This document shows, in pieces, positions 1 to 64,000 of a stretch of 64,000 nucleotides of DNA. The DNA comes from Deltaproteobacteria bacterium. GTDB lineage: Bacteria; Desulfobacterota; GWC2-55-46. Each line of letters starts with the position of its first letter. Within the stretch, counting starts at the first letter, position 1. Location: positions 200,679 through 264,678 of the forward strand of contig JACRNL010000001.1 of the NCBI GenBank assembly GCA_016234935.1. Direction: 5' to 3'. Made by a program: the position numbers and the translations under genes. The notes below the pieces were generated by a model. The model saw only the letters and a program-made list of their open reading frames with translations, was not told the origin of the DNA and did not search any database.

Positions 1-517
1 GTCCGTCCATGCCACTGTGACGTCCACCCTCTTTGCGCCGTCGGACGAAGGGGCTGCAACGCCATTGCCGTCAATGTCTAAATAGGTGACAACGTATGTC
101 CATGTAAAGCGCATCTTGCCGGTGGCCGTGAAGTCCGTCGCGCTCCACTGGACGTCTATTGTGTTTGTCGGGACGCAGTTGAAAGTAGGCGCGGCGCCGG
201 CACAGGCCCTTAAAAGGTCGGTGCGCGCCGTAAGGTTGTCCGTTAACTCAAGGTTGTCGAAAGGCACGCTCCTCAGCGCCTCGAGCCTGTTCTCGGCAAT
301 GTTCACGGCCTGGGTAAGGGCCTGGCTGTAACTTGACGTCTTCAAGGCCGTGCCGGTAAGGGTGGCGATGCCCAATATGCCGACGGCCAATATGGTCATT
401 GCGACGAGGACCTCGACAAGGCTGAAGCCCCTGTTTGCCCAATTTGCAATATCTAACCGCCCTGCCCTTGCGTTTTTCAATTTTTGTCCGGCGTTGTGCC
501 CTGCGGATATTCTCATA
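1..517 (-). CDS. Type IV pilus minor pilin, PilV-like; partial, C-terminus runs off the window
   Basis: Minus-strand frame read by hand gives MRISAGHNAGQKLKNARAGRLDIANWANRGFSLVEVLVAMTILAVGILGIATLTG. The GFSLVE prepilin cleavage/methylation motif is followed by a hydrophobic helix. No stop before position 1, and the ORF is absent from the supplied track. Start could be ATG at 517 or an internal TTG. Confidence 0.55.
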
Positions 518-568
518 ATATGAACAAGCTCCTGATTTTATGGGGCGCGCCATTTAGGATGCCCGGGG

Positions 569-1036
569 CTAACAGCCGGTTACGATGGAAATCCTGCCCA
601 GACTGCCCGTAAACTGTATGCTCATTCTATCCGCGACGTCCCTCGTGTTCGTAAGGCAGATGTTGCCTGGCACGGTTACGGTGCCGTTCGGGTTATAGAC
701 GACCTGAAACGCCCCGGCCGGCGACGTAATGCTGATATTCGACTGTAAAGCCACGGACGTGTGGCCAGGCTCGTTGACCCACGAGGCCGTGTCGAAATAC
801 TTGAGCTGATATGTCGTGCCTGCCACGTCTATCTCATACCTGACGTTTCTCGTGATGGCGTTGGTCCTAGCGGCGTTTATCTCGGTGAAAAGGTCTCTTG
901 CGGAGCGCACAAGCCTCTGATGATCTATCTGTCTCAAGATGCTTGGCACGGCTATGGCGACCATGACGCCTATCAGCGCTATGACTAACAACAATTCAAC
1001 CAACGAGAAGCCCTTATTTTCTTCAAGCATCTTCAT
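569..1036 (-). CDS. Type IV pilin-like protein (GspH/FimT-like pseudopilin)
   Basis: MKMLEENKGFSLVELLLVIALIGVMVAIAVPSI shows a prepilin leader plus FSLVE motif. LVRSARDLFTEINAARTNAI is typical of the GspH/FimT domain. A sigma-54 promoter lies immediately upstream. Confidence 0.7.
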   Translation of the reverse strand: MKMLEENKGFSLVELLLVIALIGVMVAIAVPSILRQIDHQRLVRSARDLFTEINAARTNAITRNVRYEIDVAGTTYQLKYFDTASWVNEPGHTSVALQSNISITSPAGAFQVVYNPNGTVTVPGNICLTNTRDVADRMSIQFTGSLGRISIVTGC

Positions 1037-1062
1037 TGCTTTATTCCTCGAATGTTATTATA

Positions 1063-1079
1063 AGCAATCTACGTGCCAA
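1063..1079 (-). promoter_or_regulatory. Sigma-54 (RpoN) -24/-12 promoter driving the pilin gene
   Basis: The minus strand reads TTGGCACGTAGATTGCT, which is TGGCAC-N5-TTGC with exact GG-N10-GC spacing. It lies about 27 nt upstream of the pilin ATG at 1036, with a GAGGAA Shine-Dalgarno between. A sigma-54 activator gene is adjacent. Confidence 0.6.
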
Positions 1080-1143
1080 TAGTTAACTATCTTATTTTGC
1101 TGTATTCTTAGGAATAGAATAGCACAGTAGCTATGCATTTTTT

Positions 1144-2493
1144 TCATAGTCCGTAACTTTTTATCTTATATAGAAGCGCCCTGTGGCTTATCTCCAGAAG
1201 CTCCGCGGCCTTTGTCCTGTTGTTATTCGTCTTTTCGAGCGCTCTCTTGATAAGCCCCCTTTCAAGCGCATCCTCGGCCTTTTTAATGGAAATCTCCTCG
1301 TCCGCAACAGGAAACGCCGCCTCGCCAAGCCTCTTGTCCATGATTGGCAGGGCATTTTTTCCAATCGTATCGGATTCTTCGAGTATCATGGCCCTTTCAA
1401 TCACGTTTTCAAGTTCGCGGACGTTACCGGGCCAAGTATAGCATAAGATGGCATCAAGGGCTTCATTTGACAGGTTTTTTACCGGTTTTCCGAACTTGCG
1501 GGCGTATTTCCCGATAAAATGCAGCGCCAACGGCTCTATATCAACCGGCCGCCGACGTAAAGGCGGCATTTTTATCTCGATGACATTGAGCCTGTAAAAA
1601 AGGTCTTCCCTGAAGCGGCCTTCTTTTATCTCCTGCCTCAAATCCCTGATGGTTGCGGCCACCACGCGCGCGTCTATTTTTATCGACTTCGTGTCCCCAA
1701 CCCTGCGTATCTCCCTTTCCTGAAGCGCGCGCAGGAGCTTTACCTGAAGATCAACGGGCAGTTCCCCGACCTCGTCTAAGAATATCGTCCCCCTGTCCGC
1801 CTCCTGAAAAAGGCCTGCCTTGTTCCTGTCAGCGCCGGTAAATGCGCCCTTCACATGGCCGAACAGTTCGCTTTCAAGCAGGTCTTCGGGTATCGCCCCG
1901 CAGTTTACGGCCACGAAAGGCTCTAGGGCACGGAGCCCGGAATAGTGTATCGCCCTTGCGGCCAGCTCCTTGCCGGTGCCTGACTCGCCGGTTATGAGCA
2001 CCGTGGTGGAATAATCCGCGACCTTCCTGATAAGGGCCATCTCCTCCTGCATGCGGGCGTCTTTCGTGATGATAGACCTTCCGCCGTATTCGGCCTCTGC
2101 CTCGGCCCTGAGCCTGCGGTTCTCTTTTTTAAGCCTCTCCCTCTCCTCGGCCTTTTTAAGAATAAGTATTATCTCATCCGATTTAAAGGGCTTGGAGATG
2201 TAGTCGTAGGCGCCGAGCTTCATGCACTCAATGGCGGTGTCCATCGAAGCGTAGGCGCTCATCATGATGACCGTCTCATCGCGGCCCTTTGCCTTCAGCT
2301 CCTTTAAGAACCGCATCCCGTCCATGCCCGGCATCTTTATGTCGCAAAGGATGAACGCGAACTCATCGGCCTCAAGCGCGCAAAGGGCCTTTGACGCATC
2401 CGCGAAGGCGGAAGGTTCGTAGCCCTCCCTTTTAAGGATGACCGTAAGCATGTGGCGCATGGACTCTTCGTCGTCGATTATCAATATCCTCAT
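1144..2493 (-). CDS. pilR: Sigma-54-dependent two-component response regulator, NtrC family; PilR-like by context
   Basis: Receiver domain (ILIIDDEESMRHML, a D-D-D-K pattern). AAA+ sigma-54 interaction domain (GESGTGKE, GAFTGA-like loop). C-terminal Fis-type HTH. It sits between a sensor kinase and pilin genes that carry a sigma-54 promoter. Confidence 0.75.
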   Translation of the reverse strand: MRILIIDDEESMRHMLTVILKREGYEPSAFADASKALCALEADEFAFILCDIKMPGMDGMRFLKELKAKGRDETVIMMSAYASMDTAIECMKLGAYDYISKPFKSDEIILILKKAEERERLKKENRRLRAEAEAEYGGRSIITKDARMQEEMALIRKVADYSTTVLITGESGTGKELAARAIHYSGLRALEPFVAVNCGAIPEDLLESELFGHVKGAFTGADRNKAGLFQEADRGTIFLDEVGELPVDLQVKLLRALQEREIRRVGDTKSIKIDARVVAATIRDLRQEIKEGRFREDLFYRLNVIEIKMPPLRRRPVDIEPLALHFIGKYARKFGKPVKNLSNEALDAILCYTWPGNVRELENVIERAMILEESDTIGKNALPIMDKRLGEAAFPVADEEISIKKAEDALERGLIKRALEKTNNNRTKAAELLEISHRALLYKIKSYGL

Positions 2494-2496
2494 TCT

Positions 2497-4167
2497 CTAA
2501 GCGCTCCATGAAGGCAGTCTTACGGTAAAGACCGTGCCTTCGCCCATGGCCGTTTTAAACGTTATCTCGCCGCCGTAAGTCTTTATGATGCCCTGCGAAA
2601 CGAAAAGACCCAGCCCCGTGCCCTTTCCGACATCCTTCGTGGTGAAAAAGGGGTTGAATATCTTCTCCGCGTCTCCCTCGCTTATGCCGGGGCCGTGGTC
2701 GGTAAATCTTATAAAGACAAACTCCCTCTGAGAGGGTTCAACCCTTGCAAACGCGCCATCCGCCTCACGGCCTGACGGCGTGTCCGTAATTCTTCTCTGG
2801 AGCCGGGCCGAATCAACCGGTTCTTTTTGCACCCCCTGAGGGGGTTCAACCCCTGTTTCAACGGTTATTCCAGCGGACGAGCCCATGCCTGACATGGCCT
2901 GAGCCGCGTTAAGGAGGAGGTTGATAAAGACCTGTCTTAACTTGCCCTCGTCTATAAACACGGGCGGCATCCCGCCTTGCAGAATCATATCCACCTTGAC
3001 CGCCTTGAATGCCTTGTGCATTTCAAGCCCGGCGACCGTATCATTCAAAAGGGCATTGACGTCAACGGCCGCGGCAGCCTTCGCCGAGGGCCTTGCAAGC
3101 TCAAGGAATTCCCTTACGATGGAGTCTATCCGCCCGGCCTCCGTTATCATCCTTCTGATTATATCCCTTTCCCCCTGAGGGGGCTCGGCCCCGTCTTTGT
3201 CCGCGCCGCCTTTTTCCAATATGTCAAGATAGCCCCGGAGCGCGCCCAGCGGGTTTCCAATCTCATGCGCTATGCCGGCGGACAGAGAACCCATTGCCGC
3301 GAGCGTCCTTGACCGCAGGAGTTCATCCTCCGCGTTCACGAGGTCAAGGTTCGCCCTTTCAAGCCTCTTTATCTCCGTCTCCACGCGCCCCGCCATCCTG
3401 TTGAAAGAGGCCGCGAGAGAGCCGACTTCATTTTCGACCGCCACGTCCGCCCTTTGAAAGGGTTCAACCCTCTCGCCAAGCGCGCCTCCAGCGATGCGCG
3501 TTGCCGCGTCATCCAGTTTTTTAATGGGGTTTATTATCGCTTTGGAAAGGAAATAAAAACCGATGGCGATTATGATGACCGAGTCCAGAAGCGCGTAGGC
3601 TATGACAAACCGCTTGACCAGGGCGAGGTCCTGGTTTACGTCCGCAAGCGGCACGTCGAAATCAACGTTGCCGTTTTTTTGCGAAAACGTATCCAGCGAA
3701 GCCGTCACGCGGAGCGCCTCGCCGGCGCCGCCTGAAAACCATCCGCCGCCGATCCTGCGAATCTTCACGCCTTGCGAGAAAAAGAGCTGCTCGGCCGCGT
3801 CCGTTTGAAAAGGCTGAACCCTTTGAAAGGGTTCAGCCTTTTTCACGGAGAAGCCTTCATTCAAAAGCTCCCTGCCGGACGCGTCCGTAAACCTGAATGC
3901 GTTTATGCCGGCCTGTTTGAGCGCTTCGGCGGCAAGGGCCGCCTTTCTTAAGGCGTCCTCTTTTGTCTGCCCGGCAGCGGGAAAACGCGCGAAGATAAAC
4001 CTTACAAACCTTACCGTATTCTCAGCCTCGCTTATCTTCCAGTTGACGCTCCTCATCTCGACGATCTTCACGCTCAAAAGCCCTATGAGACCGATACCTG
4101 CCAACGTCGTCAGGATTATCCCAGCGCCGAGCTGAGAGCGTATGCCGAGGGTAAACTTCATTGTCAA
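2497..4167 (-). CDS. Sensor histidine kinase, periplasmic-sensing, cognate to the sigma-54 activator; PilS-like by position
   Basis: Two transmembrane segments flank a periplasmic domain of about 150 aa. HAMP domain, HisKA H-box (HEIGNPL), HATPase_c G-boxes (DHGPGI, GTGLGL). A 4-bp gap separates it from the response-regulator gene. It carries four in-frame copies of repeat family A. Confidence 0.75.
2832..2853. repeat. Repeat family A unit (CCCCCTGAGGGGGTTCAACCCC), representative copy inside the sensor kinase
   Basis: Near-palindromic. Related copies at 3171, 3451, 3812, 5078, 5296, 5510, 6690, 6870-6930, 11329-11371, 14170, 16913-16988, 26938, 33441, 34681-34716, 35310-35360, 43555, 47228-47264 and 54630-54690. 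Confidence 0.85.
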
Positions 4168-4260
4168 ACCTGATTTTGTTTATCGGTTAAAAAATCGGCG
4201 GTTTATATATTGTCATTCCCGCTTAAGGACTGCTGGAATGACAACATAATAAAATCCCAT

Positions 4261-5040
4261 TCACTCGCCCGCCGCTTTCATCAGATACCACCTTATCAAC
4301 TCATCGCCGTAGAACAGATGAAGAAACGCGCCGAAAGCCAGAAACGGACCGAACGGCAGGGCGTATTTACTGTTCTTTCCGGTTATGAGCATAACCGCCG
4401 CGCCGATGACCGCGCCGATAAAAGACCCTGTAAGGACTGTGACGATTACAGCCCTCCAGCCAAGGAACGCGCCGATCATGGCAAGGAGTTTTATATCCCC
4501 TCCGCCCATGCCCTCCCTGCCCGTCATGTAATAATAGGCCGCCGCAACCGCAAGGAGAAAACCACCGCCAACGGCCATGCCGATAAGAGAGCTTGCCACG
4601 CCCGGAGCAACCATGAAAAAAGACAGTATGACGCCAAGGATAATTCCCGGAATACTTATTACGTCCGGTATCATCTTCAGCCTCAAGTCAATAAACGTTA
4701 TTACAATAAGCGCGGCGGAAAAGACAAACATGGCAAACAGCTCGCGCGACAGGCCGAACTTAACAAACAGGGCAACCGCGATAACCCCTGTGAGCGCCTC
4801 GACAAAAGGATACTGCACAGAAAGTTTGACCTTGCAAAACGCGCACCTGCCGCCGAGGAATATATAGCCGAATATGGGTATGTTGTAGTAAAACGGCACA
4901 AGCCTGCCGCACCCCTGGCACCTCGACGGCGGCGAGACAATAGAAATGCCCTCAGGTATGCGGTATATGCACACATTCAGAAAACTCCCCACAACCGCTC
5001 CAAAGAGAAACGGGATTATGTATATTATCCGGTCGATCAA
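4261..5040 (-). CDS. pilD: Prepilin leader peptidase / N-methyltransferase (A24 family)
   Basis: N-terminus GSFLNVCIYRIP and a CQGCGRL zinc tetracysteine motif. Multi-pass membrane protein, about 259 aa. Confidence 0.85.
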   Translation of the reverse strand: MIDRIIYIIPFLFGAVVGSFLNVCIYRIPEGISIVSPPSRCQGCGRLVPFYYNIPIFGYIFLGGRCAFCKVKLSVQYPFVEALTGVIAVALFVKFGLSRELFAMFVFSAALIVITFIDLRLKMIPDVISIPGIILGVILSFFMVAPGVASSLIGMAVGGGFLLAVAAAYYYMTGREGMGGGDIKLLAMIGAFLGWRAVIVTVLTGSFIGAVIGAAVMLITGKNSKYALPFGPFLAFGAFLHLFYGDELIRWYLMKAAGE

Positions 5041-5359
5041 AAAAACCCCTTAAATCTTCCCCCCCTTACATTCGCTCCCCCCTTTGGAAAAGGGGGCTAA
5101 GGGGGTCAAGCCCCTTCAAGGGGATTTTATAATGGTGCATCTCACCGCATTCCTGCAAACTCCGGCGCCCTTTCAAATCCTCCCTGCCCTTGTATGTTAG
5201 ACTGTGCCATATTGCGTAATTTTTAAATCCTTTTTTCTCCTCTCCCCTCGCGGGAGAGGGTCGGGTGAGGGGGCCGAGCCCCTTCAAGGGGCAACTTTCA
5301 CCCCCACCCTGCCCTCCCCCATCAAGGGGGAGGAGATAAGGAAGTGGTCATCAACCTGC

Positions 5360-5435
5360 CCTCCCCCGCACCACTCGCCTGCACGGTTGTTTGCGCTAAA
5401 TGATGTATTTGTGATGGCGAGTGGTGCGGGGGAGG
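5360..5435. repeat. Long perfect hairpin (20-bp stem, 36-nt loop)
   Basis: cctcccccgcaccactcgcc ... ggcgagtggtgcgggggagg, intergenic between pilD and argJ. Confidence 0.6.
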
Positions 5436-5571
5436 AATAAAAAAAATTGCATAACCGCGCCCGCCTCATCTCATAACTTCGAATTCCTTTACCTGCAAGC
5501 AACCCTCTTGCGGGTTCAAGTTGCAAACTTGAACCCGCACTCTGAAAGAACGTGTGCCGATAAAACACCAT

Positions 5572-6798
5572 CTACGTCCTGTATGCCGAATTTATCTTCA
5601 CATACTCGTAGGTAAGGTCGGTTGTCCAGAATCTCCACGCGGCCTTACCTATGCCGAGGTTGACGGTCATGTTGACCTCTTTTTCTTTCATGACCTTGGC
5701 CGCCTCTTTTTCCTTGCCTGTGTCAAGGCCGCGGCGGGCGACGGGCACGCCGTTAAACGTTATGTCAACCCTGTCTTCCTTCATCCGTATGCCAGCCCTT
5801 CCGAGGGCGGCGATTATCCTGCCACAATTCGGGTCTGCGCCGAAAAAGGCGGTCTTGACGAGCATGGAGGTCGCGATGGTCTTTGCGGCTTTTTTAGCGT
5901 CGCTTATTGTGGCCGCGCCTTTTATGTCTATCTCGATGAACCGCGTGGCGCCCTCGCCGTCTTTCACTATCAGATGGGCAAGCTTTAAAGCGACCTCGCT
6001 TAACATTTTACAAAAGACCTTGTAATCGGCTGTTCCTGATTTTATCTCACGCCCCTTGGCTGCGCCGTTGGCAAAAATCAAAACCGTGTCATTCGTGGAT
6101 GTGTCGTTGTCAACGGCGATGGAATTAAAGGACTTGTCAACGGCTTCCTTCAAGGCCTTTCTCAAGGCCGGATGCTTTATATTCGCGTCCGTCATGATGA
6201 ACGAAAGCATCGTGGCCATGTCCGGGCATATCATCCCAGCGCCTTTGGCGATGCCCGCGACGGTGACGATCTTCCCGCCGATGCGCCCTCTGGCCGTCGC
6301 GGTCTTTTGAAATGCGTCCGTGGTCATTATCGCGCGGGCCGCGTCCGTCAGGCCCAGGCTGCTGAGACCGCGTATAAGCCCCGGCGCTCCGGCCTCTATC
6401 TTTTCAATGGCGGGCATGACGCCGATAACGCCTGTGGAGGCAACGAGTATCTCGCCGCTTTTCAGCCCCAGTCCCTTTTCAATTGCCGAGGCCATGCGGA
6501 GCGCGCTCAAAAACCCGGCCCTGCCCGCGCTTACGTTGGCGTTGCCGCTGTTCACGATAACGCCGCGTGACACGCCCTTTTTCACCCGCTTGATATCAAG
6601 AAGCACGGGAGCGGCCTTGACCTTGTTTTTAGTGAACACCCCGGCGACCGCGGCTTTTGTATCGCTGATGATAAGCGCAAGGTCCAATGCCCCCTGAGGG
6701 GGTTCAACCCCTGTCTTTTTCAGCCCGCAAGCCACCCCGGCGGCCCTGAAACCGGGAACCATCAAATGATGCCTGTTTTTAGCGGTTTTTATCGGCAT
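5572..6798 (-). CDS. argJ: Bifunctional glutamate N-acetyltransferase / amino-acid acetyltransferase ArgJ
   Basis: MPIKTAKN...AAGVACGLKK...ATMLSFIMTDA...YVKINSAYRT, the ArgJ family with the self-cleavage region ATML. Start placed at the internal ATG. The 45-codon upstream extension in the track is repeat-derived. It contains an in-frame VEPPQG insertion. Confidence 0.85.
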   Translation of the reverse strand: MPIKTAKNRHHLMVPGFRAAGVACGLKKTGVEPPQGALDLALIISDTKAAVAGVFTKNKVKAAPVLLDIKRVKKGVSRGVIVNSGNANVSAGRAGFLSALRMASAIEKGLGLKSGEILVASTGVIGVMPAIEKIEAGAPGLIRGLSSLGLTDAARAIMTTDAFQKTATARGRIGGKIVTVAGIAKGAGMICPDMATMLSFIMTDANIKHPALRKALKEAVDKSFNSIAVDNDTSTNDTVLIFANGAAKGREIKSGTADYKVFCKMLSEVALKLAHLIVKDGEGATRFIEIDIKGAATISDAKKAAKTIATSMLVKTAFFGADPNCGRIIAALGRAGIRMKEDRVDITFNGVPVARRGLDTGKEKEAAKVMKEKEVNMTVNLGIGKAAWRFWTTDLTYEYVKINSAYRT

Positions 6799-6869
6799 AT
6801 CATCTTCCTGAATGGAATTTACCGGAAAGGAATGGAGATGAATCCTGGGGGAACTTTCTGAAGAATGTT

Positions 6870-6930
6870 CCCCCTGAGAGGGTTCATCCCATTGAAGGGG
6901 CTCAGCCCCTTGAAGGGGTTCAACCCCCAA
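6870..6930. repeat. Compound repeat family A cluster upstream of argJ
   Basis: ccccctgagagggttcatcccattgaaggggctcagccccttgaaggggttcaaccccc. Confidence 0.8.
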
Positions 6931-7065
6931 CATCCCCTCAAAGACTTTAAAATTTTTTAAAGAGAGTCTGAGAGAACGCCTGCGGTGGGCAAAGCCAAAG
7001 GTTGTATTTTGACTTTAGCCGTGCGCGGCGCCTTTTTTTCAAAAAAGCTTCTCTCAAGAATCCGC

Positions 7066-9789
7066 TTACTGCCCCGCGCCGCAGCATTTCTTGTATTTCT
7101 TGCCGCTGCCGCAGGGGCACAGGTCGTTTCTGCCTATCTTGCCGCCGACCCTTGTGACCGGCTCTTGCCTGTCATCTTCTTCTTCGCCCTCTTCATCCGC
7201 GTTTTCCAGTTCGCCGCGGCCGTATTCGATTTCAGGCTCTTCATGCCGCGCGAGCTCTTCCACGGCCTCTTCCGCGTCCTCTCTTTTTATCTGAACCTTG
7301 AAAAGCCTTTCGACCACGTCGGATTTAAGCCTGAATATCATATCAACGAATAGGTCGAAGCCTTCCCTCTTGTATTCCTGCAAGGGGTCTTTCTGGCCGT
7401 AACCGCGCAGCCCTATCCCGCCCTTCAGGTGGTCCATGGAAAGAAGATGGTCCTTCCATAAGTTGTCAACCGTGTTGAGCATGATTATCTTCTCGAACTG
7501 CGCAAATATCTCGTCACCCACGGTGGATATCTTCGACGCATATGAGTTCCACGCCTTTAAGGCGATTGCATCCGCCAGGGCGTCTCTCGCGGCCACGCCG
7601 CCGATATCTTCCTTCCCGATGCCGGTGCCGAACTGCTTTACGGAGGCGTCATTTACGGCCTTTAAGTCCCAATCATCAGGGCCGGCCTTTTCTTCGACGT
7701 GAATGTTCACGACGTCTTTGGCCATCTCGTCGGCGAACTCTTTGACCATGTCGCGAAGCCCTGTCTGAGAGAGTATCTGTCTGCGGTAGCCGTAGACAAC
7801 CCCCCTTTGCTGGTTCATGACGTCGTCGTATTCAAGCAGGTGCTTTCTTATGTCGAAGTTGTGCGCCTCTACCTTTTTCTGGGCGTTCTCTATGGCCCTG
7901 GAGACGAGGGTGTGCTCAATCGGCTCGTCCTCCTTCATGCCGATCCTGTCCATGATGCCGGCGATACGCTCGCTGCCGAATATCCTCAGGAGGTCGTCTT
8001 CAAGGGCGAGATAAAACCTCGACGAGCCCGGGTCGCCCTGCCTGCCGGAGCGGCCGCGCAGCTGATTGTCTATGCGCCTTGACTCATGGCGTTCCGTGCC
8101 GAGGATATGCAGGCCGCCGGCTTCAAGCACCTTTTTCTTCTCTGCCTCGCACTGCTCCCTGGCGGCCTTGTAGGCGGCCTTATACTCGTCGGTCGAATCA
8201 TCCTTGCCTGCGGACGCCGCCGCCATGAACTCCGGGTTTCCCCCAAGGATAATGTCCGTGCCCCTTCCGGCCATGCTGGTTGATATCGTTATAGCTCCAA
8301 GGCGCCCCGCCTGCGCTACTATCTCGGCCTCCCTCTCATGCTGTTTGGCATTAAGGACGTGGTGCTTCATGTTGTGGCCTGCAAGAAGTTTTGAAAGTTT
8401 TTCCGAATCGTCTATCGAAATGGTGCCCACAAGCACGGGCCTGCCCTTTTGAGACAGCTCTTTAATCTCGTTGATGACGGCCTTGAACTTTTCCTTCTTG
8501 GTCTTGTAGATGAGGTCTGAGTTGTCCTTCCTTATCATAGGTTTGTTCGTAGGCACGACGATGACCTCAAGTTTATATATCTCGTTAAACTCCGATGCCT
8601 CGGTGTCCGCCGTTCCGGTCATGCCGGAGAGCTTATCGTACATCCTGAAGTAATTCTGGAAGGTGATGGTCGCCAGCGTCTGGTTCTCGTTCTCTATCTT
8701 CACCTTCTCCTTGGCCTCCACCGCCTGATGAAGGCCGTCGCTCCAGCGCCTGCCGGCCATGAGGCGTCCGGTGAACTCGTCGACTATGACGACGCCGCCG
8801 TCCTTGACAACATAATCAACGTCCCTTTTAAACAGGACGTGCGCGCGCAGAGCCTGGTTCACGTGATGGAGCGTTTCTATATTCAAAGGGTCGTAGAGAT
8901 TTTCAATGTCAAGGAGTTTTTCTACCTTGATGACGCCCTCTTCGGTCAGGATGGACTGCTTGGCCTTCTCGTCGATCGTATAATGTGCGTCTTTTTGAAG
9001 GCCGGGGATTATCCTGTCTATGAGGTAATATTTATCCGTGGACTCCTCGGTCGGCCCGGAGATGATAAGCGGCGTTCTGGCCTCATCAATAAGGATGGAG
9101 TCCACCTCGTCAACGATGGCGAAGTGCAGGTCTCTCTGGACGTATTCCTCAAGGGAGAACTTCATGTTGTCGCGCAGATAGTCGAAACCGTATTCGTTAT
9201 TGGTGCCGTAGGTGATGTCGGCGTTATACGCCTCATTGCGCCCGACGGGGCGCAGGTGCAGGTAGCTCTTCGCGTCGCCCGTGTAATGCGGGTCATAAAT
9301 AAAGCTCGCCTCATGCTGTATTACGCCGACAGACAGCCCCAGGGCATGATAAACCTTGCCCATCCACGTGGCGTCCCTCCTGGCCAGATAGTCGTTCACC
9401 GTTATGAGGTGAGCCCCCCTTCCGGTGAGCGCGTTCAGGTAAAGCGGGAGCGTGGCCATGAGGGTCTTTCCCTCGCCGGTCTTCATCTCCGCTATGTTGC
9501 CTTCATGAAGGACTATGCCGCCGACCATCTGCACGTCGAAGTGGCGCATGCCGAGATGCCTTTTTGCCGCCTCCCTCACAACGGCAAATGCCTCGGGCAG
9601 GATGTCATCGAGGCCCTTGCCGCCTGCGACCGACTCCCTAAACCCCTTTGTGAGCGCCTTAAAACCCTCGTCTGGAACCGACTGCATCTTCGGCTCAAGC
9701 GAATTGATCTTCTCTACCAGCGGCATCATGCGTTTGATATCGCGCTCATTCTTGCTGCCGAACACCTTTTTCAGAAGAAAATTTAACAT
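7066..9789 (-). CDS. secA: Preprotein translocase ATPase SecA
   Basis: [21 protein letters not shown]-terminus, DEAD-like motor and C-terminal zinc finger [14 protein letters not shown]. Start trimmed by 15 codons to the canonical N-terminus. Confidence 0.95.
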
Positions 9790-10141
9790 TGCCCACCGGT
9801 TCGTTTTTTTAAAGCCGCATTGACGCGCGCTCAAAATAGCGGCGCGCTCAAAAAGGCCCGGAATTCATGCCCTGCCAAATAAAAAATACTAACATAATCC
9901 TGCAAACTTTTCCACCCGCCTTTTTTTAAAAAAGACGGGATAGGAAAAATCAGCTTCCTTTCATTCCCCGCGAGGATATGGGCCGCGCGCCGCGTGCGCC
10001 CATGTCAAATAAAAAAAGCCCGGACCGCTTTTCCAGGGATGGCCTCTTGAGGAAGAGGCCGTCTCTGACGGCAGGGCTTTCAGTTCGATTATCAGACTGC
10101 TGAAAAAGCTCCATCCAAGGCGTAGCGGCCCGTAAAAAATC

Positions 10142-11062
10142 TCATTCGACGAGAATATACTTGGCCGGGTTTACTTCAACTCCGTTCATTGCGACCGAAT
10201 AATGAAGGTGCGGGCCGGTGGAGCGGCCGGTGGAGCCGACCGCGGCTATCTTCTGGCCCCTTTTGACCTTCTGCCCTACCCGGACGTTTAACTCGGACAG
10301 ATGCCCGTAACTGGTCTCCATGCCGTAGCCGTGCCGCAAGACCACCGCCTTGCCGAGGTTTGACTCCCACGACGCCTTTACGACGATGCCGTCCGCCGTG
10401 GCAAAAACCGGCGTGCCCACGCGGTTGGCTATGTCCAGCCCCTTGTGCATCTGGGCCATTCCGGTGTAAGGAGACGTCCTTATGCCGAATGTGGATGTGA
10501 CCCACCCCTTCACCGGCCATATGGACGGAGTGGCCGCAAAGAACGACGACCGGCTCATGAGGTGTTCCTGTATCTCGACGAAACTTTTTTCCTGGGAGAT
10601 GGCCTTTTTCTCAAGCTGGCTTATCTCCGAGTGCATGTCTTTCAGCAGATCGTCTACCTTCGCCTTCGGGGTAGAGAGGTAGTCATCCACGTCCTTCGAG
10701 GAGTCTCCGCCAAGGCCCTTGAGTTCATCCCTGTCCGAACCCTTCGGCTTTTCGATGTTGGCGACGATGCGCAGTTTCTTGTCGAACATGCTCAGCTTCT
10801 GATACTGCTCCTCGATGCCCCGTATCTTGCCGGCGAAGTTCTGCAGCTCCAGCTTCTGGGCGATGTTTTCCCGCCTGAGCCTGCTGAGTTCCAGCGCGTT
10901 CCCCTTGAGCTTTACATAATCATATACGACAAAGGCAAGAATAAGGGAAACAGCCGCGGCTGCGGCGCAAATGCCCTTGATGAACTTTACAGGCACCTTG
11001 ATCTGCCTTGTTCTGGAAGCGTCGTTAGTCAAAACAAAGAATGTCAGACATTTTTTTTTCAA
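10142..11062 (-). CDS. M23 family metallopeptidase with N-terminal TM and coiled coil (EnvC-like)
   Basis: C-terminal LytM/M23 domain (HKGLDIA, GQKIAAVGSTGRSTGPHLHY). N-terminal TM helix and a long coiled coil. TTG start with a GAGGAGGG Shine-Dalgarno. Confidence 0.75.
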   Translation of the reverse strand: MKKKCLTFFVLTNDASRTRQIKVPVKFIKGICAAAAAVSLILAFVVYDYVKLKGNALELSRLRRENIAQKLELQNFAGKIRGIEEQYQKLSMFDKKLRIVANIEKPKGSDRDELKGLGGDSSKDVDDYLSTPKAKVDDLLKDMHSEISQLEKKAISQEKSFVEIQEHLMSRSSFFAATPSIWPVKGWVTSTFGIRTSPYTGMAQMHKGLDIANRVGTPVFATADGIVVKASWESNLGKAVVLRHGYGMETSYGHLSELNVRVGQKVKRGQKIAAVGSTGRSTGPHLHYSVAMNGVEVNPAKYILVE

Positions 11063-11075
11063 TGACGCCCTCCTC

Positions 11076-11089
11076 TTGATTTAGATCAG
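11076..11089. promoter_or_regulatory. Candidate Crp/Fnr-type operator (TTGAT-N4-ATCAg)
   Basis: Palindrome TTGATTTAGATCAG lies immediately upstream of the Shine-Dalgarno of the M23 gene, just downstream of the crp/fnr-family gene. Confidence 0.3.
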
Positions 11090-11413
11090 GGATTCCAAGC
11101 CTGTTTATGAAAATCTTTTACATTTTAAAGGGGTCAAGCCCCAATCCGGTAAAAGACAGCGGGAGACTCTTATACTTTTTGTTGCTTAGATTGATTAACA
11201 TACCGTTTACCAAATGTCAAGCCATTATCCGCGGTAAAATCAAACAGGGCGTTCTACGCATGGCCCGCATTCTACGACAATCCCCTTAATCCATCAGTGA
11301 CAAAAATCACCATCCCCCGCTTCAGCCTGCCCTTTGAAAGGGTTCAACCCTTTGAAAGGGTTCAACCCTCGAATGTTTCTATCGGGGGACACGCGAGGAC
11401 AGGAAAAACGGCG

Positions 11414-12100
11414 CTACGGGTGCATATACAGGACGACCCTGTCCTTTTCCATTTTAATATAGCCCTCTTCGGCCATCTTCTTCAATGCCCGGCTGACGAC
11501 CTCCCTTGAAGAGCCTATCATGGCGGCCAGCTCTTCGTGCGTCGGCCTTTCCACGTATATGATCTTTTCCTTTGCAGCGTCCCCGTGCTTTGACATTCCG
11601 ATAAGCGTGTGCGCTATCCTTCCGCACACGTCTAAAAGCGCAAGTCCGCCTATCTTCCTCGTGGCCTCGCGAAGCCTGCCCGTGAAGTACGCAAGGAGCG
11701 TGGTATAGACCCTGTGGTGCCTGCTTAGATATCCCAAAAACCCCTCCTTGCTTACTACAAAGCACTCGATGTCCGTTATGGCCTCGACGTTCGCCGAGCG
11801 GGGCTTGTTGTCAAGGATGGACATCTCGCCGAACATGTCGCCCTCCGTCAGTATCGCGACGACGATCTCCCTGCCCTCCTCGCCGTAAAGGTTTACGTTT
11901 ACCTTGCCGGAGAGGATGAAGTAGACGGCGTCGCCCATGTCTCCCTCGGTGACTATCTGCGTGCGCGCCGGCCAGCCCTTGACTTCGCCGATTGCGATGA
12001 AGTCCTTTATATAGAAGTCCTCAAGCCCCTTGAAGAGCGGATTCCTTGATAGGACCTCTTTAATGTCAACAGGATCTTTTTTAACGGTCTTGTCGATCAT
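11414..12100 (-). CDS. Crp/Fnr family transcriptional regulator
   Basis: cNMP-binding beta-roll (GDMGDAVYFILSGKV) plus a C-terminal HTH (EELAAMIGSSREVVSRALKKM). It overlaps the downstream tldD/pmbA gene by 4 bp. Confidence 0.85.
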   Translation of the reverse strand: MIDKTVKKDPVDIKEVLSRNPLFKGLEDFYIKDFIAIGEVKGWPARTQIVTEGDMGDAVYFILSGKVNVNLYGEEGREIVVAILTEGDMFGEMSILDNKPRSANVEAITDIECFVVSKEGFLGYLSRHHRVYTTLLAYFTGRLREATRKIGGLALLDVCGRIAHTLIGMSKHGDAAKEKIIYVERPTHEELAAMIGSSREVVSRALKKMAEEGYIKMEKDRVVLYMHP

Positions 12101-13500
12101 GCCCCGCTTGCCTCCAGTTCGCCTACGAGTATGCTCGGCGCGCCTATTGAACCTATAAAGCGCATATCCGCGCCCGCCTGACCGACCTTTGAAAAAAGAT
12201 CAAGCAAATTGCCTGAGATGGCCAGACCACGGACCGGATAACTCACTTTTCCGCCCTCCACCCAGAGCCCCGTTGCCCCAAGGGAAAACTCTCCGCTTAC
12301 GGTGTTGATGGTATGAACGCCCAGGACGTCCGTGATGAACAGCCCCCTGTCAAGCTCCTTTAAGAGGGCGCTAAGCGGCTTTTTTCCCTTTTCAATGTAG
12401 ACGTTCGATGTGCCGGGCACAGGCGTGCCTTTAAAGCCCGACCTTGCGCTGCTGCCCGTGGATCTGACGCCGTCCTTTAAGGCCCAGTAGGTGTCGTACA
12501 GGAAATTTTCAGCCACGCCGCTGACGATTAGCGGCGTTTTCTGGCGCGGCGCGCCCTCGCCGTCGTAAACCGACGAGGCCCATCCGCCTTTAAGCGTGCC
12601 GTCGTCATACAGGTTTATCGCCTTTGAGACAACGGCCTTGCCGAGCTTTCCGGCGAGCATGGACTTCCCCTTATGCACGTTATCGGCCAGAAATGAACTC
12701 ACGAGCGGCTCAAGCAGCTCGCAGACCACGGTATTTTCGATAACGGACGGGCATTTGACGGTCTTCATCGTCCGCGCGCCGAGCATGCGCAGGGCATTGT
12801 CCGCCGCGCCCTTGCCGACGCTGACGGGATCTACCGCCCTTCTTTTATGGCCCATGCCGACTTCCCAGCCCATCTGGGAATCTCCGCCTTCCTCAGCCAC
12901 CGCGGTAACGCTGCCTGAAAAAAACGTGGCCAGATGCGCGGCGTCAACGCCGCTTGAGTTGACGAGGCGGCTGAAATGCGTTGACTCGCTGTAAGATGCC
13001 TTCCTCACGCGCCTTACCTTCGTTGAGGCCGACATCGCGCTCGCTTCAAGGAGAAGCGCGCACTGTATCTTCTCATCCTCGGTGGTCTTGCCAATAGACC
13101 TGTCGAAGATATCGAGCGCCTTTTCATCGCAGTTCGGCCTGCCCGGAAGGGTGAACAAAAGGAACTCATCCTTCGCGGTATGCCTGCTCGCAGCGACGGT
13201 ATTTTCAACGAGGTCTTTAAGCGCGTCATTGGAAAGCACGCTTGAAAAGCCAAAGCCCTGCGACCCGTTCGATATAACGCGCAGCCCAATGCCCTCGCTT
13301 GACCTTGCCTTCACGGAGTCTATCTCGCCCTTTTGCGCCTCAACGCCAAAGCCCGTGTCGCGGGAGTAGAATATCTCGTAGGAGGCAACGCCGTTTTTCT
13401 TCAGAATGCCGACAAGGGAACCTATCACCGCCTCATGTGCCTCTGACCCGGCCTTGGCGTGCCTCGCGGCCTTGCCCGCACCTTTCAATTTTACCTTCAC
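12097..13500 (-). CDS. TldD/PmbA family metalloprotease
   Basis: Length and sequence consistent with the PF01523 TldD/PmbA domain. Translationally coupled to the crp/fnr gene. Confidence 0.75.
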   Translation of the reverse strand: MKVKLKGAGKAARHAKAGSEAHEAVIGSLVGILKKNGVASYEIFYSRDTGFGVEAQKGEIDSVKARSSEGIGLRVISNGSQGFGFSSVLSNDALKDLVENTVAASRHTAKDEFLLFTLPGRPNCDEKALDIFDRSIGKTTEDEKIQCALLLEASAMSASTKVRRVRKASYSESTHFSRLVNSSGVDAAHLATFFSGSVTAVAEEGGDSQMGWEVGMGHKRRAVDPVSVGKGAADNALRMLGARTMKTVKCPSVIENTVVCELLEPLVSSFLADNVHKGKSMLAGKLGKAVVSKAINLYDDGTLKGGWASSVYDGEGAPRQKTPLIVSGVAENFLYDTYWALKDGVRSTGSSARSGFKGTPVPGTSNVYIEKGKKPLSALLKELDRGLFITDVLGVHTINTVSGEFSLGATGLWVEGGKVSYPVRGLAISGNLLDLFSKVGQAGADMRFIGSIGAPSILVGELEASGA

Positions 13501-13593
13501 GATTACCTTTTTTATTCAAGCTGTTGATTGTTCTTTTTATAAAAAAACGCGACAGCCTTTGCCGGGCAGTCAGGAGGAAATTGCCGGCGGCCG

Positions 13594-14046
13594 TCACTTC
13601 ACCTCTATCATCACCGCGGTCTCGTCGCAGCTCGGGAACCTGTCGCACTTGATGCAGTCGCCCCATATCTTCTGCGGCAGGGTGATTTTATCCACGACAT
13701 GGAAGTTCTGCCTCGCGAAAAAACCGGTCTTGTACGTGAGCGCGAAGACCCTTTTTATCCCAAGCGCCTTTGCCTCGGCAAGGCACGCCTCGACGAGCCT
13801 TCTGCCCACGCCCCTTTTGGTGAATTCGTCGCGCACGGCAAGAGACCGTATCTCGCCGAGGTCCGGCCCGCAGATGTGCAGCGCAGAAGTCCCGCAGATG
13901 AAGCCGTCCTCCTCGAACACGAAAAAGTCCCTTAGGCTGCCTTCTATCTCCGTTACCGGACGGGCGAGCATTGTTCCCTTTTTAGCAAAGACGTCTATTA
14001 CTTCAAAAATCTGCTTAACGTCGTTTAGCGTGGCCTTTCTTACCAA
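13594..14046 (-). CDS. GNAT acetyltransferase, short-form N-acetylglutamate synthase (S-NAGS/ArgA)-like
   Basis: LHICGPDLGEIRSLAV and RVFALTYKTGFFARQNF closely resemble mycobacterial short ArgA (LHVLWSDLGEIRTVAV, RVFVLTFETEFFARHGF). Extra C-terminal CIKCDRFPSC motif. Confidence 0.65.
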   Translation of the reverse strand: MVRKATLNDVKQIFEVIDVFAKKGTMLARPVTEIEGSLRDFFVFEEDGFICGTSALHICGPDLGEIRSLAVRDEFTKRGVGRRLVEACLAEAKALGIKRVFALTYKTGFFARQNFHVVDKITLPQKIWGDCIKCDRFPSCDETAVMIEVK

Positions 14047-14131
14047 CTCTCCTCCGTGGACAGAATCTTATATCATCCGGCTTTACAAGGGGCGGCAACA
14101 ATTGAAAGAAGCCCCCGCCCGCTCCCGCGCT

Positions 14132-15913
14132 TTAATCATGCGGCTGTGTCTTGGGCGCGGCGCCCGCCTGGGGCTCGGCCCCTTTAAGGGGCGGCTCCTT
14201 CTTTTTCGAGAGCTTCTCCGCCATTTCCATAAGCTCGCTTGCGTGGCTTCTGGTGACGTCAGTTACCAACGCGCCGCCGAGCATCCTGGATATCTGTTCT
14301 ATGTTTTCCTTGCCCTTCAATTCCTTTATCATGACTACGGTATTATTGCCTTTCGTCTGTTTTGTGACCGCGAAATGTTTATCCGCAAAGGCCGCTATCT
14401 GAGGCAGGTGCGTTATGCATATGACCTGATGCGCCCTTGAGACCTCTTTGAGCTTTAGCCCGACGGCCTGCGCGGTGGCCCCGCTCACACCCGCGTCTAT
14501 CTCGTCAAAAACTACGGTTGAAACCCTGCCGGAGAGCGTGGCCCTTTTCATGGACAGCATTATCCTTGAAAGCTCTCCTCCGGAGGCGATGCGGGCGAGG
14601 GGCCTGGCCGCCTCTCCCGGATTCGTAGACAGGAGAAAGCTCACCCTGTCCGCGCCTTTTTCACCGAAACGCAGGCTCCCGTTCGGGTTCATTTCAGTGT
14701 CGACCTTCACGTCAAAGATCGTGCCCTTCATGCCCAGACCCTTCAATTCGTCCTCTATTTTCCCCTTGAGCCGCCCGGCGGCCTCATGGCGCGCTTTCGA
14801 GAGTTTTTCCGCGGCGGCCTCGGCCTTGTCCCTTTCGGCCTTCAGGGCCTTTTCAAGCTCCTTGCGGCGGTCATCGAAGTTCGTCAGGCCGTTTAATTCG
14901 TCGTCAAAGGCCTTTTTTCTGGCGAGTATTTCGTCTATGGAAGTGCCGTATTTCTTCTTGAGCTTGTTTATCTCGTCAAGCCGCGCGCCTGTCTGCTCAA
15001 GCTCGTCGGGGTCGAATTCAATGGTCTTTGAATAATCCCTCAGATACGCGCCGGTATCCTCTATCTGGTATGTGCCCGCCTCGATGACCTCAACGGCCTT
15101 TTTCAATTTATCGTCGTAGGCCGCCACGTCGCGGAGCGATTTTATGACGGAGCCGAGCCTTTCCATTACGGAGCCGGAATCGGAGTATATGATATTTTCC
15201 GCGTTGACAGCCGCGGCCTTTATCCTCTCGGCGTTCCGGAGCATATCTTTACGCTTCAGGAATGCCTCTTCCATGCCGGGCCTGAGCCCCGCGTCGCCTA
15301 TTTCCTTTGACTGAAAGGCCAGCATGTCCTTCCTGCCCGCCGCGTCCTTTGAATCGCGCAGCAGGTCGTCAAGCTCCTTTTTAATAAAATAATAGCCTGC
15401 ATACGCGTCGTGCATCCGGGCGCGCATATCAAAAAAACCGCCGAATGCGTCAAGGGCCTCTATGTGCTCCTCAGGCCTTGTGAGGGACTGGTGCTCGCTC
15501 TGGCCGCATATGTCTATAAGACGCATGCCCACCTCCGTAAGCGTGACCAGGGTGGCAAGGCTTCCGTTGATGTAAATCCTGTTCCTTCCGGCCTTTTGAA
15601 TGACCCTTTTTATAATGAGGCTGTCTGAATGCGGTATGCCTGCTTCCCTTAGAACGTGCTCTACGCCTCCGGCATCCGGGACGGCCCTGCCCGCGCAGCT
15701 TGAAACATCAAAGAGCGCCTCCACCTCGGCCTCCTCAGCCGAAGTCCTTACGATGTCGTTCGATGCCCTGTCGCCCAAAATCAGCGCGACGGCGTCTATT
15801 ATTATGCTCTTACCCGCGCCGGTCTCTCCGGTGAAGATGTTAAAGCCGGCGCCGAATCTGACGGTAAGGTTGTCTATGATGGCGAAATTTTTAATATGGA
15901 GCTCTGTCAGCAT
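14132..15913 (-). CDS. recN: DNA repair protein RecN
   Basis: MLTELHIKNFAIIDNLTVRFGAGFNIFTGETGAGKSIIIDA Walker A, coiled-coil middle region and C-terminal signature. Start trimmed by 34 codons. The C-terminal tail includes a repeat-derived KGAEPQAG. Confidence 0.9.
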   Translation of the reverse strand: MLTELHIKNFAIIDNLTVRFGAGFNIFTGETGAGKSIIIDAVALILGDRASNDIVRTSAEEAEVEALFDVSSCAGRAVPDAGGVEHVLREAGIPHSDSLIIKRVIQKAGRNRIYINGSLATLVTLTEVGMRLIDICGQSEHQSLTRPEEHIEALDAFGGFFDMRARMHDAYAGYYFIKKELDDLLRDSKDAAGRKDMLAFQSKEIGDAGLRPGMEEAFLKRKDMLRNAERIKAAAVNAENIIYSDSGSVMERLGSVIKSLRDVAAYDDKLKKAVEVIEAGTYQIEDTGAYLRDYSKTIEFDPDELEQTGARLDEINKLKKKYGTSIDEILARKKAFDDELNGLTNFDDRRKELEKALKAERDKAEAAAEKLSKARHEAAGRLKGKIEDELKGLGMKGTIFDVKVDTEMNPNGSLRFGEKGADRVSFLLSTNPGEAARPLARIASGGELSRIMLSMKRATLSGRVSTVVFDEIDAGVSGATAQAVGLKLKEVSRAHQVICITHLPQIAAFADKHFAVTKQTKGNNTVVMIKELKGKENIEQISRMLGGALVTDVTRSHASELMEMAEKLSKKKEPPLKGAEPQAGAAPKTQPHD

Positions 15914-15963
15914 AACCCTCGCAGGGTGGCGCGCGCTCGTTCGTGAGGCGCGTGATTCGGAGA

Positions 15964-16875
15964 TTACTTCAAATCCCTGTCCATGACGGACTTCGCGTCC
16001 GGTTTGACTTCCCACATGAGTCTTTCTCTAAGTATCTCAAAATAGCTCTTGCCTTCATACTTTACAAGATAGACGCTCGTGGACGCCCTTTTCACGGAAA
16101 CAAGGTCGCCCTCGCCGAGGGCGACGTCCACCTGGCCGTCAAGGACGAGCATCGTGCCGGACTCGGCGGCGGCAAGTTTCACATCCACGCTCATCCAGTC
16201 CGGTATGACCACGGGCCGTTTCGTAAGGTTAAACGGGCATATCGGCGCGACTATTATGGAATGAATCGTCGGGTAGAGTATCGGCCCGGCGGCAGAGAGC
16301 GAATACGCGGTTGATCCGGTCGGCGTGGCGATGATAAGGCCGTCTGCCCTGTATGTGGTGACGTATTCCTTGTTGATGCACGTCTCCATGCGGACGAGCC
16401 TGGCGCTGGTGCCCTTTACGACCGCGTCGTTCAAGACCTTATGCTCGGAAACGAGCCTGCCTTTTCTCCTTAGCTCCACGGACAGCATCATCCGCTCTTC
16501 TATTTCGCACGCGCCTTTTATGACGCGCTCAAGCAGGGGAAATACCTCGCTTACGGTAATGGCGGTGAGAAAACCCAGACCGCCCATGTTTACGCCGAGG
16601 ATGGGTATCCTTTTGCCGCGCATGAGCCGCGCGGCGTAGAGCATGGTGCCGTCGCCGCCGAGGACTACCACCACGTCCGCGTAGTCCCTGAGCCTTTCGG
16701 ACGCGACTACCTTCGCGGGCTTCACCTTGCGCGACGCCCGGCTGTCGGCGTAAACCTTCAGGCCGTGAAGCTGGGCCCATGCGGCGACGGCGCAGCCGAG
16801 GTTTATGGCCTCAAGGCTCCCTGCCTTGACTACCAGCCCCAGACTTTTTACTGCGCTTGCGGCCTTTTTTACCAT
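15964..16875 (-). CDS. nadK: NAD(+) kinase
   Basis: GGDGTML motif and NDAVV motif. Classic nadK-recN adjacency. Confidence 0.85.
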   Translation of the reverse strand: MVKKAASAVKSLGLVVKAGSLEAINLGCAVAAWAQLHGLKVYADSRASRKVKPAKVVASERLRDYADVVVVLGGDGTMLYAARLMRGKRIPILGVNMGGLGFLTAITVSEVFPLLERVIKGACEIEERMMLSVELRRKGRLVSEHKVLNDAVVKGTSARLVRMETCINKEYVTTYRADGLIIATPTGSTAYSLSAAGPILYPTIHSIIVAPICPFNLTKRPVVIPDWMSVDVKLAAAESGTMLVLDGQVDVALGEGDLVSVKRASTSVYLVKYEGKSYFEILRERLMWEVKPDAKSVMDRDLK

Positions 16876-17000
16876 TTACGCATACCTCATGCCTTTACGT
16901 TGCAACATCTCAAATCCCCCCTGCCCCCTTTTCTAAAGGGGGAGAATCAGATATTCCCCCTTTGTAAAGGGGGCTAAGGGGGATTTTGTAATGGCGTCTT

Positions 17001-18023
17001 TCACCTCTGTGGTTCTATGATCACCTTCATGGAATCTTTCGCCTCCGCGGTAAGTCTGAAACCAAGCCGTGCCTCGCCAAGTGAAAGCCTGTGGGTTATC
17101 ATGTCTGATACCTCGACCCTTTTACTTTCCATCAAGTTTAAGGCAACCTGAGTATCATATGGCGGAGAGGCGTATGAATTAACTATCGTTACGTTGTCCC
17201 TCCATAAATCAAAGACCGGCAGGGGATAGGTCTGGCCCGGCTCTTTGAGCGCGAAGAAGAGCACTGTCCCTGCCCTGTCAACGCTTTTAAGCCCCTGCGC
17301 GACCGCCCCGTCGCTCGCCGCGCACAGGATGACGACGTCCGCACCCCTGCCCAGAAAATCACGGACAGCGCAGGGGACGTCATCTGTGGCCTTTAACGTC
17401 AAATCCGCCCCGAACCTCTTTGCGGCGTCAAGCCTGAAATCGTTTATATCCGTGGCTATTATCCTGCCGGCGCCCAGCGCCCTTGCGAGCTTTATATGCA
17501 GAAGCCCTGAAAGGCCGCTTCCGATGACAAGAACGCTTTTGCCCGCCTCCACGCGCGCGGCCCTCTGTCCGCGCACGACGCACCCAAGAGGCTCCGAGAA
17601 GCTGCCCTCCTCGAAGCTGAGGCCGGCCGGCAGGATGAAAACGCCCCTGTCGGCGTTTATCGCAGGGACCCTGACGTATTCGGCAAAACCGCCTGGGAAA
17701 AAGTTCGTCGTCCTCAAGGTGTCGCACACGGAATGCTCACCCCTGAGGCAATACCTGCACGTATTGCACGGCACATGGTGCGCCGCCGTGACGCGGTCGC
17801 CGGGTGAAAACCGCGTCACACCCTTGCCGGCCTCTTCCACTATGCCGGCGACCTCGTGGCCAAGGACGAGCGGCGCCTTTTTTATGCGGTACCACTCCAT
17901 CACGTCGCTGCCGCATATGCCGCTGGCGATTATCCTTATAAGTATCTCACCGTCTGAAATCCTGGGCCTCTCGACCTCCTCCAGACGGACGTCTCTGTTG
18001 CTATAATACACTGCGGCGCGCAA
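17001..18023 (-). CDS. Zinc-dependent alcohol dehydrogenase family protein (threonine/sorbitol dehydrogenase-like MDR)
   Basis: GICGSDV...GHE catalytic zinc motif, structural zinc Cys cluster (CNTCRYCLRGEHSVC) and a GSGLSG Rossmann motif. Confidence 0.8.
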   Translation of the reverse strand: MRAAVYYSNRDVRLEEVERPRISDGEILIRIIASGICGSDVMEWYRIKKAPLVLGHEVAGIVEEAGKGVTRFSPGDRVTAAHHVPCNTCRYCLRGEHSVCDTLRTTNFFPGGFAEYVRVPAINADRGVFILPAGLSFEEGSFSEPLGCVVRGQRAARVEAGKSVLVIGSGLSGLLHIKLARALGAGRIIATDINDFRLDAAKRFGADLTLKATDDVPCAVRDFLGRGADVVILCAASDGAVAQGLKSVDRAGTVLFFALKEPGQTYPLPVFDLWRDNVTIVNSYASPPYDTQVALNLMESKRVEVSDMITHRLSLGEARLGFRLTAEAKDSMKVIIEPQR

Positions 18024-18115
18024 AAAAACCTCCTGACTGCGTCTATGAGCCGGATAACGTCAACTCCCCGCTTAAAGCCTGCGGGGACATGCTTTCTTAC
18101 CGGCGCTGATATCAA

Positions 18116-18940
18116 CTACGCTACCGCGGTCTTGTCTTTTTTATGGGCCTTTTTGCCCTCTTCCCTGGCCAGCGCGTTAAAGAGGTCCCATGCCTTGTCG
18201 GGCTTCATGTTGTTGTGGACGACCTCGCGCACTGTTCGTATCATGGACACCGGATGCTCGGACTGGAAGATGTTCCTGCCCATGTCCACACCGGCGGCCC
18301 CCCTTGAAACGGCGTTGTAGGAAAGCTCTATAGCCTCTCTTTCCGGTATCTTCTTGCCTCCGGCGATGACTATCGGCACGGGGCAGTTTTTCACCACGCT
18401 CTCAAAATCGTCGCAGTAATAGGTCTTGACGACGTGCGCTCCAAGCTCGGCGGCAATCCTGCAGGCAAGGCCGAGATAGCGCGAATCGCGCACCATGTCC
18501 TTGCCTACGGCCGTAACCGCCAGCACCGGCACGCCAAACTCCTCGGCCTCGTTCACAATGTTCGCGAGCGCAAGGAGCGTCTGCTTTTCAAGCTGCGAAC
18601 CGACGAATACTGAAAGGGCGACCCCGGCGACATTGAGCCTTAGGGAATCCTTCATTGAAACGGTCGTGCCCTCGTCGGCAAGGTTTCCGAGGATGCTTGT
18701 GCCGCCGGAGACGCGAAGCACCACCGGCACGTTCATCCGCGGGTCGACACAAGCGCGCAGAACGCCCCTCGTGAGCATCAAGGTGTCGGCATAGGGCAGG
18801 AGCGGGGCGACGGTCTTCCCCGGCTCCTCAAGGCCGGTCGTTGGCCCCAAGAAATATCCATGATCAACGGCAAGCATGACCGTCCTGCCGGTCTCCGGTC
18901 TTATGATCTTTGATAAACGGTTTCTCATTCCCCAATCCAT
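18116..18940 (-). CDS. Class I fructose-bisphosphate aldolase family protein (DhnA / AroA'-type)
   Basis: ETGRTVMLAVDHGYF N-terminal region and the DhnA-like barrel. Start trimmed to an internal Met. Confidence 0.65.
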   Translation of the reverse strand: MDWGMRNRLSKIIRPETGRTVMLAVDHGYFLGPTTGLEEPGKTVAPLLPYADTLMLTRGVLRACVDPRMNVPVVLRVSGGTSILGNLADEGTTVSMKDSLRLNVAGVALSVFVGSQLEKQTLLALANIVNEAEEFGVPVLAVTAVGKDMVRDSRYLGLACRIAAELGAHVVKTYYCDDFESVVKNCPVPIVIAGGKKIPEREAIELSYNAVSRGAAGVDMGRNIFQSEHPVSMIRTVREVVHNNMKPDKAWDLFNALAREEGKKAHKKDKTAVA

Positions 18941-19057
18941 ATATGCTGCCTCCTTATTTGTAATTAATATCCTGTAAAATGAAATTCGGCGAAAAGGCCG
19001 AGAAAACACGGGTTTATGATAGGAGGATAGCAAGCTAAACGCGATACGTCAACTATT

Positions 19058-19396
19058 TTATGAGCCATGCCTCTGAGCGTCTGCAGTAAAGGCGTCACGG
19101 CAGGAGCTTGAGCAGAAATAAACAGTCTCGCGCGCCGCGGCGAGCGAGACGGCGCTGCTTATCGGGACGTAATTCCCGCAGACCGGGTCAAGCGCTGTCT
19201 CTTCCGCGTTTTCAGGATGGTTTTTAACGGTATGCCGGGCGGAATTCGGAACCTTTTGCCCTTTGGCGGCGCCCTTCATAGCGGCTTTTTTGCCGCGGGA
19301 CACGGCAAACTTTTTCCGCAGGACGAATATCTTGACTACCAGATAGACAAGATACAGAAAGGCAAGCGCAATAAGAGTATTTATGCCCCTTTTCAT
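19058..19396 (-). CDS. YHS (TRASH-like) metal-binding domain membrane protein
   Basis: N-terminal TM helix. C-terminal DPVCGNYV...YFCSSSCRDAF YHS signature. A GGGAGG Shine-Dalgarno is present. Confidence 0.6.
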   Translation of the reverse strand: MKRGINTLIALAFLYLVYLVVKIFVLRKKFAVSRGKKAAMKGAAKGQKVPNSARHTVKNHPENAEETALDPVCGNYVPISSAVSLAAARETVYFCSSSCRDAFTADAQRHGS

Positions 19397-19568
19397 ACAA
19401 AAAAACCTCCCTGCTGAAAAGTCAGGTTGCTCAAAACATGTCCCCGCAGGCCTGCCCTCGCGTGTCTAAAGCGGGGGCTTTAAGCGGGGAAGCCCCGGCT
19501 GCCATGCGACGAAGCCTGCCCTCGCAGGCTTTAAGCGGGGGGCAACGACGTAGATGGGGCGCTTGAGG

Positions 19569-20075
19569 TCAGCCTGAGTGCGGAGTCAAGGCGTCAAGCC
19601 CGATGACCTTGTCTTTGCCTTTTACGCTCCCAAGCAGACTTCTTACATCTTTCCCAAGAACCGGGTGGATAAGATCAGGGGCTATCTCCCCGAGCGGCGC
19701 AAGGACAAAGGCCCTTTCATGCGCCGATGGGTGGGGAATAACAAGACCCCTGCCGCGGACTATCTTATCACCGTAAAACAGTATATCAATGTCAATCGGT
19801 CTCGGCCCGAAGCGGGCATTCTTGCCCCTGCCCATCTCCCTTTCGACGGACTTCAGGAGACCCAGCAACTCCGCGGGCTTAAGCGACGTTTTTATCCCGG
19901 CCGCGCAATTAATATATCTTGCGCCGGACGCGCCGCCCCAGGGGGCGGTCTCGTAAAAACGGCTTTTGCTGATTATTATTATTTCCCTGAACTCAGAGAG
20001 CCTCAAAAGAGCCCTGCGGCAGTTGCCTATCCTGCCGCCGAGGTTTGAGCCGATGGAAAGAAAGGCGCGCGTCAT
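19569..20075 (-). CDS. folK: 2-amino-4-hydroxy-6-hydroxymethyldihydropteridine pyrophosphokinase (HPPK)
   Basis: AFLSIGSNLG, ETAPWGG and IDIDIL motifs. About 168 aa. Confidence 0.85.
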   Translation of the reverse strand: MTRAFLSIGSNLGGRIGNCRRALLRLSEFREIIIISKSRFYETAPWGGASGARYINCAAGIKTSLKPAELLGLLKSVEREMGRGKNARFGPRPIDIDILFYGDKIVRGRGLVIPHPSAHERAFVLAPLGEIAPDLIHPVLGKDVRSLLGSVKGKDKVIGLDALTPHSG

Positions 20076-20104
20076 AAAATAAGAGGCCTGCTCGTCAGTT
20101 TGAC

Positions 20105-20157
20105 ATGTCCCCGCAGGCCTGCCCTCGCGTGTCTAAAGCGGGGGCTTTAAGCGGGGA
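20105..20157. repeat. Repeat family C (GTCCCCGCAGGCCTGCCCTCGCGTGTCTAAAGCGGGGGCTTTAAGCGGGG)
   Basis: Near-identical direct copy at 19438-19490 on the other side of folK. Partial copies at 19513-19541, 32941-32972 and 39187-39231. Confidence 0.8.
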
Positions 20158-20207
20158 TGCGTATGACGTATTTTTAAAAAACCATCATGTTCCTCGAAGG
20201 CAGCCGC

Positions 20208-21443
20208 CTAAAACTTCAGCTCCAGCGCCTTAAGCCGCTTTTTCATCTCCTCTATGACGCGGAACTCGTCTTCCTTGTCCTTTGCCATGAAAGTGGCGGA
20301 AAAGCGCAGATAACCGCCCACGTCGTCCCACGGCACGGTGGATATGTGCGCCTCTTTGATCAGGTACTCGGATACGTCCTCGGCTGACGCGAATGCGACC
20401 GTCTTTTTCGCCGAGACAGGGGCCTTTACGTAAAGGTAGAACGAACCTTTCGGCACGGCCGCTTCAAAGCCGCAGCCGTTGAGCGCCTCGACCATCAGGC
20501 CGAGCCTTCTTTTGTACTTGGCCGCTATCTTCTCGGTTATCTCGGAATGGTTAAGGGCGTATACGCCCGCCTTCTGAATGGCTATGAACTGGCCGGAGTC
20601 GTAGTTGTCCTTCACGTTGGCGAAAGCGCTTATGACCTTTTCATTGCCAACGAGGAACGCCAGCCTCCAGCCTGTCATGTTAAAGGCCTTTGAGAACGAG
20701 TGTATCTCTATGCCGACGTCCTTGGCGCCCTCTACCGACAGAAAGCTCAAGGGTTTGGCGTCGAACGACAGGGCCGCGTAAGCCGCGTCATGCACGACGA
20801 TGATGCGGTTCCTGCGGGCGAACTCGACGACCTTTTTGAAGAATTCGGGCGTGGCTGCCGCGCCGGTGGGATTATTCGGATAATTAATATACATCAGCTT
20901 CACCCCCTTGAGCTCGCGCGGGGTAAGCGCGTCTAAGTCCGGCAGAAAGCCGTTTTCCTCCTTGAGCGGCAGATTTATAACGCGTCCGCCGTTCCACTCC
21001 GTGTGGGTAGCCATCACAGGGTAGCCGGGGATGGTCATGAGCATGGCGTCTCCGGCGTTTATGAACGCGTCCGGGAGCATGGCAAGGGCAGGCTTGGAGC
21101 CGATGGAGTGGATTACCTCCTTTACCGGGTCAATGCCCGTTACGCCGTAGATCCGCTCCATATACTGCGCCGCCGCCTCTTTCAACTCCGCTATACCGTT
21201 GTCGGCATAGCCCCTGTTCTCCGGCTTGGCGCACTCATGCTTTAGCGCCTCCACGACGATTGAGAATGCCATCTCATCCGGCTCTCCGACGCCGAAGTCA
21301 AGAAGTTCCGCGGACGGGTTGGCCTTTCTCGCCTCGGCCTTGGCCCTCTTTATCTTCTCAAACTTGTAGAGCCGCGTGGACTTGCCGAAGTTCGCCCCGC
21401 CTATCCTCTCGGCAAAAAGCCCCTGTATGAAATCCTCTGACAT
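20208..21443 (-). CDS. PLP-dependent aminotransferase class I/II (LL-diaminopimelate aminotransferase-like)
   Basis: About 411 aa with a GVGEPD N-terminal region and a fold-type I PLP lysine region. Exact subfamily not resolved by eye. Confidence 0.6.
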   Translation of the reverse strand: MSEDFIQGLFAERIGGANFGKSTRLYKFEKIKRAKAEARKANPSAELLDFGVGEPDEMAFSIVVEALKHECAKPENRGYADNGIAELKEAAAQYMERIYGVTGIDPVKEVIHSIGSKPALAMLPDAFINAGDAMLMTIPGYPVMATHTEWNGGRVINLPLKEENGFLPDLDALTPRELKGVKLMYINYPNNPTGAAATPEFFKKVVEFARRNRIIVVHDAAYAALSFDAKPLSFLSVEGAKDVGIEIHSFSKAFNMTGWRLAFLVGNEKVISAFANVKDNYDSGQFIAIQKAGVYALNHSEITEKIAAKYKRRLGLMVEALNGCGFEAAVPKGSFYLYVKAPVSAKKTVAFASAEDVSEYLIKEAHISTVPWDDVGGYLRFSATFMAKDKEDEFRVIEEMKKRLKALELKF

Positions 21444-21534
21444 TCGAACTGCCTCCTTGCATTGTTTCAGAACTGCTACAGAAAAATAACCTTAATTCAA
21501 AACTTTTTCAACTCATTTGTCGCTCCATAACTTT

Positions 21535-22311
21535 TTACCTCGCCCTGACGGTGTTTATAAGGCTGCCTATGCCGTCTATGCGCACCTCGACGGTATTGCC
21601 CGGCTTCATCTTGCCGACGCCGGAAGGCGTGCCCGTTGCTATAACATCGCCCGGAAGGAGCGTCATCACATGAGAGACGAAGCTCAAAAGCTCATAGACG
21701 TTGAATATCATGTCGGCGGTAGATGTGTCCTGCCTCTTTTCATTGTTAAGATACGTTTCTATCCTGACGTCAAGCGGATTAATCCCTGTCTCTATCCACG
21801 GCCCCATTGGCGCGAATGTGTCAAACCCCTTGGCACGCGTGTACTGAATGTCCTTTCCCTGAAGGTCTCTCGCCGTTACGTCGTTGAAACAAGTATAGCC
21901 TAAAATATATTCAGCGGCCCTGTCCACAGGGACGTCCTTTGCCGTCTTGCCTATAATTATAGCAAGCTCGCCTTCGTAGTCCACTCTGTGCGACATATGC
22001 GAGGGGTAGATTATCTCGCTATCCGGGTTTAACACCGCTGTCGAAGGCTTTAAAAACAGCATCGGCTCTTCGGACAGCGGCTTACCAAACTCAGCCGCAT
22101 GCGCCCGGTAATTAAGGCCGATGGCGACTATCTTGGAAGGCGCAGAGGGAGCAAGCGCCCTGACAGAATCAAACGCGCGCGACTTGCCTGTTTTGTTTAT
22201 ACCCTTTATGCCGCCGGCCTCAAAAGGACTCTTGTCAATTTCATGGACATAGCCGTCTTCGATTATACCGAAGCAAACCCTTCCGTTATCTGAAAACCTG
22301 ATTATCCGCAC
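21535..22311 (-). CDS. Fumarylacetoacetate hydrolase (FAH) family protein
   Basis: FAH fold motifs (EGELAIIIG, metal-binding E/D triad region). 258 aa. Confidence 0.8.
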
Positions 22312-22471
22312 TTAAAGAAAAACCTCCGTAAATGCTTGTAACTCTACTGGTTAAAAGGGATTTTATGGGTGCTCCCACTTCATCTCCCCCTCTCCCTACC
22401 CTCTCCCGCAAGGGGAGAGGAGAAAAAAAGATTAGAAAACACCGCCATCTTTATAAAAGGCGGAAGAAAAA

Positions 22472-23680
<1,209 letters not shown>

Positions 23681-23701
23681 TATGCCGACTCCTGTGTTTA
23701 T

Positions 23702-24619
23702 TTATACAGCCGTTTCAACCAGCAGCCATTCGAGTATCGCCTTTTGCATGTGCAGGCGGTTTTCAGCCTCGTCCCAGACCACGGAACCGGGCCCTTCAAG
23801 CACCTCTTCGGTTATCTCCTCCTCCCTGTGCGCGGGGAGGCAGTGCATGACGATGGCGTCCTTTTCAGCGAGCGACAGAAGCCTTGAGTTTATCTGGTAT
23901 CCTTTGAACGCCCTGGCCCTTTTCGCCTGCTCCGCCTCCTGCCCCATCGAGGCCCATACGTCGGTGCTCAGCACGTCCGCGTCTTTCGCCGCTTCTTCAG
24001 GGCTTTTTACCGTCTGGATTTCAACCCCGGCCTTTGCCTTTGCCGCGCCGAGTATTTTCGCGCAAGGCTCGTAGCCTTCGGGGCAGGCGAGCCTCAGCTC
24101 AAAGCCAAGTATCATGGCCGCCTCTATCCACGAATTGGCCATGTTGTTGCCGTCGCCTATCCAGCAGACCTTTACGCCCTCGTAGCCGCCCTTTTTCTCG
24201 ACAATGGTCATTACGTCGGAGAGCACCTGACAGGGGTGGTGCAGGTCGGTCAGGGCATTTATTACCGGCACGGACGAATAGCGCGCGTATTCGTCTATTA
24301 TCTCCTGCCCGAATGTCCTTATGGCCATCGCGTCCACATAGCGCGCCAATACACGCGCCGTGTCCTTCACAGGCTCGCCGCGGCCTATCTGCGAATCCTT
24401 CGGGCCGAGAAAAACGGCATTTCCGCCAAGATGCAGCATGGCCATTTCAAACGACACGCGCGTGCGCGTGGATGCCTTCTCAAACACAAGCCCCAGCGCC
24501 TTACCCTTAAGCGGCTGATAGGGAATGCCCTTTTTATGCCTCTCCTTCAGGGTAATAGCCCTCTGGATAAGGCCATCTATCCTGGCCTTGTCTAAATCTG
24601 AAACTGCGAGCAGATTCAT
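23702..24619 (-). CDS. argF: Ornithine carbamoyltransferase
   Basis: STRTRVSFE carbamoyl-phosphate motif and HCLPA motif. Confidence 0.9.
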   Translation of the reverse strand: MNLLAVSDLDKARIDGLIQRAITLKERHKKGIPYQPLKGKALGLVFEKASTRTRVSFEMAMLHLGGNAVFLGPKDSQIGRGEPVKDTARVLARYVDAMAIRTFGQEIIDEYARYSSVPVINALTDLHHPCQVLSDVMTIVEKKGGYEGVKVCWIGDGNNMANSWIEAAMILGFELRLACPEGYEPCAKILGAAKAKAGVEIQTVKSPEEAAKDADVLSTDVWASMGQEAEQAKRARAFKGYQINSRLLSLAEKDAIVMHCLPAHREEEITEEVLEGPGSVVWDEAENRLHMQKAILEWLLVETAV

Positions 24620-24648
24620 TTAATTCATCTCCGGTAATTAAAACGCCC

Positions 24649-25851
24649 CTACTTCTTAACCTCATCCAGCGCAATCTTCAGCAACCCGATCATCTCATCC
24701 ACCTCCGCCTCAGTCACCGTAAGCGCAGGGATGAAGCGCATTGTGCTCTCCGTGCAGTTCAGCAGGAGTCCTTTGGCGAGGCACGCCTTCACTATGTCCG
24801 CGCCTTTAATGCTTGCGTCAAGCTCCATGCCGATGATAAGACCCTTTCCGCGAACCTCTTTTATGAAGGTATAATCCTTTTTCAGCCCTTCGAGTTGCTT
24901 GAAAAGATACCCGCCCACCTTCGCGCAGTTGTCGAGAATGCCGTCTTCAAGGACGGTCTTTACGGCGGCGATGCCTGCGGCCGTGGCAAGGGGGTTTCCG
25001 CCGAATGTCGAGGCGTGAGTGCCCGGAGTGAAGGCGGCGGCCACTTCGCCGGTAGCCAGCATTGCGCCGATGGCCACCCCTCCGGCAAGCCCCTTGGCAA
25101 GTGTCATGATGTCCGGGGTAATGCCGTAATGTTCATGCGCAAAGAGCTTGCCGGTTCTGCCCATGCCTACCTGCACCTCGTCAAGTATCAGCAGTATGCC
25201 GGCTTTTTTGCAGAGCTCTTTGAGTTTTATGAAATAATCAGGGGACGGCACGTTCACGCCGCCCTCGCCCTGTATCGGCTCCACCATAACGGCCGCGGTC
25301 GCGTTATTTATCGCCTTTTCAACGGCCCCGACGTCGTTAAACGGCACATAGGTGAACTTCTCAAGGAGCGGCTCAAAACCTATCTGGAACTTCTTCTGCC
25401 CCGTGGCGGCAAGCGCGGCCAGGGTCCTTCCGTGAAAGGACTTTTCCATGGAGATTATCTGGTATCTGCCCTGGTTTCTGATGCTGAAGTGCTTGCGCGC
25501 GAGCTTAATAGCCGCCTCGTTGGCCTCCGCGCCGGAGTTGCAAAAAAACGCCTTATCCGCGAAAGAATTATCCGTCAGCAGTTTTGCAAGCTCGCTCTGC
25601 GTCTGAATATGATAGAGATTCGATACGTGGATGAGCGTTTCCGCCTGCGCCTGAATCGCCTTTACCACCTTCGGGTGGCAGTGGCCGAGGTTGCAGACGG
25701 CAAGCCCTGATACGAAGTCCAGATACTCCCTGCCGTCAGCATCCCAGACGCGTCTGCCGCTGCCCTTTACAATCGCCACAGGAAAACGGTTATACGTGTT
25801 CATCACGCAGAGCGATGTAAGTTCCGCTATCTCGCTATTCGTCAAAGTCAA
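24649..25851 (-). CDS. argD: Acetylornithine aminotransferase
   Basis: Class III aminotransferase with a DEVQVGMGRTG PLP region. Confidence 0.85.
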   Translation of the reverse strand: MTLTNSEIAELTSLCVMNTYNRFPVAIVKGSGRRVWDADGREYLDFVSGLAVCNLGHCHPKVVKAIQAQAETLIHVSNLYHIQTQSELAKLLTDNSFADKAFFCNSGAEANEAAIKLARKHFSIRNQGRYQIISMEKSFHGRTLAALAATGQKKFQIGFEPLLEKFTYVPFNDVGAVEKAINNATAAVMVEPIQGEGGVNVPSPDYFIKLKELCKKAGILLILDEVQVGMGRTGKLFAHEHYGITPDIMTLAKGLAGGVAIGAMLATGEVAAAFTPGTHASTFGGNPLATAAGIAAVKTVLEDGILDNCAKVGGYLFKQLEGLKKDYTFIKEVRGKGLIIGMELDASIKGADIVKACLAKGLLLNCTESTMRFIPALTVTEAEVDEMIGLLKIALDEVKK

Positions 25852-25861
25852 CTCCTCCCTG

Positions 25862-26900
<1,039 letters not shown>

Positions 26901-27011
26901 GGAGATTAAAAATACCGTGATGCATTGCAGCGGGTCTGCCCCCTGAGGGGGTTCAACCCCCGGCGCTGATGCAAGCGTCACGGCCTTAGCAGGGCGTCAC
27001 ACCCTTCTGGT

Positions 27012-28391
27012 TTACAGTATATACCTTGAAAGGTCTTCGTTCTTCAAGACCTCCTGAAGCCTGCTCCGCACATACTCCCTGTCAATCACGACATCCTTGT
27101 CGGCAATGTCAGGGGCGTTGAAGGATATCTCGTCAAAGACCCTTTCAAGCACGGTGTGAAGCCTTCTGGCGCCGATGTTCTCCATGCGGTCATTGACCAG
27201 CGCGGCCACGGAGGCTATCTCCATCGCCGCGTCGTCCGCGTAGTTTATTGAAATCTTCTCCGTCTCAAGAAGCGCCTTATACTGCTTAAGGAGCGCGTTC
27301 TCCGGCTCCGTGAGTATCCTGACAAAATCCGCCTCGCCAAGGGATGTAAGCTCCACCCTTATCGGGAACCTGCCCTGGAATTCCGGTATCAGGTCTGAAG
27401 GCTTTGCCACGTGGAACGCGCCTGAGGCGATAAAAAGGATGTGGTCGGTCTTCACCATGCCGTACTTCGTATTCACGGTGGAGCCTTCTACTATCGGCAG
27501 CAGGTCCCTCTGCACGCCTTCCCTTGATACGTCCGGCGTAGAGCCTGTCTGGCGTCCGGCTATCTTGTCTATCTCGTCAATAAAAACTATGCCGGAGAGC
27601 TCCACGCGCTCTATGGCGGTCTTCACGACCTTTTCCATGTCGATCAGCTTCTGCGCCTCCTCCTGCGTCAGGAGCTCAAGTGCCTCCCGCGGCTTCACCC
27701 TTTTTCTGCGCGTCTTTTTTGGAAAGAGGTTTGAAAACATGTCCTTGATGCCCGAGTCCACGTCATCCATGCCCGTAGCGGAAAGTATCTCCATGCCGGG
27801 GGGCCTGCTCTCGGTGATCTCTATCTCAACCGTCCTGTCGTCGAGCTTGCCCTCGCGGAGCTGCGCGCGCAGTTTTTCGCGCGTGGCCTTCTGGAGATCC
27901 CTCTCCTTTAAAAGCCGCTCCTGGCCGGATGCCTGAGAATCAGACGCCTGATAAGACGCGGCCGTCACAGGCGGCAGGAGATAATCAAGGAGCCGCTCCT
28001 CGGCCGCGTCTTTGGCCTTCACGAGCACGCCTGCCTTTTCCTCGTCCTTGACCATCTTCACGCCAAGCTCCGTAAGGTCGCGGATGATGCCTTCAACGTC
28101 GCGCCCGACATAGCCGACCTCGGTGAATTTGCTGGCCTCGACCTTAATGAACGGCGCCTCGGCGAGCTTTGCAAGACGCCTTGAAATCTCGGTCTTGCCC
28201 ACGCCGGTGGGGCCTATCATGATGATGTTCTTCGGATATATCTCATCGCGCAGCCCCCCCTTCACCTGCTGGCGCCGCCAGCGGTTACGCAGCGCAATGG
28301 CCACTGCTCTTTTCGCCTCGGCCTGGCCTATGATGTACTTGTCAAGCTCTGAGACTATTTCTCTCGGAGTAAAATTTTTCATGGTTTTCAA
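27012..28391 (-). CDS. hslU: ATP-dependent protease ATPase subunit HslU
   Basis: [16 protein letters not shown] motif, Walker A GPTGVGKT and a C-terminal conserved region. Confidence 0.95.
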
Positions 28392-28452
28392 CCTGCAAGC
28401 CCGTAGTTATTCATTAAATCCTTATGACGCAAGACATTAGCCCCCGCGCCCC

Positions 28453-28992
28453 TTACGCCAGCTCCTCAACCGTTATCTTGTCGTTCGTGTAGATGCATAT
28501 CTCGGCGGCGGTCTTTATGGCCTCCTCGGCTATTGCCCTTGCTTCAAGGCCGGTGTGCTTTAAAAGCATCTTGGCCGCGCTGAGGGCGTATGGCCCGCCG
28601 GAGCCTATGGACGCTATGCCGTCCTCCGGCTCTATCACGTCGCCGCTGCCGGAGATTACAAACATGTGCTCCCTGTCGGCCACTATCAAAAGGGCCTCAA
28701 GCCGCCTCAGTATCTTATCCGTTCTCCAGTCCTTCGCAAGCTCAACCGCCGCCCTCGTTATATTGCCCCTGTAATGCTCAAGCTTGGCCTCGAACTTGTC
28801 AAAGAGCGTCATGGCGTCCGCGGTGGAGCCGGCAAACCCGGCAAGCACGGACGAATCCCGCATGCGCCTGACCTTTACCGCGCCCTTTTTCATGATGGTC
28901 GCGCCGAGCGTAATCTGCCCGTCGCCGGCTATCGCGACCTTGCCATTTCTGCTGACGGCTATGACCGTTGTTCCGTGGAATTCTATGGGCAA
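28453..28992 (-). CDS. hslV: ATP-dependent protease subunit HslV
   Basis: TTVIAV N-terminal Thr nucleophile context and GSGG motif. 179 aa. Confidence 0.95.
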
Positions 28993-29019
28993 TGATGCCT
29001 CCTGCAGCCTGTAACGGCG

Positions 29020-30039
29020 TTATTTCTTTATCCGCGCCTTCGGGTGCGACCTGTCGTATGTTTCCATCAGCGTATCGAGGCTGACCCTGGCGTAACGAGC
29101 GGTGGTGGAGAGCCGCGAATGGCCTAACATCTCCTGAATCGTCCGTAAGTCCACGCCGGCGTCTAAAAGGTGCGTAGCGAATGTGTGCCTGAGGGAATGC
29201 GGCGTCGGCGTCTTGTTTATGCCGCTCTTTCCGGCATACTTCCTCGTGAGCCTTTGCACCATGCGCGGGTAGATGCGTTTACCGCTTTCGAGGGTGTGAC
29301 ACCCTGCGACCGTAAAGAACGGCGTGTCCGGGCCGTATGCCCCCCGGAACTTCAGATACTCCTTTACCGAACGGGCCGCGTGCTCTCCAAGAAAGGCTAT
29401 GCGCTCCTTGCCGCCCTTGCCCAAAACCTTTATCGTGCCGGCGCCGAGGTCAACGTCCTTCATGTCAAGCCCAACAAGCTCGCTGACCCTTATTCCGGAT
29501 GAATAGAGCACCTCAAGGATGGCCAGATCGCGCATTATCGAAAGGGTGTGACTCCCCGCGAGGGATTGCCTCCCCGCAAGGGTCTGAGACCCTGCAAGGG
29601 TATTGTCCTTCTTATTCGCATCCTCTGACGGCCTTCGCGGGGCCTCTATCAAAAAGGCCGCCTCCTCAACGGTCAAGACCGTCGGCAGGAAGGCCTCGAC
29701 CTTGGGCGACGGTACGAACTCGGCCGGATTCGCCTTGAGCGCGCCCTTTTTAACCAAAAACCTGAAAAACGACCTTATAGCGGACAGCTTCCTTGCAACA
29801 GATACCTTCCGGCACCTATCATGGACAGAATAGGCAAAGGCCCTTACAGCGTCTTCGTCAATCAGCGCAGCGTCAACGCCCTTGCAGGGTGTCACACCCT
29901 GTGCGCCCGCGGCAAACCCGGTCTCTTTCAAAAAGAGTTCAAACTGCCTCAGATCCCGCTCATAATTAAGCCGCGTATGAACGGAGGCGTTCCTTTCAAC
30001 CTCAAGATACGTCAAAAAATCCGCTATCAGCTCCAGCAT
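29020..30039 (-). CDS. xerC: Tyrosine recombinase XerC/XerD family, with three in-frame repeat insertions
   Basis: R..H..R..Y catalytic residues (HSLRHTFATHLL, LGHSRLSTTARY). Classic xerC-hslV-hslU synteny. Insertions GVTPCKG, TLAGSQTLAGRQSLAGSHTL and AGCHTLESG are encoded by family-B repeats. Confidence 0.8.
   Translation of the reverse strand: MLELIADFLTYLEVERNASVHTRLNYERDLRQFELFLKETGFAAGAQGVTPCKGVDAALIDEDAVRAFAYSVHDRCRKVSVARKLSAIRSFFRFLVKKGALKANPAEFVPSPKVEAFLPTVLTVEEAAFLIEAPRRPSEDANKKDNTLAGSQTLAGRQSLAGSHTLSIMRDLAILEVLYSSGIRVSELVGLDMKDVDLGAGTIKVLGKGGKERIAFLGEHAARSVKEYLKFRGAYGPDTPFFTVAGCHTLESGKRIYPRMVQRLTRKYAGKSGINKTPTPHSLRHTFATHLLDAGVDLRTIQEMLGHSRLSTTARYARVSLDTLMETYDRSHPKARIKK
29543..29600. 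repeat. Three degenerate 18-bp tandem units of repeat family B inside xerC
   Basis: gggtgtgactccccgcgag / ggattgcctccccgcaag / ggtctgagaccctgcaag translates as TLAGSQ-TLAGRQ-SLAGSH. Confidence 0.8.
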
Positions 30040-30196
30040 ATTTTACCGGTTAAAAAAAGGGAGTGACTCCCTGCGAGGGTATGAAACCCTGCTGCTGATA
30101 ATCCGCTTTTACACGTGCCTTATAACATCAAAAGGTGAAACCTTCAACAGAAAACAGCGCGTTCGGAGCGGTATATAAGACTTCTCCATATGCCTT

Positions 30197-30868
30197 TTAA
30201 CGTATCAACTGCCCTATCCTCTTAAACCGTATCCAGTGATCGTCGTGATCCCACGACCAGTAGATGACAAATGCCCTGCCCTTTACGTCATAAAGGGGCA
30301 CGCTTCCCCAGTAACGGGAGTCAAAGCTCCTGTCGCGGTTATCGCCCATGACGAATATAGACCCCTGGGGCACGGTGTATGGGCCGAAGTTGTCCATCTT
30401 GTCAAAGCCCATGCCGGCGCCGTTCTTGAATACTGAATGCGAATCTTCAATCTGTTTGCCGTTAATGTAGATAACCCTGTGCCTTATCTCGACCGTATCG
30501 CCGGGAAGCCCTATCGCGCGCTTGATGTAGTCCTTGCTCCTGTCGCCTGGAAAGCGGAATACCACGACGTCCCCGCGCTCTACCTTGCCCCACGCGTTGT
30601 AGAGCTTCGTCTCAAGAAAAGGCACCCTGACGCCAAAGACCTCTATCATCGCGGGCGTTGGCACCTGCACGCCGTAAGCGAACTTGCTTACGATGAGATG
30701 GTCGCCGACAAGGAGCGTGTCCTCCATGGATCCCGACGGTATCTTGAAGGCCTGTATCACAAACGCCCTTATTATAAGCGCCAGCACGAGGGCAATTACA
30801 ATTGCCTCGACCGTCTCCCATATCTGTTTTTTCCTGCTTTTCTTTTCTTCGGCCTTTTCAGACGCCAT
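30197..30868 (-). CDS. lepB: Signal peptidase I
   Basis: SGSMEDTL catalytic Ser region and GDNRDRSFDSRYWG box E. N-terminal TM. Confidence 0.9.
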   Translation of the reverse strand: MASEKAEEKKSRKKQIWETVEAIVIALVLALIIRAFVIQAFKIPSGSMEDTLLVGDHLIVSKFAYGVQVPTPAMIEVFGVRVPFLETKLYNAWGKVERGDVVVFRFPGDRSKDYIKRAIGLPGDTVEIRHRVIYINGKQIEDSHSVFKNGAGMGFDKMDNFGPYTVPQGSIFVMGDNRDRSFDSRYWGSVPLYDVKGRAFVIYWSWDHDDHWIRFKRIGQLIR

Positions 30869-30969
30869 GCCTAACCTTCCTGATGCGGGAGACGCGCTCC
30901 CATCGCAGGGTGAAACACCCTTTTATTGTTTATCCGTCGCAGGGCGTCGCGCCCTTTTACCGGCTTCAT

Positions 30970-32766
30970 TCAATTCACCTTAAGCACCGCAAGGAACGCC
31001 TCCTGCGGCAGTTCCACGCGGCCCACCTGCTTCATCCTCTTCTTGCCTTCCTTCTGCTTTTCAAGGAGCTTTCTCTTTCTCGTTATGTCGCCGCCGTAGC
31101 ACTTGGCAGTGACGTTTTTCCTCAGCGCCTTTATCGTCTCCCTGGCGATTATCTTCGCGCCAATGGCAGCCTGGATGATGACCTCGAACATCTGTCTGGG
31201 GATTATCTCCTTCATCTTTTCAGCTAAAACCTTGCCCCTTGCGTACGCGCTCTCGGACGGAACTATCAACGAAAGCGCGTCAACCACCTCGCCGTTTATG
31301 AGGATGTCGAGCTTTATGAGCCTAGACACCCTGAAGTCGAGGTAATCGTAGTCCATCGAGGCATAGCCCTTTGTAAGGGTCTTGAGCTTATCGTAAAAAT
31401 CAAGGACGATTTCATTGAGCGGAAGTTCGTACTCAAGGAGCACCCTTGCCGGGGTCAGATACTTTATCTCGCGCTGTATGCCGCGCTTGTCCTCGCAGAG
31501 CTTTAGTATCGCGCCTAAATACTCCGACGGCATGTGGATAGAGGCAAGGATAAACGGCTCTTCCACCATGCTGACATTCTGAGGCGGAGGAAGTTTCGTA
31601 GGGTTGTCCACCATCAAGACCTCTCCGTCGGTCTTCGTTACCCTGTAAGCGACCGTCGGCGCGGTGGTAATGAGGGACAGGTCATACTCCCTTTCAAGCC
31701 TCTCCTGGATTATTTCCATATGGAACAGGCCGAGGAAGCCGCACCTGAAGCCGAAACCCAGGGCAAGCGACGTCTCAGGCTCAAAGGTAAATGACGAATC
31801 ATTCAGACGCAGCTTTACGACCGCGTCTTTCAAGTCCTCATACTGCGATGAGTCCACCGGGTAAAGCCCGCTGAAGACCATTGATTTGGAAGCCTTGTAA
31901 CCGGCAAGCGCCTCGGCGGCGGGGTTTGCGGCGTCAGTCAGCGTGTCGCCGACGCTCGTATCGCGCACCTCTTTTATTCCGGCTATCACGAAGCCGACCT
32001 CTCCGGGCCCAAGCTCGGCTGTCTCACGCGGATGAGGGGTGAACACGCCGACCTTGTCAACGTCAAAGGTCTTGCCCGTTGCCATGAACTTTATCCTGCT
32101 GCCCCTTTTTATTACTCCGTCAAAGACCCGTATCTGTATGATGACGCCCTGATAGTTGTCATACCAGCTGTCGAAGACAAGCGCCTTCAAGGGCTTGTTC
32201 CCGTCGCCCGCCGGCGGCGGTATCCTCTTTACTATGGCCTCAAGCGTCTCTTTTATGCCCTTGCCTTCCTTGGCGCTCGTCAGCACCGCGTCGGACGCGT
32301 CAAGGCTCAGAAGGTCTTCTATTTCGGCCTTTATGCGCTCCGGGTCCGCCTGCGGCAGGTCTATCTTATTAAGCACAGGCACTATCTCAAGCCCGACGTC
32401 CTGAGCCGTATACAGATGCGCGAGTGTCTGCGCCTCGACTCCTTGAGAAGCGTCGACTATCAAAAGCGCGCCCTCACAGGCGGACAAAGACCTGCTCACC
32501 TCGTAGCTGAAGTCCACGTGGCCGGGCGTGTCAATGAGGTTCAGCACATACATCTTGCCGTCGTCGGCCTTGTAATTGAGCCGCGCCGTCTGCGCCTTGA
32601 TGGTAATGCCCCTCTCCCTTTCGAGGTCCATCTTATCCATGAACTGATCGACCATCTCTCTCTTGGTCACGGTACCAGTGAATTCAAGGAGCCTGTCCGA
32701 GAGCGTGGACTTGCCGTGGTCAATGTGAGCGATAATCGAAAAGTTCCGTATCCTGTCTTTTTCCAT
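30970..32766 (-). CDS. lepA: Elongation factor 4 (LepA)
   Basis: [16 protein letters not shown]1 motif, DTPGHVDF and the LepA C-terminal domain. lepA-lepB synteny. Confidence 0.95.
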
Positions 32767-33017
32767 TTTTTCCTTTTAGCAGGGCTTTCGAGCAGCCCTT
32801 TAAAACCTTCGCAGGGTGTAACACCCTGCCTTCCCGGCGCCAGCCTCGCAAGGCGCATCCGCGCCTGACGATACGAACTGCAATTTATCATTTTATGATA
32901 TAATGTCATGCTTTGTCAAAGCCTGTTTGCCTCCTGCCCTCGCCGTGTGCTTAAAGCGGGGGATAGAATAGCGGCTTGCCTGTGCGCTTACAAACCAATG
33001 CGCAGACGGCCCGGTTC

Positions 33018-33075
33018 AGGGCGCGACACACTGCGACGGTGTGACACCCTGCGAGGGTGCAGCGCCCTGCGAGGT
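33018..33075. repeat. Repeat family B cluster (GCAGGGTGTGACACCCTGCGAGGG units)
   Basis: cagggcgcgacacactgcgacggtgtgacaccctgcgagggtgcagcgccctgcgagg. Related copies at 26990, 29291, 29543-29600, 29881, 30059-30099, 30904-30958, 32809, 33402, 33712, 34233, 34583 and 37172. Confidence 0.85.
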
Positions 33076-33112
33076 TGACATTACGGCGTTATTTTTGGTA
33101 TCTTACTTAGTG

Positions 33113-33376
33113 ATGACATCGAACGATTTGGGACTATTAACGCTTCTTGTATGCGCCGCCTTTGTTTTAAACCTGCCGTTCGGTTACCTCAGGATAAAGA
33201 CAAAGAAGTTCTCGGTCATGTGGTTTCTCTACATCCACCTGCCCATCCCGTTTATCTTCATCCTGCGGAAAGCGGCGGGCTTTAGCTGGAAGGTCATACC
33301 GGTAATAGTCATAGGCGCGGTAATGGGCCAGTACCTGGGCGGAAAGCTCCGCAAAAAAATACCATCGCAATCTTAA
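33113..33376 (+). CDS. Small hypothetical membrane protein
   Basis: Two or three predicted TM helices (LLTLLVCAAFVLNLPFG, VIPVIVIGAVMG). The 24 upstream codons in the track ORF are repeat-derived (TPCEG). Confidence 0.3.
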   Translation: MTSNDLGLLTLLVCAAFVLNLPFGYLRIKTKKFSVMWFLYIHLPIPFIFILRKAAGFSWKVIPVIVIGAVMGQYLGGKLRKKIPSQS

Positions 33377-33426
33377 CCTTCGCCATATCACCGGCTTGCA
33401 GGGCGTCACACCCATTCGGAGAGGCC

Positions 33427-33909
33427 ATGGCAGGAAAAGACCCCTTGAAGGGGATCAGCCCCTTTAAAATAAGCTCCGTCATATCAAAATCCTACGCGCA
33501 TCTCGGCATAGAGGCCAAACTGCGCGAACATCACATCAAAAAAACATGGGCCGAAGCCGTTGGAAACCTCATCGCCGCAAAGAGCTCCCCGTCAAGGCTC
33601 ATAGGCACGACCCTCTACTGCGTCGTGTCGTCCGCGCCGTGGATGTCTGAACTGTCCTATCAAAAACCCGTCATCATAGCGCGGTTGAACGAACTGCTCG
33701 GCAAGGGCGTGACACCCTGCGTGGGCGCCGTCACCGAGATAGTCTTCAAGCCCGGCAAGGTCGCCAGCCGCGCCCCAAAGGCCGCGAAGGCAGCTCATCG
33801 AAAACTTACACATGAAGAAAAAGAAGCCATCGAAGAGACCGTAAAGCCCGTAAAAGACGAAACGCTCAAAGCCCTGATAAAACGTGCAATGGAAAAGGCA
33901 AAGGGTTAG
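33427..33909 (+). CDS. DUF721 / DciA-like protein
   Basis: TLYCVVSSAPWMSELSYQKPVIIARLN matches the DUF721 (DciA) signature. Contains an in-frame GVTPC repeat insertion. Start uncertain. Confidence 0.5.
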   Translation: MAGKDPLKGISPFKISSVISKSYAHLGIEAKLREHHIKKTWAEAVGNLIAAKSSPSRLIGTTLYCVVSSAPWMSELSYQKPVIIARLNELLGKGVTPCVGAVTEIVFKPGKVASRAPKAAKAAHRKLTHEEKEAIEETVKPVKDETLKALIKRAMEKAKG

Positions 33910-34631
33910 CAGCCTGCTATTCCAGCCTCTATAAAAAATACCTTCGTCTTTTTTCCATTTGCCATTTCCTCTCGTAAAATCCGCATTGGCTTAATGCCAA
34001 GCGCATCCATCTCTGAAATCATCTCATCCAGTCTTGCCGATGGAAATACAAAAAACATCCTGCCGCCATTGCCTGCAAGGTGACTGGAAACGGCCAGCAT
34101 GTCTTGAAGCCCTCCCATGACCTCGCTCCGGCCAATTCTTCTTGCCGGATCCGGGCTTTGCCTTCCTGCACCGGCCTTTGCGTATGGAGGGTTACTTATG
34201 ACGATATCAAAGGAGCCTTCCGGATAATCAGCGGACTCGCAGGACGTCACGCCCAAATTTCTGTAATCGCCTGCCACTATTTTTATCCTCGACGACAGAC
34301 CGTTCAGCCGCACATTCCTTTCGGCAAGCGCGGCGCAGCCGTCCACCACCTCGACGCCGGTGATTTCCGTCGCCGTTGTTTTAGCCGCGATAAGAATGGG
34401 CATTACCCCCGTGCCGGCGCCGAGGTCAATAATCTTCGAGTCCTTGCCTATACTTTCAAGGACGAAATTTACGAGAAGGATGGAGTCCTGCGTATATCTG
34501 TTGCCGGATCTTTTCTGGATAAAGGAATACGGGCCGATTGGTTCAATCGTCTCGGTCTCCGGGTCGAAAGCGTCATCCGGCTCGCAGGGTGTCACACCCT
34601 TCAATTTGATGCCCGCGGAGTTCTTTTGCAT
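33906..34631 (-). CDS. SAM-dependent N6-adenine methyltransferase (TrmN6/YfiC-like)
   Basis: DLGAGTGV SAM motif I and DIVISNPPY motif IV. Carries KGVTPCE and GVTSCESADY repeat-encoded insertions. Confidence 0.7.
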   Translation of the reverse strand: MQKNSAGIKLKGVTPCEPDDAFDPETETIEPIGPYSFIQKRSGNRYTQDSILLVNFVLESIGKDSKIIDLGAGTGVMPILIAAKTTATEITGVEVVDGCAALAERNVRLNGLSSRIKIVAGDYRNLGVTSCESADYPEGSFDIVISNPPYAKAGAGRQSPDPARRIGRSEVMGGLQDMLAVSSHLAGNGGRMFFVFPSARLDEMISEMDALGIKPMRILREEMANGKKTKVFFIEAGIAGC

Positions 34632-34741
34632 TCAGTTTGCTTTAGAATGGAGTTTTTTTGCCCGCCTTTTTTCTAAAAAAGGGGTTGAACCCCCTGAGGG
34701 GGCTCAGCCCCTTCAAGCGGGCAAGAAATGAGCTGCAACCG

Positions 34742-36163
<1,422 letters not shown>

Positions 36164-36336
36164 AATTTTAAAACCCTCCGGGATATCTGTAAGTTGAAAA
36201 AATACTTTACGGGGCTGAATTTATTAATTTACTACTCGAAAAAACGGTTGTCAATGGAAAAAGGGAGGAGGATGCTTTCAGTAAAACCCGCATGGCAAGG
36301 CTTTTACCGGGCCTCGCCATTTTTCCCCGAAGTTTA

Positions 36337-36873
36337 TCACAGATACTTCTTTACCGCCTCATCCCACCTGCCCTGCGCTTTCAGGATCAGTTCGACGACT
36401 TCCCTTACCGCCCCTTTTCCGCCGGGCTTCATCGTGATGTAATGCACCCTCTGCTTCACCTCGTCAACCGCATCCGGCACGCAGATGGCGAGGCCGGCCC
36501 TTTTTAGCACGGGAATGTCGACGACGTCGTCACCCATGTAGGCGGTCTCTTCCGTTTTAAACCCTTCTTTTTCCAAGAGGTCGTCATAGGCCTTTGCCTT
36601 CTCAATGGCCCCCTGATAAAGCAGTTCTATGCCGAGGTTTTTGGCCCTGTGCTTTACGACGTCCGATTGCCTCGCGGTTATTATCGCCGCCTTTATCCCC
36701 GCCCTCTGGAGCATTTTTATGCCGTGGCCGTCGCGCACGTTGAAAAACTTCGTCTCCTCGCCCCTGTCGTTGTAGATTACCGAGCCGTCCGTCATCACGC
36801 CGTCAACGTCCATGATGAGAAGTTTTATCGGTTTTATCCGTTTAATCAAATCGCCGCCAAGTTCGATAGCCAC
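36337..36873 (-). CDS. kdsC: 3-deoxy-D-manno-octulosonate 8-phosphate phosphatase (HAD family)
   Basis: LLIMDVDGVMTDG HAD motif I and GDDVVD motif. About 178 aa. Confidence 0.8.
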   Translation of the reverse strand: MAIELGGDLIKRIKPIKLLIMDVDGVMTDGSVIYNDRGEETKFFNVRDGHGIKMLQRAGIKAAIITARQSDVVKHRAKNLGIELLYQGAIEKAKAYDDLLEKEGFKTEETAYMGDDVVDIPVLKRAGLAICVPDAVDEVKQRVHYITMKPGGKGAVREVVELILKAQGRWDEAVKKYL

Positions 36874-36890
36874 GCCTGCCTCCGGTGAAA

Positions 36891-39041
36891 TTATATTGCC
36901 TCAACCCTTACGCTGAAAGAAAACCCGGTGCTGGCAGGCGCGTCCAGATTCACGGGCATGAGAAAGACGAGGCACGCGCCCTGGAATATCTTTTCAAAAC
37001 CGGCCTCTGAAAGAGAGACCGAATAAATAGGGAACCTCCAGAGCCTGACCGGCGTCGAGACTTCTATGGTCACGCAGACGCCTGTGAATTTGTCAATCAG
37101 GCTGACGCCCTCCACGCCGGAAAGCTCTCCGGCGCTCCCAAGGCCGATGCCGGTTCCATCAATGCGCGCCCCCTCGCAGGGTGTCACACCCTTGAAATTA
37201 TAAAGGCACGCCGGACCGTCGCAGCACGGCAGAAGAAGATTTAATTCCACCGCCAGCAGAACCTCTCCGGGCGTATCGTCGCGCGCGTCTACGATGTCGT
37301 TGTCGACGCGGTAGCTCACGGTGAAGCCGTCCGCGCCGAGCGGCCTTATCTCCTTGGCGACAAAGACGCTTACGCCTTTCACGTCCGACCACTTTGAGAG
37401 GGAGAAGCCCTTGCCGTCATCGTCCACAAGGCATTCAAAGCGGCCATACGGGAAGTCCGCAAGCTCCGCATGGGTGTTCGCGCTGAACTCGGCAAACGTC
37501 GTCTCCCTGCCGATTACGTGCTCAACGAACGATCCTCTCCTGCGCGTGTCGAGCGTAAGGAGCTTATCAAGCCCCTTTTCCTTTACCAGCAGAAGGTCAT
37601 GTATGCTTTTAGCCGCCTCGAAGGCGCCGCCTGTCGCTATCTTTTCGAGCTTATGGTGGTAGCCCTCGGGCCATCGCGTGAGGACGTTCGAAAGGTTCAG
37701 CGCCTTTTTCATGTAATCAAACTCATAAAGGCCGCCGCCAATTCCGGGCGAAAAAAATAGGTTAAGTCCCGCTGTCTTTAAAATCACCTCGTCGTTGCCG
37801 TCGGCGTCCATGTCGGTCTTTTCTATGGAATTTCCCCCGCCGCCGCGCGCCTCCGCGACAAGCCGCTCAGCGGTCAAGAGGTTCTCATACACGGCAGTTC
37901 GCAGATGCGGCAGGTAAAGCCCGCCGAACACGCCGTGCCAGTACGCGTCGTTGCACTGTGCCTTATACAGCGCGCGCGTCGCCTCGCCCAGCGTCTTGTC
38001 TCCCGGCTTTAAGGCGCGCGCCTCCCCAAGCTCCATGCTGACCATGAGCATCCTCTTGTGCATCCAGTTGGCCTCAGGGTATTTAGCCATAAAATTCCTC
38101 CAGATGCCGCCCTGAACGAACTGCTTTATGCGCGACCCGTTGTCCCATTGCGCCGCGTCGTCCATAAGCGCGCCGTATGCCCTTGACGACGGCGCAGGCA
38201 GGGCCCACTCACCCATCTCCATGTATGACGTCGTCGGCAGATAGACCCTGCCAAGCGGATCCTCGGCGTCTATCAACCCCGCGAGAGTCACCGGGCGGAG
38301 CCAATCCGCGGACTCTTCTATCTTTTTAAAAAAAGCCTTAAGCCATCCTTCGTCGTAGACCGATTTATGCGTGCCCGGCCACACGCCGAACTTCTCGCCG
38401 TCGTCGCCGTAAATGGCGGCTTTGCCGCGGGTGAGCGTCGTCTTCAAAGACCTTAAATATCCTTCGAGACTGTCAACCGGCTGAAACGGTATCATGTAGC
38501 GCATGGTCTCGCTGCCAGGGAATATCTTGACCGTATTGCCCATATCCTCGGTGATGTAGTAGCCGCCGAGTTCCTCTTTAGGGATGCCGGACCTCACAAA
38601 ATGGTAATCATCAACGAGCAGATACTCGACACCCGCGTTTTTAAGCGTCGTGGGGAGCGTAGGCTCCCAGACCCTCTCGGCAAGCCAGATGCCGCGCGGA
38701 CGCGCGCCGAAAAGCTCCTCTATCCTGTCTGCCATCATCTTTATCTGCCCGATTCTGTCGCATTCAGGGATTACCGAAAGCACCGGCTCGTAGTGCGCGC
38801 CGCCCATTATCTCGACCTGGCGGGCAGATACCATTTCCTTAAGGAGCCCGATGTATTCGGGATGGCTCCGGGCTATCCAGTCAAGGAGAAAACCTGACGT
38901 ATGCAGCGTCAATTTTACCGATGGATATTTTGAAAGCAACTTCAGGAAGGGCCAATAAGCATTCTCATACGCATCTTCAAGGACATGGGGGAAGTTGCCG
39001 ACAGGCTGATGGTTGTGTATGCAGAAAGCGAAATATGTCAT
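36891..39041 (-). CDS. Glycoside hydrolase family 57 protein (alpha-glucan acting)
   Basis: CIHNHQPVGNF GH57 signature at the N-terminus. Large C-terminal extension. One in-frame GVTPCEG insertion. Confidence 0.75.
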   Translation of the reverse strand: MTYFAFCIHNHQPVGNFPHVLEDAYENAYWPFLKLLSKYPSVKLTLHTSGFLLDWIARSHPEYIGLLKEMVSARQVEIMGGAHYEPVLSVIPECDRIGQIKMMADRIEELFGARPRGIWLAERVWEPTLPTTLKNAGVEYLLVDDYHFVRSGIPKEELGGYYITEDMGNTVKIFPGSETMRYMIPFQPVDSLEGYLRSLKTTLTRGKAAIYGDDGEKFGVWPGTHKSVYDEGWLKAFFKKIEESADWLRPVTLAGLIDAEDPLGRVYLPTTSYMEMGEWALPAPSSRAYGALMDDAAQWDNGSRIKQFVQGGIWRNFMAKYPEANWMHKRMLMVSMELGEARALKPGDKTLGEATRALYKAQCNDAYWHGVFGGLYLPHLRTAVYENLLTAERLVAEARGGGGNSIEKTDMDADGNDEVILKTAGLNLFFSPGIGGGLYEFDYMKKALNLSNVLTRWPEGYHHKLEKIATGGAFEAAKSIHDLLLVKEKGLDKLLTLDTRRRGSFVEHVIGRETTFAEFSANTHAELADFPYGRFECLVDDDGKGFSLSKWSDVKGVSVFVAKEIRPLGADGFTVSYRVDNDIVDARDDTPGEVLLAVELNLLLPCCDGPACLYNFKGVTPCEGARIDGTGIGLGSAGELSGVEGVSLIDKFTGVCVTIEVSTPVRLWRFPIYSVSLSEAGFEKIFQGACLVFLMPVNLDAPASTGFSFSVRVEAI

Positions 39042-39069
39042 CCAGGGCTTCGTTCCTTTGCGCCTTTAG

Positions 39070-39137
39070 TTGTCATCCCCGAACGTCTCTATCGGGGATC
39101 TGCTTTTAGATTCCCGATTAAAACCTCGGGAATGACA
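39070..39137. repeat. MITE-like hairpin element, family F (TTGTCATCCCCG ... CGGGAATGACAA)
   Basis: 12-bp terminal inverted repeats enclosing two small hairpins. A minimal 35-bp version lies at 4210-4244. Confidence 0.55.
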
Positions 39138-39239
39138 AATGAGAATGAAGACGAAATGTCTCTATCGTAGATTTATCTTGCCCTTGCATGCCTGCCCTCG
39201 CGTGTCTGAAGCGGGGGTTTTTAAGCGGGGGACGGCGCG

Positions 39240-40535
39240 CTACAGCAGCTCTACCACGTGCTTTACCTCCGCGTCGACGCCGTATCTGTGAAGCCCGTCC
39301 CTTATCTGCACGATGCAGCCGGGGCAAGCCGTGGCCACGACCTCGGCCCCGCTGTCCCTGACGCTCTCGGCCTTTCTTTTGGTTATCTCGATGGAAAGTT
39401 CATAGTTCGTAAGGCTCACCCCGCCGCCAAGCCCGCAGCAGGAGCACGGGAAGCGCATCTGCTTGAATACCAGCGAGCTGTTGCCCTTGAGGAGTTCCCT
39501 CGGCTCGTCGCGCACGCCGAGGTTCCTGTTCAAATGGCATGGGTCATGGTATGTGACTATCCTTTTCGCGTCCTTATTCCCGCCCTCTGACCTGTACTTT
39601 AAAACATCCGCGAGAAGAACGGTTATGTCCATGACCTTCGAACAAAACGCGTTGACCCTCGCTGTCATTTCTCTTGACCGGATAGACTCTCCGGAAAGCA
39701 GCTCTTTAAAGACCGATTTAAGCCCATAGGTGCAGGTCGCGCACGCGGTGACGATGTAGTCGCAATCATACCCCTCGAAGGCCTCTATGTTTTTCAGGGC
39801 GAGATTCCTTGCCGTCTCGACGTCGCCCATGTAATACGCGGGCATGCCGCAGCAGACTTGAGAGTCCGGCACCACGACGTCGCCGCCGGCCTTCCTTACA
39901 GCTTCAATAGACTTCACGCCGACGTTCGGCATCAGGTAGTTAACGCCGCACCCGGCGTAGAAGGCCGCCTTCAGGGGCCTTGCGGCCCTGTTCTTCTCCG
40001 TTCTCGCGGTATCGGAGGCTAATGCCTTTACCTCAGGCATGTCTAAAAAAAATGTCTCGGCAAGGGGCGGTATCAACCTGCCTTGGCCGACAAGAGGCAG
40101 GGAAAAACGCGAAAGCAGGCCGTTATCAACGCCTGAGTCCTTGAAAAAAACCCCCTGAAACCTGGCGGCGCATTTAAGCGCAAACGGCATGAGCTTTGAT
40201 GAATCGAGAATGTTCTTGAGGAACAGATTGGCCGCAAGCGGCAGGCCCTGCTCCTTAACGGCCTGAGCCCTTGCGGCATTTATGATACCGATAGTGTCAA
40301 CGCCGTTAGGACACGTGTCCCTGCACGCGCCGCACATGGTGCATTCCTTTATATGTTTGAGGTACGCGTCAGTGATGTCCAGCTCGCTGTTAAAGCGCGC
40401 GCCAATGAGCGTTATCTTGCCCCTTGCAGAGGCGCTCTCCCTGCCTATCACCCTGAAGGTCGGACAGATAGACCTGCACGTGCCGCATTTGACGCATTTG
40501 TTTATTTCATCCTTTAAATGTTTAAGCTCTTCCAT
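39240..40535 (-). CDS. Fe-S oxidoreductase, GlcF/LutA-like (two 4Fe-4S motifs plus CCG domains)
   Basis: CVKCGTCRSICP and CTMCGACRDTCP ferredoxin motifs. Cys-rich CCG repeats. Adjacent to an FAD oxidase. Confidence 0.75.
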   Translation of the reverse strand: MEELKHLKDEINKCVKCGTCRSICPTFRVIGRESASARGKITLIGARFNSELDITDAYLKHIKECTMCGACRDTCPNGVDTIGIINAARAQAVKEQGLPLAANLFLKNILDSSKLMPFALKCAARFQGVFFKDSGVDNGLLSRFSLPLVGQGRLIPPLAETFFLDMPEVKALASDTARTEKNRAARPLKAAFYAGCGVNYLMPNVGVKSIEAVRKAGGDVVVPDSQVCCGMPAYYMGDVETARNLALKNIEAFEGYDCDYIVTACATCTYGLKSVFKELLSGESIRSREMTARVNAFCSKVMDITVLLADVLKYRSEGGNKDAKRIVTYHDPCHLNRNLGVRDEPRELLKGNSSLVFKQMRFPCSCCGLGGGVSLTNYELSIEITKRKAESVRDSGAEVVATACPGCIVQIRDGLHRYGVDAEVKHVVELL

Positions 40536-40545
40536 AATGTCCTGC

Positions 40546-41982
40546 CTAATGGCGCACAGGCGCGCCCTGCGCGGGCCTTGCGCCTGATGCCGGGCTCATG
40601 TCAGCCTGCAAAAAAATCTTTCCCGGGTTTAATACACCCCTTGGGTCAAATACGTTCTTAATGCGCATCATTAAATCAATGGCCGCCGGGCCGAGCTCCA
40701 TGCCGAGATACTTCGCCTTTGCCGTGCCTATGCCGTGCTCGCCGGAGATTGTCCCCTTCAGGCCGAGCGCCAGCCTGAATACATCCTCAACCGCCTCCGG
40801 CGCGGCCTTGGCCTCCCGCGGGTCGCTCCTGTCGTACATCACATTCACGTGTATATTGCCGTCGCCGGCGTGTCCGAAACAGGCTATCAAAAGGTTTTTC
40901 CTTTCCGCTATCTCCTCGACGCCGGCTATAAGCTCTACTACGGCGCTCCTTGGCACCACGACGTCTTCGTTTATCTTGTGCGGCCTTGCCCTGAAGAGCG
41001 CGGCTGACGCAGACCTTCTCGCCTTCCAGAGGTTTTTGACCTCGTTTTTTTCAGAGGCCGCCTGAACGCTGATGGCGCGGCTGTCTTTGCAGATACCTTC
41101 GATTATCACAGCCTCTTTTTCCGTAGTTTCAACGGCCCCGTCAACCTCTATCAAAAGCAGCCCGCCGGCGTCCGCAGGCAGGCCGGCCTTTGCAAACTCC
41201 TCAACGCATTTTATGGACACGCCGTCCATAAGCTCAAGGGTCGATGGGATTATCCTTGCCTTTATGATCTCGGACACGGCCCTTGCCGCGTCCTTCACGT
41301 CAGGAAAAACCGCAAGCATGGTCTTGGTCGTCTCAGGCAACGGAAGCAACTTCAGCGTCGCCTTCGTGACGATGCCGAGCGTCCCCTCGGATCCGACAAT
41401 TAGCCTCGTAAGGTCATAGCCCACCACGCCCTTGACCGTTCTTACGCCCGTGTTTATTATCTCGCCCGTCGGGAGGACGACCTCAAGCCCCATGACGTAG
41501 TCTCGCGTGACGCCGTACTTAACGGCCCTCGGCCCGCCGGCGCACTCTGCTATGTTTCCGCCTATGGTTGAAAATTTAAGGCTCGTCGGATCTGGCGGAT
41601 AGAAAAGCCCCCTTGCCTCCACCTCCTGCTGGAACTCCCAGGTCACAACGCCCGGCTCAACTACGGCCAGGAGATTCTCCGCGTCGATTTCTATGATTTT
41701 TTTCATGCGCTCAAGGGAGAGCACAAGTCCGCCCTCGACAGGGACGCTCCCGCCGGAGGCCCCCGTGCCGGCGCCGCGCGGTATGACGCCGAACCCGGCG
41801 GCATTGGCCGTCTTCATGATGCCGGAGATTTCCTCCGGAGTCGACGCGAACACCACCCCGTCAGGCATGGAAACCTTATTCGTCGCGTCGTAGGAATAAC
41901 AGAGGAGGTCTTCCTTTGAAAACGAGGCGTTCGCCTCGCCGACTATCCTTCTTAATTCGTTTTTTATGGATTCAGTAAACAT
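40546..41982 (-). CDS. FAD-linked oxidase (GlcD / D-lactate dehydrogenase family)
   Basis: FAD-binding PCMH domain (IPRGAGTGASGGSVP) and a C-terminal FAD-oxidase domain. Confidence 0.8.
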   Translation of the reverse strand: MFTESIKNELRRIVGEANASFSKEDLLCYSYDATNKVSMPDGVVFASTPEEISGIMKTANAAGFGVIPRGAGTGASGGSVPVEGGLVLSLERMKKIIEIDAENLLAVVEPGVVTWEFQQEVEARGLFYPPDPTSLKFSTIGGNIAECAGGPRAVKYGVTRDYVMGLEVVLPTGEIINTGVRTVKGVVGYDLTRLIVGSEGTLGIVTKATLKLLPLPETTKTMLAVFPDVKDAARAVSEIIKARIIPSTLELMDGVSIKCVEEFAKAGLPADAGGLLLIEVDGAVETTEKEAVIIEGICKDSRAISVQAASEKNEVKNLWKARRSASAALFRARPHKINEDVVVPRSAVVELIAGVEEIAERKNLLIACFGHAGDGNIHVNVMYDRSDPREAKAAPEAVEDVFRLALGLKGTISGEHGIGTAKAKYLGMELGPAAIDLMMRIKNVFDPRGVLNPGKIFLQADMSPASGARPAQGAPVRH

Positions 41983-42069
41983 ATGTTTTATGGTTAAAAA
42001 ATTGATTCACAAAAACCTGCATCGACATTTACAGTTTATCAAAGATAACGGAAAAAGTCCATTTGGCAA

Positions 42070-42101
42070 GCGCATACCTTTCTTGAAAGAAAGGTATGCG
42101 C
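42070..42101. promoter_or_regulatory. Perfect 15-bp inverted repeat (GCGCATACCTTTCTT-ga-AAGAAAGGTATGCGC), candidate operator upstream of glcD-like gene
   Basis: 32-bp palindrome 90-120 bp upstream of the glcD-like start codon. Confidence 0.4.
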
Positions 42102-42179
42102 ACGGCTAAAGCCTCAATGCAACCTTTTAGCTTTGCCCGCCGCAGGCGGCAAAGAACTTTAATTTCTAAAACCCCGGCA

Positions 42180-42213
42180 TAAAAAAACCGGTTCATGTCA
42201 TGACATGAACCGG
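42180..42213 (-). terminator. Rho-independent terminator downstream of the response-regulator gene
   Basis: Perfect 26-bp palindrome ccggttcatgtcatgacatgaaccgg, followed on the minus strand by a T7 run. Confidence 0.6.
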
Positions 42214-42276
42214 CAAAATGTTAATCCGCGCGCTTGCCGGGCGTCACGCGCCCGGCAAAATCCAAATAAAGCGGCC

Positions 42277-42945
42277 CTACTCCACCTTGAGCACATAGCC
42301 GACCCCTCTGACCGTGTGGATGAGTCTTTTTTCGGGGTCGTTGTCAACCTTTCCGCGCAGGTGGTTTATGTAAACGTCAACGACGTTAGTCTCGTTGTCA
42401 AAGGACTGGTCCCAGACATGCTCGGCGATGAGCGTCCTTGTGAGGACACGATTGGGGTTTCTCAGAAGATACTCGAGAAGGGCGTATTCCTTCACGGTAA
42501 GCTCGACCTCGGTCGTGCCCCTTTTGGCCTTTCGCGTTGACTGGTCAAGGCTCAAATCCTCAAACCTCAGAACCGGAGACGCCGCTGTCCCGCGCCTCAT
42601 AAGCGCCCTTACCCGCGCCAGAAGCTCCTCGAAGGCAAAGGGCTTGGTGAGGTAGTCGTCCGCGCCGAGGTTAAGGCCTTTCACCCTGTCCTCTACCGTG
42701 TCACGCGCGGTAAGGAGCAGAACCGGCGCCTTTATCCCTCTGGCCTTAATATCTTTTAAAACATCGAGACCGCTCTTTTTAGGGAGCATTATGTCGAGGA
42801 TTATGGCGTCGTATTCGTTTATCTCGGCGTAATGCTGGCCCTCTTCGCCGTCGTTTACGATGTCAACGGCGTAGCTCTCCTGCTCAAGGCCTCTTTTTAT
42901 GAAAGAGGCGACCTTTTTTTCGTCTTCGATTACAAGTATTCTCAT
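42277..42945 (-). CDS. OmpR-family response regulator (receiver plus winged helix)
   Basis: MRILVIEDE receiver and C-terminal trans_reg_C domain (LTVKEYALLEYLL). No cognate kinase adjacent. Confidence 0.85.
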   Translation of the reverse strand: MRILVIEDEKKVASFIKRGLEQESYAVDIVNDGEEGQHYAEINEYDAIILDIMLPKKSGLDVLKDIKARGIKAPVLLLTARDTVEDRVKGLNLGADDYLTKPFAFEELLARVRALMRRGTAASPVLRFEDLSLDQSTRKAKRGTTEVELTVKEYALLEYLLRNPNRVLTRTLIAEHVWDQSFDNETNVVDVYINHLRGKVDNDPEKRLIHTVRGVGYVLKVE

Positions 42946-42958
42946 ATATGCACCCCTG

Positions 42959-44233
42959 TCAGCCCCTTAGACCCTTGGGCAGGGCATTTGATCTCACGTC
43001 TCCCATTGCCACGAGCGTGACGTTACGCGGGTCGAACAAGGCTCCGGCCAGCGGCGTGATATCCCTTATGGTAACACGGTCTATGCCGGCAGTTATCTCT
43101 TTAATCGGCACGACATGGCCGAAGTATATCTCATCCCTTGCGAGCTTTGTCATTCTGTTGTCGCTCGCCTCAAGGCCGAGGAGCATCGAACCCTTAAGCT
43201 GGCTCTTGGCGTTTTTAAGCTCATCGGATGTGACGCCCTTGCGGAGTTTTGCGAACTCCTTCATCACGAGCCTTACGGTTGCGGCAAAGCTCTCCTTTGA
43301 CGTCCCGGCATAGACCGTCAGCGCACCGGTGTCCTTGCACAGGTTCAGATAAGAATAGACCGAATACGCAAGCCCCCTTTTCTCCCGTATCTCCTGAAAC
43401 AGGCGCGAGCTCATGCCGCCGCCGAGGATGGTGTTAAGAAGGTATATCTTATAGCGGTCTTTATGCGCCTGCGCCGGCACGGGCACGCCCATGCAGAGGT
43501 GGGCCTGCTCAAGCTCTTTTCTGACGATGGTTGAGCCTGGAAAGGCAACGGGTCTTTCAAGGGGTTGAACCCCCTCAGGGGGCGCGCCGTCAACCGATAC
43601 CTTCAGCTTCCCGAACGCGCCATTTAGAAGTCTCGCCGCGCGACCATGCGCTATGCCTCCGGCGACGGTTATGAATACGGGGCCTGAGCGGTAATGCCTT
43701 TGATAATAATCAAGGATACCGGCCCTATCAAAGGATTTAACAGTCGCGGCCGTGCCTAAAACCGACCCGCCGAGTGGATTGCCCTGCCAGAACCTTTCGG
43801 CGAAGAGGTCGTGGATAAGGTCGTCCGGCGTGTCCTCCACGAGTTTTATCTCCTGCAGGACGACCATCTTTTCCTTATTAATCTCAACCGCGTCGAACAT
43901 GGAGTTTATGAATATGTCGGACAGGAGGGCTGTTGCCGCGCCCATGTCCCTGTTGAGCACCTTCACATAGAAGCAGGTATACTCCCTGCTCGTAAAGGCG
44001 TTGAGGATGCCGCCTACGGACTCTATCTCCTTGGAGATGTCAAGGGCGCTCCTTGTTTTGGTGCCCTTAAAAAGCATATGCTCGATAAAATGGGAGATGC
44101 CTCCCTGCTTGCGCGTCTCGTTGCGCGAGCCTGAGTTTACCCATATGCCGATAGACGACGACTCGGAGCCCGGCATCTCCTCGGTCAGGAGTTTAATGCC
44201 GTTTTTGAATACTGTTTTTTTGATAAGGGACAT
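42959..44233 (-). CDS. M16 family zinc peptidase (insulinase-like)
   Basis: HFIEHMLFKGT inverted zincin motif. Canonical position downstream of pnp. Contains a repeat-derived GVQPLERP insertion. Confidence 0.8.
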   Translation of the reverse strand: MSLIKKTVFKNGIKLLTEEMPGSESSSIGIWVNSGSRNETRKQGGISHFIEHMLFKGTKTRSALDISKEIESVGGILNAFTSREYTCFYVKVLNRDMGAATALLSDIFINSMFDAVEINKEKMVVLQEIKLVEDTPDDLIHDLFAERFWQGNPLGGSVLGTAATVKSFDRAGILDYYQRHYRSGPVFITVAGGIAHGRAARLLNGAFGKLKVSVDGAPPEGVQPLERPVAFPGSTIVRKELEQAHLCMGVPVPAQAHKDRYKIYLLNTILGGGMSSRLFQEIREKRGLAYSVYSYLNLCKDTGALTVYAGTSKESFAATVRLVMKEFAKLRKGVTSDELKNAKSQLKGSMLLGLEASDNRMTKLARDEIYFGHVVPIKEITAGIDRVTIRDITPLAGALFDPRNVTLVAMGDVRSNALPKGLRG

Positions 44234-44406
44234 GAATCTCTTGGAAAATACTTGAAATGGAGCTAAAAGTAAAAAGCCGTGATGCCTTCGCATCACGGCC
44301 TGCTAACCGCACCTGCGGTGAGCAAAGATAAAAATGGCCGCAGGCATCACAGGCAAGCCTTGAAGCGATATCGCCGCACTCTTCCCTTTGCCGCGCGCAG
44401 CGTCTT

Positions 44407-46503
<2,097 letters not shown>

Positions 46504-46848
46504 TACCGTTAACGTCTCCTGTTTTTTATGAAAATTATCGTGATTTGCAAGCGCATTCAAAATGGCTCGGCAAAGGTATCCATGAAAAGCAACGCTTCCA
46601 GGAAAACCCTGTGGCTTCTTTTAATGCCTTAATACGTAACCCCCTGCGAACCTTCAAATATTCTTCGAAAACTCACCAGGACATACTGCGCATAAAACAA
46701 GAACCGCCGCCAAACGACATCCGTCAAAGACGGCTTGAAAGCAACCTTGCTGTTTGTTTCGCAACCGGACAACCTTACAAGTCAATCTTGCGCCGTCCGA
46801 TATCGCACGGCCGGCAGAAACCGTCCTTTTCGAAAAACAGGACGGCTC

Positions 46849-47115
46849 CTACCTTCTGAGGCCGAGTCTTTCGAGGATGCTCTTGTAGCGATCCATGTCC
46901 TTACCCTTGACATAGTCAAGCAGCCTTCTCCTCTGACCGACCATCTTCAGCAGCCCTCTTCTTGAATGGTGGTCAGACTTGTTGGTCTTGAAGTGCACGC
47001 TGAGGCTGTTGATCCTCTCGGTAAGAAGAGCAATCTGCACATCCGGCGAGCCTGTGTCGCCATCATGCCTCTTGTACCCCTGGATTATTTCCTTTTTCTT
47101 CTCTGTTGCCAGCAT
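46849..47115 (-). CDS. rpsO: 30S ribosomal protein S15
   Basis: 88 aa. [20 protein letters not shown]...LLDYV signature. A hairpin immediately downstream forms the usual rpsO terminator / pnp leader. Confidence 0.95.
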
Positions 47116-47403
47116 TTCCCTTTTCACCTCCCTGTTGACGCCTTCTTTGTGAAAGACGCCTCGTAACGCATCAGTTCCGTATACTTTTCCATTTCAAAAT
47201 CAACAAGCAGCAAACGCCCTGACAATTTGAAGGGGTTCAACCCCTTGAAGGGGCTCAGCCCCCAAACGGCATAAATCATACCATCTCTTAATGCGCAAGC
47301 AAAGAAAAAAACAGTTGCCTTTCTTGAAAGGCCGGATACCCGGCGGCTCACGCCGCAGGCATGACAAACCGGACTATGCAAATGATATCTTCCTTGCCCG
47401 CGC

Positions 47404-48240
47404 TTATTCCAAACGGGTTTTAACGCTTCCCGCGCCGCCTTCGGCGCCATTATTGCCGCCGCACCTTTTAAGCGCGCCCTCAAGGGGTATTATCGAACAG
47501 GCGAGCGTTTCAAAGTTCGACAAAGGACTGACGGCCTCGTCAATTGTAAATACGCCGCTTGCCATGCGTCTCAGGTCAAACAGATGGCCGCCGCATCCGA
47601 GGGCAGCCCCCGCGTCATGGCAGATAGACCTTACGTAAGTCCCCTTGGAACACTTTACGCTGAACTCCACAAACGGCATTGATATGCCCAGTATCTCGAA
47701 GGAGTGTATCTCAATCTCCCGCGCCTCGCGCTCGACTTCAACGCCTTTTCTCGCAAGCGTGTAGAGCGGAACGCCGTGCTTTTTTATCGCCGAATACATC
47801 GGCGGGGTCTGCATCATCTTTCCGGCGAAACCCCTTAAAACTCCTCTTACGTCCGCGTCCGTAAGACTGCCAGTCTCGCCGCGCCTGACTACCTGCCCTT
47901 CTTTATCGTATGTGTCGGTATCCTCGCCGAGCTTGAGCGTTGCGGAGTAGACCTTCACTGCGCCGCCGCCAAGCGAGTCGGCGAACTTTGTCGCGCCGTT
48001 TATGACAAGGGGCAGCACCCCGGTAGCCATAGGGTCGAGCGTGCCAAGATGCCCCACCTTCTTAGCGTCGAGCGTCCTTTTTACCTTCGCCACGACATCG
48101 TGCGACGTCCATCCGGCAGGCTTATCGGCAACCAGCACCCCGCCGAAGAGGAGTTCGGGGGCATCGTCCGCCGAACCTTCGCATAAAGGGCGCGCAAGAG
48201 AGCGTCCGCGGCTCTGTTTTTTTAAAAATCCGCCATTCAT
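47404..48240 (-). CDS. truB: tRNA pseudouridine(55) synthase
   Basis: GVLVADKPAGWTSHDVV and GHLGTLDPMATGVLPL catalytic Asp motif. Confidence 0.9.
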   Translation of the reverse strand: MNGGFLKKQSRGRSLARPLCEGSADDAPELLFGGVLVADKPAGWTSHDVVAKVKRTLDAKKVGHLGTLDPMATGVLPLVINGATKFADSLGGGAVKVYSATLKLGEDTDTYDKEGQVVRRGETGSLTDADVRGVLRGFAGKMMQTPPMYSAIKKHGVPLYTLARKGVEVEREAREIEIHSFEILGISMPFVEFSVKCSKGTYVRSICHDAGAALGCGGHLFDLRRMASGVFTIDEAVSPLSNFETLACSIIPLEGALKRCGGNNGAEGGAGSVKTRLE

Positions 48241-48244
48241 ACGG

Positions 48245-49276
48245 TTACATCATGGCCTTTGGCGGCCTTGCGCCGGCCCCGGTGACCGCGGCCTCCATGA
48301 TCTTTTCCTTAAGAACCGAAATTATTTCGGCCTTTACCTCTTCAAGAGATCCCTTCATACTGCATCCGGCGGCGTTGGCGTGCCCTCCTCCGTCAAACAG
48401 CTGCGAAACAGCGGACACGTCCACACCGCCCTTGGCGCGCATGCTCACCTTGTAGCCGCCAGGCCCGGTCTCGCGGAAAAGCAGGCCAACTGCGACCCCT
48501 TCGATGCCCCTTGCGTAATTCACGAAACCGTCGGCATGGTCTTTGTCCGCGCCGGTCTGCCTGAACATCTCCTGCGTCACGGTGACCATGGCGATGGCGT
48601 TGTCCGGCCCGGCGCCGTCCACCTTCATAACCTCAAGCGTAGCGAGCACCAGGCCGAGAAGCTTATATCTTTTCGCCGGATAATTCTCGTAGACGCGCAT
48701 GGATACGTCCCAGGGGCTTGCGCCAAGCCTTACGAGCTCTCCTGCCTTGATAAACGCCTCTGGCGTGGCGCTGGAATATCTGAACGAACCCGTGTCCGTA
48801 AGGATCGCCACATACAGGTTTGTTGCTATCTCTTTCGTAATGACCGCGCCGGCGGCCTTGCAAAAATCATAAACAACCTCGCCCGCGGAACTTGCGTCCG
48901 GCACGACCACGTTTACGTCGCCGAAACGGTCATTCGTGACGTGGTGGTCCAGATTTATTATAATGCCCGGCTCCTTCAGGGCGATAAAGCCCTTGCCGAG
49001 CCTGTCCTTCTGTCCGCAGTCAACGGCGAATGTAACGTCAAAGCCGCTCGCGCCTGCAAGGCTGTGCGTGACAGTGCCGGCTCCCGGCAAAAACCTGAAG
49101 ATGTCAGGCACCGGGTCTTCCAGATACGCCGTGACGTCCTTGCCAAGCCCCTTCAGGGCAAGGGCCATGCCGATAAGCGAGCCTACCGCGTCGCCCTCAG
49201 GATTTACATGGGAAACGACGAGAAAGCGTTTTGCCTTTTTAACCTTTTCTATTACCGCATCAAAGCGAGAGTCCAT
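48245..49276 (-). CDS. nrnA: DHH/DHHA1 phosphoesterase (NrnA-like oligoribonuclease / pAp phosphatase)
   Basis: HVNPEGDAVGS and DHH motif, with a GGGH DHHA1 motif. Start trimmed; the upstream 34 codons are a family-D repeat. Confidence 0.8.
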   Translation of the reverse strand: MDSRFDAVIEKVKKAKRFLVVSHVNPEGDAVGSLIGMALALKGLGKDVTAYLEDPVPDIFRFLPGAGTVTHSLAGASGFDVTFAVDCGQKDRLGKGFIALKEPGIIINLDHHVTNDRFGDVNVVVPDASSAGEVVYDFCKAAGAVITKEIATNLYVAILTDTGSFRYSSATPEAFIKAGELVRLGASPWDVSMRVYENYPAKRYKLLGLVLATLEVMKVDGAGPDNAIAMVTVTQEMFRQTGADKDHADGFVNYARGIEGVAVGLLFRETGPGGYKVSMRAKGGVDVSAVSQLFDGGGHANAAGCSMKGSLEEVKAEIISVLKEKIMEAAVTGAGARPPKAMM

Positions 49277-49310
49277 TTTCAGATGTCCTGTCGGAATGCC
49301 CCCTGCCTTA

Positions 49311-49346
49311 TCTCCTCCCCCTTCACGGGGGAGGGCAGGGTGGGGG
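49311..49346. repeat. Repeat family D (CTCCTCCCCCTTCACGGGGGAGGGCAGGGTGGGGGT)
   Basis: Reverse-complement copy at 5296-5340. Diverged relatives at 5240-5275, 22371-22420 and 56547-56580. Confidence 0.7.
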
Positions 49347-49374
49347 TTTCTGTTGGCCGGCCGTTCATTCGGCG

Positions 49375-49728
49375 TCATCCTTTTTTTATCTCATTCAGTA
49401 TCCTGCCGATATGGTCTGAATATTCAAGAGATTCATCATAAAAAAAAGTGACGTTGGGAATATGCCTCAGGTCAAGGCGTTTAGCGAGGCTCCTTCTGAT
49501 GTAGCCGCTTGCGTGATTCAATCCTTCACGGCTTTTTTCTATATCTTCGGCGCTGCCTATCTGGCTGAAATAGACCTTCGCCTCCTTGATGTCAGGGCTC
49601 ATCCTTACGTGAGTTATCGTGACAAAACCGATGCGCGGATCTTTGATGTCTCCGTGGAGGATAATCGAGGCTATCTCTTTTTTTACAAGGTCTCCGACCC
49701 TGTCCGAGCGCTTGTATGTATTAGCCAT
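49375..49728 (-). CDS. rbfA: Ribosome-binding factor A
   Basis: RVGDLVKKEIASII...PRIGFVTITHVRMSPD signature. Confidence 0.9.
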   Translation of the reverse strand: MANTYKRSDRVGDLVKKEIASIILHGDIKDPRIGFVTITHVRMSPDIKEAKVYFSQIGSAEDIEKSREGLNHASGYIRRSLAKRLDLRHIPNVTFFYDESLEYSDHIGRILNEIKKG

Positions 49729-49782
49729 GCTGTTGCCCGTTGCCTGATGCCGGTTATCGCCCTTCAAGGAGCTGATAACACT

Positions 49783-50070
49783 TTAACAATTAATCAGCTC
49801 CATCCGGCGGTCTATTATCTCCGCCGTATACAGGCTCTCTATGAAAAAAACAGTCTTGTCTATCGCCGAATTTACGAACGCGCCGTCTGTGCCGACGGCG
49901 GCAATGCCAATCGTCGCCCTCTGCCACATATCGTTGTCGCCGACCTCCGATATCGAGACGTTGAAGCGGCCTTTGACCTTTTCCATGATGCTCTTCAAGA
50001 CCTGCCTCTTCTCCTTGAGGGAATGACTGTCATGGATAGCAAGCGTTATTCGAACAATGCCGATTACCAT
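49783..50070 (-). CDS. DUF503 (YlxP-like) protein
   Basis: 95 aa. Conserved infB-ylxP-rbfA position. Confidence 0.7.
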   Translation of the reverse strand: MVIGIVRITLAIHDSHSLKEKRQVLKSIMEKVKGRFNVSISEVGDNDMWQRATIGIAAVGTDGAFVNSAIDKTVFFIESLYTAEIIDRRMELINC

Positions 50071-50130
50071 AAAGAAGTCGCCTGTTGCAGGTCAAGACGG
50101 AAATGAACGGAGATTTATCATTTAATTTGC

Positions 50131-52545
50131 TTACAGCTTTGCCGCCTCTTCCTTCACCGTGTACAGCTCGATAACGTCGCCGACCTTGATGTCGTTGTAG
50201 CCCTCGATGCTCATGCCGCACTCGTAGCCTGTGGCCACCTCTTTGGCGTCGTCTTTGAACCTCTTCAAGGATGAAAGCTTGCCGTCATAAATGACGACGT
50301 TGCTCCTTATGAGGCGCACACTCGCGCCCCTTAACGCCTTTCCGTCGGTAACGTAGCATCCGGCAATGGTGCCGACCTTGCTGACGCGAAAGACCTCTCG
50401 TATCTCGGCATGTCCGGCTATCTCTTCCCTGACTATCGGCGCAAGAAGACCTTCCATCGCGTTCTTGATATCGTCGGCAAGGTTGTAGATTATGTTGTAG
50501 AGCCTAACGTCAACGCTTTCCGCGTCGGCAAGCGCCTGCGCCTTGGACTCCGGACGCACGTTAAAGCCTATTATTATGGCGCTGGACGCCGCGGCCAGCA
50601 TGACGTCGCCCTCGCTTATGCCGCCGACGCCGCTGTGCAGGAGCTTGAGCTTGACGTTCTCGGAATGTATCTTGCCGAGCGTTTCGTTTATTGCCTCAAG
50701 CGAGCCGTTCACGTCGGCCTTTACGATGAGATTCAGCTCTTTGACCTCGCCCTTGCTTATCTTGTCATATAAGGCCTCAAGGGTTACCTTGGCCGTCTTC
50801 ATGCGGTCTTTCTCGATGCTCTTTTTCTGCCTGATACCCGCTATCTGCTTCGCGGTCACTTCGTCCTTGACCACCGAGAAGGCGTCTCCGGCCTGAGGGA
50901 CCCCTGAAAGGCCCAGTATTTCGATGGGCATTGACGGGCCGGCCTCTTCTATCCTCTTGCCCCAATCGCTGATCATCGCGCGAACCCTGCCGGAGTGGAT
51001 GCCGGTCACGAAGGCGTCTCCTACTCTGAGCGTCCCGTTCTGGATAAGCACCGTCGCCACCGGGCCTCTGCCCTTGTCGAGCTTTGCCTCTACTATGACG
51101 CCCCTTGCCGGGGCGCCCAGGTTCGCCTTTAATTCAAGCACCTCGGCCTGCAGGAGGATCATCTCAAGCAGTTCTTTTATATGTATGCCCTTTTTGGCGG
51201 ATACCTCGTCGTATATCGTGCCGCCGCCCCATTCCTCAGGCTGCAGGCCGTAGCCCGTAAGCTCGTTTTTAACGCGCTTTGCGTCCGCGCCGGGCAGGTC
51301 TATCTTATTGATGGCCACTATGATCGGAACGTTCGCGGCCTTTGCGTGGTTGATGGCTTCGATAGTCTGCGGCTTCACGCCGTCGTCAGCCGCCACGACG
51401 AGGACGACGATGTCGGTTGCCTTCGCGCCCCTGGCCCTCATGGACGTGAACGCCTCGTGTCCCGGCGTGTCGAGGAAGGTGACGTCTCCCTTTTCAAGGT
51501 GCACGTGGTACGCGCCGATGTGCTGCGTGATGCCTCCGGCCTCGCCGCCCACGACATTAGTCTTTCTTATGGCGTCAAGCAGCGACGTCTTGCCGTGGTC
51601 AACGTGCCCCATGACCGTGACGACCGGCGCGCGGGGAGTCAAATTGGCCGCAGCCTCCTCGGAAGACACGCCCTGCTCGATAAGGGAATCCTCCGGCACC
51701 GCGACGCTTTCGACCTCAAAACCGTAGTCCGACGCCACGAGCGAAACGGCGTCAGCGTCTATCAGCTGGTTGACGTTAGCCATGATTCCAAGCGTCATGA
51801 GCTTCTTGATTATGTCTCCGGCCTTGACGCCGAGTCTCTGTGAAAGGTCTCCTACGCTGATGGCGTCTACTATCCTTATGACCCTTTTGGCCGCCTTAAG
51901 GACGGTTATCTCTGTTTTCTTTAATGGACGCGCCTGAACCGCCTGAGCCGCGGCCCTTCTCTGCGCATTATCCTTTGTCTGAAAGTGCCTGTCTTTCTTG
52001 GTGGGGCGCTTGGCGGTATAGAACTTTTTAAGCTCCGGCTCTTTTTCGAATACTTTTATTTCTTTCTTGGATACGGCTGCTTTTTCACCTTCAACCGGCT
52101 TGACCTCGGAAGGCTTTTGCGCCTTTTCCTCAATCCGGGCCTCGGCCTTAGGGGCCTGGACAAAAGGCTGCTGAGCAATCGGCGCTTCGGCTTCGACTTC
52201 TGCCTCTGCCTCTTCAATGAACGGCAGTCCAGCCTCTGACTTTTTTCCACCCCTTGGCGCAGGTCTGCCTTTACCCTTTACAAGCGGCTTTTTGGCCTCT
52301 TTTTTCTCACCTGCGGCTGCGGCCTTCGCGGCTCCCCTATGGACAGGCCTTTCCTCTGCGGCCGGAGGAGTTACGGGCGGCGCCTTTACTTCGGGCGCTG
52401 CTTCGGGCTTTACCTCAAGCTTTACCTCAGGAACGGGCGCAGGCGCTGTCCTTCTCCTTATGACCGTGGACTTGACCCTCTTTTCCTCTACCGGTCCCTT
52501 TGCCGGGCCCTTTTCATCTTTCTTATCTTTTTCGTTAGTCGCCAT
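50131..52545 (-). CDS. infB: Translation initiation factor IF-2
   Basis: GTP-binding G-domain ([21 protein letters not shown]). C-terminal beta-barrels. Charged Ala/Lys/Glu-rich N-terminal region. Confidence 0.95.
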
Positions 52546-52826
52546 TAAGTTTTATTTGCCGCCTGCCCTATGGTTAAATGTTTTAAAACCTGATCCAAAA
52601 ACTCTTCAAGAGGCATAAGCGAAACATTGCGCTTCAATGCCCTTGAGAACTGTTCCTTTTTCTTATAAGCATTCCTTACGCACGAGAGCCGGGGGCACAG
52701 ATACGCTCCCCTGCCGGGCAAAATCCCTTTTACATCCGCCGTGAGCACGCCTCCAGGCGCCGCGAGCCGGACAAGATCTTTTTTATCGCTAACCTTTCTG
52801 CATGAAAGACATGTCCTTGAGGGCAT
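52545..52826 (-). CDS. YlxR/DUF448 family protein (RnpM-like)
   Basis: [18 protein letters not shown]...GRGAYLCP signature between nusA and infB. Start may instead be the upstream ATG at 52928. Confidence 0.7.
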
Positions 52827-52854
52827 CTTCCGTTTACCGGCGCGCGCAATTGGA

Positions 52855-54033
52855 TTATTCCTTGCCTTCGGCCTCTTCTCCCTTATCTTCGGCGGCCTCC
52901 TCTGCGGCCCTGGCCTTTTCAAGGGCATCCCTCGCGTCGGCGGCCTCTACCTCCTTGCGAAGGGCCTCGTCCGGCGACAGCGCTCCTCCTTCCTTTGCGG
53001 CCTTTGACTCAGTCTCCGTGTGTATGTCTATCTTCCATCCTGTAAGTTTTGCCGCGAGCCTGACGTTCTGCCCCTTCTTCCCGATGGCAAGCGAGAGCTG
53101 ATCGTCCGGGACGATAACTTCCATTGCGTGGGCCTGATCGTCCACAATGACCCTTGATATCTGCGCCGGTGAAAGGGTATTTTTAACAAAAACGGCGGAC
53201 TCGCTCGACCAATGGATGATGTCTATCTTTTCACCCTTGAGTTCCTGCACAACCGCCTGCACCCTTGATCCCTTCACGCCGACGCACGCGCCCACCGGAT
53301 CAACGTCCGTGTTGTGCGACACCACGGCAATCTTGGCCCTGTCTCCCGGCTCCCTTGCCGCGCCCTTTATCTCGACTATGCCTTCATAGACCTCCGGGAC
53401 TTCCATATGAAAGAGCTTCATGAGAAAGCCCGGATGCGTCCTTGATAATATTACCTGCGGCCCCTTGGCCTCGCTCCTGACGTCGAGCACCATGCCCCTT
53501 ATGCGCTCTCCCTGACGGTATCCCTCGCGCCTTACCTGTTCCTTCTTGGGTAAAAGGGCCTCTGTCCTGCCCAGGTCCACGATGATGTCGCCCTTTTCAA
53601 ACCTGTGGACGATGCCGGTGATTATCTCGCCCTTTTTCGAGCTGTATTCCTTGAAGATGATATTGCGTTCCGCTTCCCTGACCTTCTGGATGATTATCTG
53701 CTTGGCGGTCTGAGCGTCTATGCGGCCAAACTCTTTCGCGTCCAGCTTCACGCCGATGCTGTCGCCGAGCGCGACCTCCGGGTCAAGCGCCCTGGCGTCA
53801 TCAAAGGATATTTCGTGGTCGGCGTCGCCGGGTTCTTCGACGACCGCTTTAAACAAGAACAGCTCTATCTCGCCGGACTCTTCGTTAAAATGCGCCTCTA
53901 TCTCCTTGTTCGCGCCGAAACGCTTTTCCGCGGCCTTGAGCATGGCGGTTTCAAGGGCGTCTATAAGGACATGCCTGTCTATCCCCTTGTCCTTTCCGAC
54001 CTGTTCGATTATATTCGTCAGATTAACCGACAT
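52855..54033 (-). CDS. nusA: Transcription termination/antitermination factor NusA
   Basis: N-terminal domain, S1 domain and two KH domains. Start trimmed to [11 protein letters not shown]. Confidence 0.95.
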
Positions 54034-54145
54034 ATTCACTTCCTCCAAAACGTTTTGCGCTTCAGGCGCATGGAATGTATTTGCAATTAAATTAAAAAAC
54101 ACGGCTGGACTGCAAGCAGCGGCACTCGCCGGCCGGCGCCTGTTT

Positions 54146-54613
54146 TTAAAATTCTATAATGAGATTTGCCTTATCGATATCCGGCAGGTTCAGCCTGAAA
54201 CTTTTTCCGTCAAAGTCTTCTATGAGAAGAACTCCGCCCTCGACTCCCTTTATAACCGCACTGAAGTTGCGCCTGCCGTCTATCGGCGTCTTTGTCCTTA
54301 TCTTCGCCCTCTTGCCGGCGAAGCGGATAAAATCCTTTTCCTTTATAAGAGGCCTGTCAAGCCCTGGGGAGGATACTTCAAGGACATATCTTGCCGCCGG
54401 CATGACTTCTTCTACGTCAAGGATGGTGCCAAACTCCCTGCTGACGCTTGAGCAGTCGTCTATGGTGACGCCGCCGGGCTTGTCTATGAAGATCCTTAAT
54501 ATCTTCCTGCCGTGCTCGCTAACAAACCCGATATCCACGAGCTCCATGCCCAATGATAAAAGGAACGGTTCGGCTATCGCGCGTAATTTGTCTTCCAGAC
54601 CTTCGGCCTTCAA
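54146..54613 (-). CDS. rimP: Ribosome maturation factor RimP
   Basis: [18 protein letters not shown]-terminal signature. First gene of the rimP-nusA-infB operon. Confidence 0.9.
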
Positions 54614-54790
54614 AACGTCTCCAGAAATTCCCCTTGAATGTGTTCAACCCCCTGAGGGGGCTCAGCCCCTTGAAGGGGGTCACCCCCCGCATCGCGGGCT
54701 TGCTGTGCAAAGAAACAACTCTTTGCGCGCTGTCTATGACCGGCTTTTTTCACGTCCGCCGCGTCCTGTCGTAGGCCCGGCCCTTAGAAA

Positions 54791-54813
54791 CAAAAAAGTG
54801 GGCTTCAGCCCAC
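54791..54813 (-). terminator. Intrinsic terminator / attenuator in the leader upstream of rimP-nusA-infB
   Basis: Hairpin gtgggcttcagcccac, followed on the minus strand by TTTTTTG. About 180 nt upstream of the rimP start. No coding gene upstream on that strand. Confidence 0.5.
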
Positions 54814-55093
54814 TTTCTCAGGACTGGGCGCAGGGGTTTTATCCCCGCACGGCCCTGATTAGTCTAAATTTAACACACAAAAAATATTATGGCAAGCGCA
54901 AAATGCGCCTGCCGACGTCAAATATAAGGAAACGGAAGCGGTTTAAAGAATTAACGTTTTTTGGCCGCCTGCGGCGGGGCAAAGCCTAATGGTGCGTCAT
55001 TTAAGACTTTAGCGCGCGCAGCGCCCTTTTTTTTCAAAAAAGGCAAGCGTGCCTCTTGTGCAATTGAAATCTTACGCTATACTTTTCACGACC

Positions 55094-55819
55094 ATGAAAA
55101 AAGGCCCGGTTAAATTAATCCAAGCCGCCCTGACGGAAAGGCTTCACATGGACCCGCGCAAAAATCCTGTGCGCGTCGCTGTCGAAGACAACTGCGTGGT
55201 CATGGAGGGCGTTGTTGACGGCATCGCCCTGAAAAAAAGGGCGCTCCTTATCGCCATGAGCATGAAAGACGTGGAGGGCGTCATTGACCGGCTCAAGGTC
55301 AGGCCGTCCATGAACATGACCGACGCCGAGATACAGGCGCACATATACAACGCGTTTGCCGAGGATCCCGCCCTTGCATGTTTGAAGGTTGAAACCGCCG
55401 GCGCGGTGGTTGACCTTGAAGGCACGGTCACTTCACTTACGCACAAGCGTCTTGCCGGCACGCTCGCGTGGTGGGTGCCCGGGGTCGCCGACGTTATAAA
55501 CTCCATCGAGGTCGTCCCTCCTGAAGAGGACTCCGATGACGAGGTCGTGGACGCCGTAAAACTCGTCCTTGAAAAAGACCCCATCGTTCACCTCGGCTCA
55601 ATTAATGTGTCCGCGGCCAACTGGATAGTCACCTTAAGCGGCGCAGCCCCCGGCGAAACGGAAAAAATCGCCGCCGAGGAGGATGCGCTGTATGTCTGGG
55701 GCGTAAACGAGGTCGTAAACGCAATCGCCGTGCTCAGGCCCGCCGCCCGGCCCGCGGCGAAAGAAATATTCCCCGCGCGCCCCTACCGTCCGCACCGTCT
55801 GCCTTTAAAAAAACCTTGA
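55094..55819 (+). CDS. BON domain-containing protein (OsmY-like, three BON repeats)
   Basis: Repeated pattern V.V.V.DG.V.L.G.V...K..A......V.GV..V.N.I.V. No clear signal peptide. Start trimmed to MKKGPV. Confidence 0.6.
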   Translation: MKKGPVKLIQAALTERLHMDPRKNPVRVAVEDNCVVMEGVVDGIALKKRALLIAMSMKDVEGVIDRLKVRPSMNMTDAEIQAHIYNAFAEDPALACLKVETAGAVVDLEGTVTSLTHKRLAGTLAWWVPGVADVINSIEVVPPEEDSDDEVVDAVKLVLEKDPIVHLGSINVSAANWIVTLSGAAPGETEKIAAEEDALYVWGVNEVVNAIAVLRPAARPAAKEIFPARPYRPHRLPLKKP

Positions 55820-55923
55820 CCAATCCCTCGCGCCCAGTTAAATTATCAAATAAATTATCAAATTATCCCTGCGCTTGAATCCGTTTTTGCGCGGCAATAA
55901 AAATATCGTTTCACGGGAGCGGT

Positions 55924-56484
55924 TTGCCGATGAAGATTGAAAGAATAAAAAAGATAGCCATCAAAAAGGTGGCACCCGAACTGAAGAGCCACAACGGCCT
56001 GTTCGGCGAAGGATGCACCGGAAGCCGCTGCGGCGACGAATGCTGCCAGTGGGGCTGCGACGTTGACCTTGCCACTTTAGACCTCATCATGAAGCACAGA
56101 GACCTCGTCGAGCCGCTTGTAGGCAGGAAGATAGAAAAATGTTTTAAGACCGAACTCGTCAAGGACGACGACTACATAGGCGGCGCGTTCCGCGAGACCG
56201 TCGTAAGAAAAGCGGACAAACGATGCGCCTTCCATTTAACGGGCGGCACAAGGGGCTGTTCCCTTTTTTTCCTATGGGCGGCAAAAGGCATCTCAAAGAG
56301 GATCGTTCCGACCATCTGCCGGGTCTACCCCATCACATGGCACAGGGGCAGGCTTTTCCTGGACTCTCCCATCATCGAGACCTGCAAATGCCTCGACAAG
56401 CCGCCCACAGGCAAAAAACCCCCTTCCCTCCTCCAGACTCAGAGGAAGGAGGTAAGGGCGCTGTTTAACATAAAGGAAAAGTAA
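55924..56484 (+). CDS. Cysteine-cluster protein, YkgJ-like (PF03692-like zinc/iron-chelating domain)
   Basis: CTGSRCGDECCQWGC cluster followed by RCAFHL...GCSLFF...ICRVYPITW, as in the C..CG.CC...C.FL...C.IY..RP..CR.YP family. Confidence 0.45.
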   Translation: MPMKIERIKKIAIKKVAPELKSHNGLFGEGCTGSRCGDECCQWGCDVDLATLDLIMKHRDLVEPLVGRKIEKCFKTELVKDDDYIGGAFRETVVRKADKRCAFHLTGGTRGCSLFFLWAAKGISKRIVPTICRVYPITWHRGRLFLDSPIIETCKCLDKPPTGKKPPSLLQTQRKEVRALFNIKEK

Positions 56485-56640
56485 AGGCAAGACAGGCAGA
56501 TACTCTCTTCCTTCTGCCCTCGCATGTTCCCCGATAGAAACATTCGAGGGCAGGCTATAGCGGGGGTTGGGGTGGGGGTATCTATAAATCATAACTGATC
56601 GCAACTCTGAAAAAAAGCTCTCCTGTCAATGGGAGGGTAT

Positions 56641-57297
56641 TCACTTCTTCTCCAGATGCTTCTTGAACCACTTCGCGGCATGGCCTGAGACCTGTTCAAG
56701 GGTTCCGGGCTCTTCAAAGAGGTGGGACGCGCCCGGCACGATAACAAGATCCTTTTCGCATTTTAAAAGCTCAAAGGACGACCGGTTAAGCTCTATGACG
56801 ATGTCGTCGTGGCCGCCCACGATAAAGAGCGTCGGGGCCTTCACCCTGCCGAGGTATTCATTGGCGAGGTCCACCCTTCCCCCGCGCGAGACTATCGCGC
56901 CGATCTTCGTTTTTACATTTACCGAGGCCGCAAGCGCCGCCGCCGCGCCCGTGGAGGCGCCAAAGTAGCCTATGCGGAGTTTTTTAGTCCGTTCGTCGTC
57001 CATGAGCCAACCGGTTGCGGATTCAAGCCTCTTGATAAGCAGGGTGATGTTGAAACGGGTCTGATAATCCGCATCCTCTTCTTTCGTGAGCAGGTCCATC
57101 AGCAGCGTGCCAAGCCCGGCCTTGCGAAGCTCGCCGGCGACGTAGTTGTTCCTTGGACTGAGCCTGCTGGAGCCGCTGCCGTGGACGAAAAGGACGACCC
57201 CCCTCGCGTCCGGCGGCACGCCGAGCGCGCCTTCGAGCGTGATTCCTGCTCCGGCGTCTATCGCTACAATCTCCTCTTCCCTGGTTAGAAGTTTCAT
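56641..57297 (-). CDS. Alpha/beta hydrolase (dienelactone hydrolase family)
   Basis: GVVLFVHGSGSSR, nucleophile elbow GASTGAAAAL, and GGHDD/H catalytic residues. Confidence 0.75.
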   Translation of the reverse strand: MKLLTREEEIVAIDAGAGITLEGALGVPPDARGVVLFVHGSGSSRLSPRNNYVAGELRKAGLGTLLMDLLTKEEDADYQTRFNITLLIKRLESATGWLMDDERTKKLRIGYFGASTGAAAALAASVNVKTKIGAIVSRGGRVDLANEYLGRVKAPTLFIVGGHDDIVIELNRSSFELLKCEKDLVIVPGASHLFEEPGTLEQVSGHAAKWFKKHLEKK

Positions 57298-57373
57298 GTT
57301 TTTTACCCCTCAGAAAAGAACGCGGAGCGCGGTTTTTCAGCCTGATGCCAAAATCCCTTGCCCCGCTAAAGAG

Positions 57374-57487
57374 CTACTTTTTCTTGCAACCGCACTCGGC
57401 CGCTTTTTTGTTGCACCCGCTGCACACCCCGTTTTTGATTGCCGCGCCGCACTTCGCGCAAGGCGAACATCCGCACGTCTGACACAT
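57374..57487 (-). CDS. Unannotated 37-aa cysteine-rich small protein (metallothionein-like)
   Basis: MCQTCGCSPCAKCGAAIKNGVCSGCNKKAAECGCKKK, 9 Cys in 37 residues. Strong Shine-Dalgarno GGAGGTG 5 nt upstream of the ATG. A hairpin with a T-rich tract lies downstream. Below the 60-aa cutoff of the ORF track. Confidence 0.45.
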   Translation of the reverse strand: MCQTCGCSPCAKCGAAIKNGVCSGCNKKAAECGCKKK

Positions 57488-57631
57488 ATAATCACCTCCT
57501 CGATTACGGGAGATTACCTCCCTGTTTTAAAGGTCATCCATATGCCAAGTATGCCCCCTGAAACGCGGTTGTCAAGACGCGATACGGCCGCCACGCGCAA
57601 CGCCGCTCTTTCGTTTTTTCCATCAGCCCAT

Positions 57632-58243
57632 TCAGCCTGCCAGCTTCTTAGCTATCCCTGCTACGTGCCTGCCCTGAAAGCGCGCCATGGCAAGCTCGTT
57701 TTCGCTCGGCATCCTCGACCCGTCGTGGCCCGCGATGGTTGACGCGCCGTAGGGGCTGCCGCCGCTTATCTCGGCCACGGTCATCTGTCTTGCCTCGGAA
57801 TACGGCATGCCGACTATCACCATGCCGTGGTGCAGGAGCGTAATGTGAAAGCTCAGGATGGTTGACTCCTGCCCGCCGTGCTGGGTGGCAGACGAGGTAA
57901 ATACGCTGCCGGCCTTGCCGATAAGCGAGCCCTTCATCCACAGCCCGCCCGTAGCGTCAAGAAGCGCCCTCATCTGCGCGGTCATGTTGCCGAAGCGCGT
58001 CGGCGTGCCGAAGATTATCGCGTCTGCCGTCGCAAGGTCGTCAACAGTGGCAACGGGAAGGTGCGCGAACTTTTTCCTGGCTTCAAGCGCGTTCATCTTT
58101 TTAAGCACTTCCTCCGGAAGCGTCTCCTCGACCTGAAAGAGCTTGACCTGGGCCCCATTTACCTCCCGCGCACCCTCGGCTACCGCCTCGGCCATCTTCC
58201 AGATATGCCCGTACATACTGTAAAAGACTACATGAACTTTCAT
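57632..58243 (-). CDS. wrbA: NAD(P)H:quinone oxidoreductase, type IV (WrbA flavodoxin-like)
   Basis: [21 protein letters not shown] and a flavodoxin-like fold, consistent with WrbA. 203 aa. Confidence 0.85.
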
Positions 58244-58346
58244 ACGTAACTCTCCTTTTTTTAAAGGTTATCTGTCATCCGCCGTCAGTTATCGGCAAAA
58301 GACACAAACAATCCCTACTGATAACCGTCAACGGATAACCGTCTCT

Positions 58347-59735
58347 TTACAGCTTATTAAGTCCGTTCATGGCCGCCTCTTTGTAAGCGTCGGAGAGGGT
58401 CGGGTAATTAAAGACAACGTCCTTGAAGTAGTCCACCGTGCCGCCGTAGTTCATGACAGCCTGGCCTATGTGGATAAGCTCCGACGCCTTCTCCCCGACG
58501 ATGTGCACGCCGAGGAGCGCCCGCGTGTCGCGGTTGAAGATGAGCTTCAACATGCCGTGCAGGTCGCCGATAATCTGCCCCCTTGCGACATCCTTGAAAT
58601 AAGCGCAGCCTACCTCGTAGGAAACCCCTTTTCTGGTGAGGCCCTCCTCTGTCTCGCCGACCATTGATATCTCAGGTATGGTATAGACGCCAAAGGGCAT
58701 GAAGGCCGTATACGCGCAGGTCTGTCCCTCTTTCTGAAAGGCGTGGCAAACGGCCCGCCTGCCCTGCTCCATGGACGTCGAGGCAAGCGACGGAAAGCCG
58801 ATGACGTCTCCCACGGCGTAGACGTGCGGCACGCTTGTCTGAAAGCAGTCGTTCACGCTGAGGAGGCCGCGGTCGTTGCAGGTGATGCCTATGGCCTCAA
58901 TGCCGAGCGTGCCGGTGTTGCCCACGCGGCCCATGGTGTAGAGGAGCTTTTGAGAGGTTACGGCCTTGCCGCTTTTAAGACGGGTCTCAACCTTTTGAGG
59001 GCCGGTGACTTTGATGTCAATGACCTCTTCGCCGAGCCGCATGGTAACGCCGGATTGCCTCATCCGGTAGACGAGGCTCGTCACTATCTCCTCGTCGGCA
59101 AATGGCAGGAGCCTCTCCTTTTTCTCCACAAGCGTCACCCTCACCCCAAGGGCTGCGAAGATGCAGGCGTATTCGCAGCCGATCACGCCGCCGCCGACGA
59201 TGGCGAGGTTTTGCGGGATAATATCGAGGCCGAGGATGGTGTCGCTGTCGTAGATGTGCTCTTTGTCAAACGGCACGTCCGGCGGTCTGGCCGGTTTTGT
59301 GCCGGTGGCTATGATTATGCAGTCCGCGGCAAAGCGCAGGATGGTATTGTCTTTTTTTCTTATCGAAAGGCTGTTTTTGTCGATAAAGGAAGCGTCGCCG
59401 TAGATTATCTCCACGTTGTTCCGGCTGAACTGCTCTATTACGACCTCCATCTGCTTTCTGATTACCTCGGTCTTTTTATACATCAGCTCCGAGAGCGTCA
59501 CATCCCTGCCGAGCGTGAACTGAAAGCCGAACACCGCCCTCTGCCTGAAGCCCGCGAGGTAAAGGGCCGTTTCACGCAGCGTCTTGCTCGGCAGTGTGCC
59601 GGTATGGAGCCCGGCCCCGCCGATATAAGGCTGACGCTCGATGATGGCCACCTTTTTGCCGAGCTTCGCGGCCTGTATGGCGGCCTTTTCACCGCCTGGG
59701 CCTGAGCCTATGACGAGGATGTCGTATTTTTTCAT
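58347..59735 (-). CDS. sthA: Soluble pyridine nucleotide transhydrogenase / FAD-dependent pyridine nucleotide-disulfide oxidoreductase (SthA-like)
   Basis: YDILVIGSGPGGEKAA, GGAGLHTGTLPSK and C-terminal HVYAVGDVIGFPSLAS...FNYPTLSDAYK closely track E. coli SthA. Confidence 0.75.
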   Translation of the reverse strand: MKKYDILVIGSGPGGEKAAIQAAKLGKKVAIIERQPYIGGAGLHTGTLPSKTLRETALYLAGFRQRAVFGFQFTLGRDVTLSELMYKKTEVIRKQMEVVIEQFSRNNVEIIYGDASFIDKNSLSIRKKDNTILRFAADCIIIATGTKPARPPDVPFDKEHIYDSDTILGLDIIPQNLAIVGGGVIGCEYACIFAALGVRVTLVEKKERLLPFADEEIVTSLVYRMRQSGVTMRLGEEVIDIKVTGPQKVETRLKSGKAVTSQKLLYTMGRVGNTGTLGIEAIGITCNDRGLLSVNDCFQTSVPHVYAVGDVIGFPSLASTSMEQGRRAVCHAFQKEGQTCAYTAFMPFGVYTIPEISMVGETEEGLTRKGVSYEVGCAYFKDVARGQIIGDLHGMLKLIFNRDTRALLGVHIVGEKASELIHIGQAVMNYGGTVDYFKDVVFNYPTLSDAYKEAAMNGLNKL

Positions 59736-59749
59736 TCTTCCTTTAGGTG

Positions 59750-59898
59750 GATTGCTGAAAAACCCTACTTTTATACAGGCTGCTCAAAAAGCCCCTGCTA
59801 CTAGGCGACGAGGAACGAAGAATGAGACGTGCTTTTGGGCACGTCGCAATGATGAGCGACGAAGGCAACGACGTAGATGGGGCGTTTTCAGCAGCCTG
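59750..59898. repeat. Composite ~150-bp repeat element, family E copy 2
   Basis: Begins 15 bp upstream of the sthA ATG. Same architecture and orientation as 26751-26900. Contains a plus-strand mini-ORF (MRRAFGHVAMMSDEGNDVDGAFSAACWAA) with an AGGAA Shine-Dalgarno. Confidence 0.7.
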
Positions 59899-59912
59899 TT
59901 GGGCGGCCTGAC

Positions 59913-60536
59913 TCATTCGAGCTTGAAGAGGTTATCCGGCAGAGTCAGGTTGATCTCCAGATCGGTCATCAAAACGTCTTCCGTCAAGCCGCCCTTTGCG
60001 TCGTAAGCCATGACGCGAACCGGCAGAAAACTCCTCTTGTCAAGCCAGAGTATGTAGGCGTTCGTGCCAGCCATGGAATAACCGTAGGCGCCGAGAATCT
60101 TTACCTTGACAGTATCCCTTTCGCCTGATTTTTCCTCGGCGAGCACCTCTATGGAGCCGTGGGCTTGAAGCTTGTCAACGTTCTTTAGAAGCGCGCCTAT
60201 GTCGGACTCGGCGATCGTGTGGCCCTTTGAGCTCGTGATGAGCCTGTTGTCCGGACTGAGCGTTACGACGAACGACTTCAAGGCCCCAAGGGGCTGAAGA
60301 CGCGCCTCTTTTCTAACGGGGTCATAAAGCAGAACCGCCCCCGCGTGAGGCTCCACGAAGTTCATGCGCACGTAACCAGGCGTCTTATAAAAATATTTTA
60401 TCACCTCGCGCCCGCCGTCCGACCTTGAATCGAGGGTGACGGCATAGGTCTCCACATTTCTAAAATTATCCATTGCGATGGAAACTATGCCTTTGACGGA
60501 GATATTCAAAGCGAGCCAGAAAAAAAGGGGTAGCAT
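59913..60536 (-). CDS. Hypothetical secreted protein (LolA-like lipoprotein-carrier fold?)
   Basis: N-terminal hydrophobic signal-like segment. Weak resemblance to the outer-membrane lipoprotein-sorting family. No firm motif. Confidence 0.35.
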   Translation of the reverse strand: MLPLFFWLALNISVKGIVSIAMDNFRNVETYAVTLDSRSDGGREVIKYFYKTPGYVRMNFVEPHAGAVLLYDPVRKEARLQPLGALKSFVVTLSPDNRLITSSKGHTIAESDIGALLKNVDKLQAHGSIEVLAEEKSGERDTVKVKILGAYGYSMAGTNAYILWLDKRSFLPVRVMAYDAKGGLTEDVLMTDLEINLTLPDNLFKLE

Positions 60537-60685
60537 CCGCGAGTTTTCCTTTCATACTAAAAGCCAAAAGATAGTTAAACGGACAGATGCATCAAGTATA
60601 GCCATCCGGCGGCATTTTGCAACACGGGAATTGACGCTTCGTCCCTTGACCGCCATGATGCCCCCATGATGCCCTATCGCCGCGC

Positions 60686-62302
60686 CTACTTCTTTTCCTT
60701 CTCTAATATGGGGTAAGCGATGTTCGTGACGTATGAGTTTATCCTCTTCAGATTCGTCAGGATGTCAAGGTGTATGGCGCTCGTGTCTATGGACTCCTTA
60801 AGGCCGATGTAGAGCCGGTGGATATGGGCCTGGCGCATGACGCGCTCCATCTCGGAGACCCTTGCCTTGTGGTTTACGAGTTTTACGGCCAGCTCCGGGT
60901 CTCTGGCGGCAAATGCGGCCACTCCGAGCCTGAAGTTCTCCAGCACCTTCTGGTGCAGCACCATTATCTCGGTCATGCCCTCTTTTGAGAATGAACGCTT
61001 TTCCCTGTGCTTTTTCCTCGCCAGTTCCATGAGGTTCTTGTCTATCACGTCGCCTATGTTCTCCATATTGTCGGAAAAAAGGATTATTTCAAGCTCGCGC
61101 CTTGACTGCTCCTCGGTGAGGCTCTCTCTCGTTATCCGTGTGACATAAAGCTTTATCTCGTGGTCAAGGTAGTCAACGTCGTCGTCCTTTTCTTCGATAT
61201 CTTCTATCAGCGGCAGGTTGTCGTCCGCTATGACCTCTATGGATTTAACCAGCATCTCTTCGACGATATCGGCCTCCCTCTGGCACTCCCTCACGACCTG
61301 CGAAAGGGCCAGGGCCGGAGACGATAGCGCGATGGGGTCAAGATACTTCGGCCCGAACCTGGCGGAAACCGCCCTCTCAGGCATGAGGAGCTTTACAAGG
61401 GCGGTGAATGGGCCGGTAAACGGCAGGAAGATAACGGCCAGGGCGATATTGAAAAGCGTGTGCGCCACCGCGACCTGACGCGCCGGATCAAGGACGGTAT
61501 GGCCGAGGAGCTCGGTGAGCAGGCCGAGGAACGGCAAAACTATCAGCACGCCTGACACCTTGAAAAGTATGTGCGCGAGGGCCACCCTCTTGGCGTCGGC
61601 CGGCGCGCCTATGGACGAAGTGGCCGCGCTGACGCATGTGCCGATATTAGCTCCAAGGACTATCGGCATGGCGGCGTCAATCGACAGCAGGCCTGAATGC
61701 GCCGCCGTAATGGCAAGGCCGAGGGTAGCGGCGCTTGAATGAAAAAGCGCGGTGAGCACGGTCGCTATGATTATCCCTGCAAAGGGGTCCTTGCTCATGC
61801 CGAGGAGCAGGTCTTTCAAAAGAGGGTTTTCGGCGACAGGCCCGAAGGTTTCCATCAATGTCTTCAGCCCGAAAAAGATAAAGCCGAAACCCAGCGCGAT
61901 GCTTCCGGCGTCTCCTGATGCGCCGCTTTTCCCGGCGAGCCTCAAAAGTATCCCGATGCCGATGAGGGCGATCGAGTAATCGTAAACCTTAAAGGCCAGG
62001 AGCTGGACGGTAAGGGTCGTGCCGATGTCCGCGCCGAGGATGATGCCCATTGTCTGGCCGAGGCCGAGAAGTCCGGAGCCGACAAAACCTACGAGCATGA
62101 CGGTGGTCGCGCTTGAGCTCTGAAAAAGCGCGGTTATGGACGCGCCGATGAAAACGCCCTTGAAGCGGTTTGACGTGGCGTTCAGGAGGAATGAACGGAG
62201 CCTGGACCCGGCGGCCTTTTGAAGCCCCTCTCCGGCCAGCCTCATGCCGTAGAGCATCAGCATGACTCCGCCGAAGAAGGTTATAAGGACCAGCGTGGTC
62301 AT
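60686..62302 (-). CDS. Na/Pi-cotransporter II-related protein with C-terminal PhoU-like domain
   Basis: Two Na_Pi_cotrans repeats (ALFQSSSATTVM, ALFHSSAATLGL) followed by PhoU-like helical repeats. Confidence 0.85.
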   Translation of the reverse strand: MTTLVLITFFGGVMLMLYGMRLAGEGLQKAAGSRLRSFLLNATSNRFKGVFIGASITALFQSSSATTVMLVGFVGSGLLGLGQTMGIILGADIGTTLTVQLLAFKVYDYSIALIGIGILLRLAGKSGASGDAGSIALGFGFIFFGLKTLMETFGPVAENPLLKDLLLGMSKDPFAGIIIATVLTALFHSSAATLGLAITAAHSGLLSIDAAMPIVLGANIGTCVSAATSSIGAPADAKRVALAHILFKVSGVLIVLPFLGLLTELLGHTVLDPARQVAVAHTLFNIALAVIFLPFTGPFTALVKLLMPERAVSARFGPKYLDPIALSSPALALSQVVRECQREADIVEEMLVKSIEVIADDNLPLIEDIEEKDDDVDYLDHEIKLYVTRITRESLTEEQSRRELEIILFSDNMENIGDVIDKNLMELARKKHREKRSFSKEGMTEIMVLHQKVLENFRLGVAAFAARDPELAVKLVNHKARVSEMERVMRQAHIHRLYIGLKESIDTSAIHLDILTNLKRINSYVTNIAYPILEKEKK

Positions 62303-62505
62303 GCGGTTTTACCGGAACTGGCGGCTTGCCGACTGTTTTTTAGCATCCTGTTAATATTAGCCCTTATCCGCATATTCCGCAAGCGCCTAAAGGCAGGGGG
62401 ATGAAAAAAATCACCTGTCATGGGGGACAGGGGAGTGTCTTTGAAGGTGACGTGAAACAGCCGGGGATTGCAGGTTAACAGACAGAGGCTTTGTTGTAGC
62501 GCGGA

Positions 62506-63149
62506 TTATTCTACCCTAAAACCGCCGTTTTCGTCGAACTCAACGTTTATCATTATCTCCAGATTATCAGCGCTGAAATACCCTATGTCTTTTCCTTTTA
62601 TCGAGACATGATACCGGAGCGCGTCAACGCGGTCAGGGCAATATTCCGTGGTGACCTGTATGCTGTCACGTATCGAATTCTCTTCCTTTTCGGTTATGTC
62701 GTCAAGCGTGCCTTCGATATCCATATCACGGGTTAAATAGTCCTCCAGGTTTTTATGATCCCCGCTCGCACCCTCAACGTTCATTTCACCATCTTCATAC
62801 CAGTACAGTTTTTGTCCTGAATGTATTACCTCGAAGTGCAGGTGGTATCGTCCTTCAGTGGCCCCTGTATTGCCCGAAGTGCCGATAACATCTTCTTGAT
62901 TGACTGTATCGCCAACATTGACGGATATTCCCTAGCCCTCGGCGCATGGTCAATAACAACGACGAAACCGTATCTTGGATTGAATGATGCCCTTACCACC
63001 ACTCCCCTTTCACTTGCCCTAACGGACGCGCCTTTTACCCTGTAATCCACCCCGAAGTGCTTACTCTTCTTGCCATTTCTTTGTCTCGGCTCGCCGAATT
63101 CACCGCTGATTTCGCCGGTTACCGGCGCCATAAAATTAAGCGTCCCCAT
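62506..63149 (-). pseudogene. M23 peptidase, apparently frameshifted/truncated near 62905
   Basis: N-terminal part HFGVDY...RYGFVVVIDH (M23 HxxxD and catalytic region) continues in another frame as GISVNVGDTVNQEDVIGTSGNTGATEGRYHLHFEV after an in-frame TAG. The segment between the motifs is about 7 aa shorter than in intact M23 domains. Local GC about 40-45%. Confidence 0.5.
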
Positions 63150-63261
63150 GTCTTTACCTCCTCAGGCTTAGTTGTCGATTAGCTCTGTCACATATAAATC
63201 AGCTGCATAATGCGCCTTAACCTGCATGCGAAAAAAGTCCTATCATCTGCTTATTCAGCTT

Positions 63262-63912
63262 TCATTCCTCGTCCGGCAGAATTTCTTCGAATTTCCAGAC
63301 GCCGTCATCTAATTTCAAAACCACTGGAACCGTAATGGGAAAAGGAATGCTACGTTTGTTAAGAGCTATTGTGGAATCATTCTCCCATTTTACAAATTCA
63401 TAGAGGGCATATTCATCTCCTTTTGGCTCATATGAAAGTTCTTCTATGAGATCATCGCCCGCAAAACGCCAGATAAAAACGCCGGCAGGATCAAACGCTT
63501 CACTTGCAGAGACAGCCACAAAGCGCTTCCTGTCAGGAGAAAACCTCGGTATGGCATAAACCACATATTCTTTTCCATTTTTCTCTGATATCATCAATTT
63601 GTCGCTTGGTTCCCCGTAATCGACATCAACAAGAAAAAAACCAACGTCTTTGAAATAATCAAGAAATTTAAAAATTTCACACGTATTCCAACCTGCGCAT
63701 TCGCCAGTATTGATGAGCGCCATATCAGCGCCTGATTTTAATCTTAAATGCAGGGTGTTACCCTCTCTTTTGACGAACGGAGCAAACTTCTCCAACTGTT
63801 CGCGCTCCCTTTTCTCGCCTTCCCCAACAGGCATCTCATCCAGCGTGGCGGCCTGCGTTGGCCGTATTTGGATACATGTCAGCAAAAGAAGAACGGCTAT
63901 GCAAAGCAGCAC
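63262..63912 (-). CDS. Hypothetical lipoprotein (signal peptide with LLTC lipobox)
   Basis: MLLCIAVLLLLTCIQ. No recognisable domain. Lies in the low-GC tail of the window. Confidence 0.4.
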   Translation of the reverse strand: MLLCIAVLLLLTCIQIRPTQAATLDEMPVGEGEKREREQLEKFAPFVKREGNTLHLRLKSGADMALINTGECAGWNTCEIFKFLDYFKDVGFFLVDVDYGEPSDKLMISEKNGKEYVVYAIPRFSPDRKRFVAVSASEAFDPAGVFIWRFAGDDLIEELSYEPKGDEYALYEFVKWENDSTIALNKRSIPFPITVPVVLKLDDGVWKFEEILPDEE

Positions 63913-64000
63913 GGTATTTATTTCCCGAATGCGCTCAGCCCATGCAGGATAATCTATCCCTTTATGCGTTTTGCTTTGTGAACCGTATCCGTCCCCGGTC

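Follow-up and report, generated by a model that had tools for sequence, protein, structure and literature searches.

The window analysed here, a 64,000-nt stretch of a Deltaproteobacteria bacterium genome (GCA_016234935.1, JACRNL010000001.1, positions 200,679 to 264,678), carries short near-palindromic repeats both between and inside its genes, which raises the question of what these modules are and how they came to lie within coding sequences. The initial annotation had described them as one dense family, and the family is real: the 22-mer CCCCCTGAGGGGGTTCAACCCC has 12 matches at three or fewer mismatches against 0 in 100 shuffles, and for a 31-mer core the counts are 4 in the window and 0 in shuffles. 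A cyclic-profile scan and repeat finding place this GGGG/CCCC repeat (family A) at 18 window loci, of which 10 are intragenic, and identical 22-mers recur at unlinked places (kinase, ArgJ, M16 and intergenic DNA). Its self-spacing is 18, and the 18-nt unit, RGGG-TTGAA-CCCY-YTCAR, folds with its neighbours into two overlapping hairpins with a 5-bp stem and a 3-nt loop. Hairpins of single units, at -3.4 to -4.7 kcal/mol, are weak, and their stability does not exceed that of shuffles with the same dinucleotides. Orientation is the same in 14 of 17 loci, and run numbers in arrays are odd in 54 of 66 cases, a few arrays being even. GC skew is uniform over the window.

Between genes, single units lie on the plus strand at 5100..5123, upstream of the prepilin peptidase gene (cyclic scan score 18; missing from L009 at the aligned site), and at 5268..5292 (score 22), and on the minus strand between hslU and argB at 26939..26961, an exact 22-mer match. 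Minus-strand arrays are found between secA and argJ (6870..6928, seven runs, three units), where L007 has an array at the same position that is arranged differently, at 11329..11369 (two units of the AGGG/CCCT subtype), between truB and rpsO (47227..47263, four runs) and 17 nt upstream of rimP (54630..54688, seven runs, three units); the array between the DUF1015 and methyltransferase genes (34681..34717, four to five runs) is of ambiguous strand. Six of the intergenic sites in the initial annotation (6870-6930, 11329-11371, 26938, 34681-34716, 47228-47264 and 54630-54690) are thus family members, and three or four others are different motifs: 5078 and 16913-16988 belong to another hairpin motif, CCCCCTTTnnAAAGGGGGCTAAGGGGG, the palindrome at 5510, whose stem is 13 bp, is unrelated, and 5296-5330 is out of register with the family. 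Many intergenic copies are located between co-directional genes, near stop or start codons.

The intragenic copies were all confirmed where they had been reported (four in the kinase, one each in ArgJ, the RecN tail, DciA, DUF1015 and M16), with gene identities established with Pfam. We called insertions at the DNA level by comparing the window with aligned orthologues (81-90% nucleotide identity). The aligned family A inserts (five in the kinase, one each in ArgJ, DUF1015 and DciA) are window-specific and exactly 18 or 36 nt long; orthologues whose proteins are 90-94% identical lack them, as do all that are more distant, and outgroup orthologues of ArgJ, the kinase and DUF1015 all lack the inserted peptides. 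These alignments support the earlier proposal of in-frame insertion, specific to the lineage, for the intragenic copies.

The histidine kinase illustrates the pattern, with +36, +18, +18, +18 and +18 nt relative to L009 (88% identity), all on the minus strand. The 36-nt, two-unit copy at 3801..3838 encodes 12 residues of the sensor domain and forms a 12-bp hairpin (DNA fold energy -13.8 kcal/mol, z = -5.8); it is window-only, and L010 carries a different 18-nt insert there. Single 18-nt units occur at 3450..3471 in the HAMP connector (VEPFQR; AGGG/CCCT subtype, AGGG-flanked) and at 3171..3192 in the loop of the DHp helical hairpin (GAEPPQ; GGGG-flanked). The unit at 2832..2853 (GVEPPQGVQ) marks an insertion hot spot whose ancestral sequence was already GGGGTTGAA: the 18 nt are lacking in L009, and 36 nt are present there in L010 and L023. 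A further unit at 2724..2745 (RVEPSQ), missed by the initial annotation, is an AGGG-flanked 18-nt insertion (2745-2728) found only in the window relative to L009 and L010 and missing from 12 orthologues.

In ArgJ (6690..6711, minus strand) the insertion is exactly 18 nt, GGGGTTGAACCCCCTCAG, ahead of GGGG, and is lacking in L007 (90% nucleotide identity) and L008 (85.5%); the empty site reads AAGACA|GGGGCATT and has no nearby sequence from which the 14 new bases could have been copied. The inserted peptide is GVEPPQ, one residue less than the GVEPPQG first proposed. Likewise, the DUF1015 peptide had been given as KGLSPLRGFDP, and the two-unit, 36-nt insert (35315..35355, minus strand) in fact encodes 12 residues, GSNPSKGLSPLR; L013, independently L026, and eight orthologues lack it. 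DUF1015 as a whole is +36 and +18 nt relative to L013, and DciA +18 and +18 nt, its family A unit lying on the minus strand of a plus-strand gene (33441..33462, PLKGIS, AAGGGG-flanked). The M16 peptidase contains a single unit in inverted orientation (43556..43583, plus strand, PPEGVQ), seen as a six-residue insertion relative to PDB 3hdi. The unit at 14170..14191 (minus strand, PPLKGAEPQ, cyclic scan) lies in an extra C-terminal tail of RecN that reaches past the aligned end of the L011 protein, and is probably also an insertion.

The junctions reveal where new copies arise. An exact direct repeat of 4-6 nt (GGGG, AGGG or AAGGGG) borders six of the eight single-unit family A events; by chance, a repeat of at least 4 nt is expected with a probability of 0.035 (3.5%). 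In six of six events the target 4-mer is concordant with the internal C-run (three AGGG/CCCT and three GGGG/CCCC), and at the 3836 site AAGG pairs with CCTT. As read from the aligned sequences, these junctions show that a new family A copy arises directly beside a pre-existing RGGG tetramer, and that the product is RGGG-loop-CCCY-loop-RGGG: 18 nt are added, the 4-mer is repeated and the inserted C-run complements the target 4-mer.

Direct translation of the 18-nt cycle bears out the claim that four of the six frames of family A are open, the closed ones being those that contain TGA; the inserts keep the reading frame and avoid the stop-containing frames in every case, as had also been noted. 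The resulting hexapeptides include GVEPLQ, PLKGFN and PPEGVQ. In predicted structures, the insert sites in the kinase and ArgJ are coil with pLDDT <50: the 3171 insert (kinase residues 319-328) and ArgJ residues 30-35, a loop, fall in such regions, and the 3450 insert lies within coil at kinase residues 225-244. Inserts in M16 and the XerC-like protein fall at gaps or linkers relative to their PDB homologues (M16, XerD). Because 18 nt equal six codons and most frames are free of stops (four of six in family A, five of six in the second family described below), insertions into protein loops are tolerated and persist as hexapeptides; those outside protein loops are presumably purged.

This second family, B (AGGGTGTGACACCCTGCG), comprises 19 loci, 10 of which are intragenic, and shares the 18-nt period of family A. 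The two families differ in stem and loop lengths, and both are exactly 18 nt and have an RGGG...TGA...CCCY hairpin core in common. Insertions of 18 nt were identified in DciA (33703..33720, plus strand, KGVTPC), twice in the methyltransferase gene, which is +18 and +18 nt relative to L013 (34237..34254, LGVTSC, and 34586..34608, KGVTPC, both minus strand), in DUF1015 (34924..34941, minus strand, GVAPRE; lacking in L013 and eight orthologues) and in the GH57 glucanotransferase gene, +18 nt relative to L013 (37177..37194, minus strand, KGVTPC). The XerC-like gene, which adjoins hslVU and is the only recombinase gene among the 58 window ORFs scanned, itself carries four units: one at 29291..29305 (plus strand, AGCHTL), two 36 nt apart at 29543..29593 (plus strand, AGSHTL and AGSQTL) in an interdomain linker about 26 residues longer than that of XerD (PDB 1a0p), and one at 29886..29900 (minus strand, QGVTPC), at a 12-residue insertion relative to XerD. 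A degenerate core in the Zn-ADH gene (17810..17824, minus strand) has three mismatches and is only weakly assigned.

Outside genes, family B occurs 7 nt beyond the hslU stop codon (26991..27005, minus strand, also recovered by repeat finding), as plus-strand arrays of two units with an 18-nt period upstream of the XerC-like gene (30058..30090) and at 33018..33050, between lepA and lepB (30905..30955, minus strand, two units, of which L013 lacks 30921-30905), in a 31-nt window-only segment upstream of lepA (32813..32851, no strand assigned) and as an 18-nt window-only insertion just upstream of dciA (33396..33414, minus strand). Its junction repeats, 0-3 nt, are near chance and it has no orientation bias, so the microhomology rule may not be general, or the family B inserts may be older. 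Together, families A and B have about 37 loci (18 + 19) in the 64 kb; coding sequence makes up 87% of the window and contains 54% of these loci, which are thus depleted in coding DNA.

The sequence comparisons indicate that family A is active in a narrow clade. No family copies were found in L011 (21 kb, syntenic), L012 or L013; relatives at 81% nucleotide identity and those with 65% amino-acid identity in ArgJ are free of them. L010 and L023 carry their own, different insertions, sometimes at a common hot spot, and such sharing could reflect ancestral inserts followed by precise loss in L009. In the JGI metagenome Ga0315281, arrays are present on 25 contigs; two of these contigs, L023 and L026, can be aligned with the window (85-87% nucleotide identity), and the 26 loci returned by a scan (61 kb) hold 49 family A loci. 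Because relatives and an independent metagenome also contain the family, a local artefact, which the initial annotation had raised as a possibility, is ruled out. An assembly or sequencing artefact is scarcely credible: the window comes from a metagenome-assembled genome and repeats can mislead assemblers, but independent datasets (the NCBI MAG, Logan SRR22387972 and SRR15058747, JGI Ga0315281 and ENA OBEQ01) carry the family at insertion sites that differ between them, and all inserts keep the frame and avoid stop codons.

Taken as a whole, the modules are probably selfish, recently active copy-paste units that spread at RGGG microhomology through a process involving hairpins or single strands. 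The likeliest route would be such a process at the replication fork, in which a nascent 3' end finishing in RGGG would mispair with the CCCY run of an ectopic copy, copy one or more 18-nt periods and return via the same 4-nt microhomology. Slippage between 18-nt-spaced repeats would then lengthen or shorten arrays, and such 18-nt steps would leave mostly odd run numbers. It is the junction anatomy that suggests template switching. No mobilising enzyme or donor locus was identified within the 64-kb window, and the main alternative for the catalytic step would be a dedicated hairpin-recognising enzyme encoded outside it; an exact 18 nt in two families with unlike stems and loops is more readily explained by a protein ruler than by slippage alone. 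Slippage as the sole explanation is refuted and remains only as a mechanism of array expansion. Locus-specific in-frame minisatellites would account for the period and for the varying unit number at one site (18 versus 36 nt in the kinase), but not for identical 22-mers at unlinked loci, for 18 + 19 dispersed loci or for empty sites without a local template, as in ArgJ, and are very improbable.

A more serious competitor, though one we consider doubtful, is that the units are non-autonomous and mobilised in trans by a single-strand hairpin transposase encoded elsewhere in the genome (a RAYT, an IS200/IS605-type Y1 enzyme or an uncharacterised recombinase) that would be expected to recognise the hairpin, to cut beside RGGG and to measure 18 nt. 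The exact period and the common core in two sequences suggest a ruler; the complementarity of the target tetranucleotide to internal element sequence resembles guide-sequence recognition in IS200/IS605; and the orientation bias of family A on one replichore (14/17) and the burst limited to a narrow clade also fit. Against it, there is no transposase domain among the 58 window ORFs scanned, the sole recombinase has itself been invaded four times, the GTAG or CGTC head of REPs is missing, half of the copies are intragenic, and the known substrates of Y1 transposases are longer than the 18-nt unit. Selection by the host for a functional motif is unlikely, whether the motif serves DNA uptake, protein binding or, as an RNA hairpin, termination or the stability of mRNA; on this reading selection or a drive powered by uptake, and no selfish spread, would account for the abundance. 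The density of loci, the intergenic copies near stop and start codons of co-directional genes and the type IV pilus parts encoded in the window would agree with it, and uptake bias could push insertion alleles to fixation; however, copies come by 18-nt insertion and not through base changes that approach a motif, those sites are without copies in close relatives (81-88% identity), with no replacement visible, two unrelated sequences behave identically, the hairpins are weak and the repeats have no Rfam match.

If mobile as they appear, the selfish units proposed here, which lie in spacers and, in frame, in loop regions of essential proteins, would be among the smallest mobile DNA units seen in bacteria. 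The resemblance to Rickettsia palindromic elements (RPE) drawn earlier holds for their in-frame, selfish-DNA aspect, but the present modules are far smaller; they are also SDR-like, yet again far smaller. The parallel with HIP1 does not hold, since HIP1, an 8-mer with 0 copies in the window, originates through substitutions. In agreement with the view that the family is unlike any described, no matching motif or comparable element, and no bacterial paper with the core sequences, was found in the literature searched. Four points go beyond the initial annotation: the quantum of strictly 18 nt, the repeated RGGG target, the fifth kinase insertion and family B.

The repeat reported in the initial annotation, a GC-rich near-palindromic element in at least 19 copies, some of them in frame within genes, occurs far above chance. 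The 22-mer CCCCCTGAGGGGGTTCAACCCC has 12 matches at up to 3 mismatches in the window and none in 100 shuffles, while a 31-mer core has 4 matches against none in the shuffles. The underlying unit, which we call family A, is an 18-nt cycle, CCCC-YTGAR-GGGG-YTCAR, in which C and G runs alternate at 9-nt spacing and each neighbouring pair of C and G runs gives a 5-bp hairpin whose triloop is TGA or TCA. Eighteen family A loci were found in agreement by a cyclic-profile scan, a run-chain parser and an independent repeat finder (families D1 and D2, self-spacing 18). All intragenic places listed in the initial annotation were borne out, a fifth copy in the histidine kinase gene (2724-2745) was added to them, and translation of the cycle confirms that four of the six frames are open. 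The intergenic sites at 5078, 5296-5330, 5510 and 16913-16988, on the other hand, carry other motifs and do not belong to family A. The original observation is confirmed and its interpretation is both supported and extended. The hairpins of single units are not more stable than those of shuffles, so that thermodynamics is uninformative as evidence. A full-text literature search on the core sequences returned no relevant paper.

The window, taken from an NCBI metagenome-assembled genome (MAG), is core chromosome: Pfam identifies secA, argJ, recN, the arg operon, hslVU, a XerC-like gene, lepA, lepB, pnp, rpsO, truB, infB, nusA and rimP, almost all genes lie on the minus strand, and GC skew is negative throughout. 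Pfam scans of 58 ORFs of the window revealed neither a transposase nor a RAYT (Y1 transposase) gene, and scans for Rfam families and tRNAs found none in the window. In the relative's locus L013, approximately 3 kb with four extra genes (L013 3500-6600) lie between the HAD hydrolase and DUF1015 genes, a segment that is missing from the window (36264-36338).

Comparison with relatives shows that the intragenic copies are recent insertions. In ArgJ, the six residues GVEPPQ are missing from 13 orthologues, one of them 94% identical, and at the DNA level the window carries exactly 18 extra bases, GGGGTTGAACCCCCTCAG, before GGGG, which are missing in two relatives of 90% and 85.5% nucleotide identity. 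The histidine kinase gene holds five window-only segments of 36, 18, 18, 18 and 18 nt, missing in the relative's locus L009 (88% nucleotide identity) and in all twelve aligned orthologues. Likewise, the 36-nt insert GSNPSKGLSPLR of DUF1015 is missing in L013, in the metagenome contig L026 and in eight orthologues, the 18-nt family A insert of DciA is missing in L013, and the M16 peptidase shows a 6-residue insertion relative to PDB 3hdi. The family A copy of RecN, located in an extra C-terminal tail, is presumably an insertion as well. In all copies examined the insert changes the length of the gene, by exactly 18 or 36 nt, and nearly all indels within genes in the comparisons with relatives are of these two sizes. 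Among the few intragenic indels that are not multiples of 18 is a compensated frameshift patch in the GH57 gene (37831-37854), where a gap of 8 nt and a gain of 11 nt, both relative to L013, lie at most 20 nt apart.

The junctions of these events follow a common plan. Read on the strand that begins with the G run, a family A event consists of [RGGG TTGAA CCCY YTCAR] followed by the original RGGG. An exact junction direct repeat of 4-6 nt (GGGG, AGGG or AAGGGG) is present in 6 of the 8 single-unit events, the chance of a repeat of at least 4 nt at a random position being 0.035, and the C run inside the unit agrees with the target (AGGG with CCCT three times, GGGG with CCCC three times). In the 36-nt kinase insert the outer runs AAGG and CCTT give a 12-bp hairpin. 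Some target sites were element-like beforehand: kinase site 2845 reads GGGGTTGAA (coding G-V-E) in insert-free relatives, and 18 nt are inserted there in the window and 36 nt in the relatives' loci L010 and L023. Units abut head to tail at the 18-nt period, without spacers, in arrays of 1-3 units. The number of runs is odd in 54 of 66 arrays, as expected if a single run grows by whole 18-nt units. At an insert specific to L010, an apparent TTCAAG junction repeat of 6 nt was rejected, because its offset is 19 and not 18.

Window-only 18-nt insertions relative to L013 also exposed a second family, family B (AGGG-TG-TGA-CA-CCCT-GCG, unit consensus AGGGTGTGACACCCTGCG), which is absent from the initial annotation. 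Its hairpins are inserted in frame, and it occupies 19 loci between 17810 and 37194, 10 of them in genes (XerC-like recombinase 4, methyltransferase 2, and DciA, DUF1015, GH57 and ADH 1 each), with arrays at the 18-nt period at 30058/30076 and 33018/33036. Families A and B differ in sequence and in the lengths of stem and loop, whereas the period is identical and an RGGG...TGA...CCCY core is common to both. Junction repeats of family B measure only 0-3 nt, and the family shows no orientation bias. It is missing at every relative's locus, with the exception of one copy in the metagenome set.

The distribution among relatives gives the picture of a recent burst within a narrow clade. Family A is found in two relatives' loci, L007 and L010, and in none of L008, L009, L012 and L013 (81-88% identity), nor in L011, a 21-kb syntenic locus from a relative with 65% ArgJ amino-acid identity. 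In L011, a HEPN gene (11285-11707) also separates argJ from the prepilin peptidase gene. Searching for arrays of four runs yielded 26 loci, which hold 49 family A loci within 61 kb. Of the 26, 25 come from the JGI metagenome Ga0315281, in which family A sites differ among many contigs; for two of these 25, L023 and L026, alignment with the window gives 85-87% nucleotide identity. Relatives have family A inserts of their own (L010 2308-2351 and 2665-2698; L023 457-483), and among these are units at the extreme 3' end of the kinase gene, by which the C-terminus is rewritten or lengthened (NPLRGLPLQGLHQGSL in P0123, a protein relative of the kinase). At least six loci matched the 22-mer in a scan of genome contigs, and those listed (L001-L006) are look-alikes present as single copies in unrelated phyla. 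One of these is intergenic between two oxidoreductase subunit genes of a Candidatus Proendomicrobium MAG (L002 1605-1637), and another, also intergenic, adjoins an IS3-type transposase on an alphaproteobacterial contig (L006 1438-1459). Chance is an unlikely origin for these two copies in low-GC genomes (42-43% GC), the one in the Endomicrobium-like MAG (42% GC) being too long.

Proteins appear to tolerate the units in loops and linkers. In AlphaFold models, the five kinase inserts and the ArgJ insert are all placed in coil with pLDDT below 50, and those of the XerC-like protein occupy the interdomain linker and a segment that is gapped in the comparison with XerD. Of both families together, 20 of 37 loci lie inside genes; this 54% compares with a coding share of 87% of the window, a depletion per base of roughly five- to six-fold that is expected if most coding insertions have been purged. 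Units in a frame with a stop are absent from all intact genes, and in the metagenome contigs arrays lie inside long open frames, translated as GAEPLQGAEPLQ... and RGFSPLRGFSPL.... Since all inserts lack stops and span whole multiples of six codons, the reading frames imply that the inserts are translated.

Several aspects of the process can be stated directly. Copy number is gained by insertion of 18n nt, family A targets RGGG, arrays change in 18-nt steps, activity has been recent and lineage-restricted, and selection filters the inserts by frame and by position in the protein. The route itself is probably a single-strand or hairpin process, in which a nascent end finishing in RGGG would pair with CCCY in a copy at an ectopic site, one or more periods would be copied, and the end would return via the same RGGG microhomology; slippage would afterwards alter array length, and template switching within the molecule would maintain perfect hairpins. 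The orientation bias of family A (14 of 17 loci; with the metagenome contigs included, 18 of 23 relative to the enclosing frames) fits a fork-linked process. A trans-acting enzyme encoded beyond the window is a serious rival as the mobiliser: an identical period in two different sequences suggests a protein ruler, and the lack of clear microhomology in family B counts against the template-switch route. We also entertain, tentatively and with rather low expectation, that these 18-nt 'nano-elements' are mobile DNA of an undescribed kind, copied and pasted next to RGGG genome-wide, essential genes included, by dedicated length-measuring machinery. Such machinery, protein or nucleic-acid-guided, would follow from the exact 18-nt period of two unrelated families. 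If true, the rate would have been high enough for five inserts in one kinase gene since the split from a relative of 88% nucleotide identity, and at 18 nt, to which the lower size limit of mobile DNA would shift, the units would be smaller than the smallest repeats listed in PMC3184786 (REPs, 21-65 bp).

Several other classes of repeat or hairpin were excluded or dropped. A locus-specific minisatellite (VNTR) was rejected because the unit is shared by 18 unlinked loci and no local template exists at the empty sites, and CRISPR because units abut without unique spacers. As for MITEs, a 4-nt target repeat is present in family A, but the 18-nt hairpin cycle differs from TIR-bounded elements of about 50-500 bp. 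The HIP1 likeness proposed in the initial annotation did not hold: the HIP1-type palindrome GCGATCGC, which is enriched by substitution or selection, has 0 copies, and the copies here arise by 18-nt insertion. DNA uptake sequences (DUS/USS), with a 9-12-nt core, point substitution and constant length, were set aside on similar grounds, as intragenic copies change length. In-frame TGA is avoided, which argues against SECIS-like UGA hairpins; loops are too long and paired for G-quadruplexes; and there is no resemblance to dif/Xer or integron attC sites.

The systems closest in behaviour are Rickettsia palindromic elements (RPEs) and the cyanobacterial small dispersed repeats (SDRs) of Elhai et al. 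(2008). RPEs are likewise selfish palindromic repeats, both intergenic and in frame in essential genes, with peptides at tolerated positions, and here ArgJ, the kinase, DUF1015, DciA and M16 carry in-frame copies that their orthologues lack. The RPE likeness in the initial annotation stands for in-frame insertion in conserved genes; the RPE length of about 100-150 bp is not shared. RPEs (Ogata et al. 2000) measure about 105-146 bp according to PMC3184786, as opposed to 18 nt here. The phylum differs, as the sequence presumably does, and the elements here form arrays. We know of no strict length quantum or RGGG target repeat in RPEs. SDRs, for their part, are reportedly 21-27 nt long. They resemble the present families as very short, hairpin-capable, dispersed, tandem or nested repeats without a known transposase, with mobility inferred from insertion polymorphism among relatives and a target preference in both; the unit here is well under 100 nt, hairpin-capable, dispersed and tandem, and polymorphic in its insertion. 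PMC5861425 places SDRs in Nostocaceae only, with a target preference (SDR5 at HIP1). The present units presumably fall outside SDR1-8: the sequence probably differs, the SDR5 target has 0 copies, and an 18-nt unit in heavy in-frame coding use occurs in a deltaproteobacterial lineage, that is, another phylum.

REPs, among the smallest repeats at 21-65 bp (PMC3184786), are extragenic, mostly have a GTAG or CGTC head and are RAYT-associated (PMC3184786, PMC3733652, PMC3116915). REPs and REPINs share with the present families short GC-rich hairpins in high copy, single or clustered, and a single-strand hairpin mechanism is suspected for both; however, half of the copies here are intragenic, the window holds no RAYT, and neither unit consensus, RGGGTTGAACCCYYTCAR or AGGGTGTGACACCCTGCG, contains GTAG or CGTC. 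In the same broad group, multicopy elements of Geobacter metallireducens with four tandem GGACCGG heptamers, interpreted as regulatory, lie within genes (PMC2700814). They are a precedent, but one without a hairpin cycle, an 18-nt quantum or demonstrated insertion polymorphism. Fungal mitochondria contain mobile GC-rich hairpin clusters, double-hairpin elements and 'byp' elements, the last being bypassed by the ribosome. Like the families here, these are tiny GC-rich hairpins that invade coding sequence; they are organellar, longer (from about 27-55 nt upwards) and in many cases do not preserve the frame, whereas the inserts here are stop-free multiples of six codons.

The families belong with the short, selfish palindromic repeats known to enter genes in frame. 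They stand out by their 18-nt quantum, by the RGGG target repeat, by a single period common to both families and by high and very recent activity. Dated insertions in the dozens, together with empty sites and hot spots, make them a clean natural system for studying how very short hairpins spread without an obvious transposase. For protein evolution, they provide gained loop insertions, identical hexapeptides being seeded in many essential proteins at once as raw material for new loops, linkers and tails. In practice, the inserts make divergence estimates too high, disrupt orthologue alignments and can mislead MAG gene callers, and their polymorphism is a possible fine-scale strain marker.

Other repeats were also observed in the window. 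An intergenic repeat of approximately 58 nt, ACATGTCCCCGCAGGCCTGCCCTCGCGTGTCTAAAGCGGGGGCTTTAAGCGGGG, occurs at 19436-19493, 20103-20160 and 39176-39233 and also at 19514 and 32932; two copies are 98% identical, and matching pieces are present on the Ga0315281 contigs L024 and L033. A 141-nt intergenic repeat in two copies of 80% identity (26760-26900 and 59758-59898) has no Rfam match and could represent either a small RNA or an element of the MITE type; sequence related to it at 87-97% identity is found on the metagenome contigs L027, L031 and L035. The regions 5070-5140 and 16920-17000, upstream of the genes for prepilin peptidase and NAD kinase, share the motif CCCCCTTTnnAAAGGGGGCTAAGGGGG..ATTTTrTAATGG. 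It was counted with the same family in the initial annotation, but is a different hairpin from that of family A and may be a regulatory site. Directly downstream of argJ, at 5497-5537, the palindrome GCGGGTTCAAGTTGCAAACTTGAACCCGC, unrelated to the repeat family, has a perfect 13-bp stem and looks like a terminator.

Follow-up and report, generated by a model that had tools for sequence, protein, structure and literature searches.

A short hairpin repeat at the hslU-GH57 locus

The analysed stretch of 64,000 nucleotides (the window) contains hslU, xerC, lepB, lepA, a small membrane-protein gene, dciA and genes for a TrmN6-like methyltransferase, a DUF1015 protein and a GH57 4-alpha-glucanotransferase. 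Copies of a short palindromic repeat, referred to as family B, are located both between and within these genes (Table 1). The start of the small membrane-protein gene is probably near 33113, because sister genomes annotate a product of 81-87 aa.

The family B unit is composed of a 13-nt G/C-clamped hairpin, GGGYGT-G-ACRCCC, with a 5-6 bp stem and a 3-nt loop, and, after it, a conserved tag of 5 nt, TGCGA. Units are found as singlets or as direct head-to-tail arrays (5 loci on the + and 9 on the - strand), and about half of the copies in the window are intragenic. A search with CAGGGTGTCACACCCTG (up to two mismatches) retrieved nine sites (13 strand-matches), compared with 0 in 100 shuffles, while the 18-mer GGGTGTGACACCCTGCGA (up to three mismatches) yielded 19 matches corresponding to 16 distinct B units, with 0.05 expected. 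The repeat copies listed in the original prediction are thus real, and their in-frame peptides were confirmed by translation; the list had missed the DUF1015 unit at 34923-40, the degenerate unit near hslU and a degenerate fourth unit of the xerC array. The 22-bp core built around a perfect inner palindrome had to be revised: both the unit and the tandem period are 18 bp, and a perfect 17-nt palindrome is present only once, at 29885-29901.

The window contains 46 G/C-clamped 13-nt hairpins, compared with 6.9 in shuffles (maximum 15). Stem positions pair in 92% of cases (at most 65% in slid controls), and 43 double-sided stem changes were counted, against 18.7 in shuffles (0/500). The hairpin stem covaries. 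A single unit, folded as DNA, has an energy of -5 kcal/mol (z=-2.6). Five of the six frames of the unit are open and TGA occurs in one only, which differs from the earlier description of two open frames and a third with TGA; the two frames actually used represent one codon phase read on both strands. Genes can tolerate the units because 18 bp correspond to six codons and the codon phase used is devoid of stops.

A second family, A, has the unit GGGGYTSARCCCC+TTSAA. Its 18-bp architecture (G3-4 / loop / C3-4 plus T-N-S-R-A) is that of family B, the two families differing only in stem and tag sequence. Unlike family B, family A is scattered across the whole window (>50 kb). Given the single shared architecture, the supposed independence of the two families is less clear, and they look like sub-families of one kind.

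Table 1. Positions of repeat units in the window
Feature	Position	Strand	Reading or context
Family-A unit	26943-60		adjoins intergenic B unit 26987-27004
Degenerate neighbouring B unit	26969-86	-	near hslU
B unit, GGGTGTGACGCCC+TGCTA	26987-27004	-	just downstream of hslU
B unit in xerC, site 3	29292..29309	+ (xerC on -)	reverse reading AGCHTL(E)
Tandem B array in xerC, site 2	29544..29615	+	inter-domain linker; NTLAGSQTLAGRQSLAGSHT
B unit in xerC, site 1	29882..29899	-	GVTPCK
Two B units	30059..30094	+	between lepB and xerC
Two B units	30903-20 and 30937-54	-	lepA-lepB spacer
B unit in lepA leader	32809..32826	-	downstream of promoter-like site 32919-32890
Three tandem B units	33019..33072	+	upstream of small membrane-protein gene
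B unit	33396..33413	-	just upstream of dciA
Family-A unit in dciA N-terminus	33440..33467	+	PLKGIS
B unit in dciA	33705..33722	+	GVTPCV
Decayed B unit in methyltransferase	34237..34254	-	GVTSCE
B unit in methyltransferase N-terminus	34582..34599	-	GVTPCE
Decayed B-like unit in DUF1015	34923..34940	-	GVAPRE (KGVAPRE with preceding residue)
Family-A array in DUF1015	35307..35355	-	KGSNPSKGLSPLRG
B unit in GH57 gene	37174..37191	-	GVTPCE

Some intergenic copies resemble transcription terminators. The second unit between lepB and xerC is followed, on the - strand, by a T-run (30072-30058, after lepB), and a similar arrangement is found at 34706-34680, after DUF1015. Together with the covarying stem, this could mean that the units are selected functional DNA or RNA elements (terminators, mRNA-stabilising hairpins, nucleoid-protein or gyrase sites), with the coding copies being by-products or themselves selected; such roles have been credited to REPs (PMC3733652). 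We regard this explanation as improbable. At other intergenic copies (30907, 30942) the T-run is on the untranscribed strand, and there were no Rfam matches. Among mismatched stems, neither G-U nor C-A is consistently favoured with respect to transcription, so there is no sign of RNA-level selection. Selection for such functions also leaves unexplained the exact 18-nt units in reading frames and the copy-number differences between sisters.

Gain and loss of units among relatives

The locus was compared with sister genomes at 76-88% nucleotide identity and with an almost repeat-free outgroup. In xerC, site 1 is empty in the sisters L020 and L021, with a clean 18-nt gap. Site 2 contains three clear units and the degenerate one (peptides LAGSQT-LAGRQS-LAGSHT); L021 has four units of other sequence and orientation, and L020 has three. 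Site 3 is translated as AGCHTLES, six residues of which are missing from distant XerC proteins, and holds one unit in L006 and L020 and two in L021. In the AF2 model, pLDDT is below 50 at sites 1 (residues 46-52) and 2 (142-160), while site 3 is in a coil segment with a block-mean pLDDT of ~69-78; two of the three XerC inserts are thus predicted to be in low-confidence loops or linkers.

The lepB-xerC spacer contains two units in L021 and three in L020, and the lepA-lepB spacer is ~28 nt long in relatives without repeats. The unit upstream of dciA is common to L031 and L032 and absent from the outgroup, L033. The B units within dciA and DUF1015 occur in L028 as well but not in L030, L031 or L033; in dciA the absence is a clean 18-nt gap that extends to more distant DciA. 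Both methyltransferase units are common to L027 and missing from L028, L030, L031 and L033, the N-terminal one with a clean 18-nt gap. Family A behaves similarly: the dciA unit is present in L030 and missing from L031 and L033, and the DUF1015 array adds 36 nt compared with L028, L030, L031 and L033. At one place in the GH57 gene, L033 has no unit, the window one and L025 four in tandem, with none in 50%-cluster representatives.

As can be seen, gaps relative to relatives are clean multiples of 18 bp in XerC (three sites), DciA, the methyltransferase (two), GH57 and DUF1015, and clean filled/empty pairs of 18 or 36 nt were obtained for xerC site 1, the methyltransferase (N-terminus, site 3 and a site filled in L027 only), DciA (A and B), DUF1015 (A and B) and GlcF, whose site is filled in L025 and empty in the window. 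At xerC sites 2 and 3, the lepB-xerC spacer and GH57, copy number changes in unit steps between sisters. Units are all but absent from the syntenic 12-kb outgroup and from five syntenic loci at greater distance (L001-5). Copies were found outside the window too, in the L027 methyltransferase (also at sites empty in the window), in L025 GlcF and in an unrelated contig with 47% GC (L023). The alignments indicate that the insertions are real and lineage-specific, in agreement with the active or recent in-frame insertion process that had been proposed.

In a tree built from unit-free columns, 90% of bootstraps group the window and L030 and L031 together, and 0/500 join it to L028. Two presence/absence patterns, the DciA and DUF1015 units shared by the window and L028, clash with this tree, which implies either that exactly 18 nt were lost or that one site received a unit more than once. 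We conclude that an 18-base hairpin repeat has come and gone repeatedly, in intergenic DNA as well as within the frames of six housekeeping genes.

The sole observation in favour of GVTPCEG/AGCHT being ancestral or selected protein motifs, or of the repeats being artefacts of MAG assembly, is that one peptide recurs across several proteins, and we consider either reading extremely unlikely. Homologues at 45-91% identity have clean six-residue gaps in all five families, the carrier proteins are unrelated, and the DNA unit is equally common between genes. An assembly artefact was rejected since a separate assembly from Logan (L029) matches 2 kb of the sequence at 100% identity and the sister contigs have several sources (Logan, ENA and JGI).

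Insertion junctions and possible mechanisms

The best junction placements include aa|[GGG...TGCGA]|g, and native targets include cttgaa|gcc (methyltransferase N-terminal site, L031), ggcaa|gga, ccccttcaa|aat (family A site of dciA) and cccctgaa|ggc. B loci in the window are preceded by AA in 9 of 15 cases (p=1.5e-4) and by A in 13; left flanks are non-random. Judged from these sequences, the usual site, after ...AA and before G, resembles a unit-unit junction; gatct|gcc and acggc|gac are the two exceptions among nine insertion sites. Junctions show 1-9 nt of microhomology. Their placement is limited by an overall divergence of 12-25% between filled and empty sequences. The target-site duplications that had been suggested as a test were absent from the compared filled/empty junctions.

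We give about an even chance to family B representing new REP-like, non-autonomous mobile palindromic micro-elements moved by a putative trans-acting enzyme. Single units would arrive at new sites, usually after ...AA and before G, and head-to-tail arrays would subsequently expand or contract in 18-bp steps, presumably through replication slippage. Insertion at new sites and precise loss would most likely be due to a single-strand-DNA transposase of the HUH / RAYT or IS200/IS605 type, encoded elsewhere in the genome, for which the candidate single-stranded substrate is TTGAA|GGGTGTGACACCC TGCGA|. Copies landing in protein loops or linkers would survive as hexapeptides, GVTPCE or, reversed, LAGCHT. 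Against this reading, the ORFs of the 64-kb window, part of a contig of 397 kb, include no gene for a transposase, a RAYT or a reverse transcriptase, and the junction microhomology and the two exceptional sites also count against it.

A serious rival, to our mind possible but rather doubtful, dispenses with a dedicated enzyme and has nearby donor arrays serve as templates, through template switching during replication or through copying primed by microhomology (ectopic gene conversion). A hairpin would stall the fork, the nascent ...AA end would pair with a tag in a different array, at least one 18-bp unit would be copied, and the return would occur via the following G(GG); hairpin-assisted slippage would account for precise loss and array size changes. 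Every junction can indeed be written with such microhomology, and native targets are already half-unit-like: ccccttcaa in dciA, cccctgaag in glcF and ggcttcgatcc in DUF1015. The clustering near xerC, lepA and dciA is real within the window, all 16 B units being located within 26,987-37,191, and 10.2 kb of 64 kb is what local copying would produce. Template switching is also consistent with the absence of strand bias and of a transposase in the window. The flanks of xerC site 1 also diverge from those of the sisters, at 7 of 18 nucleotides, and the pattern 'unit + 6 nt + TGACGCT' recurs at three loci; both features fit copying from a donor better than cut-and-paste. Beside the DUF1015 family-A array, synonymous changes bring the native GGCTTCGATCC closer to the unit sequence.

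Several observations point away from template switching. Sites that hold a single exact 18-nt unit can offer as little as 1-2 nt of microhomology (the L027 site and methyltransferase site 3), and family A, with equal architecture, is widely dispersed. Since B units are present in the unrelated contig, dispersal is not only local. Finally, a conserved tag and G/C clamp combined with a freely covarying stem is left unexplained by copying and resembles a protein recognition site.

Comparison with known palindromic repeats

That in-frame insertion of this kind is known from very few lineages is a fair statement, but REPs within genes are already documented in Opitutus terrae, Rickettsia conorii (RPE-4/-6) and Thauera (Di Nocera et al. 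2013, PMC3733652). Like family B, REPs form short G/C-rich stem-loops, one end of which carries a conserved unpaired tag, and they are present in many copies as singlets and clusters and species-specific in sequence; some are intragenic and code for extra residues, and others are terminator-like just after genes (PMC3733652). In Thauera, REPs with 5-bp stems form tandem arrays, as here (PMC3733652). The differences are that the unit is 18 bp long rather than 20-40 bp, the arrangement is strictly head-to-tail, intragenic copies make up such a large share and no RAYT is seen in the window. The tags, TGCGA / TTSAA / CTSAG here, are also unlike the GTAG or CGTC of known REP super-families, which speaks against the transposase reading.

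The Rickettsia palindromic element RPE-1, reportedly described by Ogata and colleagues in 2000, is said to be tolerated in-frame within housekeeping genes, to be ~100-150 bp long, to encode 30-50 aa and to form no tandem arrays. Family B shares with it tolerated in-frame palindromes in housekeeping genes that are lineage-specific among close relatives, but adds only 6 aa per unit and forms arrays. The hosts differ as well: a free-living, uncultured groundwater deltaproteobacterium versus an obligate intracellular alphaproteobacterium. The study by Ogata and colleagues is among those cited in PMC3733652.

In the REPIN/RAYT system, REPINs are inverted doublets (Bertels & Rainey 2011, PMC3116915). 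These are the supposed RAYT substrate, and the singlets or direct arrays of family B, not being such doublets, also speak against a transposase. IS200/IS605 elements move by 'peel-and-paste' single-strand transposition with a lagging-strand orientation bias. Family B resembles both systems in pairing a hairpin with a short conserved motif beside it, in lacking target-site duplications, in having a target similar to the element's end motif and in the plausibility of precise loss; it departs from IS200/IS605 in lacking the orientation bias, a further point against the transposase reading, and a transposase in the window.

Cyanobacterial small dispersed repeats (SDR), ascribed to Elhai and colleagues (2008), are reportedly mobile, palindrome-containing sequences of ~20-27 nt, located within and between genes according to empty orthologous sites, and are said to have no known transposase. 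Family B is likewise a very small palindromic repeat, both intragenic and intergenic, with empty-site evidence and no known transposase, and differs from the SDRs as described in sequence and phylum. We know of no 18-bp tandem periodicity or AA|G junction rule for SDRs. The term small dispersed repeats and the name Elhai appear in PMC3116915. Among the palindromic repeats (REP, RPE) known within genes, family B is probably a new relative of exceptionally small size, each unit in a gene adding six amino acids.

Family B is built of 18-bp units clustered around xerC

The original prediction gave the palindromic repeat studied here (family B) a 22-bp core. Since a reading of the region and the period reported by Tandem Repeats Finder (18, at 33025) agree, the real unit is 18 bp long and consists of a 13-nt hairpin, GGGYGT-G-ACRCCC, followed by a 5-nt TGCGA tag. 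The palindrome CAGGGTGTCACACCCTG, with up to two mismatches, matched nine sites in the window and none in 100 dinucleotide-preserving shuffles, and a search with the family-B 18-mer (up to three mismatches) retrieved 16 distinct units in the window against 0.05 expected. All 16 are located between positions 26,987 and 37,191; by our own arithmetic, the chance of 14 uniformly dropped loci on 64 kb sharing one 10.2-kb span is <1e-8, and the clustering near XerC, LepA and DciA, raised in the original prediction, is borne out within the window. Units occur as singlets or direct tandem arrays. Five loci are on the plus strand and nine on the minus strand of a window whose GC skew is uniformly negative and which therefore belongs to one replichore. 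Reading frames contain eight of the 14 loci (about 10 of 20 units), and translation confirmed every in-frame copy that had been listed; one decayed B-like copy, in the DUF1015 gene, had been overlooked (Table). According to Pfam, the host genes encode a XerC-type recombinase, DciA, a small SAM methyltransferase (the TrmN6-like MTase), a GH57 4-alpha-glucanotransferase and a DUF1015 protein.

The other repeat family of the window, family A (GGGGYTSARCCCC followed by TTSAA or CTSAG), has 40 matches versus 0.49 expected, spread over 2.7-54.7 kb, with Tandem Repeats Finder periods of 18 at 6880, 11330, 47227 and 54644. Two families are present, as predicted, but their independence is doubtful, since both share the same 18-bp build. 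A generic scan of the window for G/C-clamped 13-nt hairpins found 46, versus 6.9 in shuffles (shuffle maximum 15). Overall, the original observation is confirmed with these corrections, and its interpretation is supported. Family-A units are also found in frame in many further genes, where they read (V/A)EP(L/P/F)QG or KGLSPLK (Table).

The window's XerC and methyltransferase have the same protein sequences as MBI5887273.1 and MBI5887278.1, respectively. A separate Logan assembly (SRR12113407) shows 100% identity over 2,006 bp, which rules out misassembly as the source of the repeats. The relatives are uncultured groundwater Deltaproteobacteria/Thermodesulfobacteriota MAGs in which the argBDFG-hslUV-xerC-lepB-lepA gene order is kept; their syntenic 14-21 kb loci are essentially unit-free and have short intergenic spacers. 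A metagenome scan with GGGYGTGACRCCCTGCRAGGG matched only five contigs, three of them high-GC and resembling chance matches, and therefore gives little information on distribution.

Coding copies are insertions with empty counterparts

If the GVTPC-type peptides were ancestral residues of these protein families, homologues should carry them. Instead, gaps are found in close and distant homologues in every family, and the coding copies are therefore insertions. Residues of XerC sites 1 and 3 are missing in five relatives (53-56% identity) and a dozen database homologues, and at site 2, a tandem array, the same proteins carry unrelated linkers. XerC DNA was compared with that of two sister contigs, L020 and L021 (83-84% protein identity). 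Comparison with sister genomes, which the original prediction had proposed, revealed clean unit-sized gaps at XerC site 1 and in the MTase, DciA, GH57 and DUF1015 genes (Table). The MTase of sister L027 contains two more units, at positions that are empty in the window, and at the GH57 site nothing like GVTPCE is present in cluster representatives (40-60% identity). For family A, coding sites in DciA, DUF1015 and GlcF were compared with empty alleles. About ten pairs of filled and empty sites were assembled, along with an almost repeat-free outgroup, L033 (GCA_023249295.1).

Table. Filled and empty sites, shared flanks, other repeats and affected ORF calls. Positions are those of the window unless a contig is named; a slash marks the insertion point in the native target.
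Feature	Position	Native target	Observation
XerC site 1			clean 18-nt gap in L020 and L021 (sister DNA alignment)
XerC site 2 array			4 units in the window; 4 different units, partly in opposite orientation, in L021; 3 in L020
XerC site 3			1 unit in the window, L020 and L006 (JACREU01); 2 tandem units in L021
lepB-xerC spacer			2 units in the window, 2 in L021, 3 in L020
MTase N-terminal GVTPCE and decayed GVTSCE		cttgaa/gcc (N-terminus)	common to the window and L027; both clean 18-nt gaps in L028, L030, L031, L033
DciA GVTPCV		ggcaa/gga	missing in proteins 85-91% identical
DciA N-terminal PLKGIS (family A)		ccccttcaa/aat	likewise a 6-aa indel
GH57 site			0 units in L033, 1 in the window, 4 in L025
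DUF1015 decayed B-like unit (KGVAPRE)	34923-40	cacag/gga or caaaa/gga	common to the window and L028; missing in L030, L031, L033
DUF1015 family-A insertion		atcaa/tgg	36 nt; only in the window among compared loci
GlcF site (family A)		cccctgaa/ggc	empty in the window; two units in L025
B loci with common 'unit + 6 nt + TGACGCT'	26973-27007, 29868-29902, 34568-34602		similarity runs 14-17 nt past the unit, tag side, with the motif equally spaced in each
Family-A units, whole span	2733-54687		
Family-A units in histidine kinase (2497-4167)	e.g. 2733, 2836, 3175, 3454, 3805-3840		
Family-A unit in argJ	6694		
Family-A unit in recN C-terminus	14170		
Family-A unit in M16 peptidase	43556		
Third family, about 58 nt (ACATGTCCCCGCAGGCCTGCCCTCGCGTGTCTAAAGCGGGGGCTTTAAGCGGGG)	19436-19493, 20103-20160, 39176-39233		intergenic; also in L020 and L025
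Third family, related copies	19514-19541, 56510-56570		
Element of ~125-140 nt	26760-26900, 59758-59898		intergenic; two copies, 80% identical
CCCTCTCCCGCGAGGGGAGAGG-type palindromic repeat	5227-5274, 22385-22432; L023 544-682		L023 is an unrelated carrier contig
Hairpin-like segments of L025 GH57-glcF spacer	L025 ~1970-2050		missing at window 39084-39115; similar sequence at window 56529-56556
Inflated or spurious longest-ORF calls across arrays	33041-33376 (+), 5572-6933 (-), 47124-47483 (-), 54159-54989 (+), 4210-5100 (+)		

One codon phase is used

The unit of 18 nt equals six codons, which would allow genes to tolerate it. The original prediction held that the palindrome has two open frames and a third with TGA; there is indeed one TGA frame, but it is the only one of the unit's six frames with a stop, so more than two are open. 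GVTPCx is read at all eight independent forward-orientation coding sites and (L)AGxxT at both reverse-orientation sites. These two peptides represent one codon phase on opposite strands, as arises when a unit enters an AAG, CAG or NNG codon between its second and third bases; GCDTLR, which is open too, is at none of the coding sites. The use of a single phase likely reflects either selection on the peptide or the AA/G target in Lys codons, and we make no choice between the two. Sites 1 and 2 correspond to residues 46-52 and 142-160 of XerC, two of the segments with pLDDT under 50 in its AlphaFold model (mean 72); the other such segments, 114-119 and 308-324, are unrelated to inserts. Site 3 is in a coil segment.

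The hairpin is constrained

An alignment combined family-A and family-B units, taken from the window and from sister loci. Conservation is seen in the G3/C3 clamp and in the tag, and covariation at stem positions 4-6 and 8-10. Among the 46 aligned units, some of which were collected by a filter of at least 5 of 6 stem pairs, 92% of stem cells are paired (at most 65% in slid controls), and double-sided changes number 43 versus 18.7 ± 2.7 in shuffles (0/500). Judged from this covariation, the hairpin is a constrained feature of the unit. Folded as DNA, a single unit has -5 kcal/mol (z=-2.6), and a family-A doublet forms one composite hairpin of -13.3 kcal/mol (z=-2.8).

Inspection of imperfect stems among the window hairpins revealed no consistent bias of G-U versus C-A mismatches toward the transcribed strand, and we rejected selection at the RNA level on this ground. 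Since the window also has no Rfam match, there is no sign of an RNA-level role. A few intergenic copies with trailing T-runs resemble terminators.

Units insert without duplication, mostly at tag-like targets

Each insert was placed against its closest empty allele at nine sites. No target-site duplication, for which the original prediction had advised looking, was present at any of them. Inserts always measure one 18-nt unit or a multiple of it, and the best placements include ...aa/(GGG...CCC TGCGA)/g.... At seven of the nine sites the target ahead of the insert is tag-like, ending in AA (AG at one DUF1015 site); the other two, gatct/gcc and acggc/gac, are off this pattern. Relative to background composition before GGG in the window, B loci are preceded by AA in 9 of 15 cases (p=1.5e-4) and by A in 13 of 15 (p=2.5e-4). 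Given the AA preference, the targets resemble the unit-unit junction of an array.

Units have thus been gained whole at new sites, and arrays have grown and shrunk by whole units, with a target preference, no duplication and local clustering of family B. Our preferred reading, to which we give about an even chance, is that an HUH transposase acting in trans on single strands (RAYT or IS200/IS605-like) is the catalyst. The element consists of a hairpin and an adjoining conserved motif, with TTGAA-GGGTGTGACACCC-TGCGA-G as a candidate single-stranded substrate; its duplication-free insertion beside a motif like its own end would also generate head-to-tail arrays, and its sequence changes leave the hairpin recognisable. 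Against an HUH enzyme count the lack of a RAYT or HUH transposase gene within the 64-kb window (domain search and ORF reading), the lack of strand bias, tags that are not the known ones, and singlets in place of REPIN doublets.

The same junctions are also readable as 1-9 nt of microhomology. The main rival needs no enzyme: template switching, or copying that microhomology primes from arrays nearby, would account for this microhomology, for half-unit-like targets, for local clustering and for altered flanks. Insertions at sites of 1-2 nt homology and the dispersed family A are harder to reconcile with it, and we consider it possible though rather unlikely. At xerC site 1, 7 of 18 nt beside the insert differ from the sisters, versus about 12% elsewhere; together with the TGACGCT flank common to three B loci (Table), this leans toward copying from a donor, and it hints at events in which more than a single unit was copied.

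XerC was considered as the catalyst, since B units are packed most densely at and near its gene and integron-type tyrosine recombinases act on hairpins. This was rejected as unsupported: it is an ordinary syntenic xerC-hslVU orthologue that is also present in repeat-free relatives.

Gain and loss against the tree

Precise loss of units is probable. A neighbour-joining tree of 1,513 unit-free aligned columns from the dciA-MTase-DUF1015 region has the topology (L033,(L028,(window,(L030,L031)))), with 90% bootstrap support for the window grouping with L030 and L031, yet the window and L028 have the B units of DciA and DUF1015, which are missing in L030 and L031. A clade of the window and L028, which would explain their common units, was rejected (0/500 bootstraps). 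The conflict therefore implies that both units were lost precisely (18 nt each), that units inserted independently at the same positions, or that lineages recombined locally. Because only 1.5 kb and a distant outgroup underlie the tree, the conflict counts as good, though not conclusive, evidence that units are precisely lost or reinserted at hot spots. At three orthologous sites the sisters carry GGGCGTCACGCCC and the window three other sequences, which is suggestive of concerted evolution; we do not rely on this, because ordinary divergence with compensatory change also fits.

A bolder proposal is that one 18-nt hairpin with its tag may suffice as a mobile unit, excising precisely and reinserting, mostly nearby, at AA/G through a single-hairpin HUH enzyme or an undescribed mechanism. 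It would form a natural in-frame hexapeptide loop-insertion system acting on essential genes (xerC, dciA, tRNA methyltransferase, argJ, recN and others). We regard this as doubtful; if true, it would be the smallest transposable DNA described.

Other repeats and effects on assemblies

Further repeats were seen alongside (Table). The element of ~125-140 nt has inverted ends of ~16 nt, CAGGCTGCTCAAAAAG ... CTTTTTCAGCAGCCTG, and, being intergenic as well, resembles a MITE. The CCCTCTCCCGCGAGGGGAGAGG-type repeat gives rise to spurious 'GEGRVGV' ORFs. In the GH57-glcF spacer of L025 there are additional hairpin-like segments of 19 and 28 nt, such as CCTCGATAGAAACATTCGAGGGCAGGCT.

Short-read contigs of the lineage tend to stop at or beside repeat arrays: L006 starts directly after the xerC array, the Logan contig L029 stops inside a family-A array at 34676-34716 (window 34707), and the ends of L020 and L021 are likewise at or beside arrays. 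The repeats therefore fragment assemblies. The membrane-protein ORF at 33041-33376 probably starts near 33113, and argJ probably starts at an internal MPIKTAKN. Several plus-strand ORFs are antisense to real genes (truB, DHH, rbfA and prepilin peptidase). Both the breaking of short-read contigs and the lengthening of ORF calls are relevant to how metagenomes are assembled and annotated.

In this free-living bacterium, loop inserts of six residues are gained and lost in essential proteins over the time in which species diverge, which bears on protein evolution and on the reading of indels in MAG proteins. The filled and empty pairs and the outgroup can be used to test REP-like target choice and loss, so that the mechanism of insertion and loss is directly testable.

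Comparison with known systems

MITEs are 70-300 bp long, with terminal inverted repeats flanked by a target-site duplication; family B differs in its 18-bp unit and lack of duplication. IS200/IS605 elements insert without duplication 3' of a short target like the element's end motif and have an orientation bias toward the lagging-strand template. Likeness to this insertion mode is ambiguous: none of the nine sites compared, which include family-A sites, has a duplication and seven have tag-like targets, but two sites do not fit, and microhomology is an alternative. Unlike IS200/IS605, family B has no orientation bias (5 plus and 9 minus loci on one replichore). Rickettsia palindromic elements (RPEs), about 100-150 bp long and the classic case of in-frame repeats in genes, have in-frame insertion in common with family B, which differs in size (18 bp), sequence and host.

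In the REPIN/RAYT model, the replicative unit is an inverted REP doublet folding as one long hairpin, and the cognate RAYT (HUH/Y1) gene is flanked by repeats (PMC3116915). B units are singlets or direct arrays; the family-A doublet does fold as a composite hairpin. REP super-families consist of short, many-copy palindromic stem-loops with a GTAG or CGTC tag at one end outside the stem, and are mostly extragenic (PMC3733652). Families B and A are likewise short stem-loops repeated many times (46 hairpins vs 6.9, with a covarying stem and a DNA fold), but their tags, TGCGA (B) and TTSAA or CTSAG (A), are neither GTAG nor CGTC, and more than half of the B loci (8 of 14) are in reading frames. 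The REPs catalogued in that work are all larger than the family-B unit, and family B is strictly periodic. Should the unit prove mobile, prokaryotic mobile repeats would be known down to a size of 18 bp.

The original prediction considered in-frame repeat insertion to be known from very few lineages. The phenomenon is not new in itself, as REPs inside genes have been catalogued in Opitutus terrae, Rickettsia conorii and Thauera (PMC3733652); this particular family has no earlier description in the literature searched by motifs and phenomenon, where the motifs matched only unrelated primers and miRNAs. By its mode of action we group family B with REPs and RPEs, yet outside the defined super-families.

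Follow-up and report, generated by a model that had tools for sequence, protein, structure and literature searches.

Six-codon palindromic repeats in a XerC-type recombinase gene and other genes of an uncultivated deltaproteobacterium

Introduction

Since intragenic REPs and the RPEs of Rickettsia have both been published, palindromic inserts within genes are known in kind; the six-codon variant described here is new. Small dispersed repeats (SDRs) and HIP1, both from cyanobacteria, were reportedly treated by Elhai et al. in 2008. For intragenic REPs, many of the host genes serve replication and repair (Di Nocera et al. 2013, PMC3733652), and the RPEs (Ogata et al. 2000 and 2002) have been reviewed (PMC10969869).

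Here we analyze a 64-kb stretch of DNA, referred to throughout as the window, from a MAG of an uncultivated 'Deltaproteobacteria' (Desulfobacterota-type) lineage. It contains a XerC-type tyrosine recombinase gene interrupted at three sites by copies of a small palindromic repeat, and further copies lie in unrelated genes and in the spacers between genes.

Results

The repeat unit combines a 13-nt palindrome, GGG-N7-CCC, with a 5-nt spacer, so that its period is 18 bp, or six codons. The xerC insertions are one or more copies of GGGTGTSACACCC followed by YGCRA, family B being GGGTGTSACACCC with TGCGA; a second family (A/A'), GGGGYTCARCCCC with TTGAA, differs in sequence, shares the architecture and behaves like family B in unrelated genes. 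At up to two mismatches the window contains 28 occurrences of the core (0.85 expected), and 46 confident units were counted at 33 sites in the 64 kb, with a density of 0.41 per kb in Pfam-supported genes versus 1.72 per kb elsewhere, a difference of about fourfold. The longest palindrome, flanks included, is 23 bp. Stem positions covary: 88% of cells are paired versus 73% in shuffles and double-sided stem changes number 45 versus 19.6, values reached by none of 500 shuffles, and slid controls were lower. Compensatory changes maintain the hairpin potential of the core.

Table 1. Positions of the recombinase gene, its insertions and related features within the window
Feature	Position	Strand	Details
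Histidine kinase gene (HAMP/HisKA/HATPase_c)	2497-4167	-	Five family-A/A' insertion sites, six units; cores near 3810, 3459, 3180, 2841 and 2733
argJ, single family-A unit	6694-6716	-	GVEPPQ; exact 6-aa gap in L026 orthologue
Region with all 15 family-B sites (20 units)	26987-37196		Extent assessed by simulation
hslU	27012-28391	-	3' of hslV; from translation
hslV	28453-28992	-	Directly downstream of xerC; from translation
xerC-like tyrosine recombinase ORF	29020-30039	-	339 aa; protein MBI5887273.1
xerC site 3, one unit	29290-29307	-	Core 29292-29304; AGCHTL, residues 245-250
xerC site 2, three tandem 18-bp units	29548-29601	-	Cores at 29544, 29562 and 29580; TLAGSQ-TLAGRQ-SLAGSH, residues 147-164
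xerC site 1, one 18-bp family-B unit	29884-29901	-	CAGGGTGTGACACCCTGC on coding strand; QGVTPC, residues 47-52
Terminator-like site	30072-30058	-	One upstream-array unit, then T-run
Intergenic two-unit family-B array	30059-30094		About 20 bp upstream of xerC start
GH57 alpha-amylase/glucanotransferase gene, single family-B unit	37174-37196	-	KGVTPCEG

Translation of the recombinase ORF (Table 1) revealed neither a stop nor a frameshift. The top NCBIfam match of the protein is the XerC profile TIGR02224 (E 8e-85), about 40 bits above the XerD profile, and its Pfam domains are Phage_int_SAM_1 (PF02899) and Phage_integrase (PF00589). The catalytic residues, which the original prediction took to be retained, are all present (R184, K208, H281, R284, H307 and Y316) and invariant in an alignment of orthologues (A1). 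XerA and XerD are the best Foldseek matches of the XerC model, with XerA, XerD and IntI at E values of 1e-9 to 3e-13, so that alignment, Pfam and Foldseek give the R-K-H-R-H/W-Y set and two-domain fold of the tyrosine recombinase superfamily. The window has the order xerC-hslV-hslU, and this xerC-proteasome-type order is shared by L001 and L002, metagenomic contigs from two strains at 83-84% identity. The recombinase is a chromosomal housekeeping XerC-type enzyme.

All three in-frame insertions that had been predicted from the sequence, including the threefold 18-bp tandem, were borne out. The protein was thought to exceed a typical XerC by about 40 residues, and it is indeed longer than most orthologues (339 versus 296-320 aa), with 30 extra residues accounted for by repeat units; as anticipated, these are repeat copies and not conserved orthologous residues (alignment A1). 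Every one of the three insertions is missing in orthologues at 55-60% identity and shows exact 18-bp step differences in the two strains at 83-84%; the xerC insertions are recent. Sites 1 and 2 vary in length among other orthologues too (A1).

Site 1 lies in the loop between N-domain helices 20-40 and 62-73; it corresponds to an exact 18-bp gap in both L001 and L002 and is missing from every more distant orthologue. Site 2 occupies the loop that joins helices one and two of the catalytic domain, aligned with residues 124 to 131 of XerD. Its units have diverged (12-14 of 18 positions identical in pairwise comparison), and the array was not reported by Tandem Repeats Finder. The PF00589 match is split here, its start at residue 169 corresponding to profile position 22, versus position 2 in the insertion-free orthologue P0004; judged by this start, the earlier placement of the array in the inter-domain linker was approximate, the actual position being the loop after the first catalytic-domain helix. 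Site 3 falls in the turn ahead of helix 258-272, also in the catalytic domain. One peptide spanning the inserts is, for example, NTLAGSQTLAGR. In the AlphaFold model, all three insertions match low-confidence loops with pLDDT below 50 (residues 46-49, 142-158 and 247-251 for sites 1, 2 and 3, respectively), although confidence in the model is moderate (pLDDT 80, pTM 0.58) and the low pLDDT at the inserts arises in part because they are missing from the alignment. The repeats appear to be tolerated in XerC, as they land in loops predicted to be flexible.

Length variation of the VNTR type, which had also been predicted, was found as exact 18-bp indels at four places among three strains (window, L001 and L002), namely at the xerC sites and in the array upstream of the gene. 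In addition to the gap at site 1, the number and order of units at site 2 vary among the three, L002 being shorter by 18 bp; L001 has a second 18-bp unit (LAGRHV) at site 3; and the upstream array has three units in L002 but two in both the window and L001. Because outgroup orthologues have the short state in both xerC and the histidine kinase gene, the length differences are insertions. Copies of one or two periods reach new sites by copy-paste, and arrays grow or shrink from strain to strain by whole 18-bp units. Since the strains were compared through short-read metagenomic contigs of 1.6-4.6 kb, some unit counts could reflect population heterogeneity or assembly choices. The upstream array has a DNA folding z-score of -5.7, and one of its units together with the adjoining T-run resembles an intrinsic terminator that would serve lepB.

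Besides xerC, at least eight further Pfam-supported genes of the window carry in-frame units: those for the histidine kinase, ArgJ, RecN, DciA, a methyltransferase, DUF1015, GH57 and an M16 peptidase. Inserts were confirmed as indels against orthologues in XerC, the histidine kinase, ArgJ, GH57 and a GlcF-like gene; in RecN, DciA, DUF1015, the M16 peptidase and the methyltransferase, units were assigned to the ORF from position alone. All five kinase sites correspond to exact gaps of 18 or 36 bp in L024 (90% identity), L026 and orthologues at about 55% identity, and five independent insertions separate the kinase genes of two strains at 90% identity. Over four strains, the kinase gene has seven polymorphic sites, all exact multiples of 18 bp, with 0, 1 or 2 units among strains at site H5. 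GH57 differs by exactly 54 bp, one unit here standing against four near-perfect GVTPCE units in the orthologue from metagenome contig L015, and the GlcF-like gene shows none versus two units, again a multiple of 18 bp. When ArgJ was compared with PDB, the alignment began just past the insert.

Confinement of all family-B sites of the window to 10.2 kb has a chance of less than 1e-5 in simulation; the region spans hslU, hslV, xerC, lepB, lepA, dciA and the methyltransferase, DUF1015 and GH57 genes. The proposal that XerC is itself a special hotspot for insertion was rejected: the recombinase gene has three sites versus five (six units) in the kinase gene, units are also carried by ArgJ, RecN, DciA and others, and the arrays are non-independent.

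Rfam gave no match at gathering thresholds. The 19-mer GCAGGGTGTSACACCCTGC gave six single matches in the genome collection, in unrelated phyla and at chance level; this pattern is over-strict, the window itself having no exact copy, and says little about distribution. A metagenome scan with GGTGTGACACCCTGCRAG identified 15 loci, the sole true relative being L015, which is orthologous to 36.9-40.5 kb of the window, and viral contigs gave no matches. Fivefold concatenations of GVTPCE and AGCHTL, short and compositionally biased as queries, found nothing at E <= 1e-3 among 5.8 billion proteins.

Discussion

The data are best explained by a selfish mini-repeat whose copies are in-frame passengers, XerC being functional and unrelated to the repeats, a reading to which we assign a probability of roughly 0.75. 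On this reading, xerC has been colonized by very small self-complementary repeats whose family is specific to the lineage and whose units act as selfish, REP/RPE-like DNA, and the copies within the gene would be passengers rather than substrates of XerC. The peptides that the units encode (GVTPCE, AGCHTL and GVEPPQ) are short, with a high content of Gly, Pro, Thr and Ser. With a period of exactly six codons, most frames free of stops and such small peptides, selection probably keeps only those copies that fall in tolerant loops.

For the spread of the units, we lean slightly towards microhomology-guided templated copying from nearby units, in which replication or repair stalled at a hairpin may switch templates or leave gene-conversion-like patches, followed by slippage. 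The start of the unit and the flank share a 4-nt RGGG identity at three of eight junctions (control P for at least 4 nt, 0.036), AGGG units adjoining AGGG and GGGG units adjoining GGGG, and extra substitutions directly adjoin several inserts. The RGGG junctions, these substitutions and the confinement of family B to 10 kb were counted in favor of templated copying; counted against it were the modest junction microhomology (no more than 2 nt at five of eight sites) and the fact that regional clustering could also arise through local transposon hopping. The 64 kb analyzed, part of a 396-kb contig, yielded neither a mobilizing enzyme nor a donor locus.

Alternatively, the units could be non-autonomous elements moved by a RAYT/IS200-IS605-like HUH Y1 single-stranded DNA transposase encoded elsewhere, which would recognize the hairpin and insert beside an RGGG/CCCY target chosen by base pairing; we consider this possible but doubtful. 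The units form hairpins whose stem is kept by covariation, and at three of eight sites the RGGG flank repeats the unit's own first four bases, the A/G variant included. Such flank matching resembles the guide-directed targeting of IS608. GTAG REPs, furthermore, have an association with RAYTs (PMC3733652). However, REP end tags are rare among the repeats (GTAG/CTAC near 0 of 46 unit ends, CGTC/GACG near 3 of 46), boundaries are fuzzy with adjoining substitutions, the identity at junctions ranges between 0 and 4 nt, and the unit is below the size of any REP substrate described in PMC3733652. A Pfam scan of 50 window ORFs found no RAYT or other transposase, which is weak evidence since the gene may be elsewhere. 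More speculatively still, the 18-bp six-codon units may represent an undescribed class of ultra-small mobile DNA that has no dedicated transposase and is actively remodelling the lengths of loops in essential proteins of this uncultivated Desulfobacterota lineage; in this reading, hairpins would promote the spread of the units, and microhomology would guide their templated copying from neighboring ones.

The original prediction also asked whether a recombinase so interrupted still works. It is improbable that the insertions have inactivated, or are inactivating, XerC, such that a decaying or neofunctionalized copy persists while another Xer system does the work. XerC scores 284.8 bits against TIGR02224, in two stretches, versus a curated cut-off of 335.15 bits, the site 2 array breaks the catalytic-domain profile, and the NCBI label of the protein is merely 'tyrosine-type recombinase/integrase'. 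However, the insertion-free orthologues P0024, P0029 and P0004 of the same clade are likewise under the cut-off (317-319 bits), and in silico excision of the 30 repeat-encoded residues yields a single full-length match of 299.2 bits. Outside the repeats, dN/dS is 0.17-0.21 in comparison with the two strains, L001 and L002, the full catalytic set is kept, and the ORF is uninterrupted in three independent assemblies despite repeated indels. The context with hslV and hslU is conserved, and no second recombinase was found within the 64-kb window. The gene is not a pseudogene, and by these sequence measures XerC looks functional and is probably still active.

We regard it as very unlikely that the repeats are XerC's own recognition or recombination sites (dif-like or IMEX-like), the enzyme acting on its neighborhood, a relationship that had been raised along with the insertions. 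Every family-B site of the window does lie within 10 kb around xerC, and the 23-bp palindrome can be read as 8-bp inverted arms about a 7-bp center, near the core geometry of tyrosine recombinase sites. However, the units contain nothing resembling the conserved dif core, ATAA-N6-TTAT, and neither E. coli dif nor a degenerate proteobacterial dif consensus has a match in the window, which has no GC-skew switch and is thus not at the replication terminus. Family A, with its different sequence, behaves in the same way far from xerC (in the kinase gene at 2.5-4.2 kb). Furthermore, tyrosine recombinases act by swapping strands between two sites that already exist; they do not produce 18-bp insertions at naive sites.

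Selection for the repeat peptides as protein modules, such as a Cys-containing GVTPCEG with a binding or redox role, was rejected as scarcely credible: although the GVTPC frame is used at five of seven intragenic family-B sites and the GH57 gene of L015 repeats it four times, a given DNA unit is translated in two or more frames (GVTPC versus AGCHT/TLAGSQ), xerC reading it as AGCHTL/TLAGSQ, and is abundant in non-coding spacers, conservation tracks DNA pairing and not peptide, the hosts are functionally unrelated proteins, and units are wholly missing in strains at 84-90% identity. An origin of the 18-bp differences in misassembly of repetitive sequence is just as implausible, even with short-read contigs as the only comparators, since the arrays (at most 72 bp) are under typical read length, independent NCBI, Logan and JGI assemblies have units at matching orthologous sites, and each difference is an exact 18-bp multiple that keeps the frame.

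As passengers in genes, these repeats are an extreme case of selfish DNA, in which a six-codon unit enters essential genes (xerC, argJ, a sensor kinase gene and recN) and the genes are not destroyed, with strain-level length polymorphism in protein loops as the consequence. Clean filled and empty sites, with high turnover at 84-90% identity, bear on whether REP-like copying proceeds by transposase or by templated repair. If copying is transposase-free, the units would offer a natural system for the birth of mini-repeats and for rapid protein indel evolution. There are practical consequences as well: profile matches break up and HMM scores drop on account of the insertions, a warning for annotation, and variation in unit number can confound strain-resolved metagenomics. 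The repeats have no detectable link to XerC activity, and we see no sign of new Xer biology.

Among described systems, REPs and BIMEs (PMC3733652) share several general features with the repeats: both are short, G+C-rich stem-loops dispersed in many copies, which for the most part lie outside genes and often near gene 3' ends, occurring as singletons and clusters that vary among strains, with a minority in frame within genes, particularly those of replication and repair (here XerC, RecN and DciA). Unlike REPs, which measure 20-40 bp and occur as HH or TT dimers with linkers, the units have a 13-nt core, run head-to-tail at a fixed 18-bp period and seldom have an end tag. RPEs (PMC10969869) are also palindromic selfish DNA inserted in frame into unrelated housekeeping genes, apparently in a manner compatible with folding and function. 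However, RPEs are about 100-150 bp long, encode peptides of 30-50 aa and form no short tandem arrays, whereas the units here are 18 bp, encode 6 aa and vary in copy number in a VNTR-like way; moreover, the RPE host is obligate intracellular, and the host here belongs to a free-living environmental Desulfobacterota-type lineage.

The resemblance to cyanobacterial SDRs and HIP1 (PMC5861425, PMC4390886) lies in tiny palindromic repeats, abundant within a lineage and present in coding regions; HIP1, however, is an 8-bp motif that arises via substitution and not insertion, SDRs are 21-27 nt and do not form codon-phased arrays, and the sequences are unrelated to those here. MITEs are 70-300 bp with terminal inverted repeats and fixed target-site duplications, in contrast to inserts of 18 or 36 bp with a junction identity of 0-4 nt that is not fixed. 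The recombinase itself has the two-domain architecture and R-K-H-R-H-Y set of XerC/XerD resolvases (XerD 1a0p; XerA 4a8e and 5hxy), differing from them in its 30 extra residues in three loops and in falling, with its whole clade, under the TIGR02224 cut-off. As in intragenic VNTRs, copy number changes by unit steps between close strains with the frame kept, a behavior seen in the xerC upstream array, xerC sites 2 and 3, GH57 and kinase site H5; unlike in VNTRs, the unit belongs to a dispersed palindromic family common to many unrelated loci and spacers, and is not locus-specific. The repeat is thereby placed as a relative of REP and RPE elements that is specific to its lineage and whose unit, at six codons, is unusually small.

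Results

The three repeat stretches predicted in the XerC-like recombinase are all present, and each is composed of the unit GGGTGTSACACCC + YGCRA, a 13-nt palindrome and 5-nt spacer with a period of 18 bp, whose core is enriched (28 matches with at most two mismatches versus 0.85 expected). All three segments are absent from orthologues at 55–60% identity in an alignment of XerC with 24 homologues (A1), so the extra residues are repeat copies and not residues conserved among orthologues. The suspected VNTR-like variation was borne out, in 18-bp steps, on two strain contigs carrying xerC (L001, encoding P0003, and L002, encoding P0002; 83–84% protein identity to the window XerC). Both strains lack site 1, with a gap of exactly 18 bp; site 2 is exactly 18 bp shorter in L002, with unit order and type unlike in all three sequences; site 3 has an extra 18-bp unit (LAGRHV) in L001; and the array upstream of xerC holds two units in the window, two in L001 and three in L002. 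At sites 1 and 3 the outgroups share the short form, so the events there are gains.

Repeat units and associated features in the window
Feature	Position	Strand	Remarks
hslU	27012-28391		xerC lies just upstream of hslV and hslU
hslV	28453-28992		directly downstream of xerC
xerC-like ORF	29020-30039	minus	339 aa, uninterrupted
Site 3	29290-29307		AGCHTL, residues 245-250
Site 2	29548-29601		TLAGSQ-TLAGRQ-SLAGSH, residues 147-164
Site 1	29884-29901		QGVTPC, residues 47-52
Two-unit array	30059-30094		20 bp upstream of xerC start codon
Terminator-scoring spacer unit and T-run	30058-30072	minus	after lepB
Terminator-scoring spacer unit and T-run	30907-30921	plus
Terminator-scoring spacer unit and T-run	33439-33456	minus
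Terminator-scoring spacer unit and T-run	34680-34706	minus	after DUF1015; terminator score at 34695-34680
Two- to three-unit A/A' arrays	6874-6932, 11334-11374, 47227-47267, 54634-54692		spacers or doubtful ORFs

A 16-nt short unit (GGGTCGTGCCC+TCGCA) occurs in the site 2 arrays of both strains (L001 ~681–750, L002 ~700–750) and moves the unit register relative to the codons, so that one array is read GVTP(C/R).G, then LAG..; the ORF is still open. Homology to the strains (L001 1–130 and L002 1–150 versus window 30190–30300) ends ~150 bp before xerC, at a point occupied in the window by the lepB 3' end. Judging from these sequences, another gene seems to lie upstream in L001 and L002, hence a synteny break adjoining the spacer array.

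The window xerC has lepB and lepA upstream, and its product, which combines an N-terminal SAM-like domain with a catalytic Phage_integrase domain (Pfam), is identical to NCBI MBI5887273.1, titled 'tyrosine-type recombinase/integrase'. The top-ranking NCBIfam model is XerC (TIGR02224, E 8e-85, 284.8 bits), followed by XerD, and the best matches among structures were XerD, XerA and integron integrase (PDB sequence search; Foldseek on an AlphaFold model, pLDDT 80.3). The score is below the curated XerC cut-off (335 bits), as are those of the insertion-free clade members P0004, P0024 and P0029 (317–319 bits); in silico excision of the 30 repeat residues gave a single end-to-end match of 299 bits. 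The entire clade is under the cut-off even without insertions (299–319 versus 335 bits), yet some members are named XerC by NCBI.

By everything testable, the recombinase appears to be still functional. The catalytic residues are retained as predicted, with R184, K208, H281, R284, H307 and Y316 invariant in A1. The 339-aa ORF contains no frameshift or stop, and across three independent assemblies its frame has survived several indels; dN/dS outside the repeat segments is 0.17–0.21, with dS 0.26 (versus L001 and L002). The insertions coincide with low-confidence, non-helical stretches of the AlphaFold model (46–49, 142–158 and 247–251), and sites 1 and 2 also hold long lineage-specific loops in other orthologues (e.g., P0049, P0052 and P0088; A1). 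The three-unit array, originally assigned to the inter-domain linker, does lie in a loop, but in the catalytic domain, behind its first helix, rather than in the linker proper. The PF00589 match begins at profile position 22 (residue 169) in XerC versus position 2 in insertion-free P0004, and the site 2 loop aligns with XerD residues 124 to 131. The window holds no second recombinase.

The idea that XerC is a special insertion target did not survive comparison with other genes. A HAMP/HisKA/HATPase_c histidine kinase (2497–4167, minus strand) has five family-A/A' insertion sites with six units, two of the insertions within the HATPase_c match and one within the HisKA match. Each of the five corresponds to a gap of exactly 18 or 36 bp in the strain contig L024 (90% identity), in L026 and in orthologues at ~55% identity, whereas a third strain (L025) carries its own, partly different unit set. 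A 6-aa unit in argJ is missing in L026. On L015, the sole true relative from a metagenome scan, GH57 has four units versus one in the window (an exact 54-bp difference), and the GlcF-like gene beside it carries two family-A units versus none. L024 and L026 contain zero units in 2.6 and 4.6 kb. Such differences between close strains imply that the element was recently active and that its load varies among close relatives. New sites acquired one or two periods at a time by copy-paste, and arrays expand and contract in unit steps.

The window contains 46 confident units at 33 sites, and an Rfam search of it returned no hit. Units are depleted from genes (0.41/kb in Pfam-supported genes versus 1.72/kb elsewhere), although 20 fall within nine Pfam-supported genes, which are housekeeping and mutually unrelated: HAMP histidine kinase, ArgJ, RecN, XerC, DciA, methyltransferase, DUF1015, GH57 glucanotransferase and M16 peptidase. 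The unit reads GVTPC(E/K) in five genes and AGCHTL or TLAGSQ in xerC, and is common in spacers too; since one unit is read in different frames in different genes and also occupies spacers, it is conserved as DNA rather than as peptide. Hairpin potential is preserved. Among 52 aligned units with a 6-bp stem, 88% of cells were paired versus 73% in shuffles, and double-sided stem changes numbered 45 versus 19.6, a covariation reached by 0 of 500 shuffles, with slid controls much lower. Compensatory pairs include GGGGTTCAACCCC versus GGGGCTCAGCCCC, and GGGTCTCAGACCC or GGGAGTCACTCCC versus GGGTGTCACACCC. Several spacer units with a trailing T-run score as intrinsic terminators behind genes, so some units may act as terminators or descend from them.

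The two families of the window, B (GGGT-GTCAC-ACCC-TGCGA) and A/A' (GGGG-YTCAR-CCCC-TTGAA, or AGGG...CCCT), are related and have one architecture, with 11 of 18 consensus positions in common. Hybrid units, with B cores at 34587 and 37179 and A-type spacers (TTCAA/TTGAA; 34582–34604 and 37174–37196), imply exchange or common descent; an A/B intermediate core, GGGGGTCACCCCC, lies at 54675 (54670–54692). All 15 family-B sites (20 units) fall within 26,992–37,191 (P < 1e-5), inside one 10-kb stretch (26,987–37,196), while family A spans 2.7–54.7 kb. Because of this confinement, and because all B-bearing sequences from other samples (L001, L002 and L015) are orthologous to the window's family-B neighbourhood, our data suggest that B is a local variant, born locally and spreading over short range.

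Some ORFs in the window are doubtful. Those at 47124–47483 and 54159–54989 lack a Pfam match; stop-free repeats may have produced them as artefacts. Two long plus-strand ORFs between infB and rpsO (48002–50106; 479 and 214 aa) likewise have no Pfam match. In the usual operon order rbfA and truB are expected between infB and rpsO; given this order and the uniform negative GC skew, minus-strand genes are expected there, and the two are probably shadow ORFs.

Discussion

We favor a templated, microhomology-guided copying step, to which we assign a probability of roughly 55%. At three of eight junctions, the unit begins with exactly 4 nt (RGGG) that the flank also has (control P(≥4) 0.036), and the A/G variant agrees between unit and flank. 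Furthermore, several inserts have directly adjoining substitutions that make the flank more unit-like, as at xerC site 1 (ACTGCC to CAGGGC) and the kinase sites H5 and H6. Together with the clustering of family B, these features argue for templated copying, in which a hairpin would stall replication or repair and the template would then switch to a nearby unit. Alternatively, a RAYT- or IS200/IS605-type ssDNA transposase with guide-directed targeting could copy the units, a plausible but less probable route; no transposase turned up when 50 ORFs of the window were searched with Pfam. The proposed functional link between the repeats and XerC recognition sequences is not supported: the conserved dif core is missing from the unit, the window contains no match to the E. 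coli dif sequence or to a degenerate proteobacterial dif consensus, its uniform GC skew places it away from the terminus, and family A shows identical behaviour at a distance from xerC. Units probably survive in genes through their 6-codon period, stop-free frames and small flexible peptides, with purifying selection removing inserts outside loops.

Several bacteria are known to carry intragenic REPs, many of them within genes for replication and repair and often as dimers or groups encoding 20–30 aa (PMC3733652); the classic case of palindromes inserted in frame is that of the Rickettsia RPEs (PMC10969869). The window element resembles both in action yet falls outside their definitions. It works like a REP but has no GTAG or CGTC tag; its 13-nt core and 18-bp period are smaller than the 20–40 (REP) or 100–150 bp (RPE) of these elements; unlike either, it forms head-to-tail, codon-phased arrays; and neither a TIR nor a fixed TSD accompanies it. 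In the literature searched, neither this unit nor any 18-bp palindromic array in frame was described. The element is a new, unusually small form within the known selfish palindromic repeats, and offers a clean natural system for studying mini-repeat copying and the indel evolution that it drives in essential proteins.

Follow-up and report, generated by a model that had tools for sequence, protein, structure and literature searches.

A 37-codon open reading frame on the minus strand of the window (the whole analysed stretch of DNA, 64,000 nucleotides) is a real gene, and the nine-cysteine peptides to which its product belongs are a previously undescribed family spread across many uncultured groups. 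The protein would almost certainly hold metal ions. The frame (57487..57374) begins with ATG, comprises 37 codons, ends with a TAG stop and encodes MCQTCGCSPCAKCGAAIKNGVCSGCNKKAAECGCKKK, which is exactly the translation quoted in the initial annotation. Nine of its 37 residues are cysteines, confirming the 24% given there, a share exceeding that of every other ORF among the 587 in the window that reach 30 aa. The nine-cysteine motif occurs a single time in the window. The gap of its own in which the gene had been placed, put at roughly 330 bp, measured 334 bp from the WrbA-type gene to the DLH-type hydrolase gene. The following features were located at this site:

57632..58243, minus strand: WrbA-type NAD(P)H:quinone oxidoreductase with flavodoxin-like fold, the upstream neighbour (Pfam FMN_red, Flavodoxin_1, Flavodoxin_2)
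57548..57575, minus strand: sigma-70-type promoter-like site TTGACA-16 nt-CATACT inside the gap between wrbA and the peptide gene (10 of 12 consensus matches; a consensus match only)
57508..57522, minus strand: small inverted repeat GGGAG-GUAAU-CUCCC in the 5' UTR (reported by the scanner on the plus strand)
57493..57499, minus strand: Shine-Dalgarno sequence GGAGGTG, separated from the ATG by 5 nt (ATTAT)
57377..57487, minus strand: coding sequence of the nine-cysteine peptide, 37 residues, MCQTCGCSPCAKCGAAIKNGVCSGCNKKAAECGCKKK; the conserved core spans residues 1-34, and a short basic tail (KKK) follows
57374..57376, minus strand: TAG stop codon of the peptide gene, from the ORF translation
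57312..57366, minus strand: terminator-like element with a 7-bp G+C-rich stem (GCGGGGC/GCUCCGC) and a structured 31-nt loop, then GUUCUUUUCU
56641..57297, minus strand: alpha/beta hydrolase of the dienelactone-hydrolase type, the downstream neighbour (Pfam DLH, 24 bits)

That this unannotated frame is a genuine protein-coding gene, as was first suggested, is upheld both by its conservation and by codon-position statistics typical of coding sequence. The initial annotation had proposed conservation of the ORF and of its cysteine pattern in relatives as a test, and this test was passed. Across 82 homologous loci chosen by pattern an intact copy with all nine cysteines was present in every case, which excludes a chance ORF, and the start codon was ATG without exception. 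Differences at first, second and third codon positions amounted to 0.21, 0.16 and 0.55, so that third positions were about three times more variable than first or second positions, and the median dN/dS was about 0.14. An alignment of syntenic loci showed that the coding sequence and the Shine-Dalgarno sequence were kept while the flanks had diverged. The expectation that standard annotation would miss the gene does not hold generally, as members already appear among the gene-caller predictions for JGI, ENA, Logan and NCBI assemblies, each under the name 'hypothetical protein'.

Exhaustive HMMER and profile searches revealed the core M-C-x2-C-G-C-x-P-C-x2-C-G-x7-C-x2-C-x6-C-x-C in at least 143 protein clusters. 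A phmmer search of 1.84 billion representative proteins retrieved 21 representative clusters at E<1e-3, and the profile search extended to 143 clusters. Relatives were further encoded in 237 stretches of a species-genome collection, the best 80 of which were taken for locus comparison and were 60-89% identical to the window peptide. With the query padded to 40 aa, one relative only was retrieved, at 97% identity, and the exact window peptide was absent from a collection of 15 billion proteins. At least 112 independent proteins from the databases retain the nine cysteines and their spacing. Invariant residues of the family are C2, C5, C7, C10, C13, C22, C25, C32 and C34 together with G6, while P9, G14, I17, V21 and G24 are at least 90% conserved. 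The family core is free of indels, and non-cysteine residues and spacing are rigidly conserved overall, with variation at surface positions between the cysteines. Composition across 112 cores was 26.5% Cys, 13% Gly, 0.1% Tyr and 0.4% Trp, with Phe at 0 and no His. Long hyper-acidic tails are present in about half of the family, and the tail is Lys-rich in the window protein and 43 other members. A required N-terminal cysteine after Met removal was considered and rejected, since three members have N-terminal extensions of 8-9 residues with Y/H-C.

The bins carrying the family were labelled Thermodesulfobacteriota/Deltaproteobacteria, Planctomycetota, Nitrospirota, Omnitrophota, CPR and DPANN, lineages that are generally regarded as anaerobic. 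No relatives were detected in the viral contigs or plasmids searched, and there is thus no sign of carriage by mobile elements.

The gene appears to be equipped with its own expression signals. The near-consensus Shine-Dalgarno sequence initially described (GGAGGTG, 5-nt spacer, ATG) was found at 57499..57493, and an SD-like core was present at positions -18 to -4 in 70 of the 82 homologous loci. Since the promoter-like site lies inside the gap between wrbA and the peptide gene, the latter should form a transcription unit of its own, with about 50 nt of 5' UTR. Sites of this kind that match the consensus in 10 or more of 12 positions occurred upstream of the peptide gene in 29 of 81 loci compared to 5 of 133 control segments, and 25 loci showed a perfect TTGACA; near-consensus sites in so many loci suggest abundant expression. 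An operator conserved across lineages in the promoter region was rejected, as the hexamers alone recur. Instead of closing the inverted repeat in the 5' UTR, the 3' arm of this repeat could base-pair with GGAGG of the Shine-Dalgarno sequence, and the repeat was seen in the window and, imperfectly, in the close relative L001 only. Downstream of the gene a hairpin with a T-rich tract had been noted. A folded stem directly followed by GUUCUUUUCU is indeed present, and RNA folding of this element yielded -29 kcal/mol (z = -2.6; 3 of 200 shuffles folded as well), but the strict terminator scanner made no call for the hairpin and conservation of the element was restricted to L001. A search of positions 56000-59000 against Rfam returned no RNA family.

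With regard to gene neighbourhood, the redox and stress flavour ascribed to the locus recurs elsewhere with other genes. WrbA is the most frequent neighbour of the family, adjacent in 13 of the 82 loci, always on the same strand and at distances of 51-710 nt. This adjacency comes in at least three arrangements and is shared by bins of two phyla. In the reverse test, the peptide gene lay beside only 3 of the 80 closest WrbA homologues. The suggested synteny with wrbA is therefore recurrent but not obligate, and WrbA was rejected as an obligate partner. Synteny with the DLH hydrolase is confined to the lineage of the window, where eight loci are arranged sthA-wrbA-peptide-DLH. Other recurring neighbours among the 82 loci were Fe/Mn-SOD (7 loci), rubrerythrin fusions (3-4) and CsbD (3). 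At least one of WrbA, SOD, a rubrerythrin fusion, CsbD or the BON gene of the window lineage was located within 2.5 kb in 25 of 82 loci. No neighbour family was universal across the peptide loci. The neighbour described as YkgJ-like (55924..56484) could not be assigned as such and gave a sub-threshold DUF3109 match only.

Comparison with known families gave weak similarity at most. Neither Pfam nor NCBIfam gave a match at threshold and PDB searches gave no significant match, and the precomputed Pfam column was blank for all 120 relatives among the matches listed. Weak similarity pointed to zinc ribbons: sub-threshold Zn_Ribbon_1 matches occurred in 3 of 68 scanned members, and residues 9-32 of the profile aligned weakly (E 0.05) with the Zn-ligating CxxC...CxxC of eL37. 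AlphaFold returned a confident tiny fold (pLDDT 85) with beta-hairpin strands at residues 17-18 and 21-22, for which the best Foldseek matches, all non-significant, were zinc ribbons of aIF2-gamma and small archaeal ribosomal proteins. The layout of a C4 zinc ribbon is present, with invariant C10xxC13 and C22xxC25 and the modelled hairpin between them. Literature searches by sequence, cysteine motif and topic found nothing on the family. An Asgard-virus paper mentioning 'nine cysteines' was set aside because it concerns PacI-like nucleases, the peptide is absent from the ORM2a proteomics paper and from its supplements, and nothing on the family was found in the accessible part of the DeepMetagenome metallothionein paper.

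Taken together, we tentatively favour, at somewhat less than an even chance, an autonomous cytoplasmic metal-thiolate mini-protein with a zinc-ribbon core and a second cysteine site that serves as metal/redox buffer in stress physiology. The gene would be expressed from its own predicted transcription signals to yield a cytoplasmic metalloprotein of roughly 3.7 kDa. C10-x2-C13-G and C22-x-G-C25, which flank the short beta-hairpin (I17..V21), might form a Cys4 site of the zinc-ribbon/rubredoxin type, and the N-terminal C2-x2-C5-x-C7 and C-terminal C32-x-C34 could close onto this ribbon as a second site. Together the two sites would constitute a metal-thiolate cluster module with either two metals (4+4+1 Cys) or three (M3Cys9), the latter as in the beta-domain of metallothioneins. 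Absence of an obligate partner, a variable surface and frequent near-consensus promoter-like sites of the housekeeping type lead us to propose that the protein acts alone as an abundant thiolate-metal buffer. Such a buffer might hold Zn(II) or another soft metal, and oxidation of its thiolates might lead to release or exchange of the metal, which would tie it to the recurring neighbours WrbA, Fe/Mn-SOD, rubrerythrin and CsbD. The assignment of cysteines to sites, the nature of the metal and the function as a buffer are our inferences.

Several observations do not sit easily with a buffer. The family, whose best 80 of 237 loci are 60-89% identical to the window peptide, is far more rigid than typical metallothioneins, and the neighbourhood shows no enrichment of metal-efflux pumps or ArsR/MerR/CsoR-type sensors. 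Stress genes accompany the peptide gene in only about 30% of loci, part of this link reflects inheritance within lineages, and from the side of WrbA it is weak (3/80). Hyper-acidic tails in half of the family are left unexplained by a buffering function.

The main rival to the metal buffer is an Fe-based electron carrier, which we regard as unlikely on balance. The peptide would then be a miniature iron redox protein, with one or more Fe(Cys)4 sites like those of rubredoxin or desulforedoxin, or with a small Fe-S cluster on C7-x2-C10-x2-C13...C22, and would pass electrons from NAD(P)H flavoproteins (WrbA-type, SthA/TrxR-type) to enzymes detoxifying O2 or peroxide such as rubrerythrin. In the neighbourhood, a same-strand WrbA-type flavoprotein adjoins in 13 loci, Pyr_redox_2 flavoproteins are the top second-shell family (9 of 122 genes) and rubrerythrin fusions lie directly upstream in 3-4 loci, but neither a flavoprotein nor an acceptor is an obligate neighbour. 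CxxCG knuckles are common to rubredoxins and zinc ribbons, desulforedoxin is with about 36 aa of similar size, and the promoter-like sites of the gene would suit the abundance expected of a carrier. The hosts carry labels of lineages that are generally taken to be anaerobic, a pattern that suits a zinc buffer no better than an oxygen-labile iron centre. The protein itself speaks against this function: Pfam and PDB searches gave no match to rubredoxin (PF00301), desulforedoxin or ferredoxin models, the aromatic core of rubredoxins is absent, and nine invariant cysteines are an odd number for Cys4 sites. The ferredoxin [4Fe-4S] motif CxxCxxCxxxCP is likewise lacking, as C7xxC10xxC13 is followed by G-x7-C with no cysteine at +4 and no Cys-Pro. 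Members with basic tails are also unlike typical acidic carriers.

We consider it improbable that the peptide is a structural zinc-ribbon micro-protein, in which the cysteines serve the fold only and the charged tail binds a conserved macromolecule (ribosome, RNA polymerase or nucleic acid), so that it would act as a regulator or accessory factor. Weak likeness in sequence and fold to the zinc ribbons of ribosomal proteins and aIF2-gamma would agree with this, as would the presence of the family in bins labelled as reduced-genome CPR and DPANN. The Lys-rich tail of the window protein and 43 other members would suit such binding, but the hyper-acidic tails found in about half of the family are oppositely charged, which argues that there is no common electrostatic target. 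Genes for TrpRS and TGT lie 37-63 nt away on the same strand in Patescibacteria-labelled loci, and hisF, ssb, rho and prfA are common housekeeping neighbours; still, no informational-gene partner was found to be conserved across lineages. Surface positions between the cysteines vary freely, and nine cysteines exceed the need of a structural Cys4 ribbon.

A classical inducible metallothionein, switched by a metal sensor and sequestering or detoxifying Cd, Zn, Cu or As, is more improbable still. The resemblance to metallothioneins that was noted at the outset holds for composition, which fits the descriptive definition (less than 10 kDa, more than 15% Cys, CxC/CxxC motifs, aromatics and His essentially absent), and nine cysteines correspond to the arithmetic of an M3Cys9 beta-domain. 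It does not extend to membership in any known metallothionein family, in line with the lack of a named match in the initial annotation. Pfam scans of the window peptide (E<=10) and of 68 members (E<=1) gave no match to PF02069 (Metallothio_Pro), and the best metallothionein model was Metallothio_Euk with an E value of 0.44 in 2 of 68 members. Furthermore, the peptide has no His ligands as in SmtA/BmtA, and its ordered predicted fold and rigid conservation are unlike typical fast-evolving metallothioneins. Gene context gave one hint in the form of an ArsP-type permease gene beginning directly after the peptide stop codon in one Woesearchaeota-labelled locus. Metal-efflux genes and sensors of the ArsR/MerR/CsoR type were not enriched beside the peptide gene (150 nearest and 122 second-shell neighbours), with no metal-sensor regulator found and E1-E2 ATPases accounting for 2 of 122 second-shell genes and missing from the top nearest-neighbour families. 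The promoter-like sites look like constitutive sigma-70 sites and have no operator common across lineages.

A gene without a functional protein product (a Cys-codon-rich leader or attenuator for the hydrolase, the precursor of a RiPP or bacteriocin, or an ORF that arose by chance) has a negligible probability and is effectively refuted by conservation across unrelated contexts: the short ORF does lie 76 nt upstream of the DLH gene with an intervening structure that can pair with the DLH Shine-Dalgarno sequence, but the downstream gene differs among most of the 82 loci, non-cysteine residues and spacing are conserved as protein (dN/dS 0.14), maturase, transporter and immunity families are not enriched among the 150 nearest or 122 second-shell neighbours (Radical_SAM 2/122), and a leader or signal sequence is missing, since M-C opens the protein and the conserved core runs from residue 1-2.

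Family databases cover small proteins poorly, and we found no curated model or paper for this family. It deserves attention for its 60-89% identity to the peptide of the window (best 80 of 237 loci) across labels of many bacterial phyla and archaea, its nine fixed cysteines and the frequent promoter-like site. It is conceivable, if doubtful, that the window peptide is the founding member of a family that is either ancient or widely spread by transfer, with proteins of about 35 residues that are perhaps among the smallest autonomous metalloproteins. Their nine cysteines would all join in a single thiolate cluster, either trinuclear M3Cys9 or mixed Zn/Fe, built around the hairpin of the zinc ribbon, and the proteins would serve as redox/metal buffer or minimal electron carrier of anaerobes including those in CPR- and DPANN-labelled bins. 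This M3Cys9 or mixed-cluster reading, if true, would define a new class of prokaryotic metallothionein or redox protein without a cultured model organism. As metal/redox buffer of microbes from anoxic habitats the peptide would represent a missing piece of metal and oxidative-stress homeostasis in lineages known from metagenomes only, and it might offer a minimal scaffold for metalloprotein design. Even as a merely structural zinc ribbon it would be a new conserved micro-protein family deserving a database entry. With 35 residues, chemical synthesis is feasible, and the metal, the number of ions and redox activity can be addressed at the bench.

Among known systems, SmtA/BmtA is a small cytoplasmic prokaryotic protein with nine cysteines that holds a Zn4Cys9His2 cluster on a zinc-finger-like fold. 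The peptide is similar to SmtA/BmtA (PF02069) in being small, Cys-rich and aromatic-poor with nine cysteines, but it differs in having no sequence match, no His ligands and a different cysteine spacing; no SmtB-type repressor was found near its gene, and its family is far more conserved. The beta-domain of animal metallothioneins contains nine cysteines in about 30-35 residues, with CxC/CxxC motifs, Lys-rich flanks and almost no aromatics or His. The peptide shares with this M3Cys9 domain the number of cysteines, the motifs, a Lys-rich flank and the scarcity of aromatics and His, whereas it shows no homology to it, has Gly, Pro, Ile and Val positions that are conserved, and is confidently predicted to form a hairpin. 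Rubredoxin and desulforedoxin resemble it in very small size, CxxCG knuckles, anaerobe-labelled hosts and, for the peptide gene, proximity to rubrerythrin, SOD and NAD(P)H flavoproteins; unlike them, the peptide has no HMM or PDB match, lacks an aromatic core and contains over twice their number of cysteines. With C4 zinc ribbons (eL37, aIF2-gamma, Zn_Ribbon_1) it has in common two CxxC knuckles around a short beta-hairpin, all matches being below significance. In contrast to these ribbons, which are domains, the peptide is a free-standing protein of 35 residues with five further invariant cysteines (C2, C5, C7, C32 and C34).

Between a gene for a WrbA-type flavoprotein and one for a dienelactone-hydrolase-type (DLH) protein we found a minus-strand gene of 37 codons whose translation, MCQTCGCSPCAKCGAAIKNGVCSGCNKKAAECGCKKK, contains nine cysteines. 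Its coordinates and reading in the initial annotation were confirmed by strand reading and ORF listing, and the near-consensus Shine-Dalgarno (SD) sequence described there was found again. The intergenic gap of roughly 330 bp that it had assigned to the gene measures 334 bp, with both neighbours backed by Pfam. The Cys content of 24%, also reported there, is the highest among 587 window ORFs of at least 30 aa (runner-up 17%), and the nine-Cys motif occurs only once in the window.

Features of the peptide gene and its surroundings
55049-55819, plus strand: triple-BON (OsmY-like) protein
55924-56484, plus strand: Cys-cluster protein, weak DUF3109 match
56641..57297, minus strand: DLH-type gene (Pfam)
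57376..57374, minus strand: TAG stop of the peptide gene (strand reading and ORF listing)
57487..57377, minus strand: peptide ORF, 37 codons, ATG start (strand reading and ORF listing)
57499..57493, minus strand: SD sequence GGAGGTG, 5 nt ahead of the peptide ATG
57575..57548, minus strand: sigma-70-type promoter-like site TTGACA-16 nt-CATACT, 10/12 matches (consensus match)
57632..58243, minus strand: WrbA-type flavoprotein gene (Pfam)
58347..59735, minus strand: SthA-like pyridine-nucleotide-disulfide oxidoreductase, farther upstream of the peptide gene (Pfam)
59913-60536, minus strand: DUF1571/MucB_RseB-like protein

The region 55049-60536 looks like a stress-gene island around the peptide gene; nusA and rimP, both identified from their translations alone, are located just before it.

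The window peptide matched nothing in Pfam or NCBIfam, even at E<=10, and Rfam gave no match in the gene region. A word-index search with the query padded to 40 aa returned one protein, 97% identical, whose gene lies in matching synteny on a Logan contig. Among 1.84 billion representative proteins phmmer found 21 clusters at E<1e-3 (best 2.7e-7), sharing the core M-C-x2-C-G-C-x-P-C-x2-C-G-x7-C-x2-C-x6-C-x-C apart from P0014, an unrelated tandem-repeat protein, and a small number of defective sequences (P0006, P0010, P0016). With a profile search against 5.8 billion proteins the family grew to at least 143 clusters, all named "hypothetical protein" or left without a name, and none of the matches listed carried a Pfam domain. 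The nine Cys, M1, G6 and G14 were invariant in an alignment of 18 sequences, with no indels in the core; among 68 sequences the nine Cys and G6 remained invariant, and M1, P9, G14, I17, V21 and G24 were at least 90% conserved. Some database members have lost cysteines: P0006 shows C2Y and C10Y, P0119 lacks C5 and C7, and P0010 and P0016 lost C32 and C34 with an apparent frameshift. Faulty sequencing or assembly, or decay of the gene copy, is the probable cause, and such members could reveal which of the nine Cys the protein can do without.

Scanning one genome per species for the pattern yielded 237 stretches with relatives, of which the best 80 were fetched. Together with the window and its close relative L001, all 82 loci kept an intact ORF with all nine Cys, a count that is partly circular, since the first four were part of the pattern used for fetching. 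Mean pairwise differences by codon position were 0.21/0.16/0.55 and the median dN/dS was 0.14 (555 pairs), so that the gene, which the initial annotation had proposed for a conservation check, proved to be real. At these loci the gene always starts with ATG, 70/82 have an SD-like core, and in syntenic relatives the coding sequence and SD could be aligned while the flanks on both sides had diverged. These comparisons show selection for a protein, as opposed to an RNA or leader. A leader peptide, a RiPP precursor or a chance ORF is refuted by conservation across unrelated contexts, and we consider these readings practically eliminated.

By bin label, the 80 fetched loci belonged to Deltaproteobacteria/Thermodesulfobacteriota (29), Planctomycetota (20; Phycisphaerae, Brocadiia and Pirellulales), Nitrospirota (11), Omnitrophota (7), Patescibacteria (2), DPANN archaea (2), Gammaproteobacteria (2) and others (4), with 3 unclassified. 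A MAG tag was present in 79/80 titles, and the remaining one is likewise an environmental genome bin. Odd taxonomic placements may be binning errors; the peptide from an Actinomycetota-labelled bin is nearly identical to Deferrimicrobium-type peptides (L051, L054). Viral contigs and plasmids yielded no relatives.

One promoter-like site precedes the window gene, against 0.2 in shuffled sequences. Across loci, sites with at least 10/12 matches were present upstream in 29/81 compared to 5/133 control segments, with a perfect TTGACA in 25 loci, mostly 50-100 nt ahead of the ATG. Given this enrichment, the peptide gene looks like a separate transcription unit in many genomes, and one that is probably well expressed. 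No operator common to the lineages was seen upstream of the peptide genes, where only hexamers recur. The hairpin and T-rich tract noticed earlier behind the stop are only partly confirmed: the RNA there folds at -29 kcal/mol (z = -2.6), with GUUCUUUUCU immediately after the GCGGGGC/GCUCCGC stem, but a strict terminator scan made no call. The 5' UTR of the window gene further contains an inverted repeat, GGGAG-GUAAU-CUCCC (57508-57522, minus strand), whose 3' arm could pair with the SD GGAGG 10 nt downstream; this possible translational switch has been seen only in the window and, in imperfect form, L001. In the predicted fold (57305-57374, minus strand) the stop-codon region of the peptide gene (GCUCUUUA) pairs with UGAGGGGU, which includes the SD of the hydrolase gene, and hydrolase translation could thus depend on the intergenic structure.

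When we called and clustered the ORFs of all 82 loci ourselves, no neighbour proved universal. FMN_red/flavodoxin domains of the WrbA type (11) led the Pfam ranking of the 150 nearest neighbours, followed by Sod_Fe, DLH and HisF (5 each) and Rubrerythrin (4); among 122 second-shell genes Pyr_redox_2 came first (9) and E1-E2 ATPases numbered just 2. A jackhmmer census placed WrbA 51-710 nt from the peptide gene in 13 loci, one in a Pirellulales-labelled bin, always on the same strand (upstream in 10, downstream in 3), Fe/Mn-SOD nearby in 7, including Omnitrophota- and Pirellulales-labelled bins, and a metallophosphoesterase-rubrerythrin fusion in 3. In three loci of the Deferrimicrobium-type lineage (L051, L061, L070) the peptide gene is preceded at 44-45 nt by a same-strand CsbD/YjbJ-like general-stress gene, noticed via chimeric database predictions; P0126 (annotated YjbJ) and P0009 are read-throughs from the upstream region into the peptide. 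At least one of WrbA, SOD, the rubrerythrin fusion, CsbD or the window-lineage BON gene occurs within 2.5 kb in 25/82 loci. The synteny with wrbA suggested for checking thus recurs, but is facultative: on metagenome contigs the peptide gene adjoins 3 of the 80 nearest WrbA homologues (71-79% identity), or 2 of the 61 with adequate flanks. The link is recurrent and non-random, yet no obligate partnership, and looks more like a common stress/redox physiology than a complex. At other loci, the genes spaced tightly and co-directionally with the peptide gene are of mixed kinds (MFS and RmuC; TrpRS and TGT; an ArsP-type permease). The last, an ArsP_1-type permease (L030:821-2053, Pfam E 4e-35) following the peptide gene with zero gap in a Woesearchaeota-labelled bin, marks the only locus with a possibly metal- or metalloid-related transporter in apparent operon position.

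A profile search against PDB sequences gave nothing better than E 0.05; in this weak alignment residues 9-32 fall on the eL37 zinc ribbon, with C10, C13, C22 and C25 opposite the CxxC motifs that serve eL37 as Zn ligands. The AlphaFold model (68-sequence alignment; mean pLDDT 85.3, pTM 0.53) places a turn at residues 2-5 and pairs 17-18 with 21-22 in a beta-hairpin. Foldseek found nothing significant in the PDB, its top matches (E ~4-5) being zinc ribbons of aIF2-gamma and of archaeal ribosomal proteins of 43-46 residues. Sporadic sub-threshold matches among 68 members scanned were to Zn_Ribbon_1 (3, best E 0.0044), zf_C2H2_13 (8), a "4-Cys prefix" domain (3) and Metallothio_Euk (2, E 0.44). 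P0014 (138 aa, weakest match class) consists of three tandem units of ~36-37 aa (KPCVKCGV.DRYK.G.CK.C...), and its match is limited to the central zinc-ribbon part, which supports residues 8-29 as a putative generic ribbon module. We infer a putative central Cys4 ribbon site and a second site from C2/C5/C7 and C32/C34, which together would hold either two metals (4+4+1 Cys) or, as a trinuclear cluster, three (M3Cys9).

Cys makes up 26.5% of the family core, Gly 13% and Trp plus Tyr ~0.5%, while Phe and His are absent. Unexpectedly, two tail classes exist: among 112 strict-core proteins, 43 have short basic tails of the window type (K, KK, KKK) and 67 net-acidic ones (e.g. P0106, P0115, P0117, P0121, P0022, P0039; loci L082-L090). 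The most extreme acidic tails span 33-56 residues, carry net charges of -23 to -41 and have an aromatic-containing tip (...DW, ...DY, ...YN, ...YS). Those acidic-tail genes whose surroundings were inspected are solitary, set off by gaps of ~130-520 bp in unrelated contexts.

We tentatively favour, with somewhat less than even confidence, an autonomous, abundant metal-thiolate mini-protein that would buffer a soft metal, with Zn(II) the simplest candidate, and whose thiolates would respond to oxidants. Such a buffer would account for nine Cys that never vary in a 35-residue protein, for surface residues that do vary, for the absent fixed partner and the metallothionein-like composition, and for the repeated nearness to genes of oxidative and general stress. 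The main rival, a miniature iron-based redox carrier acting together with rubrerythrin and NAD(P)H flavoproteins, would fit the anaerobe-labelled hosts and flavoprotein neighbours, but the peptide has no rubredoxin or ferredoxin signature whatsoever and we regard this reading as doubtful. That a structural zinc ribbon binds a macromolecule is unlikely, as the tail charges are opposite between the classes. A classical inducible detoxifying metallothionein is quite improbable with neither sensors nor efflux genes enriched nearby. The window peptide is short enough to be synthesised, which makes its function readily testable.

The observation in the initial annotation is thus confirmed and its interpretation partly supported: the proposed metallothionein resemblance holds for composition, but every sequence-based membership test run placed the peptide outside SmtA/BmtA and eukaryotic metallothioneins, rubredoxin/desulforedoxin and ferredoxins. 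In full-text literature searches by sequence, motif and related subjects the family was nowhere described. We rate the peptide as a new family among small Cys-rich metalloproteins, with likeness to zinc ribbons in its centre and to metallothioneins in composition and Cys arithmetic.
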